From assembly GCA_000708835.1 (NCBI GenBank), contig DF236957.1:248001-312000 (forward strand): a DNA stretch of 64,000 bases, given 5' to 3'. This document shows, piece by piece, positions 1 to 64,000 of the stretch. A model generated the notes under the pieces. It ran no database searches, was not told the origin of the DNA, and worked only from the letters and a program-made list of their open reading frames with translations. The position numbers were made by a program, and so were the translations under genes. The first letter of the stretch is position 1, and each line of letters opens with the position of its first letter. This DNA comes from Klebsormidium nitens (taxonomy: Eukaryota > Plantae > Klebsormidiophyceae).

Positions 1-946
1 ATCTGCCTAGAGCACTGGTCAGCCCGGCGCTCATCCCATTGTTTGCTTTGAGTGACATCAGATTGAAGGAAGAAGAACTTTAGATCAGTAATCAGAAGAC
101 TTCGCAGCTTATCAAAGCCCTAAATCCATGTTTCAAGTGGGCAAAAACAACGTGTGACAGCGCGATGGCCGAATGGCTATGCGACGCAGGCGCGTAAGCT
201 ATGCTTGAGTATACATCGTATGGCGTCCAAAGCCGCTCAACCGGTAAACAACTCCTGCATTCGCGGGATATAATGCTGACCTGGTTCTTCCGAGATTGGT
301 CTCCGCCCACTTTTCCGGTCCGTCGATAACGCAGACTCGCACATTATATATACCTTGCGTGATTCTGTCACGAGGCCCAAGTTCGAAGAGATCCCTTCGC
401 AGCCAGCTTCACCAAAGCTTCTTCGATGCAGGTATCTGCGGTCTTCTGAGCGCCTGGAGCCCCATATCCCTTCTAATTTGTTTCGCGGTTAGGACGAACT
501 TAGATAATCTGAGCACGTGTTGCTCAAAGTAGCTTCCACATTCGGTCCGAGTTGACCAATGCGGTGCGCATTTCAATTCTGGCCTCGTTACGAGTTCGTG
601 TGCCGTTCAAGTTGTTACAAGCTCGTGCGTCTGGATGCAGGCGGAATGTGTTGGACGCGATTTTCCCTTCATCCAGAGTTGAGTCGCAGGCTGCTTCTGG
701 TCTTTCCGGTAACGTTGTGCATGGGGGATTCAGTGGTTGGCTGACATTTAATTTTGCCTATGGGAAACTATGAAGGAGGAAGCCCAGTTCGTCAACTTTT
801 CTTTTTCAGAACGATTTCATAGTGCCTCGAAAATGCTGGCGGAGCTTACGTGCAGTAAACTCTGCCTTCATGGAAAAATCAACATAGTTTCTATATTTAT
901 CTTTATCTGTCGCAGTCTCTGACGTGAGCTGACCGATCTAGGTGAT

Positions 947-1033
947 AGCGGCTGTGAAGAAACAGAATTGTGCGCCCATGCTTCACCGACATGATGCACA
1001 TGTACCTTAAGAAATCGGGAGTCAGATGCCGCT
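947..1033 (+). ncRNA. Array element, candidate K-turn/C-D-like small RNA
   Basis: AGCGGC-TGT-GAAGA ... CAGA-T-GCCGCT. The 6-bp terminal stem AGCGGC/GCCGCT closes the motif. A GTGAGC donor-like motif lies at 924. Confidence 0.45.
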
Positions 1034-3448
1034 CAGTGGGGTTAACAGCCCGTCAAAGGCAACGCGCTCTGAAGTCCTCAATGATTCGTTGTCTGGGTCC
1101 GGAGGCTGAATGCGTTACAACCTGTGCAATTTTCGAGCTATTGCGACCAGCAAAAGTGCCGGCTGCTGCGACACTCGAAGACAACTGGTTCGGTCTCACG
1201 CGGGTTGAAGGCCCGAGGTGAGCTGAAGCTTATGTGATTACATTGGTGCAAGCAATCGAAACCGTGGATACGAGCACGGGTGTACTGAATTGACGTCGTT
1301 CTAAATCTCTGCTCCAGACGCCGTTCGACAAGCTGTGCGCTGAACGTGTCTAGCCCTTAAACAATGCTTTTTCTTGCACGTGCTTGTTGCCCTCGCAGAG
1401 ATCTACTGACGTTCTCTTTCCTGCGCGCTTTGTAAAGGATATTAGCTAAAGCGCGAGAAACTTGAGTCGGTCTCTTGTCCCAAAAAGCGAGGCACTTCAG
1501 ATCGACGGGCCGTGTGAGAACTAGGAGTGGTTGGTGGCTATGATGGGCTGGCCAAAAGCACGAGCTGCGACCCGCTCAAGCACAATCCTCACTTCAGACG
1601 CTCCCGATGCCGTTCAGTAGCTTGCGCACCTTCTTTGCCGCTGCCCTTCATACCTGATCAGTCGCGCTGCTGGCTATCTCCGAGAAATAGCGGGGTCGAG
1701 CTTGATTGCCAGCGTTTGGCAGTACTCATAGTAAAGTTGACACTCATACGGAACCGCCAAACCACCCCTGTCATTTGCCCCCGTTTCATGCGCGGAGGCG
1801 GAATGGAGGCATTGATTACGCCATTCGAGGAGTGGGCTCTGTTTAGGCTCACCCCTCCTTCTCAACCTGTCGGATGCCGCAGCATACAGGGGTTGTTTCG
1901 ATGAAATGTCATCAGCATACAGCTTCTACAAACTTCGCCTTTGGGTACTCAGCGATTACTTGGAACAACTTATCCGCTACGATGCAGCTTTGAGATCCAC
2001 TAATCCACTAGAACACGAGTTCACACGGCCACTCGAGCCTAGCGCCGTATAATGTATTTGACAACTCAAATCTAGATGTATCACGTCTCTCAATGTAGGC
2101 CACGGCCCGTCGGCACCGCGGCTTTGAAGAGGTAAGCACACAAAAGAATTTCTGCCTCGTGGCATGTCCAGCTTTCCTGGTGATCGGATGCCTTTCCTAG
2201 GAGCCAAATCATGCCTGTGTCGCATCCTGGTGTACGAAACATGTCGAAACGGTTGCCTGTTTGGAATCTTTTGCGCGGTTGTGCATCTGGGTCCCCGTCT
2301 GTTTGATAGATGATCTAGATCAAACAAATGAGTGGTCATGTTAGGGCCCAGTTGTATCGCCAGCCCTCCCACGCCTTTTCGTCCTACTGCTCAAGAAGGA
2401 TCTGGCACAACATGCGCGAGCGGCTTCTGCTTTGAGTTTTTAATCGAGCAAGCTTGCCTGAAGACGACTCGGACTTCTCGAGTCACTCCTCAAAAATCTT
2501 CGCATGCACCTAGCTCGAGGTTTCTTTACAGGACTTGAGCGCCCTCTCGGGTTTACAAAGCAACGGTATGCATGAAGCCATCCTGCATCATGACTAAAGC
2601 GCCGAAAAAGTGCCATAAAGCTCGCAGCTATCTCTCAGGTTGTAGCCAGAGTGACCCAGGCCGATTTTCGGGTGCGCGCGCACTCGCCTGCAAGATCCGA
2701 GGGCCGCCCACTTCGCACCGGGCCGAGCCTCACTAGATTACCTGACGCGCGGAAGGGGGAACAGCTCTTCTACTTTCATTTCCCAATGTTCCATGCCCCT
2801 GATCAATCACGTTGCTTGCGTTTAAAACTGTACCACGGGGCTTATCAAAGAATTTGACTTGATGCAAAGACGCCTCGGTAGCTTTACTCGAAGCACTAGG
2901 TCACGGGCCCTTACAAAAAAGACCATGCGCGGCTGATTGAGGGTAGGCGACTGGCGTTGTGACTTTGTACGTAGTTCTCGGCAAGTGTTACAGCAGCTAT
3001 GACGAGACGTGCCTAAAGTCTTGGGCGCGACGTTGCCTAAGCTCTTCTGGGCCGTCCGGATGTTGCGGATAAACCACGGCTGCAGATGGAGCTGACTTTT
3101 GTAGGTACACATATCCTTGCTTATGTCTGGAACACCAAGCGGAGGTTGACTCATTTCATTCAAAAGCATACAATCAATGAGTTACGACCTTGATCGCTTA
3201 AGACAAACCCTGGCAAGTGCATGGCTTACCTTCAAACGACTTCCGGAAGGATCGTCCCGGGTGCCATCGGCGCCGGAAGATGGAACAGCGTTTATACAAG
3301 CATACGATTTTGAAGCTGTACGATTCCTAAGGCCCTGCACTTTTGCGATTGCCCAGTGAAGTCGCTAGCATGATTTGTCAGAGTGCGGGCTGCTACGACT
3401 TAAACGAGGATTCGTCCTTTGCATCCACTTCGTGGGCGGATGGCGCCC

Positions 3449-3526
3449 TGCGGCAGTGAAGACGCGCTTCATGAAGACATGGGCACCGCTTTGCTCAATG
3501 CGCCTCTAGAAGTAACGGATGCCGCA
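3449..3526 (+). ncRNA. Array element, subfamily A (paralog at 4722-4798)
   Basis: TGCGGCA-GTGAAGA ... TGGGCA-ccgctt-TGCTCA ... CGGA-TGCCGCA, with a 7-bp terminal stem. Confidence 0.45.
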
Positions 3527-4127
3527 ACAACAGCACTGTGCACTCCGATTGCGCTGACATCAACTGCAAATGCTTTTAACGTGTAGAGACCTACTGATTA
3601 TCTGTCGAGCTCAATACTTTTAGCGCGAGCTTCTGGTTTCACGGTGTTTGGACTATACTTGTCCAGAATCATGTGACAATTTGAAGTGACGGATCGAGCC
3701 GGGGCGCCCGGCCCGATAACGGCCAGCCCACCTAATCCCCATGCTAGTTTACATCTCACCTAGGCGGTCCGCCCGCTCTGGACGCGGCTTTGAAGAGCTA
3801 CGATGTCACGAGCATTCCTGCGCAGGCAACTTTTTTGTAGCTGATGCCGTGCAGGCCTGAGGGGCCAGAAAAACAAGCCAGATAGAGATGCGGCTTGACG
3901 GCTACGAATGCATTGAAAGCATGGGCACCGATATGTACACTGGTCTCCTGTGGGACGTGCCTAACCTGGGCTTCTCAAGATCATGCATTCGTCTAATGTT
4001 CCATCGGCATCCGGTATTCCGTCGGAGTGTGTTGAGGCCGGGGAGACTTCTCCCGCGTTGGTCACGGGCTGAACAGAAGCGTTCTCATGTAGGGCGACTT
4101 TCAGACTCAAGGTGCGAGATTAAGGTG

Positions 4128-4199
4128 CTGGCTGTGATGATCAAGCGGGAAAGATTGTGAGCAACGTGCTCACCGTGTTTGATAGCGCCTCAGAAGCCC
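4128..4199 (+). ncRNA. Array element, subfamily C (paralog at 7732-7790)
   Basis: GGC-TGTGATGA is a perfect box C (RTGATGA). Internal hairpin GTGAGCA-acg-TGCTCAC, 3' end CAGA-AGCC. GTGCGA donor-like motif at 4112. Confidence 0.45.
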
Positions 4200-7100
4200 T
4201 GCCCACCATGACACCACTCGTACTACTAGTGGTTGGAATTCTTCTTGTTTATTCGCTTGTCTGGCACGCATCCGATTCGATGATTGGGCAAAAGTACTTG
4301 CAGATGGGGTTTTATTTCTTCTCTGGCTCTGATCGCATGGCGCGAATCTTATACAAGTTCGACGGCGACTTGGAGGAACAAAACAGCGGATGTACTGGCA
4401 TGACTAATCTAGTGACCAACGCCGGGCTGTGACGACTTTCGAAGCACGAGCATAGTCTTTGCTCAATAGGCCAAATCTTCTGGTTGCGGAGCTTCTGGTC
4501 CACTTTGCGATTGCGTACCGCATATGGTTGGAAGTTTGTGACATTCGGTCCCGCAAGAATCTGGCGCTTGAAGCTTTTTAAGGAGGCGCCTTCGGGTTGA
4601 AAGTAGTCGCAGCGTTTCAATCTCACTCATGGTGGGCTGTTACCCAACGTGGAAACCTCAATTTTCCCAAGACGACTGCGTCATGTGCTCCATGAATTCG
4701 TACGGTAAGCGGATGGCGCCGGCGGCAATGACGATGCGCTTCCAAACATGGGCGGCACCGCTTCGCTCAAAATTTCTGCGATCGGTTGCCGATGCCGCAA
4801 CATCATAGCGCTCTGCCCCCCGTCAGGCCCTGACGTCAGCCATATCTAGTGGCTACATTAATGACAAACGTTCTGCGAGCTTTGTGTCAAACATGCTTTC
4901 GAACAAGTTTGGCTGCGCAGCTCGTGAACGATGCTTGTGCCGGACACGAAGTGATACATGACAGCTTGAATCGGAGCACCGTTTCATGGTCAGCCCAAGC
5001 TTGACTACATTACACACCACAGCAAAGTCGGCCGCCCACCCGCCGCGCGGCTTTGAAGAGATACAAATGAACACGAGCATTACTAGCGATGCTCAAGCAG
5101 GGATTTTGTAGTCAGATCAGATGCCTTTTAGAGGCTGAATTGCTCCTGTCTTGATTCACGCTGTGCAGCAAGGTATAGTCTAAAAGTTCAATGTCAATTG
5201 CGCCTAGGACATGTGTTGCTTTCTGTCCTCGCCGAATTCGTCTTTCGCAATCGGTTCATTGAATTTCCCCCTGGTTGAGTGGTTCCCACAAGCCAGCCCA
5301 AGGCGCCTCCTTACACTGTTTGTAATTGGTCCACCGCTTGCTCGTGTTTCGCTTCGAGTAACACAAGCAAGCTTTGCTACTCGATCGTCATTTTGGACAT
5401 CGTGTCCTATCAGAGCCGACTTCCAGACGCTGGAACCAGTTCGCTTTGGACTGAGATCAGTCCCATTTGAAGGTCCGGTTGGCAACGCCTGCCTATTCAG
5501 AAGAAATCAGGCGAAAAAAGACTCGAAGGGTAGCAGGACGCTGACTAGAATGAGTGAAACTGGGCGTTTTGAAGCGAGAAGTTCTTGGCAGTCGCATCCG
5601 TTTGTTCGAGCAATTTGCTACTTATTTTGCTACGCAACATCAGCGAAGCAGAAGCGTCTGCGTTCCCACTACCTGTGTCATTAAGAGCCGCTAAATAACA
5701 AGCCACGGCTATGAAATCAGCGTTTGGACTTCGATGGGCTCAGTCGTCCAGCGGAGTGGTTTTTTGGAGCCGCTAAAATCCTTCTTCGAGTAGGTGTACT
5801 TTTGGATTGCCAAGTCGATACACAAACCCGCTGATTGTAGTAGTACTCGACCTTGTCAGTGGGTCTTTTTGGTTTGCCTTCGGTGATCAAATGTTCGAAA
5901 TACTGACTGGAGCTACTTGTCGACAAGTGAGGCCTCAAAACTCTTACGAAAAGACGATTGATCTGCGTGTTCGTCCCGTCATCTGTCTCAAGCAAGGCTG
6001 TTACATATATTCTCAATACCAACGGATCACGCAAGGGGTGCCAGCGGCAATGAAAGCCCACAAGCTGAATTTGAGCATTAGTCTTCGCTCATCCAAGAAC
6101 CAGTGGAGCCGCGCAACTCTCGCGCTTTCTGCGGTGTATCTTGTGTCTCTTCTGGTATGAGTCGTCTTGAGGATGCGGCCTGCCTGTTTCCACGTTTTGG
6201 TGGTACTCGATGAGGCCTTCACCTTTCGGGATTGATGTCGAGACTGAATGAGTTGAGTCCTGGTGCATCGATGCCGGAAACATCGTTTGGCCCAGGTCGA
6301 GGAACTGTGAAAGGGCGCTTTGCCTAAGACGCTTCAAAGGGGGGATGACGTACCCCTGTTCGCTAAAGGCAGTCTGATTAACATCTGGTTCGGCAATATG
6401 GAGACCAGTGCCAATGGGCGGGTTAAACTCAAATCTCTCACCTGCCGTCTTGACATCTAGTGGATCGATCCGCCAAGAGCTTTAAGAAACTAAAAATGAC
6501 ATGCGGCAACAGATGCTAAGCTAGCTACAAATGGATAAAACGGGCTGTGATTTCGCTACATACTGGGCAGTTCTCTGCTCAACAGAATCGTGTCAATACA
6601 TTTTACTGAAAAGGCCGTTAACTCTGTTTTGCAACCGGCTTGCCCTCGACTAGCTTGCCCATGTCTTTGATGTCAAAGTGCGCTGGAAGCGGCCCGGTTC
6701 CTGCCAGTGGCAGGAGTAGTACCTGCCATGGCAATAACAAAAAATACTTCTGTCTCGCCATGCTTGGCAGCGTCACGGTGCCCCCAGAACTCTCGGTAGA
6801 CGAGCTTCAACAGATCGTTCGTTTCAGTACGGGTTGAGAATACTTCTCGTCTGAAAGTGCGCCGATCAAGCGAGTCAGGCAGTGGGCACGGCAGATCGAT
6901 ATATTTTGACGTCTGCTTTCACAGCACTAGCGTTTGAAAATCTTCCTTGGAATCCAGCCCGCTTGTTACCATTTGTTGGATCGTGCTCTCTGGAGCTGCC
7001 TGTGGCGGTCGCCAGCTGACTTTCGAGCCGGCGTCTATAGGCGCTCAGGCCGGGCAATCGGCCTCGACCAGCTGTCCTTCGTGGGCGGTGCACTCTGGTG

Positions 7101-10069
7101 GTCATGACAAAGGCACTTGATAATGAGCTCCTACATTCGCCCAATAGGGTTCCGAGTGAGTCATGGACCGACGCTACTGGAAGAGCATCACGGACTGGCA
7201 AGATCGACACAACTAGATCCGGTTGGTAGTGAGTTTAACGTGATACGTATACACGAAGCTTCGAATCGACGTCTTGGAACTTGGCTGGCCATCTGAGACG
7301 AGTTTTTCCTGATTCGGCACGGCTAGTCGAGGAAGACGACCCTTTCCAGGGTCGGCCACGGAGCGCCTCTTGCCAGCCACGAAAAAGGGCCGAGAGGGAA
7401 GCGCTTTCAGACCTCCAATCAGATTTGAAGGTCTGATCACTCGTTCTTTTTTTCAACTGCATGTTCAAAGAAGCATGATGATAATGTGGCTGAACGGCTA
7501 TGGAGATATCGAAGGCACGGGCACAAGCATGTCCACTGGTCTTCGAGGCTGGACGTGCCAAAACTGAGCTGCTCGAGATCATGCACTCATCTAATGTTCC
7601 GACATAATCGGCCTCCGTTTATTTTCAACAAGGTGCTCGATTCTTGGGAGCCCTCTCCCAACCAGTGGTTTTACAGGCTGGGCAGAAGCCTTCTCACGGA
7701 GGACGTTCAGACGCAAGGTGCGAACTAGGGTGGCGGCTGTGATGCCAAACGGGAGATGATGAGCAGCGTGCTCGGGGGTAAGATGCCGCTGCAGAAGGCC
7801 TGCAGTGCCCACCGGTCGGAGCGGCTGGAACTCCTTTTGAAGGTCACCGGAGAAGCAACGTATTCCGCTTCTAGCTAGGTCCTGCGATTCTAGAAACTCT
7901 AGGATATATGTCTTTGGCATATCTCGTTGGCGGATATTGATTCCGCCATTACCTTGAACCTCATGAACAGAGTAGTAATGAGTGAAAGACCTTTGGCCAC
8001 GTAGACATGAAGGAAGCATTTGACAAATTCTTGCAGCTAGCTGCTGCTTCGAGTGAAGCTATGAAGATTTTTACGTTGTGGGCGGGTGAAGCTCACTTAT
8101 GATCTTAGACGCCGCCTTGTCTCATCGGGCACGCACGTGCATATGCATAAGCTGGTGACGTCATCACTGTGGCGCTTTTCGCCCATCTTTGCGAGTATCA
8201 CGGTCAATCACATGTGTCAAGCGAGTCCTGCCGGTCACTTCCCGCTGTGCTTCTGTCCAAGCAAGCTGTATAATCAGAAGCGCTGGTTCAAATGGTAGGT
8301 GGCTATGCGGTAAACCAACGGCGATACTCAGCTTTCAATCTGGCGAGCAATGTTACGATGTACTTATTGAAGATTGTCAAACCAGCCGCCTAGGCCAAGT
8401 AGCTGCGCGTCAGAACGAACTTTCGTATGGGCCTGTGAAGCTTGGAACGGCTGTCGAAAACCACCGCGAGTCACGCTGCCGGATTCAAGAGAGAGAATGA
8501 GATCACGCTTGCCGCTAGTAGTTCCGGGGCACGCGTACGACCCAACATATCAACAGATCAGAGGCTATGACAAGATATGTGGAAGCGACCATTATTGTGC
8601 TCAGGTCACCCACTCCTAGTCGTCCATTCCTGGATGCCGCAAATCAGAGACGTGCGCTACTCACGATTATACTTAGTCGGCCTCGGCCTTTGTGGTATGT
8701 TCTGGTGCTTAGCTCTCCTTGAATGTGATTCGGAAGCCCACAAAACTGCCTTTGCAACAGAAAAACGTTGCAATCAGGGAGCAGCGCCAATGCGTTATGG
8801 CGGGTATTACCCTTGAGTCAATGAATTCTTTGTAGACCGCAAATCAGAGACTGGGCGATCCATCGCTCGCGGATCATGTGAACGAGAAAGTCTGTTCTGG
8901 GCCCAATTTACCTGCTGCCTGAATTTCGAGTTGCTACATAATATACCGATCTCTTCAGGACCACTCGTTCAGCCCTTAATGCGAATCCAAGGTTGGCATG
9001 CAGAGGGACGTCTACCGATTCTTATCCAGCTTGTGCTTCGTCCGGCGCTGTGAACGTCGTTCTGGCCACTTTACTTGCTTCTGAGCTTGCCCTTTGTTTT
9101 TGTCAGATGCGAGTCCCTGAAACGGCCGTGCTCGAGCAGTCCTTCCATATTGCACTTCATCTGAACACCCACAGGCTGATGCTGCCGCTCGAGCGCTGGT
9201 GCGGCCATCACAAAATGAATTTACGAGCATCTTTCCGCTCAAAGCCGCTTCGTTGTACCCTACCTTTTATGCCGCTCTAGAAGCCCGGGCTGGCTACTCA
9301 AAAACAATGTCGAGATGTGATTGATCTATCATGGGTGCGAATGAAGTTCGAGTTCAGTATCCTTGGCCAGTTGATCGACTCCGTTCAATGCCTGGATCAC
9401 GTAACTTCATACTTCCGTGACGTTGTGGCCCTCTCGTGCTTGAACGTAAATTTCAGCTTGAATTCCATTTCTTGACAATACTATGTGGCATTCAGTCCGA
9501 GCTAGCGGTTTTGATGGCAAGAAACATGGGCGCTCTGCCCAGTCGATCAAGCTCGCTCCCGTCAAAAAAGTGATTGCCGCTTAGAAAGTCGCATGCCGAC
9601 TCGAAACGCTGTTAGTCTGTATCAGGGTCTTCAACCTCGAGTGACGTTCCGGCGGACACAAGCTCTGAGGTTTTTAGGTTACTGAGTATGGGTACATCGA
9701 TCCGCCAGAAAATTGCACTTCTGATAACACATTTTGACAGGTTTGGAGGGCTATTGGATGTGCACCGTGTGCGGATGAACCAGGGTGGGTCCCGTGCCGT
9801 TGCTGATGGAATCTGAGTTGGTCCCGTTCCTCGCTTTTCCTGAGGATCCTGAGAATGCTCCTTCGTATTGTAGGAAGCGCTTTTTGAGCCTCGCATCGGC
9901 TGTAAACCGTTATACTTCTTAGAACGTCCATAAGAAGTTCTTGCTTTCGATCCGAACAATCGCAATGATCGTACCCCCTTCGATCCGGCCGTCTACTTCT
10001 TCTTCCCCTGAAACGGGCAACAGAATAAAAATTGTATATATGGGCAGCATGACGTGTGCATATGACCTT

Positions 10070-10083
10070 AAAAAAAAAAAAAA
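10070..10083 (+). other. A14 tract preceded by AATAAA (10024-10029)
   Basis: Direct reading of the sequence; may be the 3' end of a retroposed insertion. Confidence 0.5.
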
Positions 10084-11940
10084 GGTCAAAGAAGAAGCAT
10101 TTCAGACACGGCAAAGACGAGAGAAGATTCTAATTTATCAGTTTTGAAGACGAAATTATACGCCGCCGTACTCTTCAACATGGGCGGACCGCCCTGCCTA
10201 GCTAGCTAGGCGGCAAGGATGGGCTTAACATTTGGGGACGTGGCTCATTCAGCTAACCCATCACATTCAGAGCCGCCCAATATCTTACACACAGACACTG
10301 GCACGCAATCATTCAACGCTGTGACTCGTGGATTCGAACCTTTTATTTGTCTTGATCGGCTTCCCCAGCTCTCTGTTTGGAGATTTTGACAGCCCAGGCG
10401 GTGTCTGGATCATAAACGCTTGTTAACGGGTGCTGCAAAACCAGGGTGCCTTTCGTCTCCACTTTCCCCGTGCCCTGCTGCTTGATTCAGATGAAGCGCT
10501 GTAAAATGTATATATTGTGCTCCCCACACTTTTCGATGAAAGGGTGTCTTGTCCTCAACTTTGGCATATCTACCGTCCAAACGTCGTGCTTCAGTCCTCT
10601 TCGCCTTTTCCACGTGGTTATACGAACCGGCCTCGAGTGTCTATCGTGCAAGGCCGTTCATCTCTCTCGTAACGCTTTGACAAAAGCCGAACTTGAAGGG
10701 GCAGGTATTAGCTCACGCAGTTACGAAATGGCTGTGATGTAACAAAACCTGAGCAGCATCCTGCTTACGTTAACTTGGTGGTCTCTAGATGCCGGTTCAC
10801 AGAAACTCTTTTCGAAACCTAAGCTAGCTTCCAAAACGCCACTTCGATGATTCTCAGCTGCTCAACTCCGTCAACTCGGTGTCCTTATTTTCGAGCCAGC
10901 TTTTTGCTTGCCTTTCGTTGATCCATCCAATATTCGGGAGTGAAAAAGCGGGAGTGAAACATTCGGTCCCGCGTTTGCCCAAAATGGTTTCGATGCACAC
11001 AGGAACAAATCTAAGATTGTGGCTGCTTATAACCAGGCCGATTACCCAGACCTGAGTCTTAGGTTATCCAACCCAATGTTTTGGCTGGGTACCGCCCAAA
11101 TCTGGTTACTGGACATATGACCAGTTTCTAGCCAGCCCATAAAACAGCCCAACGCCATTCATAATGAAGGGTCAGAAATCTTTCGTGATCCTTGGAAGTA
11201 ACTGGTGCTCGAAGCCCAACCGGCTCGGAAATGCTTGCGCGGCCAGGATGACAATTGCGCGTGTCTGGACCGTTTTCTCAGATCGGAGGTGGTTGCGCAG
11301 ACGCTGCGGTTCGAGAAAACTTGACCACCGAGGAACAGTTAGTACTGTGATCGGACGGATGCATGTCAGGAATCTCGACCTACTTCGTCCACTGATATCG
11401 CTTGCGCGCTAATCTGCTGTATGAGCTGTAGCACGCGGCTATAATAAAGCTCTCGGCAAGTAAGAATATGGATCAGGTCGAATCCATTTGCCACTTTTTC
11501 GACTCGGCCTGTGACATTACTCTTTGCAGAAGGGCGTACGATGCTCCTTGCTTATTTAGAAATGTTCTTGTTGCCCCCTCGGAGCACGTACCAATGAGGA
11601 CCAATCAAAGCCACTTACAAATGATGGGCGAACCTCAATGCGAACAGCGCTGGCGGAACGCGCAATCTCGGCTGACGGACAAGCGGCCACTGACTGTCAC
11701 CATTTTGTCAGCGTCGAGAATGACGGCTTCGATTCGACGTTCTTCGGATCCGAGATCGAGAGCCGGGGACCAAACTTACGATTCTTACGATTCTGGTCCT
11801 AGTTGCTAAGAGCTAACGCCCCAACAGACTTTTTGAGCCTGTGGACTCTTTGGCTGAATATCACTAGAACGGCTGTGACAGCGTCGCGGCCATTCATCGA
11901 GATGTGCGTTCTGTCACGTTCTGTCTGCTCAAGCTCCGTT

Positions 11941-12240
11941 GAGCGCAGCCGGCCGCGGTCGCTAGTAGCACTGACCGGCCGCGCGGCGCGGTCGCGTGGG
12001 CTCAGTGCCACTGGCCCGCCTGGCGGTGGCCCGCGGCCGCGTGCCGAGCCACGCGCGGCCCGGCGGGCCGGGGCCGAAGTACCGCGGCCGCGTCGAATCT
12101 GCCGCGACCGCGCAACGGCGATGACTGTGGGCCAGCCTTAGGCGGGTCGGCCTGGCCGGTCGGCAGCATTGGCAGCATGCGCCTAGAAGGCCTGGACATG
12201 GACGCCGCGCAGGCGGGTTGATGTTTGCAGAAGCCGGCCC
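11941..12240. repeat. GC-rich multi-hairpin block, class-2 element (copy 1)
   Basis: Very GC-rich and dense in CGCG/GGCC palindromes. CGCGGTCGCG can pair with CGCGACCGCG about 115 nt downstream. The start TTGAGCGCAGC..GGCCGCGG.CGC.AGTAG.ACT is shared with 21611-21660. Confidence 0.6.
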
Positions 12241-13475
12241 GGGTGCCGGTGGAAGAGACCTGGAAGAGACACCTTTTCCCAGCTTGGTTAAAGCAAAGTC
12301 GATGATTTAGCCGATCTGCAGCTACGAAAGAAACGAGTTTGGTTCCTCAACTGAGACTAGGCTAGAAGAACGTCAGGCCGAGGCGCAGAGGCGCATCCGT
12401 TCACCTCTTTTGCTTCTTCCGGTGGGCATTAGAATCCGGGACGACGGAAGTGTCTGCAGACGTAGCATGTTACCCTGTACTTTTCTGTGGCTTCTGGAGT
12501 AGGCGCGCGACTGAGAAAGAAATGAGATTTTGAGAGGCATGCTCACCAGTAGATTGCATCTTGACGCCACTACGAAGCTCCATGACAATCAAAGATACAT
12601 TTGACGGCATCGGCTGAACTTTATTTTTTAGAGTTAAAGATAGGAGCCGTGTCTTCGTTGGAAGGTGTTCCTTCCGTTTGCAAGCTGCCTCGACGTTTCC
12701 CTCGCCGTCCGTTTGAATGCTTGGGATATCTGCTTCTGTACGGTCCGATAAGCCGACGGTGTAAATCGAGCAAAGGCAAGATGCCTGGAAGACCCGTCGG
12801 AGTGGGACCAGTGTCTTCGATGAAAGCTCGCACCAAATGAAACCTCGTTTGATCCATACATAAAATGCCTTTGACATTTAAGGATCAAGATGAGCATGCG
12901 ACTGGGCGGCTATAAAGAAGTCAAAAGGGTGGCTTTCTAGGCCAATTGTCAAGGTCAATCGGAAAACTATGCGCGAAGCTGACGAAACTTGCCAGGACTG
13001 GACATAAAATGCATGAAGCCGGTGTACATGTGCGACCGCAAAATCGATTCGAGCTGCTTCGAATGGTGGGCCCAGTTTCTTCTGACTAGCCCATAAACAT
13101 ACTCTCGCTGCTCTCGCGGCATCAGAGCCGCCAGCCAGCCACTTTTCTCCTTTGGCCGTCCTACGTGATAAGGCTTCTGTCTGAATGAGATTGATGACTT
13201 TACAGTCTTGGAAAAGGCCCTTGTTACATTTAACATTTAACTGGGCACTCAATGAATGCATATTGCAGAGCAGCAACAGATTTGGCAGGTCATGTGTGCG
13301 GACATTATTTGAACAACTTCTTCCCCATTTTTCGCCACTTTTTGCAACTTTCTTGAGGGTACGTGGGTTAGTCATACCAGGTTCGTGTCGGTCCTGCATG
13401 ATTCTGCTTCCACTTCTGTTCAAACGGTCTGTTTGTTGGTGCTTTTGGTGGGAACTGAAGGCCCGGACTCAGAGT

Positions 13476-13546
13476 AGCGGCGATGATGAGCAAGATAGAC
13501 GAGTTTTCTTCTGCTCAACTCCGGGGGCTTGTCACTTGGATGCCGC
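13476..13546 (+). ncRNA. Array element with canonical box C
   Basis: AGCGGC-GATGATGA-GCA ... TGCTCA ... TGGA-T-GCCGC. Confidence 0.45.
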
Positions 13547-15042
13547 AAAGTGGCTGCGTGTCTTCTTCTGCGTGTCTTCTTCTTCTGGACTTCCAGGCTT
13601 TCCTGAGTTGCACCTTGCACAAGTTTTGCAAGTTATGTATGCAGGGGCCCTGCAGTAGTGTCAAATCGTAAGCTCGTTTTTTCTCAGCTTTTCTGTGACC
13701 TTTGCGAAGCAATCGAATACTGTTACCAAACAGAGAAGACTGGCCCAAGGTGATTGCGGCTTGCTTTACAGTGCGCAATAAATCACGATCTCACGGCTAG
13801 ACTTCGAACGGCCATCACTGATACCAGAACATAGGGCAGTGTTGTGCTCAACCGCATCTCAAGAAGGCTTCAAGATGCCGCAAATCCGAAGTGCCTTACG
13901 CACAGCTTCGTGAGATCGGTCGTTTGAATCGAAAATTGCGACTAGCTCTGAATACTCAGTCCTGTTTGCCTTTCCTCCTGCCCATTCCTCTCCTGCCCAT
14001 GTTGCCCCTTCTGCGCCTGTCTACTCTTGGTCGCTCTTACTCTTACTCCTCATTCACTTGATGTTAGGACGTCGGAACAGCATGTGGGCGATAAGTCGAA
14101 TGCAGATGAGCAAGGGTTCTCAAGCTGCAGAGCCCGCGCGGTAACTTCGTGGAAGCGCTGTACTGCATGCCATCCTGAACTTGCCAAGAAGGTGTGACCG
14201 ATGTGCTGCTCGTTTCCACTTGGTTCCCGCTTGGTCGGCATTCTCTCGACTCTCGTTGCTCGGTCCAACTTCAGCAAAACCTGTACGACGGAATATCTCT
14301 CTCAATTGCTTTGGCGACGGTGGGTTTCCAGCATATTGGGCCCTATCTGCCATCCCAGTACTGCCGCAGCTAGAAGCCCTCGGTGCCTATGTAAGGGAAG
14401 CATGCGAACTACTTTCGAGATCTAACTTGCATTCAATGATCTATTTTTTCACCAGTTGACGTCATCCAAGTTACCCTCCACGATAGTGAGCCTGCCTCTG
14501 CCAAATCCACGTCGGTAGACCGGCATAAGTCACACAGCGAGCAGCCGTTCTTTGATAGTCTCGTTCCGCCTCAATCGCGTATAAGGACCACAGCGGCAGC
14601 CCCCTGTCGGCAAGCTGGTGGTTCCGCCGGTGCGGAGAAGGTAGCGGCCGTGACAAATTAAGCACGAGCATCATCTTCAAGCTCAAGCTCGAGGTTTTTG
14701 AAGCCGCTCACAAAGGAGTGGCAGACTTGAAGCTTCCCGGCCAGACGTCCACTTACGTTTTTCAAGCATCATCGCCCAAGTGTACAGATTAGCAGTTCAC
14801 GTCATAAACCGGGAAATGAGCAAAAGAACGAGTGAACGAGACGTGTGAAACCTTCTCAGAGTCGCACGCTCCTTCTGAGAGTACTGAAAGGGGTGCGTGC
14901 GGTTTGGCGGCAATGATGTGAGGATCGTTCAGCAGCAGTCTTGATGTCACCAGACAGAATCCCGTCGGCCACACGATCTAGAGCCGCTCGAGTGTGTGTG
15001 GATCACCATAGATTTATGCTTTGTTTCGCCCTATGTTCTCAG

Positions 15043-17442
15043 AGCTATTGCGAGCTTAAGCGAACTCGAAACTCACAACATGTCGCTCTCGAAAAGATCA
15101 ATTCTTGACGTCTACGTCCAAATTGAACTCATTGAGAGCGACAAGACAAAGTCGAGTGAGCGAAGCGAGCTATAAACCGCTTCTGAGAAGCGAAATGTTT
15201 CATTCCAAAGAAACAAGAACCAAAAGCGCCTTCCCTCCGCCAAAGAAGCCCTTCCAAATCAGCACGCTTTCAAACTCTTCACGCCTCTCGCGAGCTCCCT
15301 TCTCCCATCTTCCCCCCATCCTTCCAGCCAGGGCTCCGCCCTTCCACACCTTCCTCCTCCTCCTCCTATCTATCCTCCAAACACAATGCCAGTTGGGACC
15401 AGCCATACAGGGTGGCGACTCCGGCGAGGCTCATGGGAGAGCCTGATTTTCGCACGAAGCTGTTTGCTGGATTCCGGCTCTGGTGGAACTAGACTGGCCG
15501 GGTTCCGAGTCTAAGGGCAGAGGTCTCGAAGTAAAATCTGCAAGGCCAGAACCTTTGCTGAACGGTGATGTTTCTGGGGATGTGTTTCTGACAGCGTAGC
15601 ATGCTCTGTGTAACCATCTTGTTCTTCGCTCTTTCTCCGTGCTCCTAGACGTTACTACTTTGGATCTTGTCTTCTCCTTGTTTGCGTCAATCACAAGGAA
15701 CTTATGTGTCAAGACTGGACTCGCTGATCATTCGGAGTCAAAAGCCTGTTCAATAACTACATGAATTTACTCTAAAGACTTTGAAGCTCTAATAATCATC
15801 CGCCATACATGCGTGCATGGCTTCACCCCTGTAAGGGTCACATAAGTGACATAATATCCCATCCACCTTAACAGGACCTAGCGCGGCTTATTGACTCCTT
15901 TCCGGCTACTCTATAAAGCCTGTTCAAACACTTTGACCGTGCTGTGCTCTAGGACTCCGGGATTTGACAACCCGGACTATAATTGCAGTGAACGTTGTTC
16001 ATCTCTCTTCCCTCTTTTTCATGCACCTTTTCTTTCGTGACCAGTGCTCCAGGTCTTGAGCCGGTCAAAACAGGACGGGCAAGACCTGTACCTGTTGTCG
16101 GGCACCCGAGGAAGGGGCCTGCAAGAAATGGCGTTCAAGCCGCGCATCTGAGGACAAGAGACAATATGTAGTCATCCTTGACATATTTTCTTCCTGCTCA
16201 AGCTTGGCGCTCTAGATGTAATCCCACAGTTTGCTTGTTTGACGCCTGCGATGTTCGAGTTGACGGTTTGAGTGGAGCCTGTTTGGTTGTATCAGTTGGT
16301 TTCGGAGACACTTTGCACTCGAATTTGGTGGTCGACTGGTTCGTATCGCACGTCATATCGTGGGCTGTGGCCCGTCTTCAAGTTGCAGCAACGTGAGTGG
16401 GCTGGGGCCCGTAGGCTTGCAGAATGTTGTGTAGGCTGTGGCCTGTCTTGCAAAAGTCTGTGTAGTGTGTAGGCTGTGGCCCGTCTTGCAACGTGCAATC
16501 TTGTTGGGCTGTGGCCCGTCTTGCAACCAGTTGGAGTGGGTTGTGACCCGTCTTGCTGCCAGTAGGAGTGGGCTGTGGCCCGTCTTGCATCTGTTTAGTG
16601 AGTTGTAGCCCGTCGTGCACGAGTTTGAACGTGGAGATACGGTTACAGGCGAACTTTGACAACCGTTGTGAGTTAGTCGTGGCGCGTTTGAGAGACCGTT
16701 GTATTTTACAGGTTGTCGTGTTGTGACCACGTTTTGAGGCCGCTTATGAATAACTTTGTGTCCGGTTTGTTCTCGTTTCAGCATTGACATCAGATTATCT
16801 CTAGATGCATCAAATCTAGGTTCCTGTTCTCGATGCTTTATTGATGAACGATTTTAGAATTTCTGTCGAAGTTGAGCTGCTAATTGATCGTTTGATGATT
16901 TGCCCGACGAAATGGAGGTTTTTTTGAGTGTTGGGTGAAGCTGCTTGCGACGATATGTTATGAGCAATGAATTAGTCGAAGATATGAGAAATGAAGATGT
17001 TGTGATTTCGTCGAAGAGCTGCACCCAACACCCAAACTTCTCCATTTCTTAAACATTTCGTTGAAATAGTAAAGCTATTGCGAGCTTAAGCGAACTCGAA
17101 ACTCACAACATGTCGCTCTCGAAAAGATCAATTCTTGACGTCTACGTCCAAATTGAACTCATTGAGAGCGACAAGACAAAGTCGAGTGAGCGAAGCGAGC
17201 TATAAAACGCTTCTGAGAAGCGAAATGTTTCATTCCAAAGAAACAAGGACCAAAAGCGCCTTCCCTCCGCCAAACAAGCCCTTCAAAATCAGTACGTTTT
17301 CAAACTCGCCCTCCCCCCCCGCCCTCAGTATGCTAGCTCGATTCGCCTAACTCAAACATGAGCAATCCAGATGTTGTGATTCTGTCGAAGAGCTGCACCC
17401 AACACCCAAACTTCTCCATTTCGTTGAAATAGTAAAGCTATT
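15043..17442. mobile_element. Non-autonomous element with split direct repeats (A1-internal-B1-A2-B2), PAT/Ngaro/TOC1-like tyrosine-recombinase retrotransposon architecture
   Basis: A1 15043-15277 and A2 17073-17307 are both 235 bp with about 6 mismatches. B1 16995-17079 and B2 17369-17442 match, with B2 lacking 11 bp. AGCTATT occurs at the left end, the B1/A2 junction and the right end. No intact RT/RNaseH/YR ORF recognised. Confidence 0.75.
16362..16619. repeat. Eight copies of a 20-bp motif GGGCTGTGGCCCGTCTTGCA with short variable linkers, inside the split-repeat element
   Basis: Copies start at 16362, 16399, 16433, 16471, 16506, 16538, 16570 and 16600 (period 30-38 bp). Confidence 0.9.
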
Positions 17443-20400
17443 CCGTTCGATGATCTCGGCTATGTCACATGACGATGTCGATTTGCACAATCTTAATACT
17501 AGGCTCGTGCATTTTTGGTAGATAAGTGGACTCAGCCAGAGTGCCTGCACAATTCTTCATTGACCGCTGCAAATTGAGGGACCAGGGCCTTGTGGGCACT
17601 GCTCAACTATATCTATGGAACATCCACCAGTCCCTAAATGTCGTGAGTGTTTTGTTAGCTTGAGTGCGGTGCAAGTCGGTACCTGGGGCGTACAAAAGCT
17701 CTCCTTTTCTCCCGTTCGAGACATTCATCGTTTTTCCGAGACAGTACAGGGACGGCGCGTTCTTGAAAGGGCTGTGATGTGCGAGAATTTGAGCAACACC
17801 TTGCTCAGCGTTCTTATTTCGGGTACCTTCTGAATGCCAACATAACAACAACCTAATGATCCGTTCAGAAGGGATTTGAAGTGCGTAAAACGGTCACTAG
17901 CTACCCTCATCGAGTCGATCGAGGCCGGCAACATTGCTGCAAAAAGTTCGAGCAACCCATTCCAATGGTTAAAAAATCGTCGAAAGTAGAGTCGAGCATG
18001 TATCTTCGATCTTCCTGGTGTGTGCTATTCTTGGTAACAACTGTCTTCTGCCATTTGTGTGCTTATCTTAAGATTACTCGTATTCTGGCCTTTGCGTGCT
18101 GATCTTTAGACCATGGATCTGTCTCCTGCCCTTTGCGTGCTTATCTTGCATGGTACCTGGCGTCGTACTGGTCCTTGGGGCCTGCGCCGGCTCACGAGTG
18201 TCTACTTATTGCGCGGCCATGATGAATTCCGTGTCCGGGCACGTTGCTCAGTTATGTGCAGAATTTCGCAAGCGGAGGCCGGTGTTGGATATCTTTCTAC
18301 GCCATGAAAATACAATGATTGAACGTCGGCAGATGCATTTCAAACAGTTGTGCTTGCGTCGATACCGCAGATTGACTTCGCGCACCGATCTGTACGAGCT
18401 TTCGGCGGCCACGATACAAGAGCCTGTATGAGCCTTTATTTTCCCATTTTGGTGCAACGAATCTGATGTCATATCCTGACTTGGTCCTTGGGTTCATGAG
18501 CCTTGGAGAGAAGGGCGAGAGATGCCGCTTTCTTTCCGGATCCTATGACATAGCCTCCGTGTTTCCTCGGTGGAGGAAGTAAGCGCCTCAATCATGCCGG
18601 TCAGTCTTTGCCTGGCTTTCTTCCTGGCTCGATCATGCGAAAAGCTTTACCGAATATTGATTGGTCGTGTCCACCTTATCAAAGAGGCCCGGATGAGATT
18701 AGTGATTCCACCGGGGACTGGGTCGTGTCCACGTGATACTCGGAATAGATCAAGAGTGTCCATGTTTAGAAGTAAGCTCGTGTTAAAATCCTTGGGCAGC
18801 TGACTCAGTTGTTGATTAATCCGTTGTAACGTCGGAACCAATTGCAGCGCCGCAATACCCATCTGCTATAGTCGAATTTAGCAATATCAGCACATCATTC
18901 GCGTAAAAAGTCTCATCTCAACTCCTGCTCACTGGAACTTTCGAATAACGTTGCTTGTCTACAAGGCCTACAAATCGGGACGACAAGCTAGCGGCAAGGA
19001 TGCAGAAGTTCGTTGGCATGAGCGAACCTGGAAACGCTCAGATACCATCATAGCGCGTTGCGCACTCATGCAGATGAGCCGCTTACAATCTATGAGCAGA
19101 GGGTGCCAATAGACCTCTACTTCCAAAAAATCAAGCTTAGCAACAAGCTTAGCAACTTGTCAAAGTGAGACTCGTTTGTCTGAGCTTCCTGGAAGGTTGA
19201 ATCTGGTCATGTTGTTGCCGAAAGATCCTTTTCGAGCTTGCGTGGCACTTGTGGAACGGACTTCGCGCTAGCTGTGGCATCGCTGGCCCTGATCACCGCC
19301 GCTTGGTACAGTGCGGACGTGATTCCAGTCTCTAGAAACCCTGTCGAGCCCATGCCAACCTGACGGTGCCTTTCACTTGCCTTGTGTTTTTGCGATGCTC
19401 TCACATATGCCCGCTCTCGAAGTTGGATTTGCGGTCAGTATAGAACCGTCATCTGGGCACGTCGCTTAGAACCAGCCCAATGGTCACTTGTTTCAGACGC
19501 CGCTGTTCGAAAATCATTGAACCACAGAAGCCGCCAGTGTGCAAACAAGAGCGCTATAACTTACGCCTGAAGCGATGTACTGTTATTAAATTGAGTTCCC
19601 GCACTGATGAAAAAGAGCACCAGATTTATAGCATTGGGGCTCAAAGAGATTCCAAAAACGGCTGGTTTGTTTTGATACGATAAGAGGTTGGCTCTTCAAA
19701 GGAGCACCACAGTAATTTCAGACGGCCAAGTGACTTCGGTTAATTTCATCTGTTTCGTGTACTGGTTTACGCCACATGTTGAGCGGTCAGCCGTGAATGT
19801 TCCTCAAGTCATCAATTATATTTCCTGGGTTTGCGCAAGTTCGTTTTTCTGGCAGTACTGCTTCCCGTAGTGGGCTCGTGCTGGAAGGCAACAGACGTGC
19901 ATGCAAACCTAGGCAAGATGATAGAAGCTGACGTATTTGTGGAAATGCTCCTTAGGCTTCCCAGTCAAAGTCCCTCTTCCTTATTCGAACTTGTGTTACT
20001 TTTCTTGGCCCGCTTCAAGGGCCTCCACAGTAAACCCAAACCTTTAGCGCTCTTTCTCTGAGTCGGATTAGGCCGGGGCCGGACTAAGCGCGTCGTTGCA
20101 TTATTTTGACTTCCTAGATAATCGCCGCCGGGTTAGGATGCAATTACAGTCCTGAACGCAATTCTCACGGAGTTGGGTGATCTGGAAACGCCATCAGAAG
20201 CCCCTCGGTGTGCGATTTGGACAGCCGGGCAGCCCCCACTTAGTACTCATACACGTCAGAATGGGCGCACAAGTTATAGTACGGTACCTGAGCGCTCTCT
20301 TATGCTGTCAAATGGAAGGCCGCTTGTGTTTTTGCTGTCGCGACTCGCTGGGCTGCAATCTCGCCGATGGCAGCTATGATGATCTTTCATGATACTAGTA

Positions 20401-20528
20401 CTTGAGATTTGCTCAGTGTGAGGGCCTCGGTCCTTTGAAGCTGCACATGGTGTGGCCCTCGTCGCGCAAACGGTACTCTGATGGCACTTCGCACGTCGCG
20501 GACTATCACATGGACCTTCTCTGCGAAG

Positions 20529-20555
20529 AATAATAATAATAATAATAATAATAAT
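20529..20555. repeat. (AAT)9 microsatellite
   Basis: Direct reading. Confidence 0.95.
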
Positions 20556-21600
20556 AGCGGAGCCGTTCTGCAATTCGTGTAGCTTCAGGCCACCACAGTG
20601 CGTACGATGTTACAACATGATGCTCGAGCCAGCTGACCCTGCAAGTTCCTACCTCTTGAGGAGATGCGTTTCGCGGGAGCTTCTACGATCAAGCACTAGT
20701 GACCGCTCCCAACTTCCGCAACAGCCATATAAATATAAGACCAGATGTGATCCCCACGTGCTCTGGACGTTGAGCAGGGCATCCGCCCGAAGCGTGGGGC
20801 GAGGCTAACAAATGGGACGACCACTGTCTATGCCAATGGTGGTTCGTAACGGAGCGCTTCAGACCCAACAATCTGTTTGCCCGTCCAGAATCCACCCTGC
20901 CACCCTGCCACCCTGCCACTGCATCTTGCTTGCATCAGTTTTCTATCATCGTTCTGATTTGCAAAATTGTATCTTCAACGCAGCTCCTTTTGCATCGTTG
21001 CTTACGAGTGCGCCTCAATGCACCTCGCTGCCAGCTAACTTATTCAGAAGTGACCGTGAGGAAAGGAGGAAGGAGGGAAGCTCAACTCAGCTGGTTTCCT
21101 GGGGAAGGCTTGATATATTGTTGTATAAGTCGGTAGGCTAGTGATAGCTGCTGATCGATAATTTGCTTGGTGTTAGTAGCAAAATGGGTAATGATAGCCT
21201 GCCAAATTCGACACAGCAAGGGTGTTCCACGGCCTTATGCTTCAAAAGAAAGAACAGTTGCGCATCCAAGCAACTTTTCAATGAGTTCAGGGTGAGTGCC
21301 GAAACAGCATGAGCTCAGATCTATGGTGGTGCTGAGGCTGCTCATGGTAAGAAGGCCGCTCTGAGGTCAAGCGTTGTCGAAAGCGCCCTTCTCGCTTTCT
21401 CGCTTTTAGGCACCATGAGTTGGAGTCAGTTGATGGATTGACAGATTACGCATAACTTCACAAGAAAAGCAATCAAATTCGCGTGCTGGGGGCCGCAGGT
21501 TTGCGGCAATGACGCGGAAGCCTGTCGAGGTCTTTGGCATGAGCGAACCCGTGCAGGAAAGCTCTATCGACAAGGAGCCGATGACTCGACTGAAAGACGA

Positions 21601-21750
21601 GAGGGCCGCGTTGAGCGCAGCTGGCGGCCGCGGACGCCAGTAGTACTCGCGGACCGCGCGCGCTGCCGCTGACCTTGCAGTAAACGTCCCGGCCCCGCGG
21701 GCCGCGCGCGCTGCAACGAGTTAAGGCGGCCGCCAGACAACGGCGGCTTG
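21601..21750. repeat. GC-rich multi-hairpin block (copy 2)
   Basis: Follows E element 21502-21581 and aligns at its start with the 11941 block. Confidence 0.55.
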
Positions 21751-24081
21751 CCGGAAATTGCTGCAAACACTTTTTAGGCCTTTGCGTTTTTTAGTCCCCT
21801 GTTGTCCGTTCGTTGGCCTGAAAAATGGAATCGGCCGCAGGCTGAGTGCGGCCCCGCCAGTGCAAGCCGCCTCGTGCCAAACAGTGGTTTCGAGTTAGTT
21901 CACAAAGGACTTTGCATTGGCCTCAATATACTGGGACAAGCTGGGAGACGCTTCCGGAAAAAGCCCTTATCTACGTGCTTTTCGTTAGCTCGGCTGATGT
22001 CATGGCCTTTATGCTTAATATTCATGCCGGTCAGATATTGCAGGCATTGTCAAACAAGTTCTGCTCTCAACTGGTGATGACGAAAGAGTCCTTGGGCGAG
22101 TAGCTCAAGATTCGTCCACTACGTGCCACGGAACCGACGATACGAGACCCGATGTCTAATCGATTCAGCATACTTAGACATGGTTTCGATCAGTCAAAGC
22201 TGGCCCCTCTTCTGTTTCTTTACCGCCTTCTGCTATGTGGCGGCTTTAAAATGTCGCTTCTGGGCACCGTAACGACTATCACAAATTGCTGCCCAGAGAC
22301 GTCTTCGTGGAGCCTGATGCTGCTGATGACTTGGTCGATTGAAGTAAGGCACGAGTTGCCAGATCCTGGTGGAGTTTTGTGTTTCAAAAACTGCTCATTT
22401 GAAGGATGAGGAGTGAAGTCCGCTGATTTCTTGATATGTACAGAGCTTTCTATGGTGCCCATCCGGTGAACGGAGCGGTCAGCAACGCAATCCGGCGTCC
22501 AGACCGCACTTCAAGCTTCCATTGAAAGGGCGCCGTTTCGCCTGAGTGGACCTGCATTTGTCCCCGGGCAAAGGTAGCAGCTCCGCTCCGAACTTGAAAT
22601 CTGTATGTCAAAATGGACTAATCGGCTGCTTCAAGCCGCTGAGTGGAGTAGCTTGCTGTGTTTGCATCCGAATTTCATTTGAACCATATCACAAGTTTAT
22701 AAATAAGCTCCCTCGGTTACGTGTACTCTAAAGCACAATATATTTTTTGCAAGCCCCGACTACCGTTTGTCTCCTGGCAATGATTGATAGGACGTTGTAC
22801 CCTTTCTGAGCGCCAATGGATCGCTCAATGGAAGTCATACTCCAAATCGGAGCCGTTCCCTGCTTTCTCTTATGACCGTTTCTCCGCAAGCCCACCCTAA
22901 AGTCTCAAGCCGCCCTTACGTTTCTCTTCTAGTTTGGTTCAATGTTATTTACAAAGTAAGATTGGCTATTCTAGATCTGTAAAGCATCATCCGTCAATCA
23001 CGCTCTTTTTTGATTCCTTGCCTTTTCGGTTGGATTGTGCTCGTACCAGCTTCTCGAGAGTCCTGTCACGAGTGGAAGGTCGCTAAAACTCTGATTGAGA
23101 AAGAAGCGCCCCGGCTGAAACTTCACAGACGTAACTTATCCAAACGCGCGCGCCGGTGCGCGCCGGTCTCCATGGCGTACGAGCAACGCCTCTTGATTAT
23201 CCGTTCTGCTTTCAGAATTGATGGGGCAACCCCAGGGCTTGCTCATATTTGGGAAAGGCTGTGATGCCGCGTTACTTGAGCGCCACCCTGCTCACCAGGA
23301 TGTAGACCTCATTTCTGAACGCCGATCTTACAACCTTCCAACAACTCGGTTTGACAGTGCTTGGCGGCATCCTCCGTCACATTTTGCCCGATCCAAATCC
23401 GAGTCTAGGGCACCACAACAATTCCCAGTAATTAAAAAAATCCACCCCGATAACAGAGGCGCTCACGAGAAAGGAGTCGCGCATCTGACAACTGCCTAGG
23501 GTGGTCGTTAGTCAACACCTTGAACACGATGCTCCGAGCTAAGCCGACTCATGTGTACATACTTACGCGGCCAGGATCATGATCCTTGTCTGCTTGGGTA
23601 AGTCGCTTAAAGACGTTACAGACCAAGGGAAGCTGACGCCATTTTTATCGAGAACTCTTGACGCTATCACAAAGAAGCAGTGACTGAACGTGGGCAAACT
23701 TGTGCATGTCTTCATTTTATCGTTAATTTGCCCAGTGATTTGTTCGCACGTTGATTTGCATGAGCGTCCAACGTTAGGATCAGAGATCTTCTGATAGCGA
23801 CTTTCTCATGTAGTGCAAGCTGGGCCGGCTCACCATTTTTTCCTTGCGCGGCCAGGATGAGATCCGATCGTGGGCATGTTGCTCATAAGCTGTCTTGTAT
23901 TCTCCAGGTAACGCCGCTGTTCCATGATGTTGATCAAGTAGAAAGAAACAGTGACTAAACGTGGATGTCAAATAATCTGTCTTAAGTCAATCATCGCGGG
24001 TCTTGCGCGCGGCTCTGTATGAGCTTGTAGCAGCTAGAATAGATGACGTTTTTTCCCTTTTCAGTACTATATCATTTATCC

Positions 24082-24109
24082 AGGTCGCATTAGGTCGCAT
24101 TAGGTCGCA
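24082..24109. repeat. 10-bp tandem repeat AGGTCGCATT x~3
   Basis: Direct reading. Confidence 0.85.
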
Positions 24110-26179
24110 AATCTTCTTACGCGCTGATCCGTGGCATTTTGCCCTTTGAATCATGAGGGTGAACAATTATGCGGCGTTTTCTTTTTGCTCCTCTTCTGAA
24201 TGTCGCTCTCATCAGTGGACGCACAAGTCTCATTCCATGGCCTTCTTCTGACTTCATCCTGGATGATGATGCCCCTGCAAAAAATTCCTCTGTTAGATTT
24301 TCTCAAGAGTTTAGACGGTCGCAATAGTTAACGAGGCTCGGGCAATTGATTCACAAAACTAGGAAGCGAATCTGTAGAGCTGGCTTTGTGCGCTTCTTCC
24401 AACTTAACTTTCTTCCGTGACGGTCCGAACGGCTGAGCTGGATGCTTGCCGTAAGCACAGGTGTCGCATCACTATCTGCTATTGGCAATGATCGAACAAT
24501 CTCTTAGGCCACTACTAGTGCCTCAGCTTTCCGCCAGTAGGTCGTCACGGAACCAAAGCAGGGAGACTCCTCTAAATGTTTGATGTGAGCAAGATCCACA
24601 CTGGATCACGGAGAAGCCCTTGTCTTGTTCCTCGTCTCTTGCTCAGTGACGGCTTTGATCAGAAACTGCTTCTGGGCACTCTTTCGTACCTTGCTGGTCA
24701 GATATGTCTCCATATCTGGAGCCAGACGCCGCTTTTTGGTCGATGGGGGTGACAATTTGTTCACATCCTGGTTGAACAATATGAAGTTCCATATTCGAAA
24801 TCCTACGTGTTTCAATGCCGGAGGGGGGAGTGCTACTCTCTTGTCTTGGGCAAAAGGCTTTCTATGGCCCCTTTCCGGATGAACGGAGTGCAGTGATGCA
24901 GCGCTTTCCGTTGCGCATCACGCTTTGTTGCCTTACCCTGGTTTGAGCCCCAGAGAGTCGAACTTGGACGACCCAAATTGTTATCAGGTAATTTCGCAGT
25001 CAGGATTGGACTTGGGCGGTTGAGAACAGGCACTCGAGCCAGACAGTCTGAACAGTCCGCTGAATGTCTTCAGTGACTGACGGTCTACTTGATCGGGCCG
25101 CATCATGAGCAAACCACCGTGGATGATATCTCGAGCGCATTAGCCACCCTTTCAAGCTTGTTCGATTAAGTCTTCTTTCTGGCAGAGCTTCGGGCCAAAA
25201 TACATGCCGAACAGCGAAACAAACGGCATGCGCGCCCTGAAGTCGTACGCTGAAGACGCATCTTCTTAATGATGCGACCTTGGACTGTTATTCCGTCTTC
25301 TCCGACCAGTGCTGCTCTTTTGGCTTCTTCGAGCTAGAGCCTAGTGCACGTTCAACCGTGAAATTCGGTGCTACCTCATCAATGTTTATCAGGCGGCCAG
25401 TTAAGGCCCAGTATCTAACTTGATCTCCAGATAGTGGCCGCCGGGCTAGGATGCAGTTCGGTCCGGGCGCGAGGCTCCGGGTTGACGAAGAAAAGAACGT
25501 CACCAGAAGCCCCTCCTACACTGTTTGTCTGCCGTCCTATTCCGAGCTCTCGAACTGGTCGTTGGTGCGAACGCCAAGAAGTTTGGAGCGCATCTAAACA
25601 CTGACACGGTGCGGCCAAACATGCCGGCGCATGAGTACATATGCGGTCGCTCTGCGGAGATGGCGCTTGCTAGCGGAAGTAAAACCAATCAGAAGATGGG
25701 CAAGCTTTTGCTCAAGGGGGTTCGTGCTTTAGGAGCTGCTCATCATTGTGTGATCCTCGTCGAACGAACCCAACTCCGCGTTTCGTACTCATGATTGTGG
25801 ATATTCTCGCGATATTCCAAAAGAAGCCCGTTTGCAACTAACCGTTCAGGCCGCCAAACTAGTTCTCACGGCGACACTTGATTTCGCGCTCAAAGGAACT
25901 CGAAACCTGCTCTGTATGATTGATATACCCTTACAACCGGAGACCGCGTATGTGACAAAGCATAGCGTGACAAGCAACGCTCTCCGGTAAGCGGTAGCTG
26001 GGGGCCAGCAGGGTAGCGGCAATGACGCGGAAGGTCGTTGACATGAGCGAACTCGTGAACGGCTCATGCCGCTTCTGACAGAAACACGTCGTGACGATAT
26101 GGAGCCGCTTACCCGCCTACGAATCATGCACAGAGGGTCTCAGTTGAGCAGTGAGGCATTGAGGCTTTGAGCATTGAGG

Positions 26180-26350
26180 CGGGTAGCCGCGGTTAGCGCC
26201 CGCGCGCGCAGCGCGCGCTGGCTAAGTGTCACGCATTGCATGACGGCAGGTTACGGCCGACTAGAGTCTGCGTCGGGCCACCATAGGTTTGGCGCGGCCG
26301 CGCGGCTGGCGGCGGCATGAGACGCGGCCGCTTGGGGCGCGCCCGCGCAG
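26180..26350. repeat. GC-rich multi-hairpin block (copy 3)
   Basis: Follows E element 26015-26109 and is rich in CGCG/GGCC. Confidence 0.5.
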
Positions 26351-27937
26351 GCCTCCAACTCAGGGGCAACAAATGACTCGTTACAGCAAAAACCGTCACA
26401 TGGGCTTTTGGCAGACTGTTGCATTGCATCGAAGCCAGCTAGTTACTCGTGGTTGTGAGGGCGCTTGCGAAACGAGCGTACCGTCAGCTCGTCGGCCCTG
26501 ATTGAAACTTGCGACTGTGCGGACGTCTTTTCCAACTTTTCACAAACCCGTTCAGTCCTTTCTTTTGTTCGTCGGTTACCTACAAAGGAGGCCTTTAAGG
26601 CACCAGTTCTATAGCCGGCCGCAGATTTATTACCAATTTCTCTTCGGGCCCTCTTCCCGTCTTGTGATGCAGTCGTGGTGAGCACATGATATACGTTGTG
26701 CCAGACGGTGTCCCCCGGGCGGGGTTGGCTTGGTGGTTAGGGTGGGTTCAATGGGGTGCGTAGCGCGTAGGTTTTTAGGTTAGGGTTTTTCGTTTGGTTG
26801 CTCGGGGTCTACTAATCTTAGGGCACAATGCTGCAAGGGCACACGAGAGTTGCCATTATTTTGCCACGGCGGAGTCCTAAGCCGATCTCAGCTTGGGCTC
26901 AATCAGGACGAAAAATATTGCGGCATTTTTAAAACGGATCCTTCTGTTGGTGATGATGATTGGATCCCCGGGCTAGTGGCTCAGGTCTGGTACGGTGTAA
27001 CTATTTTACGGAACCAACGCCCGTGAAACCCCGTTCTTAAGTCTTGAATCAAGCACAATGAACACACTCGGTTTTACCTGAAAAGGCTCTCGACTTCTTT
27101 CTCGCTTACTTCTCAGTGGAGGCTTTAAATTAAGTGGCTTCTGGCATACTTGCAAAAGGGTTGCTGCTTCGAGAGCACTCCAATGGTTGGAGACAGATGC
27201 CGCGTGTTTTAGTCCATGTGAAGCGGTCACGCTACGCGCCAAGAAGATCATGATTGAGTTGCAGACTGTATCAATTGAGGACTGGGCACTGCCCTCGTGA
27301 TCACAGGAAGTTGGTTTAAAGGAGGCTTAAGGAGAAAGCTTATATCAATCTTCTCACTCAACGCCTGTGATTTGCGTTTTTTCCAATACTACCTGGCCGA
27401 TAGCATCGTTGGAAGACTCTTGTCTTGGTGATGACGGATGTATCTTTGATCGAGCAAGTGGTTCAAGCCTTGATGTAAATGGTTTTGTTACGGAACCAAA
27501 GGCGCGAGACCCGCAGTCATATGTGACTAACAGTAATAGACAATATTATGATACGCATATTGGCTTCCTTCTTTTTTTCCCTTCATTAGAGTGCCCAAAC
27601 AATGTATAAAATCCGTTATTCCTATCGATTGACAACTTGTGTACGCCATCTGTTACAGTCAAGACTACCTTGAATGTGCCCTCACCCATTACTCATACTT
27701 CACAGTTCGTGCAGAATACTGCGACCGGGCCAGGATGCAATCGGTTCTGGACGGGGGCTTAGACACAAATGAGCAGCGCAACGTCATCAGAAGCCCCTCC
27801 GAGACTGCTTTCCATTCCCGGGCTTTCCTCCCGGCTACTCGCGGATTAGTCGAAGTGCAAAACTTTCTGAGCACTTTCAAACGCAGAAGCATGTGACGGA
27901 TGTGAATTTGTGTCGCTCCGCGAGGATGACGCTCGCT

Positions 27938-28015
27938 GGCGGCTATGAAGAGCTTTCTTGACGCGAGCAAGCTCTTGCTCAGGATGGGGTTTTCCACTGT
28001 GACTCAGACGCTGCT
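27938..28015 (+). ncRNA. Array element, subfamily G (paralogs 29751, 31382, 34891; related 20370, 25672)
   Basis: GGCGGC-TATGAAGAGC ... GAGCAAG-ct-CTTGCTC ... CAGA-C-GCTGCT. Confidence 0.45.
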
Positions 28016-31000
28016 CAATGTTGGTTGTGTACTCGTCCCGCAAATAGCGCTTTTGCGGGCAGTTCTTCGTGGGCATTCTCGTGGACATTACGGAAGAAAG
28101 CCGTTGTGCAACTGTAAGGTCAAGCCGCCAAAGTGTGAATGGGGGCTCAAATTTGTTCGGGAGTAACAAAACTCTTGGAGGGAAGTCCTGCTCAACATCT
28201 TGGACGCGTCTCTAGGAGCCAAAGCAACGGACACGCCACCCGTTAGCCGAATCCCAAGCTCCGTCTGATCCGTCACTCGGTGCCAAGCTCATTGAAGTGA
28301 AAGTCAAACTTCCTGCCCAAAAGCTTAGAAACCAGTTCGAGAAGAAAAGTGAAGATGACAATCTTATGTTTGCCGTGCGTGTCTTTATCATTCTAGTATC
28401 TTCAAGCTTAGATACGCCGCGAGCTGGAACCGCCACAAAATTGGTAATCGCACAGAAAGGCTTGGCTGCTAACCAGGTTCGAGAACCAAACTTCAGTCTG
28501 GCACTTTGACCAATAACCGCGTTATAGCCATGTTTAAAACCTGGTAACTGCTCGAGTCTGGTCCTTGGACAGTCACGGTTAACCAGATTCGAAACAGCCC
28601 GTAACCGAATGTGGTTAACCGCCAAAAACTCCTGTGATATCGAGAGTTTATGATGAGCATGGTGTTTGAGCACGTCGTTCAGATGGGCACCGCTCATATA
28701 TCTTTTCTCGAATAAACACATGGTTATAAATACAAGAGTTCCATGCTTTCTGTTCTGCTGCTTAGTGGCGGCTATGAAGACTCTGAATGTTGGGCGAATG
28801 AACAAGGCATCTTGAAAAGCGCCCATCTGGTCCATGCAGAGACTTGACGCCTTTTGACTGGGCTTCCCAGGATTGAACGCTAAATTCGTTGCTTACCAAT
28901 CTAGAATCTGCAAGACCTACGCGCCTGAAAGAATGTGAAAAGAGACTGCTCCCGGCGGTAGTCTTTTTCAAAAGCCTTTCCATGATGTTCTTCGTTTTCA
29001 CCGACAGACTAATGAAACGCTACTCGGCGGCTATGATGCGACTCATCTTATCGCTTCCGACCCCATGCCACGTGACCTTGTAGGATTAGACTCTCCAACT
29101 CATTTTCATTTTATTCCTTAAAGTCCGTATAGCCCGTAGCTACTTGGAAGGAGCTACTTGGAAGGAGTTTCCGTACTAAGAGCCTTCATCAAGCCAACAT
29201 GCTGTCGTCGACGAACTCTGGATAATTACTCCATTGGCCAGGTAATAATCAGTAGTCTGCCTTGATTCTCTCCAGACCATCCAGTTGCAACCATCTGCTA
29301 CTTGTCCGAATCTTCCTCTGATTCCTCGTCCCAGAGGTCCTCGAGAGTTGAGCACACGCCAGATTGGAAAATACGGCATGAAAATATTCAGCCAAACTGC
29401 CCAAAGACAAAGACGGCTGAAAGTCTGCCAAGGAGCTGTTGTTGGAATCCACCCCTTCAACAGGTGCGAGTCTCCTGGCTTTAAGGTCAGGTAGACAAGT
29501 ACGTATAGCCGCCGGCTGGGATGAGTCTAATTGTCCGCGGCGCTAGTTCGATTGAAAGCCGGGCTCCCGAGAGTATTCAGAAGCCGTTTTTCGAACGTTT
29601 CCGAGTATAAGTGATATTTGCCGAGCAGCACACCGGATTTCTGATCGGTCGTTCGTCGGTGTGAATTCCGCGTACTGGAGCACTTCCGCAAGCAGAAAGT
29701 CGTAGGAAATGCGTGTTTATCTCCGTTGCTCGGCCTAGATTGCGCTCGCAAGCGGCTGTGAAGAGCTCTCCTACATGAGCAGCCCCTTGCTCAGCGAACT
29801 CTTCAGGATTCTATGACGCTGCACGCTGATCAACATTGTGTAGGACTGGTACTGACGCAATTGAGGCTTTGATGGCAATCAGCACTTCGCGGACTCTCAC
29901 ATGGATGTTACCGAAGGAAGCGGTTGAGGTGCAAGTAATAGGCCCCAGAAGTGTAAGCACACCGCGTCAGAGCCCATTCTCCAGAAACGAAACGTCTTTC
30001 TTTCTTCTCTACTAGCCAGCTTACTCTGCGAGTGCTTAATCGTGGCGTAGTTTTCCAGGAGGCGCTCAGCAGAGATTCCCGCTGCGAATCCCAAAATAAC
30101 ATTGTGTATATCTTACTAGTGTTGCGTCCAGAAAGGTACGTACCGATGTTGCCGAGCCGCTTACGGATGACAATCTTGATGAATCAACGGAGGGTATGAT
30201 TTGCTCGCCGGAAACTTTAGGAACCAGGTCCATGAAGACAAGCGGAGATGGTACTGGATTCAAGCATCTGATGTCTGTCGAATTGTCTTCACTTTCTCAG
30301 TGCCTTGGATTCTAGAGCTCTCCGAAAGGCTCGCAATTCTCGTAGTCGAGCGGTTAGGATGAGCCGGGTGTCTTGAAACGGCAGTCTCTCTGATAGGCAC
30401 TGCTTACAAGCCTTATCTCAGATGAGCACGTGGCTCACGAATAAGCCGAATCCCCATGCTTTCCCATTTGCTGCTTGTTGCCGGCTATGGCGGTTGTGGA
30501 TGTTGGGCCAGATATACAAAAGTGCCCAGCTTCGCCCCACGAAAACGGACGCCTTCTGACTGGGTTAATCTCAGTAATGAACGTCAAAGCTCTTGTTTAC
30601 TTTTAATCTCACGAGACTTATGCGTCTAAAGAGCTCTAAATGAAAGCGCTTTCGGCGGCCCAGTGAGAAGCCTTCACAAGGTTTCCTTTTGTTCAATGAC
30701 GCGATGCTGCGTGAGTTGGCGCCATGATGCATCCTTGGCAAGATTCTCGCTTCCGATTCCGACCAATATTGCTTGCAAAGCAGATCCTTCGCTTCAAAAT
30801 TTTTCAATTTGTCAAATTCAGGCATCCGGTTGTTTCGAATCAGCGCCCGAGCCTCTGAAGCTCTAGGCAAACCTGTTGCCCTCGCAATAATTCAGCGTTA
30901 AGCCCGGCTGCCCACTTCATTGCAAGCAGTCGGCCGTACTGTTCTGCAGAATTTTTTGCGCCGGGTACACATATCCACATTCGGCTCTGAGTTCCGAGGC

Positions 31001-32189
31001 GAGCACATGTTGATTGTAACTACGCCATTGCGAACGGTATCAAAACGTGATCAAGCTGCCCGACGACGAATTGGCTGAAGTCCGGAAGCTTTGTTTATTG
31101 AAAGCAGTTTTCTCCTAAAACGCTTATATATAATGAGGGCCAAACATCGACTGACTTGGGCGACCCTCGGGACACTGAGAACTGAGGGACGAGTTGGTCC
31201 AAAAGAAGGTCATCGGAAACGGTTTCCTGAGAATAACAAGTGGTAGCTGTAGGCAGTCTCCGAATATTCGATGGTCCTCGTCAGCGGCTTTAGTGCCTAA
31301 TATCTGAGCACTTACGAACGCCGACTAAAGCCAGATACGCCGCTTTTATCTTTACCGTCGCCGGGCTTACATAGGACTTACCAGCGGCTATGAAAAGCTC
31401 CGCTTTCAAATACGAGCATTCGTTGGCTCAATACATGGTGTCTCGGAGCGATGAAGCTGCTGATCCACGCCTTGTAGGACTCGTTATGTTTTCGGACTTT
31501 CCTTGCACTTCGTGCGTCGCAGACCCTCACATGGACGTTCATTTCCGAAAGAAGCCAAAAATTGGCAGTTGTACGTTTGAGCCGACACTGGCACGCGTTC
31601 CACACAAATGCTCTGGCTCAAATGTCATGTCTTTCTCCTTATACCTTCTAAGAATCCCGCTACTCTGCGACTGCTTATCCTCGGCTTTTCTTTCCAAATC
31701 GTCAGGCATTGACCGCGGTTTAAGATTCTCGCAGCTTTTTGTAGCACCCTCGTGGCGTTCTTCGATTTCGCCAGCGCAGCTGGTTTCCGAGAAAAGCTTC
31801 GTGCTCTTATCATGGTCAAGAACTGATTAGATTGTTACTTACCGTGACGGCGAGCGCTTGTGACCCAACAGATCCTTGGTCCTGTCAGTAACAATTTACG
31901 GCCTACACGACCCCCTGCTATCCCAACTATTCGAAGCTGCTTATTCTCGTACATCACTCGATGGATTCATAGGGGGTTCCCCTGCTTCAACACCCATGAT
32001 TTCTTGTCTTTCAGGATATAGGCAATGACGCGCGGGATTTTGGGCATGAGCAGACACACGAAACGCTCATTTTCATCTCGTAGATGACCGCACGTACCAA
32101 GAAGGAGCCGCTTACGAACGACAATCTCGCAAAACTGAGGGTGTCCGCACTGAGCGCATACGGGCGTCGACCAGCGTATCGTGTTGATC

Positions 32190-32300
32190 GCCAACAGACC
32201 TGCCGCCGGCCGCGCGGCCCGCCGCCCGCTTGGGGAGTGTGCGCGGCCGCGACTCGTGCGGCGCAGGAGACTGGCCTAGCGGGCCGCCAGCTGGGTGCCT
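32190..32300. repeat. GC-rich multi-hairpin block (copy 4)
   Basis: Follows E element 32019-32112. Confidence 0.5.
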
Positions 32301-33912
32301 TTGACTTCTATATAGAAGACACGGTGTGCATTCGGGCTGACGACAGGTTATAATTCTGTCGTCGAAGATTCCATCGACTACGTGTAAGCGCTCACAAAAC
32401 AAGTTCCGGCCGTTACCGTCCTTTAGGTCGGTCCTCACGTTCTGACTATATTGCCGCTTGCCGCGGTGCCATGACTCCTGACTTGAAGAGTCAATTGTCC
32501 GCTTAATCGTCAAATCATTCTTCACGAAGACGTTAAGACTAGTACTAGAAAATACTTTGTCAGCCCCCGAGCTAATTTTCCCCCAGTTTCAAGCCCTGCA
32601 GTCAAATCGTAGCTCAGTCGCGAACGCACATGACCCGAGCGAGGGCCAGCGAAGAGGTCCCGCTTTTCGACCGTTGCGACCTTTGAGCCGATTGCAGCGT
32701 CTTTCCGGGCTGCTGAAGAGTCCGCCGGCGGAAGTGCTTTTACGGAGCGGGAATTACAGCGCCCGGCGCGCGCGTAGGAAGCACGGACGCGCGCTCGGAT
32801 TGCCAGTGCGTTATGACCAAAACCGCCTGTGCGACTCTGAGGAACATGGCGCTTCGGGAGATCAAAAGTAAAAGTCTTCCACTGATATTCGTACGAACAT
32901 AAAGGTCTGCTTTTCTGGAAAAAATCCAACTGCAGGCACGGGGCGAAGAGGGAAAGTAGCGGCCGTGACGAAAAATAGTCCTGACGAGCAACCGTCTCCT
33001 CATGGAAGACGCCCCCTCCTTTTTCAACCAATGCCATATGCCCTTTCTATTGCCTCTGTGCCGCTAATTGTTTGCCGTTCACGTTTAAGCGTACAAAAAT
33101 CGAAGGACTGTACGAAGAAACGCGCAAAAGTCGAGACTACAATAGAGCTTGGTCAATGTCTAGTGCAGAAATCTGGCGTTCGTTTGACACACTGTTTCTG
33201 GGCTGACCGGCCTAGTTCTCTAACCTTTCTGGCTGTTGGAAGCTTCATCTTTGATAGGACTCGATTTTCAGCGCAGTACGTGCCGAATCTTCACTTCCCG
33301 GCTCGTTCGGGTACCCTTCACTCAGATGCACGCTCCCCTCTGCCTTGCAAAATAAAACTGAGGAGTCGAAAAACACGGAGCGGTGTGGGAAGCCCTGTAA
33401 TTGAATGTTCACATTCAACTTGAGCAGCAATATAGTTAAGTGACGTCTCGCTCGATAGCCCTTGTCTGCCCTCTCCACCATATTTGCTCTAAACAACAAG
33501 TCGAGGCCAGCCGACTACGTTCGAAGAGACCATTACGATAGAAAAGGGGCTTACGAAAGTAGAGTCCAGCATCTGACGTCCGCCCAACGTGTCATAATAT
33601 CTGACCTCGGATCTTATCCTTGTTCCAAGCTGGACCGACTCATAAAAATACTAATGTTTGGGGGGATGGCTTTATACTGGAAGAAAACCAGCGTGCTCTT
33701 GCTATCACCCTTTATTTGCGTACGTAATAGCATCTTCAAAGAGCCTTGCTCTTTCGATAACGTACATATTCTTGGCCGGCAAGTAGCTCAGGTCTCATCT
33801 GGAGAAGCGTCACGGAACGTACGCCGCGAGACCCGCCGTGAGGTTGATTCTTACACAACCATAACATGCTTCACGGAAAGGCTCTCGCCTTCTTTCTCGT
33901 CTCCTTGTCAGT

Positions 33913-34001
33913 GGCGGCCTTGAAGAATGTCGCTTTTGGGCACACTCCCAGGGTATTATTGCCCAGATGTGTTTGTTTATTGTCTGGAATCAGATGCCGC
34001 T
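33913..34001 (+). ncRNA. Array element, subfamily F (paralogs 22239, 24648, 27118)
   Basis: GGCGGC-CTTGAAGA ... TGGGCA-loop-TGCCCA (compensatory G-C variant of the hairpin) ... CAGA-T-GCCGCT. Confidence 0.45.
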
Positions 34002-34665
34002 TTCCGGACTTGGGTCATTTGACGAGGTCATGCTATGCGCCCAAAACCTGGATGAGCTGCAAGTTTCAAAACTTTGCGCATATGAGAGAAGCACAAAGAG
34101 TTACTGCAGCTGGCTTGCTGATAAGTAGGATGCCTTCCGGAGTGAGCAAAGCGACGCAGCACCACTTGGCGGCCATAAGGCTCATCATGCAGCATCTAAT
34201 CGAGATCCCGTTTTCCTCTCGGTTCTATAATCAGCGACCACAATGTCTTGAGTCAGATAATTACTGCACAAATATGCTTGGGGCTGTTTGTAAGGCGCTG
34301 GAGCCAGACAGTCCGGTAAGTTATTCATAAATGATGGTCTACCTCAGTCTTTGTCAACCAAAAGGCGGGCTACTGTGCACAATACTTCAACCGTTAGCAA
34401 ATCTTCCGGGTTTGCTTGATGTAAGTTTGTTGGCACTGGTTTTCAATCGGGGCACTTGCCGAACAGCGTTGCTAGAAGCATGCCAACCTGTCACTAAGTC
34501 ATTTGGAACTGCGAAGCTTTGACTCCTGTTTAAGTTTTTCAAGTTTGATTGATGCTACTCTTCATTACTTTCAAAGGGCTGTAAATTATCTCAAACCCTG
34601 GTGGTGATTTTCGTCTTCCGGGATGGGCCGACCGACTCGAAGTACTGTCTCTGATAGCGCTCACC

Positions 34666-34732
34666 GGGCTAGGATGCAATTCGGTTCTGGGCGATAAGGA
34701 TAACCCAGCAGGGAACGTCATATGAGAAGCCC
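34666..34732 (+). ncRNA. Array element, subfamily D (paralogs 20130, 25443, 27727)
   Basis: GGGCT-AGGATGC ... CTGGG-loop-CCCAG ... GAGA-AGCCC. The terminal stem has covaried to GGGCT/AGCCC. Confidence 0.4.
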
Positions 34733-35522
34733 CTCCATGTATACTCCCGACTGCCGGGCAGCCTCTTGGATCCTCGTACTGGTCGTCGGTGCAGTTCAAT
34801 ACTCGTATAAGTCCTCCCGGATGCGGGAGGGCCTGTCTGCCGCGCGCGCTTGTAGACATTGCCATTCCTAGGCTTGGAATACACTCGCTTAGCGGCTGTC
34901 AGGAGCTTTTGACACATGAGCAAGCTTTTGCTTACTGAATTTGGGTTCTCTTGGCCCCATGACGCTGCTCAACATTGCCCAGTACTAGCCGAGCGAACTT
35001 GACTTCGAGGTCGCGCATTTGCGCACGAAGTGACGGATGGAAGCCAATCTTTAGAACGGTATGTTCATGCCGCCAGAGTGCATGGCCCGTCAAAATAGTG
35101 CAGTCTCAGAAGAGGGGATTTTCTCCGCTTGTTCGCGCCACCTTTTATGTCACCATCGCAACTCTTTCAGGTTTCTAACCAGCGCAGCTGGGCAGCGCAG
35201 CTGGTTGCAAATAAGCGGATGAGGCTAATGTTTGTACTTGCCATATTTGCAAACGTCTTTCTTGAAGGGAATCGCTCCTAAACATTCATGTTTTCATTGC
35301 CCCCTTCGATTCCAATATGCTTTCGACGACTCCCGATGAATCCGATCACTAGCAGAAGAGGCTTGCGGTATCGATGCCTTCGATTCCCAGAACCACTCAT
35401 CAACACATGTACAGGGCTTGAGATGATATTCCCAGAGATGCGTGAGCCGATTTCAGAAGTCACCAATCATGACACATTTCAGATTGACAGACACGATATG
35501 TCTTCGTCTTTCAAATTAAGAT

Positions 35523-35611
35523 AGCGGCGATGACGCAAGATGACTCTGGCATGAGCAAAAATGTTTGACGCGCACAAGGGCAGAACGAACGTACCAACGA
35601 AAAGAGCCGCT
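35523..35611 (+). ncRNA. Array element, subfamily E (paralogs 18990, 21502, 26015, 32019)
   Basis: AGCGGC-GATGACG ... GGCATGAGC ... AAGA-GCCGCT, followed by a GC-rich block. Confidence 0.4.
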
Positions 35612-35634
35612 TACAGATCGCAATTCGGCAAAAG

Positions 35635-35860
35635 GCGGGCCGCCGTCATGAGCGCACGCGCCCGCGGCCGCGTACGGTGCCGCAACCACCTCCGTACCGC
35701 GGGCCCGCGGCCGAGAGTTCGAGGCCGCGCCGCGTACGCTGCCGGTAATGATGAGTGGGCCAAACCCGCGCGCCGGCCCGCGGCCGGGGATTCGCGACAG
35801 CGAGGAAGGCGACGGCTGCGGTTAAAAGACACGTGCGGAGCCGGCTCAGCGAGCCGCATG
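35635..35860. repeat. GC-rich multi-hairpin block (copy 5)
   Basis: Follows E element 35523-35611. Local hairpins CCGCGTACGG/CCGTACCGCGG and CGCGGCC/GGCCGCG. Confidence 0.55.
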
Positions 35861-38800
35861 CGTGCCTTTGACTCCTGTAGAACGAAGATTGCAGTTGGGC
35901 TGCCTGCAGGGGATCAAAGAGTTGCAGAAGAGACTCTGAGGTTTGGGTGAGCGTTTGCAGAACGGACGACCGACACGTTGGCCCTTTTCACTACTAGTCC
36001 GGATTGAGAACCGCCGCTTGCTCGCTAGTGCGACGCAGTCGCTTCCAACTTCTCAGGATTCGATGACTCTATTTCGTCGTTCAACGTCTATTCAACGGGC
36101 GTACGTCGAAACCCAGTTCTTTAGCTGCGGGTCAGTGGCAAGCCCTCTACCGGCCAAATTGTACGTGCTCGCGTTTATTGCGGAACGCGAGGTCTACAGT
36201 GTATCTTCCCCCGTTGAATATGTGTTCGTCGGCAACATTCTTTTCGAGCTAAGAGCAGTATGCAAAGTTTACTGCGCTGCTAAAGGTTCCGCCTTGCGAA
36301 GAGAGTCTTCCGAGCTGAATCGGCATGGTAGCATCGTAGGGGGCCGGCAGGCGCGCGCGCCCAATCTAGAAAGCACGGGCGTCCAATGGACTGCTGGGGT
36401 GACGGGATCAAAGGTCGCACGGCTCCGTCACCCTTTGAAACAATGGGAACTGATCTTCACTAGTCGTCATAGTATATATAGTACATCCCCACTTTAACTA
36501 AGTTTGATCTCTTGGTCTAGCTTTGACCGTCTGTTTTCGGAATAAGCGACGCGCCTCCAGGGGCGAAGACTCTGGCGGCTGTGACGAAGAACAGTACTGA
36601 GGAGTAAATCGCGTCTCCTCACCGCTGTACAGTTATCCTTTCAGTGCCGAAGCTGTCTGCGCAGCTGTGATCACTGTGGCTGCGCCGCGCGCTGACTTTT
36701 CTCCGGTCAGACTAGGTGTGCAAACAGTGATGGACTGAACGAAGATTGTTTCTGCTGATCAGCAGATACAGAGTGTATGGGGATCATGCGGCCGATGCAC
36801 ATAATTGCTTTCTGGCCGCGTAGTTTCATGATTCTGTTATGGCCGTCTTTGAGCCCCAACGATCTCTGCAGACGCAAGCTCATCGTTCGAGGGGGTTCTT
36901 GCGTCAGCGCGCAGCACGATGCACTAACCCTCACTTGACTCCAAGTAGGAAGTGGTCAACAGGACGTTTCTTGGTTTGGCGATTAGCGTCTCTTTAAAGG
37001 CGGCTCAGACGCAACGCTTTCGTTTTCTTCGATTGCCTGTGATGGCATTGGGTCCTGAGCAGGCCGAAAGTCGACCCACAAAAAGCAAGAAGTCTCTCCG
37101 GAAATCTTGCTTGGTATTGTTGCTTAGTTCTGTGCTCGCCATCGGTCTTTTGCCGTCGCAAGCAGATTTCCTTCGACAATGCTCAATCGAAAAATGCACC
37201 TCTGACCGCGACCAGAGGTGCAATTCCTGCAAACTGGAAAGTCAACCGAAGTAATCGACCGTCAGGATGGTGTCTTGGATTTATGCAGCGAAGCAAGACA
37301 TTCCAAATCCATCCTGTCAAGTACCTAATCACTCCCCTGGAGCTGCTGTCTAAAGATTTCTCAACGTCGTACAATCCGCGTGTCTTGCAGGTTTCAGCAA
37401 TATGAAGCCTTGTGCAAAATCAAAGGACGAGAACACTTTGCAGCCTGCATACAAGCACAGCTTACGCAAGGCAAGAGAACTCAATCAGGAAGTACCCTCC
37501 TGAAGCGGATCAGGGGCTAACACGGAGTGAGTTTTGTTTTGTGTGATAGTTATGCTCGGATCTAGGTATCAGATGGGTCGAGCAAGCGGCCTCTCAACAG
37601 TTACTGTAGGGTAGCTACAATAGGCGTCGAAAGAATAAAGGAGATTATCTGCACACGGATCAAGCGTACGATTGGTATCCGAGCGACTCAAACTGTTTAG
37701 TATATGCTTTTAAATCCTCAGTCTTATCGGCCATCTTGTCGCAAGTCGCTGTCCGCCTTTGTTGTACATCTCGTTCGATCAATTGGGTACAGGCCGTGTT
37801 CAGACACCATCAAGTGCATGATCTGACATGCAGAAGGCTGTTGCACCCGTCCACATCACTGTGAAATTAACGTACGGACCATTTGAATGCGCGATCGCTC
37901 CGAAGCAGTCGTTGCAATAAGTGCGTATAAGCGCTGTTAGTAATGAGATGAATCCTCGTGCTAGCGGTAGTCCGCTTCGCCTTTCAAGGTGATCACTAAG
38001 ACGTTAGCTAGACAACACATGCCGCTGCATGATTCATGCTTGTATGACTACTTCGCCTTATGGCAATCATTGTTTCTGCCGGTCCACCACATGCAGGGTG
38101 TGCTTATATAGGCATCTGGCCCATGCACTGGGATGTCGCAGTCGAGTTGAAAGAATGAACACATGAAAGGCATCTCGTGGGTGCTGAAGTATACATTTGA
38201 AAACTTGCCACAGCGGGCACGCCAGGATAGTATTGTAACTCACCATAAGCTCGCAGTGCGCCGCCGGTCGGACGGCGGCGATCGTCCAACAGCGTGTGTG
38301 TATACAGGAATATTGGGCAACAACCGGAGAGACGCGCACTCATTCCAGTCATGCATATTGATGTACAGTAGCGTGTTCAGTTCCGGAGCTAGGTCCTCAA
38401 GTTGGACTCTGTTATGTTGCAGTTTCGAGCATATGCATAAGCTAGCGCTACTAGGCTCACTGAGGCGGCATGCATTGTGTCAAACTCCATGTAAGAATCA
38501 TACTATAACGCATCGTGGGAGGGTTATTGCGTCCAGCCTGCATGTGACAATTAGTATATATGGCGCATGCTCAATAAAACACGCAATATGAACGTTGATT
38601 CATGACTTCCAAGTCGAGTCCGCGCTTGTATGTACTGTACATGTGCGCAAAGGGTTGGATCATCGGATCTTCTCTTTGTACGATGTCATCGTTGCATATA
38701 CACAGGAATGATCGGAAGCTGTGCCTCAATGATTTTCAACGAATGTGCCTCGATCATGCCAATGGCTTCGTCACTGGTTAGCGGCCGCCCTAAGCTTGAT

Positions 38801-39346
38801 AAGATATCGAGCTCACAGCGGCCAGGCGTCGCAAGTTCGCATGAAGTTGAGGGTCGGATCCATACGATCATGTAGTACCTCATCGTATCGAGTCCGCCTG
38901 AGCGATTAGTACGTGAGTCAAGCTTAAAATAAATCAAAACAAGATCAGTTCTCTGAATGATATGATGCAATGAATGGATAAACGTCACGCAGTCGTGTCC
39001 TGCCAACACTACTTTCGGGTATCAGTATAGACGGCCTCTTAAATATGACTCGACGAAATTGCTAGACTCGTGTAGCGTCTGATCAATGTTCGAACCTTGG
39101 CGACGGTAACTGTCAACCTTTCAGTTACTTCGGACCTCCAGACAAGCGTAATTTACACAACGCACTAGGATCACACTCAACGAAAACCTTGGCCACAACT
39201 CACGACTCGATGTTAATTGACGCGTTCGCTTTTTGTAAGTTGCGGTCTGCAGGTCGCGGACCGCAGGTGAACCACCTTCTTCGACTTCGTAGACTTTATT
39301 GGCGACCTCAATACTCTATTCCAAGTAACACCCTTCCAATTCTTTC

Positions 39347-42300
39347 TCACGCACACACACCGCACATTTTCAGCCCGTTCTCGTTGCAGTCCGGACACCG
39401 GACCACGTCGTCCGGGTTGGCTCCGGACACCACCTTGCAGCTGCCGTTGCACGTGCGGCACAAGTGGAAGCGCACTCCCCCGCAGCTGCCACAGGAGTCC
39501 TGGCTTCTCCGCCGCTCAAAACCGTCCAACAGGGGAAGCAACTCCCGGCAATCGTTTAGCCTGCAACAGAAACCACAGCGAATTAGAACCTATTCTTCCT
39601 CTTCATCAACCTCTCAGAGACGACAAAAATGTGCACGATTTCTCAATCCTTCTGCGACACTTCATTCAACGAGACCTTTCTCCGATTCATAAAAAGCCAA
39701 ACCCCGCACCCAAAAATCCCGGCTACATATACGGATCGAGAAAGTCCGAAAGTGGTTCTAAGGTAGCCTTCGATTGACAAGCTCTACAAAGGAATGCTGA
39801 GAGGGCTTTGCCTGAACCCACGGCGACAACAACACTTGGGTCGCTGTCAAACTGCATCAACCCCACACATCCGGATGTTGACCCAAACCATCTAAACCAG
39901 ATACAAACAGCCCCTGCCAACAAGCACACTTCAATAAAAGTGGCGCTCACCTCTGAATGTCTTCAGCGCCTCCAATGTACTTCCCCCGAATGAACACCCG
40001 GGGCACCGCAACCAAGCCCCCCATCAGCGCTCGCAGCTCCTCCCGGAACTCCCCGTGCATCGAGATGTCCCGCTCGTCGATCGCGACCCCGTGCCCCAAA
40101 AACACCCCCCTCACCGCGTTGCACTCCTCAAACGTCTTCCGGACCGCCCTGACACTTGTCGTGTACACAACCACCCTGTCCAGCCCCCGGGGGGGCGCGC
40201 CTCTTGGTGAGCGGGCCGCAGGATTCGGTAAGGGGGGGAAGCCGTTTCTGGGGCTCTTCTTAGGAGAGAGGGGGGGCTTCCCGAGGGAGAGACTTGGCCG
40301 GGGGGATCCCTTTGGCGAGGGGATCGGCGAGCGGTTTGGCGAGCGGGGGGGCTTGGCCTCGGCCATCTCTAACAACTGCAACACGACGCCGCCGTCTGGC
40401 GCCCTCTGCTTTTCCGCCCCCGTCGGAGTCAGGACCTTGGTCGGCGCCTGCTGCGAAGAGCTGTTTGCATCCAGCTCCAACCGTGACAAAAAGCTCTCGA
40501 CCTCGCTCATCACCTCCTCCAAGCCCCCATTGCCCATACTAGCCGTCCGGCTTACTCCCCCACTTGATTTCTTCTCTACGTCGCCCCCCGCCTGGGAGGT
40601 CTCTGCCGCACCCCCCCGGTTGCCGACCACTGCCGCCAGTCCCCGTGCGAAACTGAACGAGACCCGGTCCTCCGACTTGCGCGCCTGCCACTCTTCCTCG
40701 GTCAGGTTGTGCAGATCCTCCTCGAACGACGCCAGCATGTCGGGGTCGAACAGCGGCCCCACGTTGGAGATGGGGCTCCCGAACGCGTTTGCCTCGGCGC
40801 TAAAGTCGACGTCCGAAATGCCCCGCCGCCGCGCCCGCGCGCTGACCTGGTCGATGACCTCGCCCGAGATGCGCCGCAGCGCCGCCAGCTCATCCAAGGT
40901 CATGTTCTCCACCAGCAGCGAACCTTGCTTTTGCTCTGCCGGCGCCTCTTCCCTCTCCGTTCTGGACAGCGCGGGTTCATCGACCCCTGCCTGCAACCCT
41001 ACTTCTTTCTTTCCGCCCGTCAGAGCCGCTTCTTTCTCCACCCCCGGCAAGCCTAATTCCTCCTCGCTCGCCTGCAGACCGACGTCTTTCTGGCCACCCT
41101 CTGGCTTTTTCTCCTCTCTTTCCCCCCCATTGCTGGGCGCTTTGTCATGCTCCTCCTGCTTAACCACCTCTGCTTCCGGCTCGCTGCTCAGATCCTCAAC
41201 AGGCGGAATCTCTAGCGGCTTTGGTATCGGCCGCCCCCCCATTGAAGCCACTCTCTCGATCAATCGCGGCGGAGACCTCCTCTCCTCTACGGGCCAGGCA
41301 ATCTTCTCAATCACCAAGTCCGGCGACCGCCCCCCTGACTCTGGACTTCTCGCAGGTGGAGTCCCGCGGGGATCCCTCTCCCCGTCCCTAGTTGTCTTCC
41401 GCTTCTCCCTCTCTGCCAGCCAGCTCGTCTTCCAAAGGTCACTCTTTTCCACCCAAGTCGTACCCCAGAGGTTCCTTTTCTCCACAACCCTAGTTGCATT
41501 GTTCTCCCCACCCCTGCTCGCCTGCAACCTCAGACTCCTCCCAGGGTCAGTTTCTGCCGCCGCGCGAGCGCCGATGTCCTCCCGCGCATGGCTCGCATCT
41601 TCCCGCACCCGGATCCTCTTCAGGCCAAGGGCCGCCCCCGAAAGCTCCCCAGATAACGCGTCCTTTTTGACCTTCTTCACAAACAATGGCCGTTCCGTCA
41701 CCTCCGAATCGATGGACCCATTGATCGACAGCGCTCTCCTCCCGGAATGCATCTTCCCCTCTTCTGGGACTGTGAGGGCCGCTGCCGGCACTGGCAAAGT
41801 CAACCGCCGTCTAAGAGTTGCTGGCGAGACCAGCACCGACGGGGATAAATATTCAAGCTCGGCGAGATTCCCTGTGCTCTTGCTGACCTGCAACGAGGAG
41901 CGGCGCATTTTCTGCCCGCCCTCTGGAACCCGTGGCGGGGTCCGGGATCCAATCACAGGCGCTGTGTCCAGCCGTTGGAGAAACGCTGGAGTCTGCCTCG
42001 ATGGACTCTTGGCGCTGGCCCCCTTGAAACTTCTCTCACTCTCTCCAGACATGCTGCTGAAACCGCCGTCCGAGTGACCAGGGCTCTTGATCCTGCCGCT
42101 AAACCCTCCCTCTGAGCTCTTCACCGACCTCGGTGAGCTCTGCCGAGACAAGGGCAGAACCTCTGAAAGCGGAAGCACGTCGTTTATAAATTGCTGGCCA
42201 GACTGCCCCTGCGCAAACTCCTTCCCTTTCTCAGGGTCCAAAACTTTCCTCAGAGCTGAGCGCACAATCTCAGTGATCTCCTGCCTGTCCGGCACCTGAC

Positions 42301-42643
42301 GCGGGGGTGCATTCAGATCCGGGAAACGCCCCCCTGCAAAAGGTTTCGCCTCTGCTTCCTCATCCTCTTCCAACCCGTGCATCAGATCCCACAAGTCCAC
42401 CGTCTCTGCTGACTCAACTGACATTCTCTTCCCATTCATTCTCACGCCACCATGTGGCAGCCCCCTGGGAGGGAACGGCGCAGAGTCTTTTGTCTTCTGG
42501 TCTGCCAACCTGTTCAGGTTGGATGACAGAAGCAGCGAGGGGACCGGCATTGGGGCAACCCTTGATGAATCTACAGTTTCCGCTGGCCGTGGGGATCTCT
42601 CCGCTTGGGAGGAAGCCCCCTTCTTCCATAGCTTCTTAAACAT
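39347..42643 (-). CDS. Glutaredoxin-like domain protein (plant GRX-like / At5g39865-type, C-terminal Cys-rich zinc ribbon) with long low-complexity N-terminus; complement(join(39347..39560,39951..42643)), 968 aa
   Basis: Exon 1 ends with YTTSVRAVRKTFEECNAVRGVFLGHGVAIDERDISMHGEFREEL...VPRVFIRGKYIGGAEDIQR. A GTGAGC donor at 39950 and a TTGCAG acceptor at 39561 (phase 2) join it to LNDCRELLPLL...CGSCGGVRFHLCRTCNGSCKV...RCPDCNENGLKMCGVCA*. The first ATG (MFKKLW) is at 42643. Confidence 0.92.
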
Positions 42644-43058
42644 TGTGCTTGCCAGTTTTACGCAACCAAATACAGATCCTAACACGTCATTCGCGTGGAC
42701 TGTCCGTCTCCTTAAACACGGGTTTCAGCCTACAAAACTGCACCAAGCTCTTCCTTCCTCCAGCTTAACGATCCAATGCCGGGCCAGCAAAGCATTCCAA
42801 CAGCAGCCAGCTGACAACCACACCAAGAAAGCCCGGAAAAAGTGCCTCTCTTGGATAACGAATTCCACTTTGTTGCCCCTCCAACTCAAGCTCATGCGCG
42901 CAGCCAGCTGGTAAGGAAGAAAACTCTGCTGTGTGTCGCGTCCTGCTGCATGTCAGCGCATGTTCTGCTTCAGGAAAGCGAGCTGGACAGTGCAGACTGT
43001 GCACAGCAGACCTGTACATATTTGTTAGGGCCAGCCGCCAGGCTACCATAGGTAGGTA

Positions 43059-43571
43059 CAGTGTTTCCCCTAATTATTTTGATTGCTGGCCGCCGGGCCG
43101 GCCGGGGCCTGAGTTTGCCGGCCCGTTGGGCCGGGCCGAGGTCGCCATTGCCGGCCCAAGTCCCACCGCAATATACGGAATTTTCGCGCGCGCACCCCAT
43201 ATATCAGAACTTTTACAGTATCTGCTCCGGAGTTTCGTAATCAATGATAAGTCTCTAGCTTTTTAACGTATGAAATATCGTCCAACATCCTACCTCACCT
43301 ACCGAGGGGTTTATTTTGTGCTAGTTCTGGCCAGAAGTACCCGGGGGAGAGTTTTTCTTGAGACCAAAACCTTAGATTGTCATCAAATTCTTTTGTTTTT
43401 GCACTCTAAATACGATGACAGAGCCAGACATGAACTTTCATTGCCGGCCCAAGAGGCCGGCCGGTGCCCCGCAATGCCGGCCGGATGGGCCGGAGGCCGG
43501 CCCCCATTGCCGGCCCAATTTGACCATTGCCGGCCATTTTACCAGAGAGTGGGCCGGCAGGGGAAACACTG
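43059..43571. mobile_element. hAT-superfamily MITE, 513 bp
   Basis: Perfect 13-bp TIRs CAGTGTTTCCCCT (43059-43071) / AGGGGAAACACTG (43559-43571). Perfect 8-bp TSD GGTAGGTA (43051-43058, 43572-43579). Repeated subterminal (A/T)TTGCCGGCC(C) motifs near both ends. Confidence 0.92.
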
Positions 43572-44845
43572 GGTAGGTACGTACTTGCGGATGAACCGGA
43601 ATGGTGCAAGGTGAGATGGAGCCGCCACGGATGCTTCGACCGGGAAGCACTGCTTGACCTAAAGTACCTAGTTTGCATCCTACTAGGTAGTACCTAGATG
43701 CGCTCTGGGTGCCCCTGTGCGAGCTTCCCGGGCATTCCGAACATTTCCCCGGGGGCATTTGTAGCGCCGACTTGGGGAACGTGATGTTCACGTGGTACCT
43801 ACATTAGCGGCTCCGATGGGGGCACAACGTGGCAAATTGCAGCCTCCGAAGAGTTTCTTAAACTTTCGACTCCTGGCTCAGCTTTCACACCAGTATATAG
43901 AATTCCTTGGATGTAGTAGCTTTTCAACCGTTCGATTCGCACCGTAAAGACTTTGGACGCTCGCAAGCCTGCTACGTGTAGCTAGAAGTACGTAATTATC
44001 AGGCACGTCACCGTGACGTCGCTTGGTAAAGGCCGTCTCATCAGCATCGAGTGCGGTAACTATTATTGTTGAATATGTCGCTCTAGTTTGTCTCCCAGCT
44101 CACGGCTGAAAGCTCGATGAGAAATCGAGAGTTCGGCAGGATCTGCAGAGCATTCTTCCGACTCATGTCAATGACCTTTCTGCATTCCGTCATGGGCGCC
44201 TCAGCATTATATGAAGCGCCTTAACATCCTGCCGAAACAGACAGAATCTTGCAGGGTATGTTGTGTTTGTCCAGCAATCGCATTTGATCAGAGTGCTTTT
44301 TAGAAGCTTGCAAGCCACGCATTCGATTGTGAGCTTCAATGCCAATTGCGGTCAACAGTGGCAGAAGTCAGCCGCAGAGGTTAGAAGACACGAACCCGTG
44401 CTTAATGCAGCAACAGAACAATCGAAGGCACTCTCCACCACTATGCCATCACAGCCCCCCTGCAGAGAGTGCTTGTTTGCAGCATCACCATAAGCAGCCC
44501 CCCCTGTGCAAGTAACTCGTTCTAGTAGAGAGCTGCACAGAAAGTAGACATCTCGGTATGTTCGAGCCAGAAGCTGCATAGAACATGCTAAAACAACCTG
44601 GAAGGAAGTTCTGCAGAATAGTTACTAGACCACGGGGGTGGCTTTGTATTGCAGTCACCCAAAGCTGAAGCAGTCAAATAAGTGGTGTTGTTCTCTCCAT
44701 GGTGCACCAGGCTGCAGCTCACGCCTCAACTTGTTCAAATTCCTTTAGTCAGCTTTCAACAGCAGTTCCTTCATTCTTTCAAGGTTTGGGACTCCAGCAA
44801 ACACCTTTTAACTTGCTTTAGACAAAGGCTGGGTCCAACATCACT

Positions 44846-47800
44846 ATGGACCTCGCAATGGAGGACGTGAAGGTGAATGAAGAACCAGGCAACGGGTTTG
44901 CGGCTGCGTCCTTTGCGAGGGGTGCAGAGGCAAGCACCAGTGGAATGGATGATGAAGATGACCCGATCGCCAGGGAGATTGACGTTTTTGTGAAGCCCCA
45001 GCTCGATGGGACAACTCAGGTGCGCCATTGAGCGGACGATTGTTCTTCGTTTACTTCTACTTGGGGACAAGAAATAACACTTGAGCTTGACAGTGGGACG
45101 GGTTTGAGGGCGCGAACATCTTGCCACCGTCACGGACATATTGGCAAGAAGATCTGGATACGAGAAGTGCACTCCATCAACCAGTCATCAATTGCTCAAC
45201 CGCAGATCATGTAGATTGCATTGCTTACCATCACGCATTTAAACCTTCCCCTGAATGCAGCTGGGGGTGACATGCACACAATGCTGTGTCACAGATTGCT
45301 CAGCGCCTTCGGCCTTCCTCTGGTGCTTGCCATCATCGGATATCTACTGAAACGTTGAAGATAGGCGGTGATTCTTTGAATCATTAGAAACGGTAGTGGA
45401 GCTTTACTGAGATTCTGAAGACTGTAACAGCCAATATACAAAGGCCACCACAAAGAGACAACATTAAAGGCATGGATTGCCAGCTACAATGAGCTCCCTC
45501 CAGCAAACCTTAGATTCAGAGGGAAGTGCTCCTTTGGATGACACTATCGCCCCGCTGCTTGAATGAAGCGCTGATGAGAGAGCTCTAGTCACCACTTGTT
45601 TGATAGTCAACGATGTTGCTTAGAGAAGGACACGACCAATGCTAACAACAGGTCCAATATGATGCATCATAAGTGAGATACCAAGAGGTCTTTAAAAGTT
45701 GCTTCAAGGATGAACAGTGTCAGAACATGAAAAGGTGCTACCCGCAACCAGTAAGGCTGCCCTGTTCCCCCTGTTCTTGCCTAAGTCACCCACTGCTTAC
45801 TCTATTCATTCACAATGCCCCCTCTTCAATCTCTCCAAAGCCCGATTCAGATTTAGGAGACTTAGGTGCGCTTGATTTCACTGATCGCAGACAACAGCTC
45901 GGACTTTGCCTGTCCACTCTCCATTGGCACTGTTTCGTCATCTGCACTTCACGGCTTGACACCACAATTATTTTTAATGCAGCTGTACCTGCTGCAATAC
46001 CCATTACGACCATTCTGGCGGCCATACAACCTTCAGGAGCGGTGTCAGGAGGTGAGAAACCTCACTGCACACGTATGCAATACGTTTTAAGTACAAGAAG
46101 TATACCAGGGTTGGCGTTCCAGTGCCCCATGGAAGACCCCTGATTGAGTTCGGATAGTCACCGTTTTTGGAGAGCACTTGAGATAACTCAATTGTGATTT
46201 GAAAAATGAAGCAGTGAATAACCTGAGGGCTGACTAAATTTAATTGATTGTGCTGATAGAGTGTACTAGGATCTGCTGTGTGGGTAGAGCACCCCGTATT
46301 TCGTGCTCAATGTCTGAGCTTTCGTGGTCCCCATGTCCGCACCGGTCTTGGGACGAGGTTGTTCTCTTGCAAAAGAAAGGGTGCATTCCAGGCTGACTGC
46401 TAGCAGCCTCACGTTGGTGGTCTGGTTCTGCACCAAGTTCTATCGACTTCGTGGTGTCTGAGTCGGAGAAGACGGCGTCTCGTGACCTGTCCTCGACAGC
46501 AGCCATCGACCAATTTCATAAATCTCATTGCAAAGGTAGCATGCCTTTCAAAACAATAAGTCACGGTTTCGTTTCCCTGGGTGCCAATTTCTTATCCAGG
46601 TGGACAGCGGATGCGGACGCGCTTGAAATGAAGGCCCTGGAATTAAGGTGGTGGATGCCGGAGTAACTTTAGAAGTTTATCACTTTGGCGTTTCAGATGC
46701 CTATTGTCCAGCTTCACAGTCAGGCGGAAACGATGACGTCATGTGTCTGTTTGCAGATAGAACATAGGTTTGAAACACTAATGGAGTTTGCGCTAACAGG
46801 TGCGGGTCAAGAGCCAGCAGGCCAAGGTGGAGGTCGACCTTGAGGTGGACGTACACAGCGACAACTACGACCAGAGTGCCTCCGAGGCGTTGCGGATCAA
46901 GAAGCAGGTCAGTTTGCGGAGTTCGAGATTGGTAAAAGCGCGTCATGGCCTCAAGTGAACAAAGAAAGGTTGAAGCGTGGGGCTTCAGGGAGTGTAACGA
47001 GACCTCTTGAACAGGCCTGCACTTGCCTTCGTAGGTGCCACAGGATATCCGAAAGACACAGCCCGCTCGTTTGTAGACAACTTTGGGAAGGATCAGGGGG
47101 GCCGTTTCAACGTCAAGAACGTCTGTTTCTCTGGAGAATTGAAGCAGCTTCAAGGACCTACAGTGGCAAGCCTGCTTTGTTCTGCTCCGTGTGATTGCTG
47201 TAATCTTGCGCACGAAGCGTTCGCTTCGTATACAACCACCACCGTTTGGTGGCCAAGCTGACTGAAGTGAACGAGAGGAAGGAGAACAGGGACCTCCGGC
47301 GACCTCCCTCGGAACTTTCTTATTCACATTCCCTTCGATAGATGGTCAAGATCAGGGGATCGAATCGACCTAGACTGTCGATCCTAGTTAGCAGGGGCCT
47401 CTTACGTACGCTTGGAAGTCCACGTTCTCCCTCCTACCGTTCTTACTTCATGTTATAGAGTCGCGGGTTTAGACCGCAAGTTGCTCGTTTTGGCGCCTGA
47501 TTGGGGACCCCCGACTGAAATCGTTCAGAGGGGAAGCGAGCTGCAGCGGTTTTTCAGTGCGTGCTATTGTTTTGCCGTTGCTTGCAGTGCTTGCTCTTAC
47601 ACCTACTCCAACGCTCAAAAATACTTTCTATTGAACCTGACGAGATGTTCTGTCCGTTCGGGGTCTTGCAGACGTTGTCTTCGACGCACATGGACCTGCA
47701 TGCAAACTATGCCATTGGTTTACTGAGAGGAAATCAGGTGACTTTCAATCTATGACGGTTACTTTGTTTCTCAAAAGCAAGTGGACAGGGAACAGCACGC

Positions 47801-50800
47801 TCTTGCAACACATTGACACACTCAACTCATTTTCAAAGCTGTTGGTGAGTTTGGAATATGCGGAGTTGCTCCATCTTTTAGTCCGGCTCGATTCTTGTTT
47901 GCAACAGCAGTCTCGACACTTAGAGATCTATTAATATCATGCATCCAGTAATTTCGCTGGGCTTTTCCTGTGAGACATGCCCGGCTTCAGGTTTCCTCTC
48001 GTTCACCGGATCTTTCTTACGTATCTTTCTCTCAAACCCGCCACCGTTCAGCTGAAGCTCGACATATTGACAGCCTCCAAATTTCATTCTCTCATCGTCG
48101 TTCTCGTGGTAGTGACGGTTTCTGTTCTGCTGTTGTCACTCCTGACTCTCCTCATGGCGATCTCCCTTGCCTTCAAAGATATTGCTTAAGCACAGCTCCC
48201 TTTGAGGCCGCTGCACGATTTCGTCCACCTCAAGCCCCCGCTCCGCTGTCTAGACGCAGCAGATTGCCTTTCACGAAAAGCGTCCACTACTCTCCCCAGA
48301 CCAAGTTTCTGCGTCTCCCTCAACTTGTCACGTCAACGTATGCCAATTCGCTTATCCGCAGCTCCACTTGAGCCGCGTCCATCTCAGGACCTCGCTGCGG
48401 TTTTGAAATGCGGCAAAGCGTTTCTAAAAACGAATCGTCCGCTACCCGTTCCAGAGACTAAGTCCTCGCCTCTTTTTTAGATTCGTCTTAACTCAAGCCA
48501 TCGCTTGTTTGCAGCTCCACCTGAGCCCGCTGCACGCCGCCGTCCAACTCAAGCCCTTGCTGCGGTATCTGAATAATCGATGGACTTCACATCATATATC
48601 TATCGACTCAGCTCTGCGCATATTCTCAGGTTCCTGATAACATACTTTTGCACCTTTTTAACAGCTCCATTTGAGCCCCCTGCACGCCGCCGTCCAGCTG
48701 AAGCCCTCGCTGCGGTATCTAGACGCGGCTGACGAGGCGCGCAAGAAAGAGGCGGCGGCCGATGCGGCTGCGGCAGAGGACGGGGACCGGATGGAGGAGG
48801 ACGAAGGGCAGCCGGATATGATGCCCGTGCAGGTGAGCTTTAACCGTTTCGAAGTCCTTCGATTGCTATATCTCCAGCTTATGGCGCAAGTGACTTCCAA
48901 CTATTGCGCAAGTGAGAGGCACCATTCTGGCCAGCCGGCGTTCTTCTTGGAAGCTTTCAAGAAGGCACGTGTTCCAGGTTGGCGTGCAAGATCTTTGTCG
49001 GTGAGTCTGCGGGTTCGTATCGACGGAAGCTGACGTGGCGCGTCTTCAAAGGATCGGAGGGTTGTCAGTTGAGAGTCCCACGATCTCAGGACGATCAAAT
49101 CACGAGATCAAACGTTCGGGACCGTCGAGGACGACATGTTTTTGGCTTGAAAGCCGCTAATCAGACCACAAATGCTGTAATTCCAGTTGCCCGGACCTGG
49201 CCAGGGTCGTGGCATGAAAATTTCAGGTATAGCAAGTTTTGGATCAAGTAGAAGGCCGGAAGCCGTCCAACTTCAGAGATTCAGTACGGTATGGGGCGAG
49301 AGACTTCCGAGTCTTTTCGGGACTCCGGAAGAAAAGCTCGACAACTATCCCCGACCCCAGACGTATTAGCGAATCTCGAGGTTCTGTATTTGAAAGGTTC
49401 GGCGGGTTGGAACTCCCGGACTGCTCGACTTTTCTGTATGGTTGCTTGCTCCGTACAGTGCTCTTGTTTCCGCCAGCAAGCTCTTCTTCGGATATAGCAG
49501 ATGCACGCCGTCCTGATCAACTTAGCGAGGGCAGACATCTGTTTCGGAGTACAGAGCACTGCTTACCTCCGCAGGGTTCTTCCTCATATGCCCGCAGTTC
49601 CCAATCTAAATTGGATCAGGCTCTTTTTGAGCAACGAATAGGCGCAGTCCTCTTTTTACCAGCCCCACAGACCAGCGCCAGACAATTTCAGAAAGCACGT
49701 AGGCGGTCCTTCCTGAAAGTGTAGCACGAGGCGATCATCACTGGCGTTGCGAAAGGTCTCACGTAATCCTTCCTTGACAACGCTATGCCTGTGCCATCTC
49801 GCTTGCACACGTCAGAAGTCTGAGGTTGTTCCCGCCCGTTCAGGTGCAAATCCGGCGGCGAGAAACGGAGCGTCAGGAGGAGAACCGGCTGTCGTCGTAC
49901 GCGTACTTGAAGCAGAAAGACGAGTCAGAGGTGAGTCCTGAGCTTGCCACGTGGCCTCGCTTGTGCTTTCCACGGGCAGCATGTCCTTTTTCTCTCTGAA
50001 GCAGACCAAGAGTTTGGCAGTACTTGCGGTGGAGCTTTCTCAGAAATCAAATGCCCATTGCTAATTGGATCAGACTGATCTTCATTCGTGTCCGTTGAGC
50101 TTCTACAATTTGCGATTGCCTCTCCGAGAGTTGGTGTAGCTCTTTCAATCCTCACGTCTCCACATCCTCGCCCTGGTGTCCAACGACCTTGCTATACGTC
50201 TCTTGGTTCCGGTTATGACAAAGCCAATCGTAAAGCTGTACCTTGAACGTCTCGACCTCCTTTCAAACTTCCTAAGAGAAGGTTTGGATACAAGACTACC
50301 CGTATCTTCAAATATCTGAGCCCAGAAATCCTTCGTTGGGAATTCATTTTAACTCAGAGTTGGGCCGCATGAGGAACAAGCTCTTACTCTAACCCTGAAA
50401 TGCTAACCCATATATTTACTTGCTCCATTGTTGTACCACCTAGTAACCACAGACTAATCCCACCCGTCCCAGGTTGGCGATGCTACTGCTCCTAATTGCT
50501 TGTTTTTGATATTGAGGTATTAAGTAAGAAACCAAAACCTCTAGTCTTTTTATGTGTCCAGGAGTGGGTTCCCCTGCGGCCGTACCTTGCAACAAGTGTG
50601 GAGGCCCACCGTGTCCGAGACAAGATGCTCGCCTCCAGCGACCAGCGAATAACATTCGACCAGCCGCCGTAAGTCTCCTTTTTGCCAGAATAGCAGACAC
50701 GCTGAAAAACGAGTCCTGCTTGTTTTTCTTGACCCTGACTGCTCTTACAGACCGGATACGACAACCTCTCGGTGGCCACACAGGACGCTCTTCTTGTGAC

Positions 50801-53800
50801 TCGTTTCCTGGTTTGCAAGGCGCACCCCGCAACTTTTTGTGTACTCATCTGACGGTTTGGAGGGCGAGGTTTGGACCACAGGCGAGCTCCTTAGCTCTCA
50901 GAGTTGACTGAGCAAACTGACTTCCTACGGGGCTCGGATCTGTCAATCAGTAATTTCGCCCATCTTGAACGCACCAAATGAGCCGGTAGAGCTTACGGGG
51001 GTACGACTTTCGAAAAGCGGCCGATTTGGACGCGACTTTTGCCAGTTGCGGTGGCGCGATTGACTTCCAGGCTACTTTTGTCGCACATCATGACCGTCAT
51101 CTAGTCCCTAATGGTGTTGGTCAAAGCGGCCCAGATGGGGTCCATCTTCCCCGGCGAAGGAACTCTACGTGCGGGCGCTTTTCTCTGATTTTCTCATCGG
51201 ACGCTTCCAACTCTGGCAGGGAGAAGTACATTGCTGACGTCACCCCTGGGCGGTCGCTGGCGGCGCCGGCGTCATACCATCCCGAGGACGGCCTGGAGAC
51301 CGACGAGCTGTCGAGAAGGTGCGATAACAAACCCTGTCTCTCCTGACTAACTAACTAACCAACTGACTATCTAAATAACTAATTATTTTAGCATCCCAAG
51401 AGTTTTTTGGTGTATTGTCCAGCTTCTCGTCATCGCCTGTTCGCGTCCCCAATTTTTCTTTCGGTTGAAAGCCCCGAAAATACGGATCGCTCGTGAGATC
51501 TCTTTCTGAAGTGTGCATGAACTCCTCAATTACGAAGTTTCTGCGTATACGGGACATGCACGTCTCACAACGAAGCATCCTACCATTACTGGCACTCATT
51601 GTCGATCAGAATGTACGTAAGATGCAGCAGCACTTGATATATGTGCCGCAGAACGGTAAACATTTCTTCCATTCCTGCTCTTTCCACTGACTTTTACTCT
51701 TCGATTTGCAGTCAGCTGGAGGCGCTGAATCTGAGCGACCGATTCAAGCTGCTGTTGACAAAGGTAAGAACACATGCATGCCCGCATCCGGACTCGTTCA
51801 CGGTTGAGTATCCAACCCTATCAGGATTCCGAAGGAGCCGGTAAAATCCCGAGCCGCCGTTACATTCTGCGTAATTTCTCTGGCTGTCGCGTGAGCTCGA
51901 CCGCTTGCCTGGTCAACCAAGGCTCCTGTTAAGCAAGCCTTCCCACCTGATAATGCTGGTAACCCCCGGGTTTCTGCAGATTACAAAATCTCGACCGCTC
52001 CTTCTCTCTTCCGCAGGGCGCGATTCAGGTGCTCCAGTTCGACCGCCTGCTGAAGCTCGCGCCCTCGGACTCGACGGAGGCGGAGGTGCTCACAGTGCTC
52101 AAGAACCACGCCATGCTCGTGCAGGGCTGCTGGGTGCGTGTTAAAACCAATGGTCATCCTTCTACTATCTCGCGAACCTCAAATGGTCATCCTTCTACTA
52201 TCCTGCGTACCTCAAATGGTCATCCTTCTACTATCCTGCGTACCTCAAATGGTCATCCTTCTATTCTTCTGTGTTACCTCCGAGCGTCGGGGGCCGTCGG
52301 ATTTGATCAGGTCATTGGCTGCGTCCGGTTACGGAGGCTCTGAGAACTGCGTCCGTTCAGGTTGCCGGCTGCGCCCCGACCCTGGAGTGCTGTCCTCGCT
52401 TAGAATTTTGTCTTCCAGATTAACGTAGATCGAACGGTCTCTTCCAGATGAAACGAAGATCGAACGGTCGGAATCCCAAGGGGTTTGTTACTTTTAGCTT
52501 TTCTAATCCTTCTTTTCAGGTCGTGCAAACCCCTTTGGCGGGGCCTCCTATAGACTTGTCCATCATTTGATTCTTACACTTGTATCCTTACCAAGTTCGA
52601 TCCTCCTGTTTTCGAATCTCAACTTTCCTCACTCTTTCGCGGTGCGTCCTTCAGGTGGCGGGCAGTCATTTGCGCTACAAGAACATCCCCGTGGTGAGCG
52701 GCCAGCAGGCGGTCGAGAAGAACGCGCTGTCCCTGGTTCGGGACTTCTTCCTCCTGCTCTTTACCAAACAGTAAGGTCCCAGCTGACAGTACGGCATTTG
52801 TGTGCCCGTTTTATATGGATGTCCGGTCTCGAAGCTGATGACGAGGTTGGAAGGGGGGCATCTCTGTTGTTTCTTTGTCGCAGTAAGCGTAGGCCATGCA
52901 TGGACAAAGCTGCTTACACGGTGCGAAGACCCTCACAATTAAGTCGTCCGAAACCGAAACCGTTAGATTTGTGACGCCGCCGGAGATTGCGGCTGACCCC
53001 GACGCCCACCTCAAGTGGACGGGGAGAATTGACCAGAGAAGTTAACGTTTCTTACATAGTCTCGTGGCTAGCGACCTGGATAATCCGTGTTTCGGCGTTG
53101 AGAGCGCAGGATACGTTTTTGCGTGCATAGCAAAACCTGGCACTCTGTGGATTGCTTAAGGTCGAATGAGCAGTTACGTGCAGACTGGCCTCACTCTCAG
53201 GGCTTTCATAGCCCGCAGTAATAAGTGATTGCTGCCCCTGTTGTTCTTGGCAGTCGTTTCATCAAGCGGGACGAAATCGACAGCCTGCGCATTCCAAAGG
53301 TGAGAAGATGGAAGAAATGTTGATTTGGGCGTCGCTTCCTTTCCAGAATGGGTTAATTGAAGTATGGCGGGCAGACTTCTCGTTCGTTTTTTCCAGATGG
53401 AAAGGCGGCGTCTTTATTGCAGCGCGTGTTTCTTCCTTGGACTCTACCGAGAGGTATCGACCCGCGATAAGAGATCATGTGCACATGGCTTGCAGTGCTG
53501 ATGTCAGCACGTTGACCTTTTCTTTACGGAGGGTGAGGAAATGCTGCGGTCTGATCGGCGAGGCCTGTTTCCTGCGCAGAGCATGGTGAAAGAAATCATG
53601 GCCGGTATCGCCACGCAAAGGATGTCACCTCCAGGATGGGACTTCATCGAACCTACGGACCGCATCTTCATGAAGGTGCGTCCACCTACCTGGAAACCTT
53701 GACCTGGCTCTTTTTACAGAATGACTGGAAGGAACGGCCGTGCTCCCCAATCCTCCGAAATATTGAAAACATTCTTGACCCTGGCTTCAGAAGTTTTGGG

Positions 53801-55744
53801 CACAGGACCCTAACGTCTGCAGCCAAGTGTATGCGCTTGGCATGTGCTCGTACCTCTTTCAAAGTATGCCTTCCGTGCGCTTTGTTGGAACACAATGTCT
53901 CTTAAGTTGCCCAAAAGTCGCCGGTTTGCGTAGCTCTCCGCTCGAGGACTACGCAAACGGCTTTAAAACCAGGGCGTTTTCTCTTCTTACGCATTAAGTA
54001 CATCACGTGCGATTTGGAACGCGTCTTGCCGAAAGCTTCAACACATCCGCTTCCGCTTCTTACACGGTGCTCTTTGGCCTAGCAAAGCAAGTTTTGTTTT
54101 ACCAATAAAGAGCCATCTGCCTCCTGAAGATACCATAGTGCTTCTTAACCGTCCGCTAAGCCCAGCTTGTGCCACTTCGATCTTCTGGTTGCCATGTTAA
54201 GTGACAGCACGGGCACGACGTCGTCTCTGGCTACAGAACCCAAAAAGTCGTTCCCTTCTTGCTTACAAAGAAGCACGTGAAAAAGTGGTGGATGGCCAAG
54301 CGGAGCAATGGGGCGTAGGAGTCGCATATTTCTTTCACGTTCTCGCCGTCCTTTAGAAGGAGTATTACGAAGTATGGAGCCGTCGAAACTAGATATCCGA
54401 AGACGAGATTCGTTAAATCCTGCAGAAACACAAGGAGGTGGTGGAGGACCAGGTGAAGCGGTGGGCGACCGCCGAGGAAGTCATCCGCACCATGGTCGCC
54501 GAGCTCGACCTCCCTGACGTCACCGTCCCGGAAGACAACGTCAGCTCGCCCGGGCCGCGCGCGCTCGCGCTCCTCCCGGCGCCCAAGCACGAGCACGAGG
54601 CCAACTACGGGTTAGGCGCTAACCCGCGCGAGTTGGACGGGCCGGAAACCAAGGTCGCGCACAAGGGGACCATGTCGCAGCAAACCAGGGTTAACTTGAT
54701 CCAGGTTTTGCGGGACATCTTCGGGAAGCACGGGGTGTGCAGCCTAGAGTTTTTGCGCAGCTGTTTGGTGGAGGTCGCGAAGGGGGGGGGCGTGCCGGGG
54801 AAGAAGCTGAGCGAGGGGGAGAAGCAAAGGGTGGCGGCCGCGGGACAGGCCGTGGCTGCGCCCCCACAGGAATTGGTAAGACAGTGCTGCAAATCGCGAA
54901 GGACAATGATTGAACCAAAGAAACGTTTTATCAGCAGTTCTCACGTGACAGAAAAAGGTGCCTTGGTCTTTGTTGGATCGCGAACGATGTCAACTTTTGA
55001 ACCCCCTTTCCAGTTAGAGGAGGTCAGAGCGCTTACCTAAATTACAAACCCCATGGCCTCGATGTCCGCTCCTGCCCCTGATCCAGAGGATTCTCTCAAC
55101 CCGCTGTTGGCAGTGTGTGCACACAGTAAAGTTGCTTTTTTTCAGCAGCCTCATTTTGTTGGTTAGTCTTTTTTAATTGGCAACGACGACGACGTCTTTT
55201 TGCTTCTTTTCTGAGTTCTAGCTTTCTGGAGCACTTCTCGAAGCAACAGTTGTTTCGCTTCTGACGAGTCGTCGGTCTCTTTGGAGCAGCATGGATATGC
55301 ATTCTCGCATTGCAAGGTGGCCTTTTCGGGCGACCAATCTTTTCGCCAGCGAGGTCTTTGGTCCCCAAACGAAAAGTCAGAAGGCGTCTTCCAATCGAAG
55401 AGCACATCAGCGGTGAGGAAAGGCGACTATCACACATAGTATTTGAAGCCCGTCTGTGTTGCTCCCCCGCTTTCCCGCAGGCGCTTGTCGTGGGCCTCGT
55501 GGCACGCCAGATCCAGGGCGTCTACGTGCTGACGTCACTGGGCAAGGCCGAGGTGGACCCCTTCCGGAATGTCGTCATCCAAGCGCTGATCGCCCGTCCG
55601 ACGCTGCGCAAGGGCGACGTGCTCGAGGCAGCGAAGCTCGCGCTGAAGTGCGACGTTCCGCAAACGGTGTACACTCGTGTGCTCAAAGAGCTGTGCATGT
55701 CCCGAGGGGGAGTGTGGGTGCTGCGCCCGGGGGACGGAACGTAG
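44846..55744 (+). CDS. RPC5: DNA-directed RNA polymerase III subunit RPC5 (Sin-like), 15 coding exons, 672 aa
   Basis: join(44846..45019,45983..46051,46800..46907,47672..47737,48665..48832,49844..49930,50562..50668,51220..51318,51712..51763,52017..52133,52655..52770,53254..53299,53580..53675,54426..54875,55481..55744). All introns are GT-AG with consistent phases (2019 nt total). RPC5 motifs: EDDPIAREIDVF, LYLLQYPLRP, YAIGLLRG, LHLSPLHAAVQLKPSLRYLD, LVQGCWV, RDFFLLLF, C-terminal ELCMSRGGVWVLRPGDG. Confidence 0.93.
48196..48572 (+). repeat. Three partial duplicates of the 5' half of RPC5 exon 5 in intron 4, each with its own CAG acceptor
   Basis: Copies at 48196-~48265 (LPLRPLHDFVHLKPPLRCLDAAD), 48362-~48415 (internal deletion) and 48515-~48572 (LHLSPLHAAVQLKPLLRYL), compared with the true exon at 48665. 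Confidence 0.85.
52149..52264. repeat. 33-bp intronic minisatellite (AATGGTCATCCTTCTACTATCCTGCGTACCTCA) x~3.5
   Basis: Direct reading; lies in RPC5 intron 10. Confidence 0.9.
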
Positions 55745-58700
55745 GCAGAGCAGGGTGCTCGAGTCGCACTTTTGGGGGGGTTTCCATGATATCCTGTTTT
55801 TGGAGGATTGGTTGCTGGTATCGTCCTTGAACCAAGGGCTGTTAATCTTGCGTGGGCTATGCTGATTGGTGGAGGAGGACGCAGAGATGCTCAGGAAGTC
55901 TCGTTTATGATCAATAAGCAGACTGATTTGAAAGTGACTTGACGGAAAACACGCTATAGCTTGCTCACTTCTTTGTACAAATATGCGGAATCTGCGCCCA
56001 CAATCTGGAAGCATGCATGCGGTGGCACACGTAGCTCCTAAGCTGCGTGCGGTGCAGACAGTCATGCATATTTTTGATCGGACTCAATTTGAACTTATAT
56101 GTTGACAGCACTTAATGTGAGGGTTGCGTCTGTCTCCAAATTTTTACATGTAGTATAGCTACGGTATTGCATAGTGACTTAAGCTTCATGGTAGCCACGA
56201 GCCTGAAGATCATGCGATTAGTAGATTCGACCAGTGCACCGAACTTGGATCATTCTATGGCGTATTTCGCTACGGCGAGGATGACCCACAAGAGACCATT
56301 ATCCGTGCATTGCCCAAACACATGGCCTGGAACATGTGAAGGGGGCCCAATTTAATCAAAAGCACGCACGCCGGATCGTGCATGACTTATCTGTATTTAG
56401 AACCGCGTGATGTTGAAAGCAAACCTCTCTGTCCAAAATCAATCACTCCTCGGGTATGTGTGTGTCATGTAGAGCCAAGCCGATGGCCGTTGCAATGATG
56501 TGGCTTTGACGTGCTTCAGTAGTGTGAAAAGGCAAACCAACACACTATCCACGTGACTGGTGGCGGCATGCAGTGGCTTTCTTCACCTGTCCATGCAGTC
56601 TCGTGCCAATGAGCTAGCTCGAGCCGATTTTTGGAAAAGTACCGACACTCGCTTTCTGGCTTTGACTGGCAGGCAACAAACGTATCACATTTTCTCTTTT
56701 TGAACGGCATGCATCGAACATAATCACACTGAAGAAGACGAAAGTCAGAACGACTCAGCGTTGGTGGAAATCTCCCTTGCAACCTGGAAAACGCGGAAGG
56801 AAGAGCTTTCAGTAGGCTAGAAAGCTCGCGGCGAAATCGAAATATCACACTGACCAAAGTCACGACAAAATCAGTACAGAGCAAGCAATAGCGAGGGAAA
56901 GGATGTTCGGCAAGCTCTTAATTCTGACCGAAAACGCTGACGAGGCTTACGCTTCGAGTACGCTCCGCAATCCTTGTTCGCTCTCAAATACAAAATCAGC
57001 AAGCTCTCCATCCATACCAGACGGCCGGAAAAAAGTGAGAGAAGAGAAAAGACCATAACAATTGATAATTGCTCGTTATGCGGCGACGTCCTTCAGGATT
57101 CTGGAACCTTACCCTTAGCCCCAGCTCGACGTATCGTCTTGACTCAACGTCTTCGTGCGCCCCTGACATCGATGGCAGTGTCAGCATGGTTTTGATAACC
57201 GCAGGTACTTCCCGCTCCCGTCCCCTTCCCTAAAAGAAGAAATGAACAATTTGGCCCGATGACATTTCGGCCAAGAAGTGGGTTGTCGCGCGGCTTTCGG
57301 CTGAAATGTCTTCAAAGAGTGACTTGAAAAGCACAGTTTTCCCTTGGTCAAGAAAACCCGAGAGGTCCGGACGCGCCGCTCGGCGTGCTCAAACTGGCCT
57401 TTTGTCCGATATTCCCTTTTTGCGTGCGAAAGAAACCAGCTGTGGGCAGCCGGAACGGCAAGAGCAGGACCTTGTGTGCAATGGACGTTGCTTCCTTACG
57501 TGGCAGATCGCCTTGGTTTCGTAGAAGGAACCGTGGAAGGCAGTCCAAAATATCGACTCGGGATTGGCTAATCCAGCGAACCAAAAGGCGTCGCCTTGGC
57601 CCTTTTATCACATCAAAAAACCTGCCGGACAATCTGGGCTTTCCTGAGATAGATACGAGCGACTGAAAAGCATTCGAGTTTTTGCGTCCCTTGAGCACGC
57701 AAACGAATCTCCACTTGCGACACCAGTACTCAGATGAGGACTCCAAAGACTCTCGAAGCGGAAGGCCGAACGGACTGCATTCCTCGCAAGCTCACGCTTC
57801 TCATTTCAATCTTTGACGTCTTTTGGCTTTGATCCCGCTCCCGTTTGGGCCCTTCAAACGCTCAAGCTGCAGTCATTCCCGATTTCCGGAGAACCTTTTC
57901 GAAGTTCTTCGTTCCATTTTCCGCAAGGTGTCGAGCAGCTGAGCGGCTTTAAAACCTCAAACCCAATTGATTCCTTACCATCAAAGATCCAAACTGGAAA
58001 CCGGAGGCAACCTGACATTACTCGTAACTCTGACAACTGAATCCACCAATATGGACTTTCAATTTCATGCAGGAAGTCAAGTCGGCCGCTCACCATCTCG
58101 ACAAGATTGAGCGCTAACACCGCGTAAGCCTCCGGCCGCGTGCCGTCTAGCTCAACTGCTCGCCGCAGGTACCTGGAAGAAGAGGTCCCAGCTCAGATCC
58201 GTTTCGACAGGTGGCGATTTGGCAGCCCGACTTTCAATGTCGACGGATACGCTGACGATCGCCCTGTAAATCGTTGACGTTCACCGTTGTTCAAACTGGG
58301 TCCGAGACAGATGTGACTAAGAAAGCCGTGCCGAGCCTCAGGACTCCGCAGATGCTCGATCCGGGCCTTGCTCAAGGCTGTCAGTTTCGAACGCAAGGAA
58401 AGTTGTCGAATTGACTTGACGCGACTATGGCAGTCACAAGCGAATCAGAAATCTTCGCACCTTGAACTAGACGAGGGCATGCTTTCTGCCTAACTTTCAA
58501 CCATAAGAAAGTTGACCAGAGCTTCGCACACGCTCAGGAATGAATCAACGGTGCTTGTAAACAAGAAGCGCAATCGAATCTTGCTATGAGCAAGAGATGA
58601 AAAAAATATGAGATCGAGAGGTGAGGAGAACCGACCGTTCCGCATCTTCGAGAAGGCACTTTCGCCCCGCACGGCCCCGCAGCTGCCCCGTCGGCGCAGC

Positions 58701-61550
58701 GTACGTGCCGGCTTCTCCGCACCGCAACAGGTACTCGTAGCGGCCCGTGCGCATGAGGCTCAGGCGAGCGTACAGGACGTGAGCCGACTGCCAGGCTTCG
58801 CCTGCGCGTCAGAAAGTGGACTCTGGTATTTACGTTGCCAGGGACGTTTTGTCAACTGTTCTTGTGGACAGCTTGAATTCGCCAGGCTGTTCGCTGATTT
58901 TGCCGCGGCCTGCAAGTTCCGGCGTCGAATGACCACACTGGGTAACACTGTGCGGAACTGATCCATGTTGAATAAACGGCTCCCATCAGTCGAGTGTTAC
59001 GTTCGTCTTCCATTGAATGAGGGTGACTCAGGCAGTTGGGCTGATACAGTTCGGTCAATGTCCACTTTCTCCAATGATCTCGATTCGACTCCGCTATGTT
59101 CCTCGAATCTAAGTATCGGCAAAAAGTCCCTGAGGAAAGTTTCTCAGGGTGCAGACAAGGCCGAGTATCCATTGAAGTAAGATTGGACAGGGGAAGAAAG
59201 CAAGTTGAATACCCTTCGAAAGAGCAACCTCATTTGGGGTCTCGTCGCACCTCAGCACGCCCCTAAGCACCGCCTTACGGAGTTGTGTCCTTTCGTTTCC
59301 AAAAAGGGGTCCCGAATTCGAAATGGCATCGATGCTTTCAAAGACGTGTCCACTGAACTTCGTGATGAGGGTACCAAGGGGCCGAGGTTTTTTAAGATTG
59401 TCAATCAAGCGTGGTGATTCTCAAAAATCATGAAGGGGCAGAATCCAACCGAAGTCTGGGAAACATCGCCTTGCAAGAAGCATCGGGGTTCTGAAGTAGG
59501 GAAGAATATGAACTCTGACAAGGACACAAAGGCATGGGTGCAACGACCCACTCTGAAACGCTTCTCCAGCGACTTTGTGCAGCTCGTCCGCATCGAGCTC
59601 TTCCCCCTGCTGGCACCTCTCCGCCCAAGACTCGAAGCGGTTCAGTTTTGATATAGATTCAGCCGCAATGTCGTTTTCAGGTTGACCGGGAAGGACTGCG
59701 CTGCAGTTCCATCTTGAATCATACTTTACAAAGCTTGTTGTTAGGCCATTGCCTTCCCTGAAAGAGCCTAGACGTGGTCTGACTGTCGGGTCTCCATTAA
59801 GCAAGCGCTTGTGATGCAGATCCAGTAATGCTAATGTTTGTGGAAGTGTTTCTGGTTGCCGACCTCTTTGACTGTACAGATTGTGTACGCTGATTTCTAC
59901 GATTTGACGAGCCCCATGACTGACACAGCCTGTATGCATCCTAACAAGACAGATTGCCACCAATGATCAGCTGCTTATGTAATCAGCACAAGCAGATTGT
60001 TGAAAAGGCAATCATATGGTACTTTTTCAACCACCGTCAGATTCCTCTGCCGCAGTGATATTGCTTTTTGAATTGAAGTTCCAGTTCAGGCATCAGGCTT
60101 CTCAAAGCGACTGGGGTCACGTGCGAAGAGCTCGGACAAATGTTTTGCCTGCGCGAAAAGAGAGAAAACACTTGGAAAAGCTGCAGCAACACAATGATTA
60201 CAGCGTGACATGTTCTGCCAGCTGAGAGCACCTTGGCACTTCCTGGCTGACATATCCATACCTTTTGGGTGCCTGCGACCTTTGCACCTCTCTATGCTTC
60301 AGTATATTTTGTCTTTGGAAGTGAAAGATCCGCAACAGGGATTTGACTGCCCCCCAAAGGTAGATTCAGTCTTACATTCCTGATTGCCCAGGCACTAGTA
60401 CAGCAGCAATCAAAACTGATTGGCTGTAAGTGGGAGAGACAAACCTGTATCTGTACATTATCTAGCTGCAGGTCAGCAAATTGGAGCAGCCCCCGGATCC
60501 TTGATGGGTCAGTTTCGTGCCTGTTCTCCTCAAACTCAAACCGTGATTTCTTCCTGCAAGAATATGGGGAAATGCTGGTTTGCGGAGAGTTCGTGCCCCC
60601 AATCCTCTCCCTCGCTCTTTCGCTCCAACGTCACTTGAAGGGAGCTCGACAACAAATCAAGGCTCTTGGACACAGCGCAAGTGAGAAAGTATTACTTGCC
60701 CCCCACACACCAGAAACTTCCATTGCGACCCTTGCTTTTGACAATTGTGCAGCCCCTTCCAATCAAAGCCTCTCCAGTCTGATGCAGACTGAAGGTCTTA
60801 CCTGATGTAGTCCCTCCGATTGGCTGTCGGCATTGATTTGGCTGCCTGCATCTCAGCAACAGGGCAAACCTGTCAACACTGTGTTGCTCTTAAAGCAGAG
60901 TCCCTCACAGCCAACATAAACTGCGGCCCAAGTTAGATTCTGTCCACATATAATGTTTGCTTTCTCGAGTCGTGTCACCAATACAGCCTCCCGCAAAGAT
61001 TGTTCATTTTGCTCAAATATCATTCAGGTCCTGCTGGTGCAGCGGGAAAACACTCACCCGATAGAAAGCCCTGTAAAGTGCCAGGGCTCTACTTCGATTG
61101 TCCATCAGTTGGCCCCAACAGCACCTGCTATAGCTTCAGGAAGAAACTTTGATAAGCGGCCATCAGATTGCCCTCAAAATGATGGTGGTGGTTGGTGGTG
61201 GTGGTGTATATGGTATGAAGATGTCCCCAAAACTTTGGCAACATTCAACATCAAAACCCTAAATTCACCCAGTAAACCCTATCGCTAAGCTCAACCCATG
61301 GATTCTAAAACTTCAAAGCTGAGGCCCCAATGGCAAAAGGCGAAGGCTTTGCAATTGGCAGGTTGCTGCACATTCGGGTGGACGCTTCTCCTCTGTAATA
61401 ACACTAGGCTGTAGCCTGAGAAAGATGCGGTGTTACGAGCTGAAGTAGATCGCTGAGTAGCCTCGGTGGCAGCGATCAGAGAAGGTGCAATTCCCCTGCA
61501 ATCGGAGATTAATCTCTTCTGCTGAAAGGAAACAATGACAAACGCTGCAG

Positions 61551-61683
61551 AGTAGCACAAAGCAGGACGACAGACAGTCCTTTCTCCTGCCACTCTCTGA
61601 GCACCTGGTGCCAGTCTGCAGCAGGCTCCGATGGATTGATCAGCTCGGACCGAAGCATGAGCACCCTGCTTGCGGTTGATCAG
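61551..61683 (+). CDS. Possible upstream coding exon of the EamA gene
   Basis: Open frame between a CTGCAG acceptor and a CAG|GTATGT donor, ending in phase 0 and so compatible with exon 62373. No family motif recognised. Confidence 0.35.
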
Positions 61684-62372
61684 GTATGTTCGTTGAACAG
61701 TCAGCAGCCCGCACCCCGCACTAAAAAAGTCAATCATCATAATGAAGCGCAGCGCCTTCCTCCAGATCCGTGCAACTCGAATTGTGGCTTCCTGTGTGCC
61801 TCCCTGGGGAAGCTTGAGCTAAAAATGTCTCTGTTGAGCTGGCATAGATTCACACGAGCTGGTCCAACAATGTATTGAAAAAATTTGTGTACTTGGTTAC
61901 ACAACTTTCAAATCTATGTGAAGCCCCTTTCAACAGGTGGGACTCAAGAGCTTAGACATCTTACCGGCCTCAAAGAACCCTCTGAGCAGCGTAAGTATCC
62001 CAAGTTCCTGCTGTGAAGTTTGCAAACCAGTTTGTCTTGGATCACGAGACTTCTGCTATGAAATGGAATGAAGGGCCACCTTGCTTCATTGACATGCCCC
62101 CATGATCCAGGGCCAATTGACAACTCTGTTCTTGCTGATGGTTTATGGGACTGCAGTGAGTCTTAATTTGCTCTGCCCAAGGATTTCTCTTGCGAAGAAC
62201 TTTGCAGCGGCAAGGCAGGCGGTTGGCAGGTTGACCAGATCCCAAGTGTACTGAAGAAAAGAGTTTGTTTTCACATTCCTTGTGTTCCACAGCCTCTTTC
62301 ACTAAGAAGGCATGGCATGACTGACTTCTCAAGTTCCATAAGTACCCGTAGACAGCCTTTACTCTGCTGCAG

Positions 62373-63906
62373 GGCATGCATACAGGGGAGCTCCATGGCG
62401 TCAAGTCCCATCCAGATCTTGGAGATTTGCACCACTTCAGCGCCCCAAGCGGGGAGCTTGGCAGGCTCTTAAAACCAGTGCTTTGGATCTGGGGCGGGTC
62501 GAAGCACTCTGGAGTGGCGTGCATGGCTCTGTCCAGCCTGGCTTACAGTGTCATGGGCCTGGCGGTCAAACTTTTAGCAGGTGGGGCGGGACCTTCCTCT
62601 TCTGCTCTTCTTTGACTGAGATTCCGTTCCTTTAATCGCCAAAATCCGTGTTTTGTCAGATTGTTTGAGGTTGAGTTCGTTGGTCAGATGTTTGCGTCCT
62701 TGCAGGTCAAAAGCTAAGCAAGTAAAGTTGCACTGGCTTTGAGAGGTTGAGATGCAGAATCTGAAGCTTGGTTTTGGGATATCCATTGAGTTGGTTCAGA
62801 CTTCCTTCTATTGAGGGACGTCGTACAGACAATCCGTAACAATGTCATGTATCCATGCGTATGCGCCCTTTTTGTAGGCAGAGACTCAAGCACGCATCTG
62901 AATCTTCATGACGAACTCTCAGCTTTTTTCTGCAGGGGCCAAAATACCATCTTCCGAAACTGTCCTGGTCCGATGTGCAATCATTGCGCTCTTGTCAGGC
63001 TACGGGCTTCAGAAACAGAAGCACCCCCTGTTAGGCTCACCAGGGGTTCGACACCTGGTCCTAGCAAGGGCGATCATTGGCTTCTTCGCACTGTCCGCGT
63101 TCTTTTATAGGTCAGTGCCCTCAAAGCTGGTTTTCGTTGTTGGCATCAATCGCTGGCTTTTGTATGCACAGATTGTCCGACCCGTTCCGCTTGTCCTCCC
63201 CTCTGGTGGCCTTACTGCATAGAGAAGCTTATCTTAGCTAGAGGAGCAGTTGCTTCGCCAATTTGGCAAAAGCATCGACTTTCATTCCTTCTGTCATCCA
63301 TTCGTTTTGATCCGTTCGCCGAAAGCCCCCGCATGCTAGTGTACTTGGATGCTTGGAAGGTGGAAGGATTTTAATCAATGGTCGAAGACTTCGCATCAAA
63401 TATGTAAGCATTTTCCTAAGATGTACACGCACCGGACTGGACATAGTGGACCGCAGACAAGATCATATTGTTTCATATTTCGCACCTCTCTTCACGCAGT
63501 ATACAGGCCCTTCCGCTGCGCGACGCCACGGTGCTTAATTTCACGATGCCCGTAATGACGGCCATGATGGCTGCGGTCTTTCTGGGGGAGGCTTGGGGGA
63601 GCAGGGAGGTAGCGGGTAAGCTATGCGCACACTCATAAGCGTTGAGTCGTGGGATGTAAGCGAACAAGCACAGAGAAAGTTACGCTTGGTTTGCAACTTC
63701 CTCTTCAGGAAGCAAGAAGATTGAAACTGGATCAGGAAGTCTTCTGATTGGCGGCTCGTTTCGTGAACGATCTCAAGAAGATTGCGGTTGCCGACAGGGG
63801 AACCTTTTGATCATATGGCTGTGCTTGAGACGTCGAAGGATTGCAGGTACGATATGCAGCCTGGTGGGAGTACTGCTGGTGACGCAGCCAGACATTCTGT
63901 TTGGGA
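62373..63906 (+). CDS. EamA/DMT-superfamily transporter (SLC35G / At2g05755-like), partial: exons 62373..62580, 62936..63110, 63500..63615, 63847..63906; continues past the window end, 5' exons uncertain
   Basis: The spliced translation reads LWIWGGSKHSGVACMALSSLAYSVMGLAVKLLAG AKIPSSETVLVRCAIIALL...RHLVLARAIIGFFALSAFFYSIQALPLRDATVLNFTMPVMTAMMAAVFLGE...GTICSLVGVLLVTQP, a typical first EamA repeat. GT-AG sites have consistent phases. Confidence 0.85.
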
Positions 63907-64000
63907 GTGAGTTACAACGCTTTCAATTTGACGTTCTAATTTTTGCATCTGTTTTCTTAGATCAATGGGACGCAGTCTTCGAATTATTGACTCTTACGAG

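Follow-up and report, generated by a model that had tools for sequence, protein, structure and literature searches.

Plant box C/D snoRNA clusters are short, with few genes and short spacers, and in mammalian SNORD arrays each copy occupies one intron of a spliced host transcript, the copies being near-identical within a family, arms included. The tigRNAs come from prokaryotic and phage systems, where they are encoded beside the gene of a Nop-domain Tas protein, and the intronic snoRNA gene clusters of Chlamydomonas are reportedly small, expressed and mostly rRNA-targeting. Transcripts of plant snoRNA clusters are polycistronic precursors, processed by endo- and exonucleolytic trimming (PMC2875012). 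Tandem orphan C/D arrays in mammals comprise SNORD115/116 in the SNURF-SNRPN locus and SNORD113/114 (mentioned in PMC2875012).

Here, a 64-kb window of the Klebsormidium nitens genome was analyzed, in which a 36-kb gene-free stretch holds ~50 short box C/D snoRNA-like units on the same strand. As in plant polycistronic C/D clusters (Leader et al. 1997; Kim et al. 2010, PMC2875012), the units are co-oriented, lack promoters of their own, carry a terminal stem and C/D motif at their ends, and belong to a cluster with duplication growth and degenerate members; by analogy, the units would be expected to be freed from a precursor through endo- and exonucleolytic trimming. Most plant cluster members target rRNA or snRNA and carry canonical RUGAUGA/CUGA boxes, whereas the K. 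nitens array spreads ~50 units over 36 kb with ~0.7-kb spacers, has a free middle box position and a constant stem and hairpin, and yielded no targets among the rDNA units compared. Like SNORD115/116 and SNORD113/114, it spans a long non-coding region, with tens of orphan C/D units that all face the same way and have no rRNA target, and condition-restricted expression as in those mammalian arrays would explain its silence in standard libraries. However, its arms are fully diverged and no host gene or splicing was seen, and its origin is certainly independent of the mammalian arrays. With the intronic Chlamydomonas clusters, as these are reported (Chen et al. 2008, cited in PMC8226300), it shares a green-lineage algal host and multi-copy snoRNA clusters arising from local duplication. 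A parallel to the tigRNAs of TIGR-Tas, drawn in the initial annotation, holds for the order of parts in the abstract (an internal element flanked on each side by a variable segment and then a box) and goes no further; the host is eukaryotic, and Pfam revealed no Tas-type gene on the ORFs scanned, among which a glutaredoxin neighbour gave the only match.

Extent and specificity of the array

A covariance model of 19 hand-picked units (R1), searched with filters off, returned 39 matches at E<0.3, 39/39 of them on the + strand and within 485-36656. With a second-round model (R2; cut-off E<=1), 51 of 52 matches lay on the + strand inside 485-36683, 39 of these 51 having E<0.01, and the sole - strand match (52-120) was weak. 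R2 gave no match in the 36.7-64 kb part of the window and was essentially empty on 224 kb of unrelated eukaryotic DNA used as a control (a single match at E=4). Simple motif counts showed the same strand preference, with GCGGC-NNN-GA-N-G found 27 times on + versus 5 on -, GA-N-GCCGC 23 versus 5 times, and full units 8 times versus 0. The module family that had been proposed is thus real, well in excess of chance, and strongly specific to this strand and region.

Initially, 55-60 copies of 55-125 nt had been placed at 947-36657 with a spacing of ~0.1-1.5 kb. The R2 matches run to 36683; the left edge lies at or before 485, and the array may extend past the left edge of the window. About 45-55 units are supportable; a few reach ~125 nt, the typical length being 57-93 nt (mean 75), and the gaps between them run from 122 to 3062 nt (median ~700). 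The claim that the region holds no credible coding sequence stood as far as tested: the array region has 16 ORFs that reach 130 aa, of which 12 were scanned against Pfam, none with a significant match, and public annotation of ~29.3-39.3 kb of the window (10 kb adjoining the right-hand neighbour and covering the array's right 7 kb) contains no gene. The spacers had been called mostly unalignable, and self-blastn detected only a handful of residual similarities among them. No Rfam family matched the units, even at E<=10, and neither transposon termini nor target-site duplications or A tails were found in the array.

Table 1 Coordinates in the window of the array and its units, with the supporting matches
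Feature	Position	Strand	Evidence
Whole array, ~50 co-oriented box C/D-like units with unique spacers	485..36683	+	R1 + R2 cmsearch
Unit	485..550	+	R2 32.8 bits, E 3e-5
Unit	948..1032	+	R2 38.8 bits; strict motif pair
Unit	1534..1613	+	R2 34.9 bits
Unit	1806..1880	+	R2 32.8 bits
Unit, hairpin and 3' stem degenerate	2118..2194	+	R2 23.1 bits
Unit	2993..3066	+	R2 31.3 bits
Unit	3450..3525	+	R2 46.9 bits
Unit	3784..3850	+	R2 45.6 bits
Unit, canonical GUGAUGA C box	4127..4202	+	R2 34.9 bits
Unit	4424..4495	+	R2 32.3 bits
Unit	4722..4798	+	R2 45.9 bits
Unit	5047..5127	+	R2 42.3 bits; outside R1 training set
Weak unit	5705..5773	+	R2 16.2 bits, E 0.19
Unit	6044..6112	+	R2 30.5 bits
Weak unit	7494..7552	+	R2 18.1 bits, E 0.07
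Unit	7733..7789	+	R2 36.7 bits
Unit	8055..8115	+	R2 24.8 bits
Unit	8561..8640	+	R2 40.0 bits
Unit	9201..9275	+	R2 41.1 bits; outside R1 training set
Unit	10210..10276	+	R2 29.0 bits
Unit	10728..10795	+	R2 34.1 bits
Unit	11239..11307	+	R2 24.1 bits
Unit, canonical AUGAUGA C box	13477..13546	+	R2 43.2 bits
Unit	13808..13881	+	R2 31.4 bits
Unit	14644..14707	+	R2 34.2 bits
Weak unit, good ends, without central hairpin	14907..14987	+	R2 13.6 bits, E 0.76; 5' motif listing
Unit	17769..17840	+	R2 27.9 bits
Unit	18213..18282	+	R2 36.0 bits
Long variant unit, 124 nt	18405..18528	+	Strict 5'+3' motif pair; R1 13.7 bits
Unit, GAGCCGCUUAC 3'-end subfamily	18991..19082	+	R2 25.7 bits; alignment A5
Unit, GCAGC/GCUGC stem (compensatory change)	20370..20444	+	R2 36.6 bits
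Variant unit, GAGCCGCUUAC subfamily	21503..21609	+	R1 11.4 bits; alignment A5
Unit	22240..22323	+	R2 27.4 bits
Weak unit	23255..23325	+	R2 16.3 bits; paralogue of 10728 and 17769
Unit	23848..23917	+	R2 35.8 bits
Unit	24649..24732	+	R2 35.3 bits
Unit	25673..25739	+	R2 33.1 bits
Unit, GAGCCGCUUAC subfamily	26016..26108	+	R2 27.3 bits; alignment A5
Unit, best score	27939..28014	+	R2 52.7 bits
Unit	28768..28853	+	R2 22.5 bits
Unit	29752..29822	+	R2 50.9 bits
Unit	31384..31460	+	R2 43.2 bits
Weak unit, GAGCCGCUUAC subfamily	32019..32111	+	R2 13.2 bits; alignment A5
Weak unit	32959..33064	+	R2 16.9 bits
Unit, GGGCA/UGCCC hairpin (compensatory change)	33914..34000	+	R2 40.8 bits
Unit	34892..34968	+	R2 40.6 bits; outside R1 training set
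Variant unit, GAGCCGCUUAC subfamily	35524..35610	+	R1 10.9 bits; alignment A5
Unit, array's last	36575..36656	+	R2 22.6 bits

Unit architecture, selection and block duplication

Each unit (~75 nt) combines a GCGGC/GCCGC terminal stem, in which 5 bp are possible in every unit, with a kink-turn-like C/D box pair ((R)UGA-N-GA with C-N-GA) and a constant central GAGCA/UGCUC hairpin of 5-6 bp that lies between two freely varying segments (arms of 9-18 and about 6-33 nt). Adjoining the terminal stem is a kink-turn-type internal loop. Its 5' bulge is 3 nt long, with U at the third position (L3) in 91% of units; the loop also has two invariant GA dinucleotides (84-100% conserved), for which tandem sheared G.A pairs are possible, a free 3b.3n position and a covarying 4b-4n pair. 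In 23 of 28 units, C-box G6 and D-box N1 form a pair (G-C, G-U or A-U). The stem II U.U pair of box C/D RNAs occurs in 1 of 28 only, and in most units an additional nucleotide separates the D-box GA from the stem. Conserved and covarying positions are those expected of the box C/D-type K-turn layout that the initial annotation had described, and its remark that the boxes deviate from the canonical sequences was equally apt (RUGAUGA in 4/38 units, CUGA in 2/38).

Information content jumps precisely at the first G of GCGGC, from ~0.1 to 1.3-2.1 bits, and drops back exactly past the last C of GCCGC, with flat flanks on either side. Some 28 motif positions keep 70-100% conservation across ~40 copies, against background levels at neighbouring positions and in the spacers. 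Across 38 units, 92.8% of cells were paired, versus 23-41% in slid controls. The suggested covariation check gave a score that was equalled in 1/500 shuffles, and the ten modelled pairs comprised 300 Watson-Crick, 36 G.U and 7 A.C cells (binomial p about 9e-6), both statistics being drawn from copies that are paralogues sharing ancestry and from model-fitted alignments. The + strand is taken as the RNA strand because G.U outnumbers A.C among the modelled pairs. Compensatory changes were present in the stem of the 20370 unit and the hairpin of the 33914 unit; folding energy was only modestly below that of shuffles (z about -0.8) and equal on both strands. Taken together, the unit boundaries, the G.U excess and the covariation point to selection on the + strand RNA, exactly at the terminal stems, boxes and central hairpin, with the interiors left free.

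Best-partner units are frequently separated by ±4, ±6 or ±8 in unit index, the 23255 unit has two paralogues, and the units at 18991, 21503, 26016, 32019 and 35524 form a subfamily with a common 3' end. When three paralogous blocks were compared, the motifs alone remained aligned; since conservation between paralogues does not extend to the variable arms, there is no sign of a maintained target for any arm. Judged from these sequences, the array is the result of duplication of multi-unit blocks, and the blocks and sharp information boundaries bear out the proposal that the modules are under selection while the spacers decay; the interiors decay as well.

Expression, targets and alternative explanations

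The fraction of sampled array words present was 0.00 in all listed K. nitens RNA runs, and four RNA-seq runs from four studies yielded no contig on 27920-33900; such libraries probably miss small non-polyadenylated RNAs. Complementarity of the arms to 12 complete rDNA units from other eukaryotes equalled that of sense, reversed and spacer controls, both free and when anchored to D or D'-like boxes. A conserved rDNA match of at least 11 nt was found only once, over the D box and stem and not an arm; beside its C box, the 14644 unit matches a universally conserved 18S segment over 10 nt. Neither complementarity to these rDNA units, nor arm conservation between paralogous blocks, nor public RNA-seq contigs lend support to the guide-RNA library suggested initially.

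The units could be cis-acting protein-binding modules of one long ncRNA or an unannotated giant intron, the RNP array being the product instead of individual guide RNAs; in one variant the array would serve a kink-turn-binding protein as sponge or scaffold, and in another the units would be spacer-stabilising end-caps as in sno-lncRNAs. This would account for conservation confined to protein-binding-type motifs with arms drifting at the spacer rate, for constant stem and hairpin sequences (unusual among independent guide RNAs), and for units without their own promoters or targets among the 12 rDNA units. However, the RNA-seq contigs show no long transcript, the array's right 7 kb lacks an annotated gene, and the sharp terminal-stem boundaries equally suit excised small RNAs, and we consider this explanation unlikely.

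Silence in all RNA data sets searched would also suit an evolutionary relic or selfishly expanding repeat, whose units are pseudogenes or neutrally amplified, unexpressed copies. Many units are degenerate (R2 E 0.01-1), and Arabidopsis clusters set a precedent, as they include unexpressed snoRNA-like members that are possibly pseudogenes (PMC2875012). Yet neutral decay cannot produce ~28 strongly conserved positions amid surroundings at background, tolerated changes are RNA-compatible (G.U over A.C, compensatory pairs) and mobile-element hallmarks are absent, which makes a relic quite unlikely.

An ordinary unannotated cluster of rRNA/snRNA 2'-O-methylation guide snoRNAs would fit the overall C/D layout, the arm lengths, which are compatible with guide elements, and the 18S match of the 14644 unit. 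It is nevertheless very improbable: complementarity to the 12 rDNA units is at control level (lineage-specific rRNA or snRNA sites may still exist), the sole longer conserved match covers D box and stem, and canonical boxes are rare and Rfam matches none. DNA-level elements (protein-binding palindromes, recombination or replication signals) would explain the short inverted repeats among the motifs and the absence of transcript evidence in the RNA runs searched, but are exceedingly improbable given units confined to one strand, G.U tolerated five times as often as A.C, and conserved unpaired GA and U positions that are meaningless in duplex DNA.

Proposed expression of the array

Overall, the locus is probably a tandemly duplicated array of ~50 orphan, non-canonical box C/D-like small RNA genes (~57-125 nt) on the + strand, cut from a long precursor. 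Counting against this reading are the mostly non-canonical boxes, the near-absence of the stem II U.U pair, the additional D-box nucleotide, the drifting arms, the modest folding energy, and the negative outcomes for Rfam, for rRNA complementarity above controls and for RNA in the runs searched. With neither promoters nor terminators at the individual units, the array would be transcribed as one or few long precursors. Snu13/L7Ae-type proteins would bind the kink-turns, and exonucleases may then trim the precursor to the protected terminal stems, as in plant polycistronic snoRNA clusters. The mature RNAs would not be guides for conserved rRNA methylations; the variable arms would be directed at other RNAs, or else the product would be the RNP as such.

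Extent and neighbourhood of the array

The single-orientation motif family proposed in the initial annotation was borne out both by simple motif counts and by covariance models. Within the window, GCGGC-NNN-GA-N-G occurred 27 times on the + strand and 5 times on the - strand, and GA-N-GCCGC 23 and 5 times, respectively. A first covariance model (R1) with two helices, built from an alignment of 19 clear, hand-picked units and searched with filters off, returned 39 matches at E<0.3, every one of them on the + strand and inside 485-36656. The second model (R2), derived from 38 matches, returned 52 at E<=1, with 51 on the + strand inside 485-36683 (39 of these at E<0.01). It returned none in the 27 kb that make up the rest of the window and only one (E=4) in 224 kb of unrelated eukaryotic DNA used as a control. 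The confinement of both sets of matches to one strand and one region, together with the near-empty control DNA, confirms the module array. Its dimensions required some revision: the array already begins at or before 485 rather than at 947, about 45-55 units are supportable instead of 55-60, and unit length, put earlier at 55-125 nt, is mostly 57-93 nt. Gaps between units range from 122 to 3062 nt (median ~700). When any 5-bp stem with GA...GA was searched for generically, enrichment was found only for the GCGGC family, so the array represents a single family instead of a mixture of different kink-turn RNAs.

As first proposed, the array appears to contain no credible coding sequence: the 12 scanned ORFs with a length of 130 aa or more in the array region were free of Pfam domains, and the public annotation leaves the 10 kb up to the right-hand neighbour (~29.3-39.3 kb) gene-free. 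This neighbour, a glutaredoxin-family gene whose 3' end points toward the array at a distance of 2.7 kb, supplied the only domain among 16 ORFs scanned across the window. A 706-aa ORF lying opposite it in a 63% GC stretch had no Pfam match and is read as an artefact of this composition. The two tandem repeats farther right lie just past 52052, a position that the RPC5 gene extends beyond. A Logan contig from SRR23617307 (L121, 9360 nt) encodes an orthologue of the glutaredoxin with 79% identity to the K. nitens protein, and public reads thus include a related Klebsormidium-like genome; the contig, which is unit-free, breaks off 1.9 kb beyond the gene, before the place that an array would occupy under the same layout as in this window.

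Features within and beside the array (window positions)
Feature	Position	Strand	Remark
GC-rich blocks on palindrome CGCGGCCGCG	12032-12093, 21624-21735, 26293-26333, 32207-32252, 35663-35786		five blocks
Arm 1 segment of unit 14644	14654-14663		10 nt complementary to 18S segment GCUUAAUUUG
Duplicated spacer segment	15043-15277, 17073-17307		235 bp, 97% identity
32-nt tandem repeat	16361-16619		with diverged extra copies
Glutaredoxin-family gene	39347-42685	-	GRXCR-type C-terminus
706-aa ORF	39957-42077	+	
RNA polymerase III subunit RPC5 gene	about 44846 to beyond 52052	+	PF04801, public annotation
33-nt tandem repeat	52149-52263		3.5 copies
30-nt tandem repeat	52411-52469		2 copies

Anatomy and pairing of the units

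The consensus unit opens with GCGGC, Y-R-U and GA-N-GA, followed by arm 1 (9-18 nt), the first of two freely varying segments. A central hairpin of (Y)GAGCA, a 3-30 nt loop and UGCUC(A) leads into arm 2 (about 6-33 nt), and the unit closes with C-N-GA-(N) and GCCGC. Information content steps up from background to 1.3-2.1 bits precisely where the 5' stem begins, at its first G, and is back at background directly past the last C of the 3' stem. In the flanks the profile is flat, and no common promoter, terminator or tail motif occurs. The terminal stem (5 bp, 93.5% paired; one pair occurs as G-C, G-U and A-U) joins boxes C and D as it does in snoRNAs of the box C/D type; both boxes are relaxed at their middle positions. 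Column frequencies in the C box were U 0.91, G 0.84, A 1.00, a free position, G 0.69 and A 0.75, with exact RUGAUGA in 4 of 38 units, and the D box retained its GA (0.88-0.91) after a free position 2, with exact CUGA in 2 of 38.

Taken as sequence, the unit ends fit a box C/D-type kink-turn: beside the canonical stem there is a three-nucleotide bulge with U as its last base (L3) in 91% of units, two GA dinucleotides, both near-invariant, are positioned for tandem sheared pairs, and C-box G6 pairs with D-box N1 as the covarying 4b-4n pair in 23 of 28 units (G-C 16, G-U 4, A-U 3). The 3b.3n position is free, with the U.U pair used by canonical snoRNP assembly present in 1 of 28 units. The K-turn geometry claimed initially would be compatible with these sequence features, but an extra nucleotide, mostly a pyrimidine, faces L1 between the D-box GA and the stem in ~80% of units. 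A simple Watson-Crick hairpin (GAGCA-loop-UGCUC) occupies the middle of the aligned units, which show no internal C'/D' boxes and no D'...C' K-loop.

Standard pairs filled 92.8% of the pair cells in 38 units, and pairing dropped to 23-41% when the pairing partner was slid by 1-3 columns. The observed number of double-change cells was reached in 4 of 500 shuffles and the covariation score in 1 of 500, values obtained from paralogous units in an alignment fitted by the model and in keeping with the structured elements first described. Across the ten pairs, 300 Watson-Crick, 36 G.U and 7 A.C cells were counted (binomial p about 9e-6) over the same paralogous units and model-fitted alignment, an asymmetry that makes sense only for RNA read from the + strand. 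Folding energy was only modestly better than that of shuffles (z about -0.8), as expected from one short stem together with one short hairpin.

The units matched no curated RNA family, in agreement with their initial description as undescribed. At gathering score, Rfam 15 produced no match anywhere in the window, and when 1-37500 was searched by E-value, no match at E<=10 overlay a unit; a tRNA scan of the window was also negative. Two other identities were considered and dropped: the aligned units have neither the extended helix II and AAR loop of a SECIS element nor the GAAA core and cleavage-site layout of a hammerhead. A TIGR-Tas tigRNA array is at odds with a eukaryotic nuclear contig in which no Nop-domain Tas ORF was present among the Pfam-scanned ORFs.

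Duplication history

Self-blastn of the array revealed almost no similarity between spacers, as the initial annotation had stated. The closest relative of a unit is often 4, 6 or 8 units away, and three paralogous two-unit blocks (at 10.7, 17.7 and 23.2 kb) have retained their order and spacing, with alignment surviving only at motif positions and the arms diverged as much as the spacers. Taken together, these offset relatives, the preserved order and spacing, and the restriction of alignment to motifs mean that multi-unit blocks were duplicated long ago, after which purifying selection acted on the motifs alone. Repeats flanking the units were no more frequent than in a cross-pair control and A-rich tails were absent, so the units are not retroposed or transposed copies. 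A MITE, SINE or snoRNA retroposon was ruled out by the single locus, single strand and unalignable interiors together with this lack of target-site duplications and tails.

Several other repeats are embedded in the array. The duplicated 235-bp spacer segment is far younger than the remainder of the array and may have arisen by local duplication in recent times or as a small mobile fragment, and the 32-nt tandem repeat occupies a 2.8-kb unit-free gap. Four of the five CGCGGCCGCG GC-rich blocks lie 100-300 nt downstream of units of the GAGCCGCUUAC subfamily (21503, 26016, 32019 and 35524), so unit and block together look like a repeated higher-order piece. The GCCGGCUCA piece, conserved upstream of one subfamily, was not enriched across the array. 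CpG depletion, a sign of methylated heterochromatin, was not detected (observed/expected about 1).

Proposed biogenesis, targets and significance

We consider the array to be, probably, the source of ~50 different small RNPs made from long + strand precursors. The motifs, their strand and the selection on them are observed; transcription would yield one or a few long + strand precursors, Snu13/L7Ae-type kink-turn-binding proteins would assemble on each terminal motif, and exonucleases would trim the RNA to the protected stems. Such a precursor-trimming route is established for plant polycistronic snoRNA clusters (PMC2875012).

Among the listed RNA runs of K. nitens, no sampled words from 900-6800 or 3440-3860 were recovered. 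RNA-seq contigs from four runs of four studies (33-45 Mb each), which can show presence and not absence, included none on 27920-33900. This silence of the contigs argues against a well-expressed spliced host gene, and ordinary RNA-seq libraries would probably miss non-polyadenylated RNAs of 60-120 nt or short-lived precursors. A long RNA in which the kink-turn units serve as functional protein-binding sites, or cap sno-lncRNA-like species, is an unlikely alternative to small RNPs. Slightly less credit is given to a silent relic or selfish repeat, and the restriction of conservation to the motifs speaks against it. Non-rRNA targets or a role other than guiding would be compatible with the free arms and the lack of the U.U pair. 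In a bolder version, to which we assign the same low probability as to the relic, the units would not be degenerate snoRNAs but a separate class of Snu13-type kink-turn RNPs: a free 3b.3n would take the place of U.U, the constant hairpin would recruit another partner protein, and the arms would be a large, fast-diversifying antisense repertoire against non-ribosomal RNAs (mRNAs, transposons, viruses) with condition-restricted expression.

An ordinary, merely unannotated rRNA-guide cluster is very improbable given the complementarity data. From 120 metagenome loci with an 18S 3' end, 12 complete eukaryotic rDNA units were obtained, and the comparison covers these rather than K. nitens' own rRNA, snRNAs or mRNAs. 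The longest antisense matches of 38 units to rDNA followed the same distribution as the controls (sense, reversed and reverse-complement-reversed). Matches to k-mers shared by 6 or more of the 12 rDNA units equalled those of spacer controls, and complementarity anchored at the D box or at D'-like sites was the same as for reversed rRNA. The sole conserved 11-mer match covers the D box and stem. With free, k-mer and anchored complementarity all at control level, the units are orphans as regards conserved rRNA. Between the units and the rest of the window, no complementarity was found apart from the shared motifs. The 18S segment complementary to arm 1 of unit 14644 is present in 12 of 12 rDNA units, and this arm is flanked by the C box and by an ACGA, a potential D' box; the match is within chance expectation and is the only one of an arm to a universally conserved site. 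Elements acting at the DNA level, to which the excess of G.U over A.C cells is foreign, are the least plausible explanation.

With its closest known counterparts, namely plant polycistronic C/D clusters, snoRNA clusters of Chlamydomonas and the mammalian orphan-snoRNA arrays SNORD115/116 and SNORD113/114, the array shares a C/D-type core, co-orientation and duplication dynamics. It differs from them in its size, in the length and uniqueness of its spacers, in having boxes relaxed at their middle positions, in its constant stem and constant internal hairpin, and in its fully diverged arms, which have no conserved rRNA target. To our knowledge, large tandem arrays of orphan C/D snoRNAs have so far been found mainly at mammalian imprinted loci, and the function of the mammalian arrays is still debated. 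No such array is described in the titles and abstract openings of literature naming both Klebsormidium and snoRNA.

Should the units prove to be unexpressed, the array would still show the birth and decay of snoRNA-like arrays. If the small RNP reading is true, such an array would have arisen independently in a streptophyte alga near the ancestry of land plants, and Rfam-based annotation would be overlooking an entire family of small RNAs in K. nitens. Selection confined to the protein-binding core would then make the array a simple and, in principle, experimentally tractable system for the roles of orphan kink-turn RNAs.

Follow-up and report, generated by a model that had tools for sequence, protein, structure and literature searches.

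The 64,000-nucleotide stretch of Klebsormidium nitens contig DF236957.1 analysed here, which we refer to as the window, contains many short elements in which a terminal stem and an internal hairpin are combined with GA dinucleotides at fixed spacing. A preliminary description gave stem and hairpin variants at 20 coordinates and held that selection acts on a single-stranded fold, probably that of the + strand transcript. This raises the question of whether the elements are RNA units, and of which kind, or a repeat at the DNA level. The units exist and lie in a single block on one strand only. We consider it likely, at a probability of about 0.72, that positions 485-36656 represent a strand-locked array of orphan box C/D-like (kink-turn) units, which grew by tandem duplication and the members of which are excised from a long precursor.

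Extent and strand of the array

The covariance model R2 identified 40 units at E ≤0.02 between positions 485 and 36656, all 40 on the + strand, and none on the - strand or in the 37-64 kb part in a search of the whole 64-kb window. Noise matches on both strands started only at E ~0.3, and the covariance model R1 placed 41 of its 42 matches on the + strand of the same interval. Furthermore, the exact pattern GCGGC-N3-GA-N45-75-GA-N-GCYGC was matched 10 times on the + strand and never on the - strand, at a chance expectation of 0.12. The family is larger than the 20 copies described previously, 13 of which were recovered at E ≤0.02. At least 40 secure units and about 10-15 weaker or degenerate copies, in total about 40-55 units over 36 kb, were located at distances of 240-3100 bp from each other. 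No Pfam family was found in the eight ORFs tested, out of nine of at least 150 aa in the 1-37 kb region, and judging from this search, positions 485-36656 appear to be without recognisable coding sequence between the units.

The first secure unit was located at 485-550 (R2 score 30.1 bits, E 1.6e-4) and had a weak 3' stem. It was followed by a unit at 948-1032 (25.7 bits, E 0.0015), which matched the exact pattern and contained an internal hairpin unlike that of the family, and by units at 1534-1604 (38.0 bits, E 2.5e-6), 1806-1880 (31.6 bits, E 6.9e-5) and 2118-2194 (21.9 bits, E 0.011), the last of which had a degenerate 3' half. The unit at 2993-3066 (32.8 bits) showed the terminal stem GCAGC/GTTGC and the hairpin TGGGCG/TGCCTA. 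The units at 3450-3525 (48.1 bits; also seen in a block alignment) and 3784-3850 (40.1 bits) were paralogues of those at 4722-4798 (46.7 bits; hairpin TGGGCG/CGCTCA) and 5047-5127 (42.9 bits), respectively. Between the two pairs were located a unit at 4128-4200 (37.1 bits), with the terminal stem shortened to GGC/GCC, and another at 4424-4495 (34.6 bits). Further units were identified at 6044-6112 (32.6 bits), 6541-6617 (21.8 bits, E 0.011; terminal stem weak), 7494-7552 (30.3 bits), 7733-7789 (34.0 bits; only 57 nt), 8055-8115 (25.6 bits), 8561-8640 (36.4 bits), 9201-9275 (33.2 bits; C box damaged to CATCAC), 9505-9580 (28.7 bits; hairpin TGGGCG/TGCCCA), 10210-10276 (27.9 bits) and 10728-10795 (38.7 bits).

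The units at 13477-13546 (40.7 bits) and 14644-14707 (35.1 bits) were also recovered in the exact pattern search. Downstream of these were units at 17768-17839 (38.0 bits), 18213-18282 (30.2 bits), 20370-20444 (37.1 bits; terminal stem GCAGC/GCTGC, a double change from G-C to A-U), 22240-22323 (26.4 bits; hairpin TGGGCA/TGCCCA), 23255-23325 (29.0 bits), 23848-23917 (38.5 bits), 25673-25739 (32.4 bits; C box damaged) and 26016-26108 (21.3 bits, E 0.015; GGCATGAGCGAAC subfamily). Terminal-stem G.U pairs were present in the units at 27939-28014 (52.6 bits), 29752-29822 (51.2 bits) and 31384-31460 (43.5 bits). The hairpin was TGGGCG/CGCCCA in the unit at 28768-28853 (23.7 bits) and TGGGCA/TGCCCA in that at 33914-34000 (32.0 bits), while the unit at 29512-29587 (21.4 bits, E 0.015) was without the family hairpin. 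The array continued with a unit at 34892-34968 (39.7 bits) and ended with one at 36575-36656 (29.8 bits; hairpin TGAGGAG/CTCCTCA), past which there were no model matches.

Unit layout and pairing on the + strand

The units were 57-93 nt long and consisted of GCGGC, the C-box-like NRU-GA-NGA, 10-18 variable bases, the 5-bp hairpin GRGCA/UGCYC, 16-30 variable bases, the D-box-like NNGA, a single base and GCYGC. The internal hairpin was predicted by RNAalifold unaided. Among the 41 aligned + strand copies, the 5' G was present 3 nt past the stem in 37 and the 5' A in 40, with 14 different triplets in between, which bears out the earlier statement that the 5' GA stays 3 nt after the stem in most copies. 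The 3' G was kept in 34 and the 3' A in 33 of the 41 copies, and where a base followed the 3' GA position (39 copies), it was the only one before the stem in 38. No covariation was seen between this base and the one following the 5' stem (14 pairs observed against 14 expected). Only GA was kept of the D box, with C at position 1 in 15/41 and U at position 2 in 14/41 copies. C'/D' boxes were absent from the aligned units, and a Watson-Crick hairpin stands at their place. None of the units had its own promoter or terminator motif.

As read from the sequence, the terminal stem, the three unpaired bases and the tandem G.A/A.G pairs correspond to a kink-turn layout. The likeness to the k-turns of the L7Ae family (Snu13/15.5K, L7Ae, SBP2) extends to the canonical stem, the three-base bulge of free sequence, the G-A on both strands and the fixed spacing, whereas the extra unpaired base between the 3' GA and the stem is a difference, and protein binding is putative. 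The hint at L7Ae in the preliminary description was only loosely apt, since the matching eukaryotic protein would be Snu13/15.5K.

Pairing was observed in 89.5% of the stem cells, whereas shuffles reached 85.7 ± 0.6% and slid partners 29-48%. Both sides had changed in 15 cells versus 6.0 ± 2.1 in shuffles, a value reached in 0 of 500 shuffles, although these counts span paralogous copies, which may not all be independent events, and a tree inferred from the non-stem columns was without resolution. Double changes were seen in 6 of the 11 pairs, mostly at hairpin pair 3, which together with terminal-stem pair 3 accounts for most of the covariation. The compensatory changes previously claimed for both stems are genuine but few, and the covariation is thinner than had been implied. 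At hairpin pair 3, A-U was found in 21 copies, G.U in 9, G-C in 6 and A.C in none, and C on the 3' side was opposite G only (6/6; Fisher p = 0.0026). The hairpins of the paralogues at 3450 and 4722 differed by a clean double change from A-U to G-C, and a transversion double change from C-G to G-C was found in the hairpin at 36575.

The stem mismatches comprised 36 G.U/U.G and 3 A.C/C.A, leaving out the outermost hairpin position, where T or C is opposite A (C.A in 13 copies) and which is probably not a true pair. This ratio points to + strand RNA, since an even or opposite ratio would be expected of a palindrome in DNA or of an RNA from the - strand, and it agrees with the G.U polarity noted in the preliminary description.

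The identity between copies was 76% in the motif columns and 32% in the other columns of the unit, with 25% being random. The flanks of the units had an information content of about 0 and nothing in common between copies, and the spacers shared only a few short repeats. With the motif columns conserved and the rest of the unit and the flanks near-saturated, purifying selection on the + strand RNA fold maintains the stems and boxes, and the initial proposal is supported on this point, in line also with the orientation of all 40 units, the G.U excess and the changes at hairpin pair 3. The block at 3400-3880 aligned with 4672-5130 over two units and a spacer, which shows that at least two units were duplicated together at 3400-5130, and the whole array may have grown by such block duplication. 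It was also noted that close paralogues vary freely in the putative guide stretches.

Candidate functions and comparison with known systems

If the units are of box C/D type, one long + strand precursor would be transcribed across the region, and Snu13/15.5K on each kink-turn would recruit Nop58, Nop56 and fibrillarin, while exonuclease trimming of each unit would stop at the protected terminal stem. The hairpin may hold the spacing or a second protein set instead of the C'/D' motif, and the antisense (guide) role would fall to the variable stretches. Words of window positions 1-6000 did not occur in any of the 24 listed runs carrying the same species label, and when the contigs of four of these were compared with 27500-33400, the only match was a 90%-alike fragment that came from elsewhere; the runs searched were assembled contigs of which the RNA origin is a guess and in which a small RNA is easily missed. 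No family in Rfam matched the units, even at E up to 5. The complementarity of the variable stretches to eight eukaryotic rDNA units, which were from unrelated protists rather than from the alga itself, was no higher than in shuffled controls, and the longest complementarities, 9-12 nt, were distributed as in shuffled and sense-strand controls. Since no rRNA targets were found, the units are called orphans, the targets of which, judging from the panel of eight rDNAs, would be other than rRNA.

We consider it quite improbable that the units are ordinary box C/D methylation guides, the rRNA or snRNA targets of which were missed for want of the alga's own sequences. The C box, the terminal stem and the cluster layout would fit, and the panel was drawn from unrelated protists without a full green-algal rDNA, but the complementarities and the Rfam search speak against it, and so does the free variation of the guide stretches between close paralogues, which is unlike true rRNA guides. 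Moreover, at least 40 extra guides in one block are far beyond the needs of known rRNA sites. Another reading, also unlikely, is that the units are modules of one uncut long non-coding RNA with repeated Snu13/L7Ae-family sites and a sequence-specific GAGCA/UGCUC hairpin, and that this long RNA would serve as a scaffold, sponge or retention signal. The absent C'/D' boxes, the degenerate D box and the lack of targets agree with this, and the conservation of the hairpin in both sequence and pairing suggests a reader protein. A subset of units showed more pairing between their own two variable stretches than with those of other units (permutation p = 0.019), which would close off the guide, although this pairing was weak and absent in most units. 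The short terminal stem flanking the boxes is, however, a hallmark of exonuclease-trimmed units, and no long transcript was seen in the searched run contigs.

Very little credence is given to a decaying tandem repeat or DNA-level palindrome, with protein-binding or recombination sites or a palindromic ancestor eroded by C-to-T changes, and no RNA. The motifs are indeed inverted repeats, the run contigs contained no transcript, and the folding energy was similar for the two strands (mean z -0.86 versus -0.70) and mildly better than in shuffles. The variation consists mostly of GC-to-AT transitions, and the series of G-C, G.U and A-U would also fit a decay from GC to AT under the constraint of RNA pairing. 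Yet palindromes are strandless, whereas the 40 units all face one way, and the asymmetric parts of the C and D boxes are conserved too. Symmetric decay predicts equal numbers of G.U and A.C, and decay alone is insufficient for 5-bp motifs of such identity amid near-random DNA; the double changes at 36575 and 4722 also argue against it.

Box C/D clusters in plants and green algae (Arabidopsis, rice and Chlamydomonas; polycistronic or intronic) resemble the array in having short same-strand units without promoters of their own, a C box, a D box and a 4-5-bp terminal stem, and in tandem-duplication growth with pseudo-units among the copies (PMC2875012). Most plant snoRNA genes are clustered and processed from a shared polycistronic precursor, and orphan snoRNAs have been described from both plants and mammals, including the mammalian imprinted orphan box C/D arrays (PMC2875012). 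The plant and green-algal clusters usually contain 2-10 genes spaced 100-300 bp, with mostly identifiable rRNA targets and recognisable families, whereas the array is far longer and without Rfam match or detected rRNA complementarity, and has a degenerate D box and a hairpin in place of C'/D'. The SNORD115/SNORD116 (SNURF-SNRPN region) and SNORD113/114 arrays of mammals likewise consist of tandem orphan C/D units, tens in number and all on the same strand. These are located within a long non-coding region and have no rRNA target, and each unit sits in an intron of the host transcript. Their copies are nearly identical, including the antisense element, and have canonical C, D, C' and D' boxes, whereas the algal copies are near-random in identity outside the motifs, with no host-gene structure found.

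Weaker copies and a second family

The variants quoted in the preliminary description were present, although most positions were off by one base because the base before GCGGC had been counted, and the stem given as GGGCT/AGCCC at 27727 is in fact GGGCC/AGCCC, with the fifth pair mismatched. Four of the 20 copies gave weak model matches (11239, 18990, 30489 and 34666) and three were not recovered by the model (25443, 27727 and 12487). Weaker + strand units with good ends and without the family hairpin were located at 11239-11307 (R2 score 15.7 bits, E 0.28; exact end pattern) and 14907-14987 (14.3 bits). The GGCATGAGCGAAC subfamily included weaker units at 18991-19082 (14.1 bits; hairpin TGAGCG/CGCTCA) and 21503-21609 (10.0 bits; 107 nt long), and others were found at 30481-30555 (11.9 bits; hairpin TGGGC/GCCCA) and 35524-35610 (10.4 bits; GGCATGAGC subfamily). 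The copy at 12487-12569 (+ strand; ends GTGGC/GCCAC), missed by both R1 and R2, had been listed as a terminal-stem variant; its 5' GA does not fall at the 3-nt distance from the stem, and the unit is degenerate.

A second family of four + strand copies was characterised by GGGY-AGGATGCA ... CAGAAGCCCC and the stems GGGC/GCCC. Its copies were located at 20129-20206, 25443-25514, 27727-27798 and 34666-34734, the last of which scored 9.4 bits in R2.

Extent and orientation of the array

The window was eukaryotic in character, with few long open reading frames and a G+C content of about 50%, and no tRNA genes were identified in it by a tRNA scan. A first covariance model, built from 12 well-formed copies and with a terminal stem of 5 bp and a hairpin of 6 bp, yielded 42 matches, 41 of which were on the + strand, and all 41 fell within 485-36656. 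The second model, which was trained on the matches of the first and run without filters, gave 40 matches at E up to 0.02, all of them on the + strand and within the same interval; matches occurring on either strand started only at an E of about 0.3. Furthermore, an exact search for the pattern GCGGC-N3-GA-N45-75-GA-N-GCYGC identified 10 occurrences on the + strand and none on the - strand, compared to a chance expectation of 0.12. With the weaker units included, the array contains about 50 to 55 units.

Less specific searches were also made. A loose scan for any 5-bp stem followed by N3 and GA, and closed by GA and the stem, was uninformative (253 hits on the + strand and 252 on the - strand), and the hairpin motif taken alone was symmetric, matching both strands at the same places. 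A tightened scan for the stem and GA elements returned 29 (+) versus 10 (-) hits inside the array and 11 versus 14 outside of it, and the excess on the + strand was almost entirely due to the GCGGC family.

The preliminary description had listed stem and hairpin variants at 20 coordinates. The variants were present at all 20 places, with the exception of the fifth pair at 27727, where the quoted GGGCT/AGCCC is in fact GGGCC with a mismatch, although most of the coordinates were off by one base in that they included the base preceding GCGGC. Of these copies, 13 were secure members and 4 were weak ones, whereas 3 fell outside the model, namely 2 members of a second family with GGGC/GCCC stems and a degenerate unit at 12487-12569.

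Seven units were located at 2993-5127, with a spacing of about 300 to 460 bp. The pair of units starting at 3450 and 3784 and the pair starting at 4722 and 5047 represent the two copies of one duplicated block, which has a period close to 1.27 kb and in which the homology ends past the second unit. The spacers had only few short repeats in common, and none of the eight spacer open reading frames tested matched a Pfam family. No conserved promoter, terminator, or splice signal was identified in the flanks of the units, where the information content was about 0 from -100 to +60. It was also noted that T exceeded A on the + strand nearly throughout the array (window 1-37000, AT skew -0.002 to -0.11), with a GC skew near 0; the AT skew might reflect a mutation bias linked to transcription.

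Architecture of the units

The units are laid out like box C/D snoRNA genes, with a terminal stem followed by NRU-GA-NGA, which faces NNGA. In box C/D snoRNAs, the terminal stem and the C and D boxes fold into a kink-turn that is bound by Snu13/15.5K. From 5' to 3', the units of the array consist of GCGGC, a C-box-like N-R-U-G-A-N-G-A, 10 to 18 variable bases, a Y and a hairpin made up of GRGCA, a loop of 3 to 23 bases and UGCYC, followed by an A, 16 to 30 variable bases, N-N-G-A, one base and GCYGC. The alignment of 41 units shows the C box RUGAUGA in columns 7 to 13 (R 35, U 37, G 37, A 40, N, G 32, A 28), with a free fifth position (U 16, A 14, C 10). The 5' GA, which had been described as lying exactly 3 nt past the stem in most copies, occupied this place in 37 (G) and 40 (A) of the 41 copies, with 14 different triplets in the gap, but not in the degenerate unit at 12487-12569, which has GTGGC/GCCAC ends.

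In the D-box-like part, GA alone is conserved, with G present in 34 of the 41 units and A in 33; position 1 is a C in 15 units and position 2 a U in 14. Between the 3' GA and the stem there is a base in 39 copies, and it is a single one in 38 of these. The terminal stem spans 5 bp, with 89.7% of the cells paired; a sixth pair, formed by the base that follows the 5' stem and the one that precedes the 3' stem, was rejected, since 14 pairs were seen and 14 were expected. At the sequence level, the 5' strand fits a kink-turn layout (stem, 3 nt, GA). The 3' strand has GA plus an extra base before the stem, and in 21 units G6 of the C box is opposite a C or a U in the D-box-like part. A hammerhead reading of UGANGA was rejected because the base preceding the U is R rather than C.

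The D'/C' site is taken by the Watson-Crick hairpin GRGCA/UGCYC, which was predicted independently by RNAalifold. Internal D'/C' boxes were absent from the units, and the 3' arm of the hairpin has no GA able to form sheared pairs; for this reason, and because the covariation at pair 3 is of the Watson-Crick type, a K-loop reading of the hairpin was discarded. The units hence differ from canonical box C/D snoRNA genes in having a D box of GA only, an extra base before the 3' stem and a sequence-conserved Watson-Crick hairpin that replaces D'/C'. The design is relevant to whether a single kink-turn, combined with a plain hairpin instead of the C'/D' motif, is enough for a C/D particle to assemble.

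Covariation and strand polarity of the stems

Pairwise identity reached 76% over the 29 motif columns, compared to 32% over the remaining 45 filled columns and 25% for random sequences. Judged from the alignment, intact 5-bp motifs amid near-saturated DNA cannot be attributed to neutral decay. Standard pairs were found in 89.5% of the stem cells, versus 85.7 ± 0.6% in shuffles and 29% to 48% with slid partners. Changes on both sides were observed in 15 cells, as compared to 6.0 ± 2.1 in the shuffles (0 of 500 reached 15), and a double change was present in 6 of the 11 pairs.

At pair 3 of the hairpin, the 41 + strand copies contained A-U in 21 cases, G.U in 9, G-C in 6, and A.C in none (Fisher p = 0.0026); the corresponding numbers for pair 3 of the terminal stem were 2, 10, 28, and 1. 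Clean changes comprised a switch from C-G to G-C in the unit at 36575-36656 (hairpin), from G-C to A-U in the units starting at 20370 and 2993 (stems), and from A-U to G-C between the paralogues starting at 3450 and 4722 in the duplicated two-unit block.

Across all stem cells, there were 37 G.U/U.G and 16 A.C/C.A combinations. Since 13 of the latter involved the outermost position of the hairpin, where Y is opposite A, this position is probably unpaired, and without it the numbers were 36 and 3 (binomial p about 4e-8, assuming independent cells). A palindrome decaying symmetrically would give A.C and G.U in equal numbers, and the observed ratio argues that pairing in a + strand RNA is filtered by selection. 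The same ratio agrees with the G.U polarity that had been proposed for the + strand and contradicts C-to-T decay of a palindrome as a full account. Selection on a single-stranded fold, probably of the + strand transcript, as put forward in the preliminary description, was likewise supported by the matches on one strand only, the higher identity in the motif columns and the pairing above that of the shuffles.

A tree inferred from 52 non-stem columns was a star, with support for 1 of 37 inner branches, and the pair states changed on it about as often as shuffled labels, so that independence of the changes among the paralogous copies is plausible; as a phylogenetic correction, the star tree neither supports nor removes the independence of the covariation. 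The folding energy was mildly low, with no difference between the strands (mean z -0.86 and -0.70). The alignment indicates conservation of the stems at the level of a + strand RNA, with a covariation signal that is small and concerns few positions.

Candidate function, targets, and expression

No match to Rfam 15 was obtained in the window at gathering scores, and the two weak matches at E up to 5, located at 24586-24645 (-) and 12147-12285 (+), did not coincide with a unit. The variable stretches showed no excess of antisense complementarity over shuffled and sense controls in eight eukaryotic rDNA units, a panel of unrelated protists that does not include the alga's own rRNA and snRNAs; it was drawn from a metagenome scan that gave protist units and, for green algae, short pieces only. 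In matching no Rfam family and in showing no excess rRNA complementarity within this panel, the units again differ from canonical box C/D snoRNA genes, and the label orphan holds only within the protist rDNA panel. The array shares several features with polycistronic snoRNA clusters in plants and algae (PMC2875012), namely strand-locked grouping, growth by block duplication, the presence of pseudo-units, and the lack of promoter or terminator motifs for the individual units. We found no paper that describes snoRNA arrays in Klebsormidium.

We consider it likely, with a probability of about 0.7, that the array would give rise to a long + strand precursor to which Snu13 and the Nop58/Nop56/fibrillarin set bind at each kink-turn and which is trimmed back to the terminal stems. 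The hairpin would take the role of C'/D', and the variable stretches would be antisense parts with targets that are unknown, non-ribosomal, or absent. Of this course of events, the analysis demonstrates the sequence-level steps, and transcription, protein binding, and processing are inferred.

Alternatively, the units could be structured modules of an uncut long non-coding scaffold. In a subset of units (those starting at 3784, 2993, 28768, 31384, 4128, 20370, and others), the variable stretches that follow the C box and the hairpin are complementary to each other, as in AGCUAC/GUAGCU in unit 3784, and cognate pairs of variable stretches were slightly more stable than non-cognate pairs (permutation p = 0.019). 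Such pairing would sequester the putative guide regions within a long irregular stem and weakly favors the scaffold, which we consider unlikely. It is quite unlikely that the units are ordinary rRNA guides, the targets of which were missed in the searches. The G-C, G.U, and A-U series could represent GC-to-AT decay, but a DNA-level palindrome or decaying repeat is contradicted both by the one-strand orientation and by the excess of G.U, and is highly improbable.

A more speculative proposal, unlikely in our judgment, is that the units belong to a class of kink-turn RNAs that is specific to the lineage, numbers in the hundreds and has its own design, in which a terminal C/D-like kink-turn is combined with a conserved GAGCA/UGCUC hairpin for C'/D'. 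Either the fast-changing antisense stretches would form a diversified guide or decoy repertoire against non-ribosomal targets (mRNAs, transposons, other non-coding RNAs), or the long transcript would be a multivalent Snu13/fibrillarin scaffold. If the units are expressed, a streptophyte alga would have giant arrays of orphan box C/D-like RNAs, a parallel to the mammalian SNORD115/116 arrays, the function of which is still debated, in an organism that stands near the origin of land plants.

The second family consists of four copies on the + strand, located at 20129-20206, 25443-25514, 27727-27798, and 34666-34734, with the motif GGGY-AGGATGCA ... CAGAAGCCCC, then CTC. Unlike the main family, these copies have preserved their putative guide stretches, GCAATTCGGTTCTGG downstream of the C box and GAACGTCAT upstream of the D box, and they may therefore recognize a genuine conserved target; the foreign rDNA panel contained no match to them.

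None of the 24 listed runs with the same species label contained words of window 1-6000. When contigs of four runs were compared with 27500-33400, the sole match was a piece of 59 to 123 nt at 28451-28636, which was about 90% alike and, in the contigs of three runs, continued into unrelated sequence. These contigs are assembled from libraries for which the type is not on record, so that RNA is a guess and small non-polyadenylated RNAs could escape. The continuation into unrelated sequence points to a relative of 28451-28636 elsewhere in the genome, expressed if the guessed RNA origin of the contigs is correct. This segment overlaps a 207-aa open reading frame on the - strand (28212-28835) with no Pfam family.

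The largest gap without units in the array contained two repeated segments, one of 235 nt at 15043-15277 and 17073-17307 (+; 2030 bp apart, 97% identity) and one of 65 nt at 16984-17048 and 17358-17422 (374 bp apart, 92% identity). It looks as if a short element had recently been inserted or duplicated here; the element carries an inverted repeat of 8 bp, TCGCTCTC/GAGAGCGA, as well as a TGACGTC site. Tandem repeats were located at 52149-52263 (33 nt, 3.5 copies, 96% matches) and 16505-16589 (32 nt, 2.7 copies, 84% matches). Finally, an uninterrupted 912-aa open reading frame was found on the - strand at 39947-42685, in a block of about 63% G+C. The remaining 830 residues of its protein matched no Pfam family, while the C-terminus contains a glutaredoxin domain (Pfam PF00462, E 8.7e-13), and the frame is convergent with the 3' end of the array.
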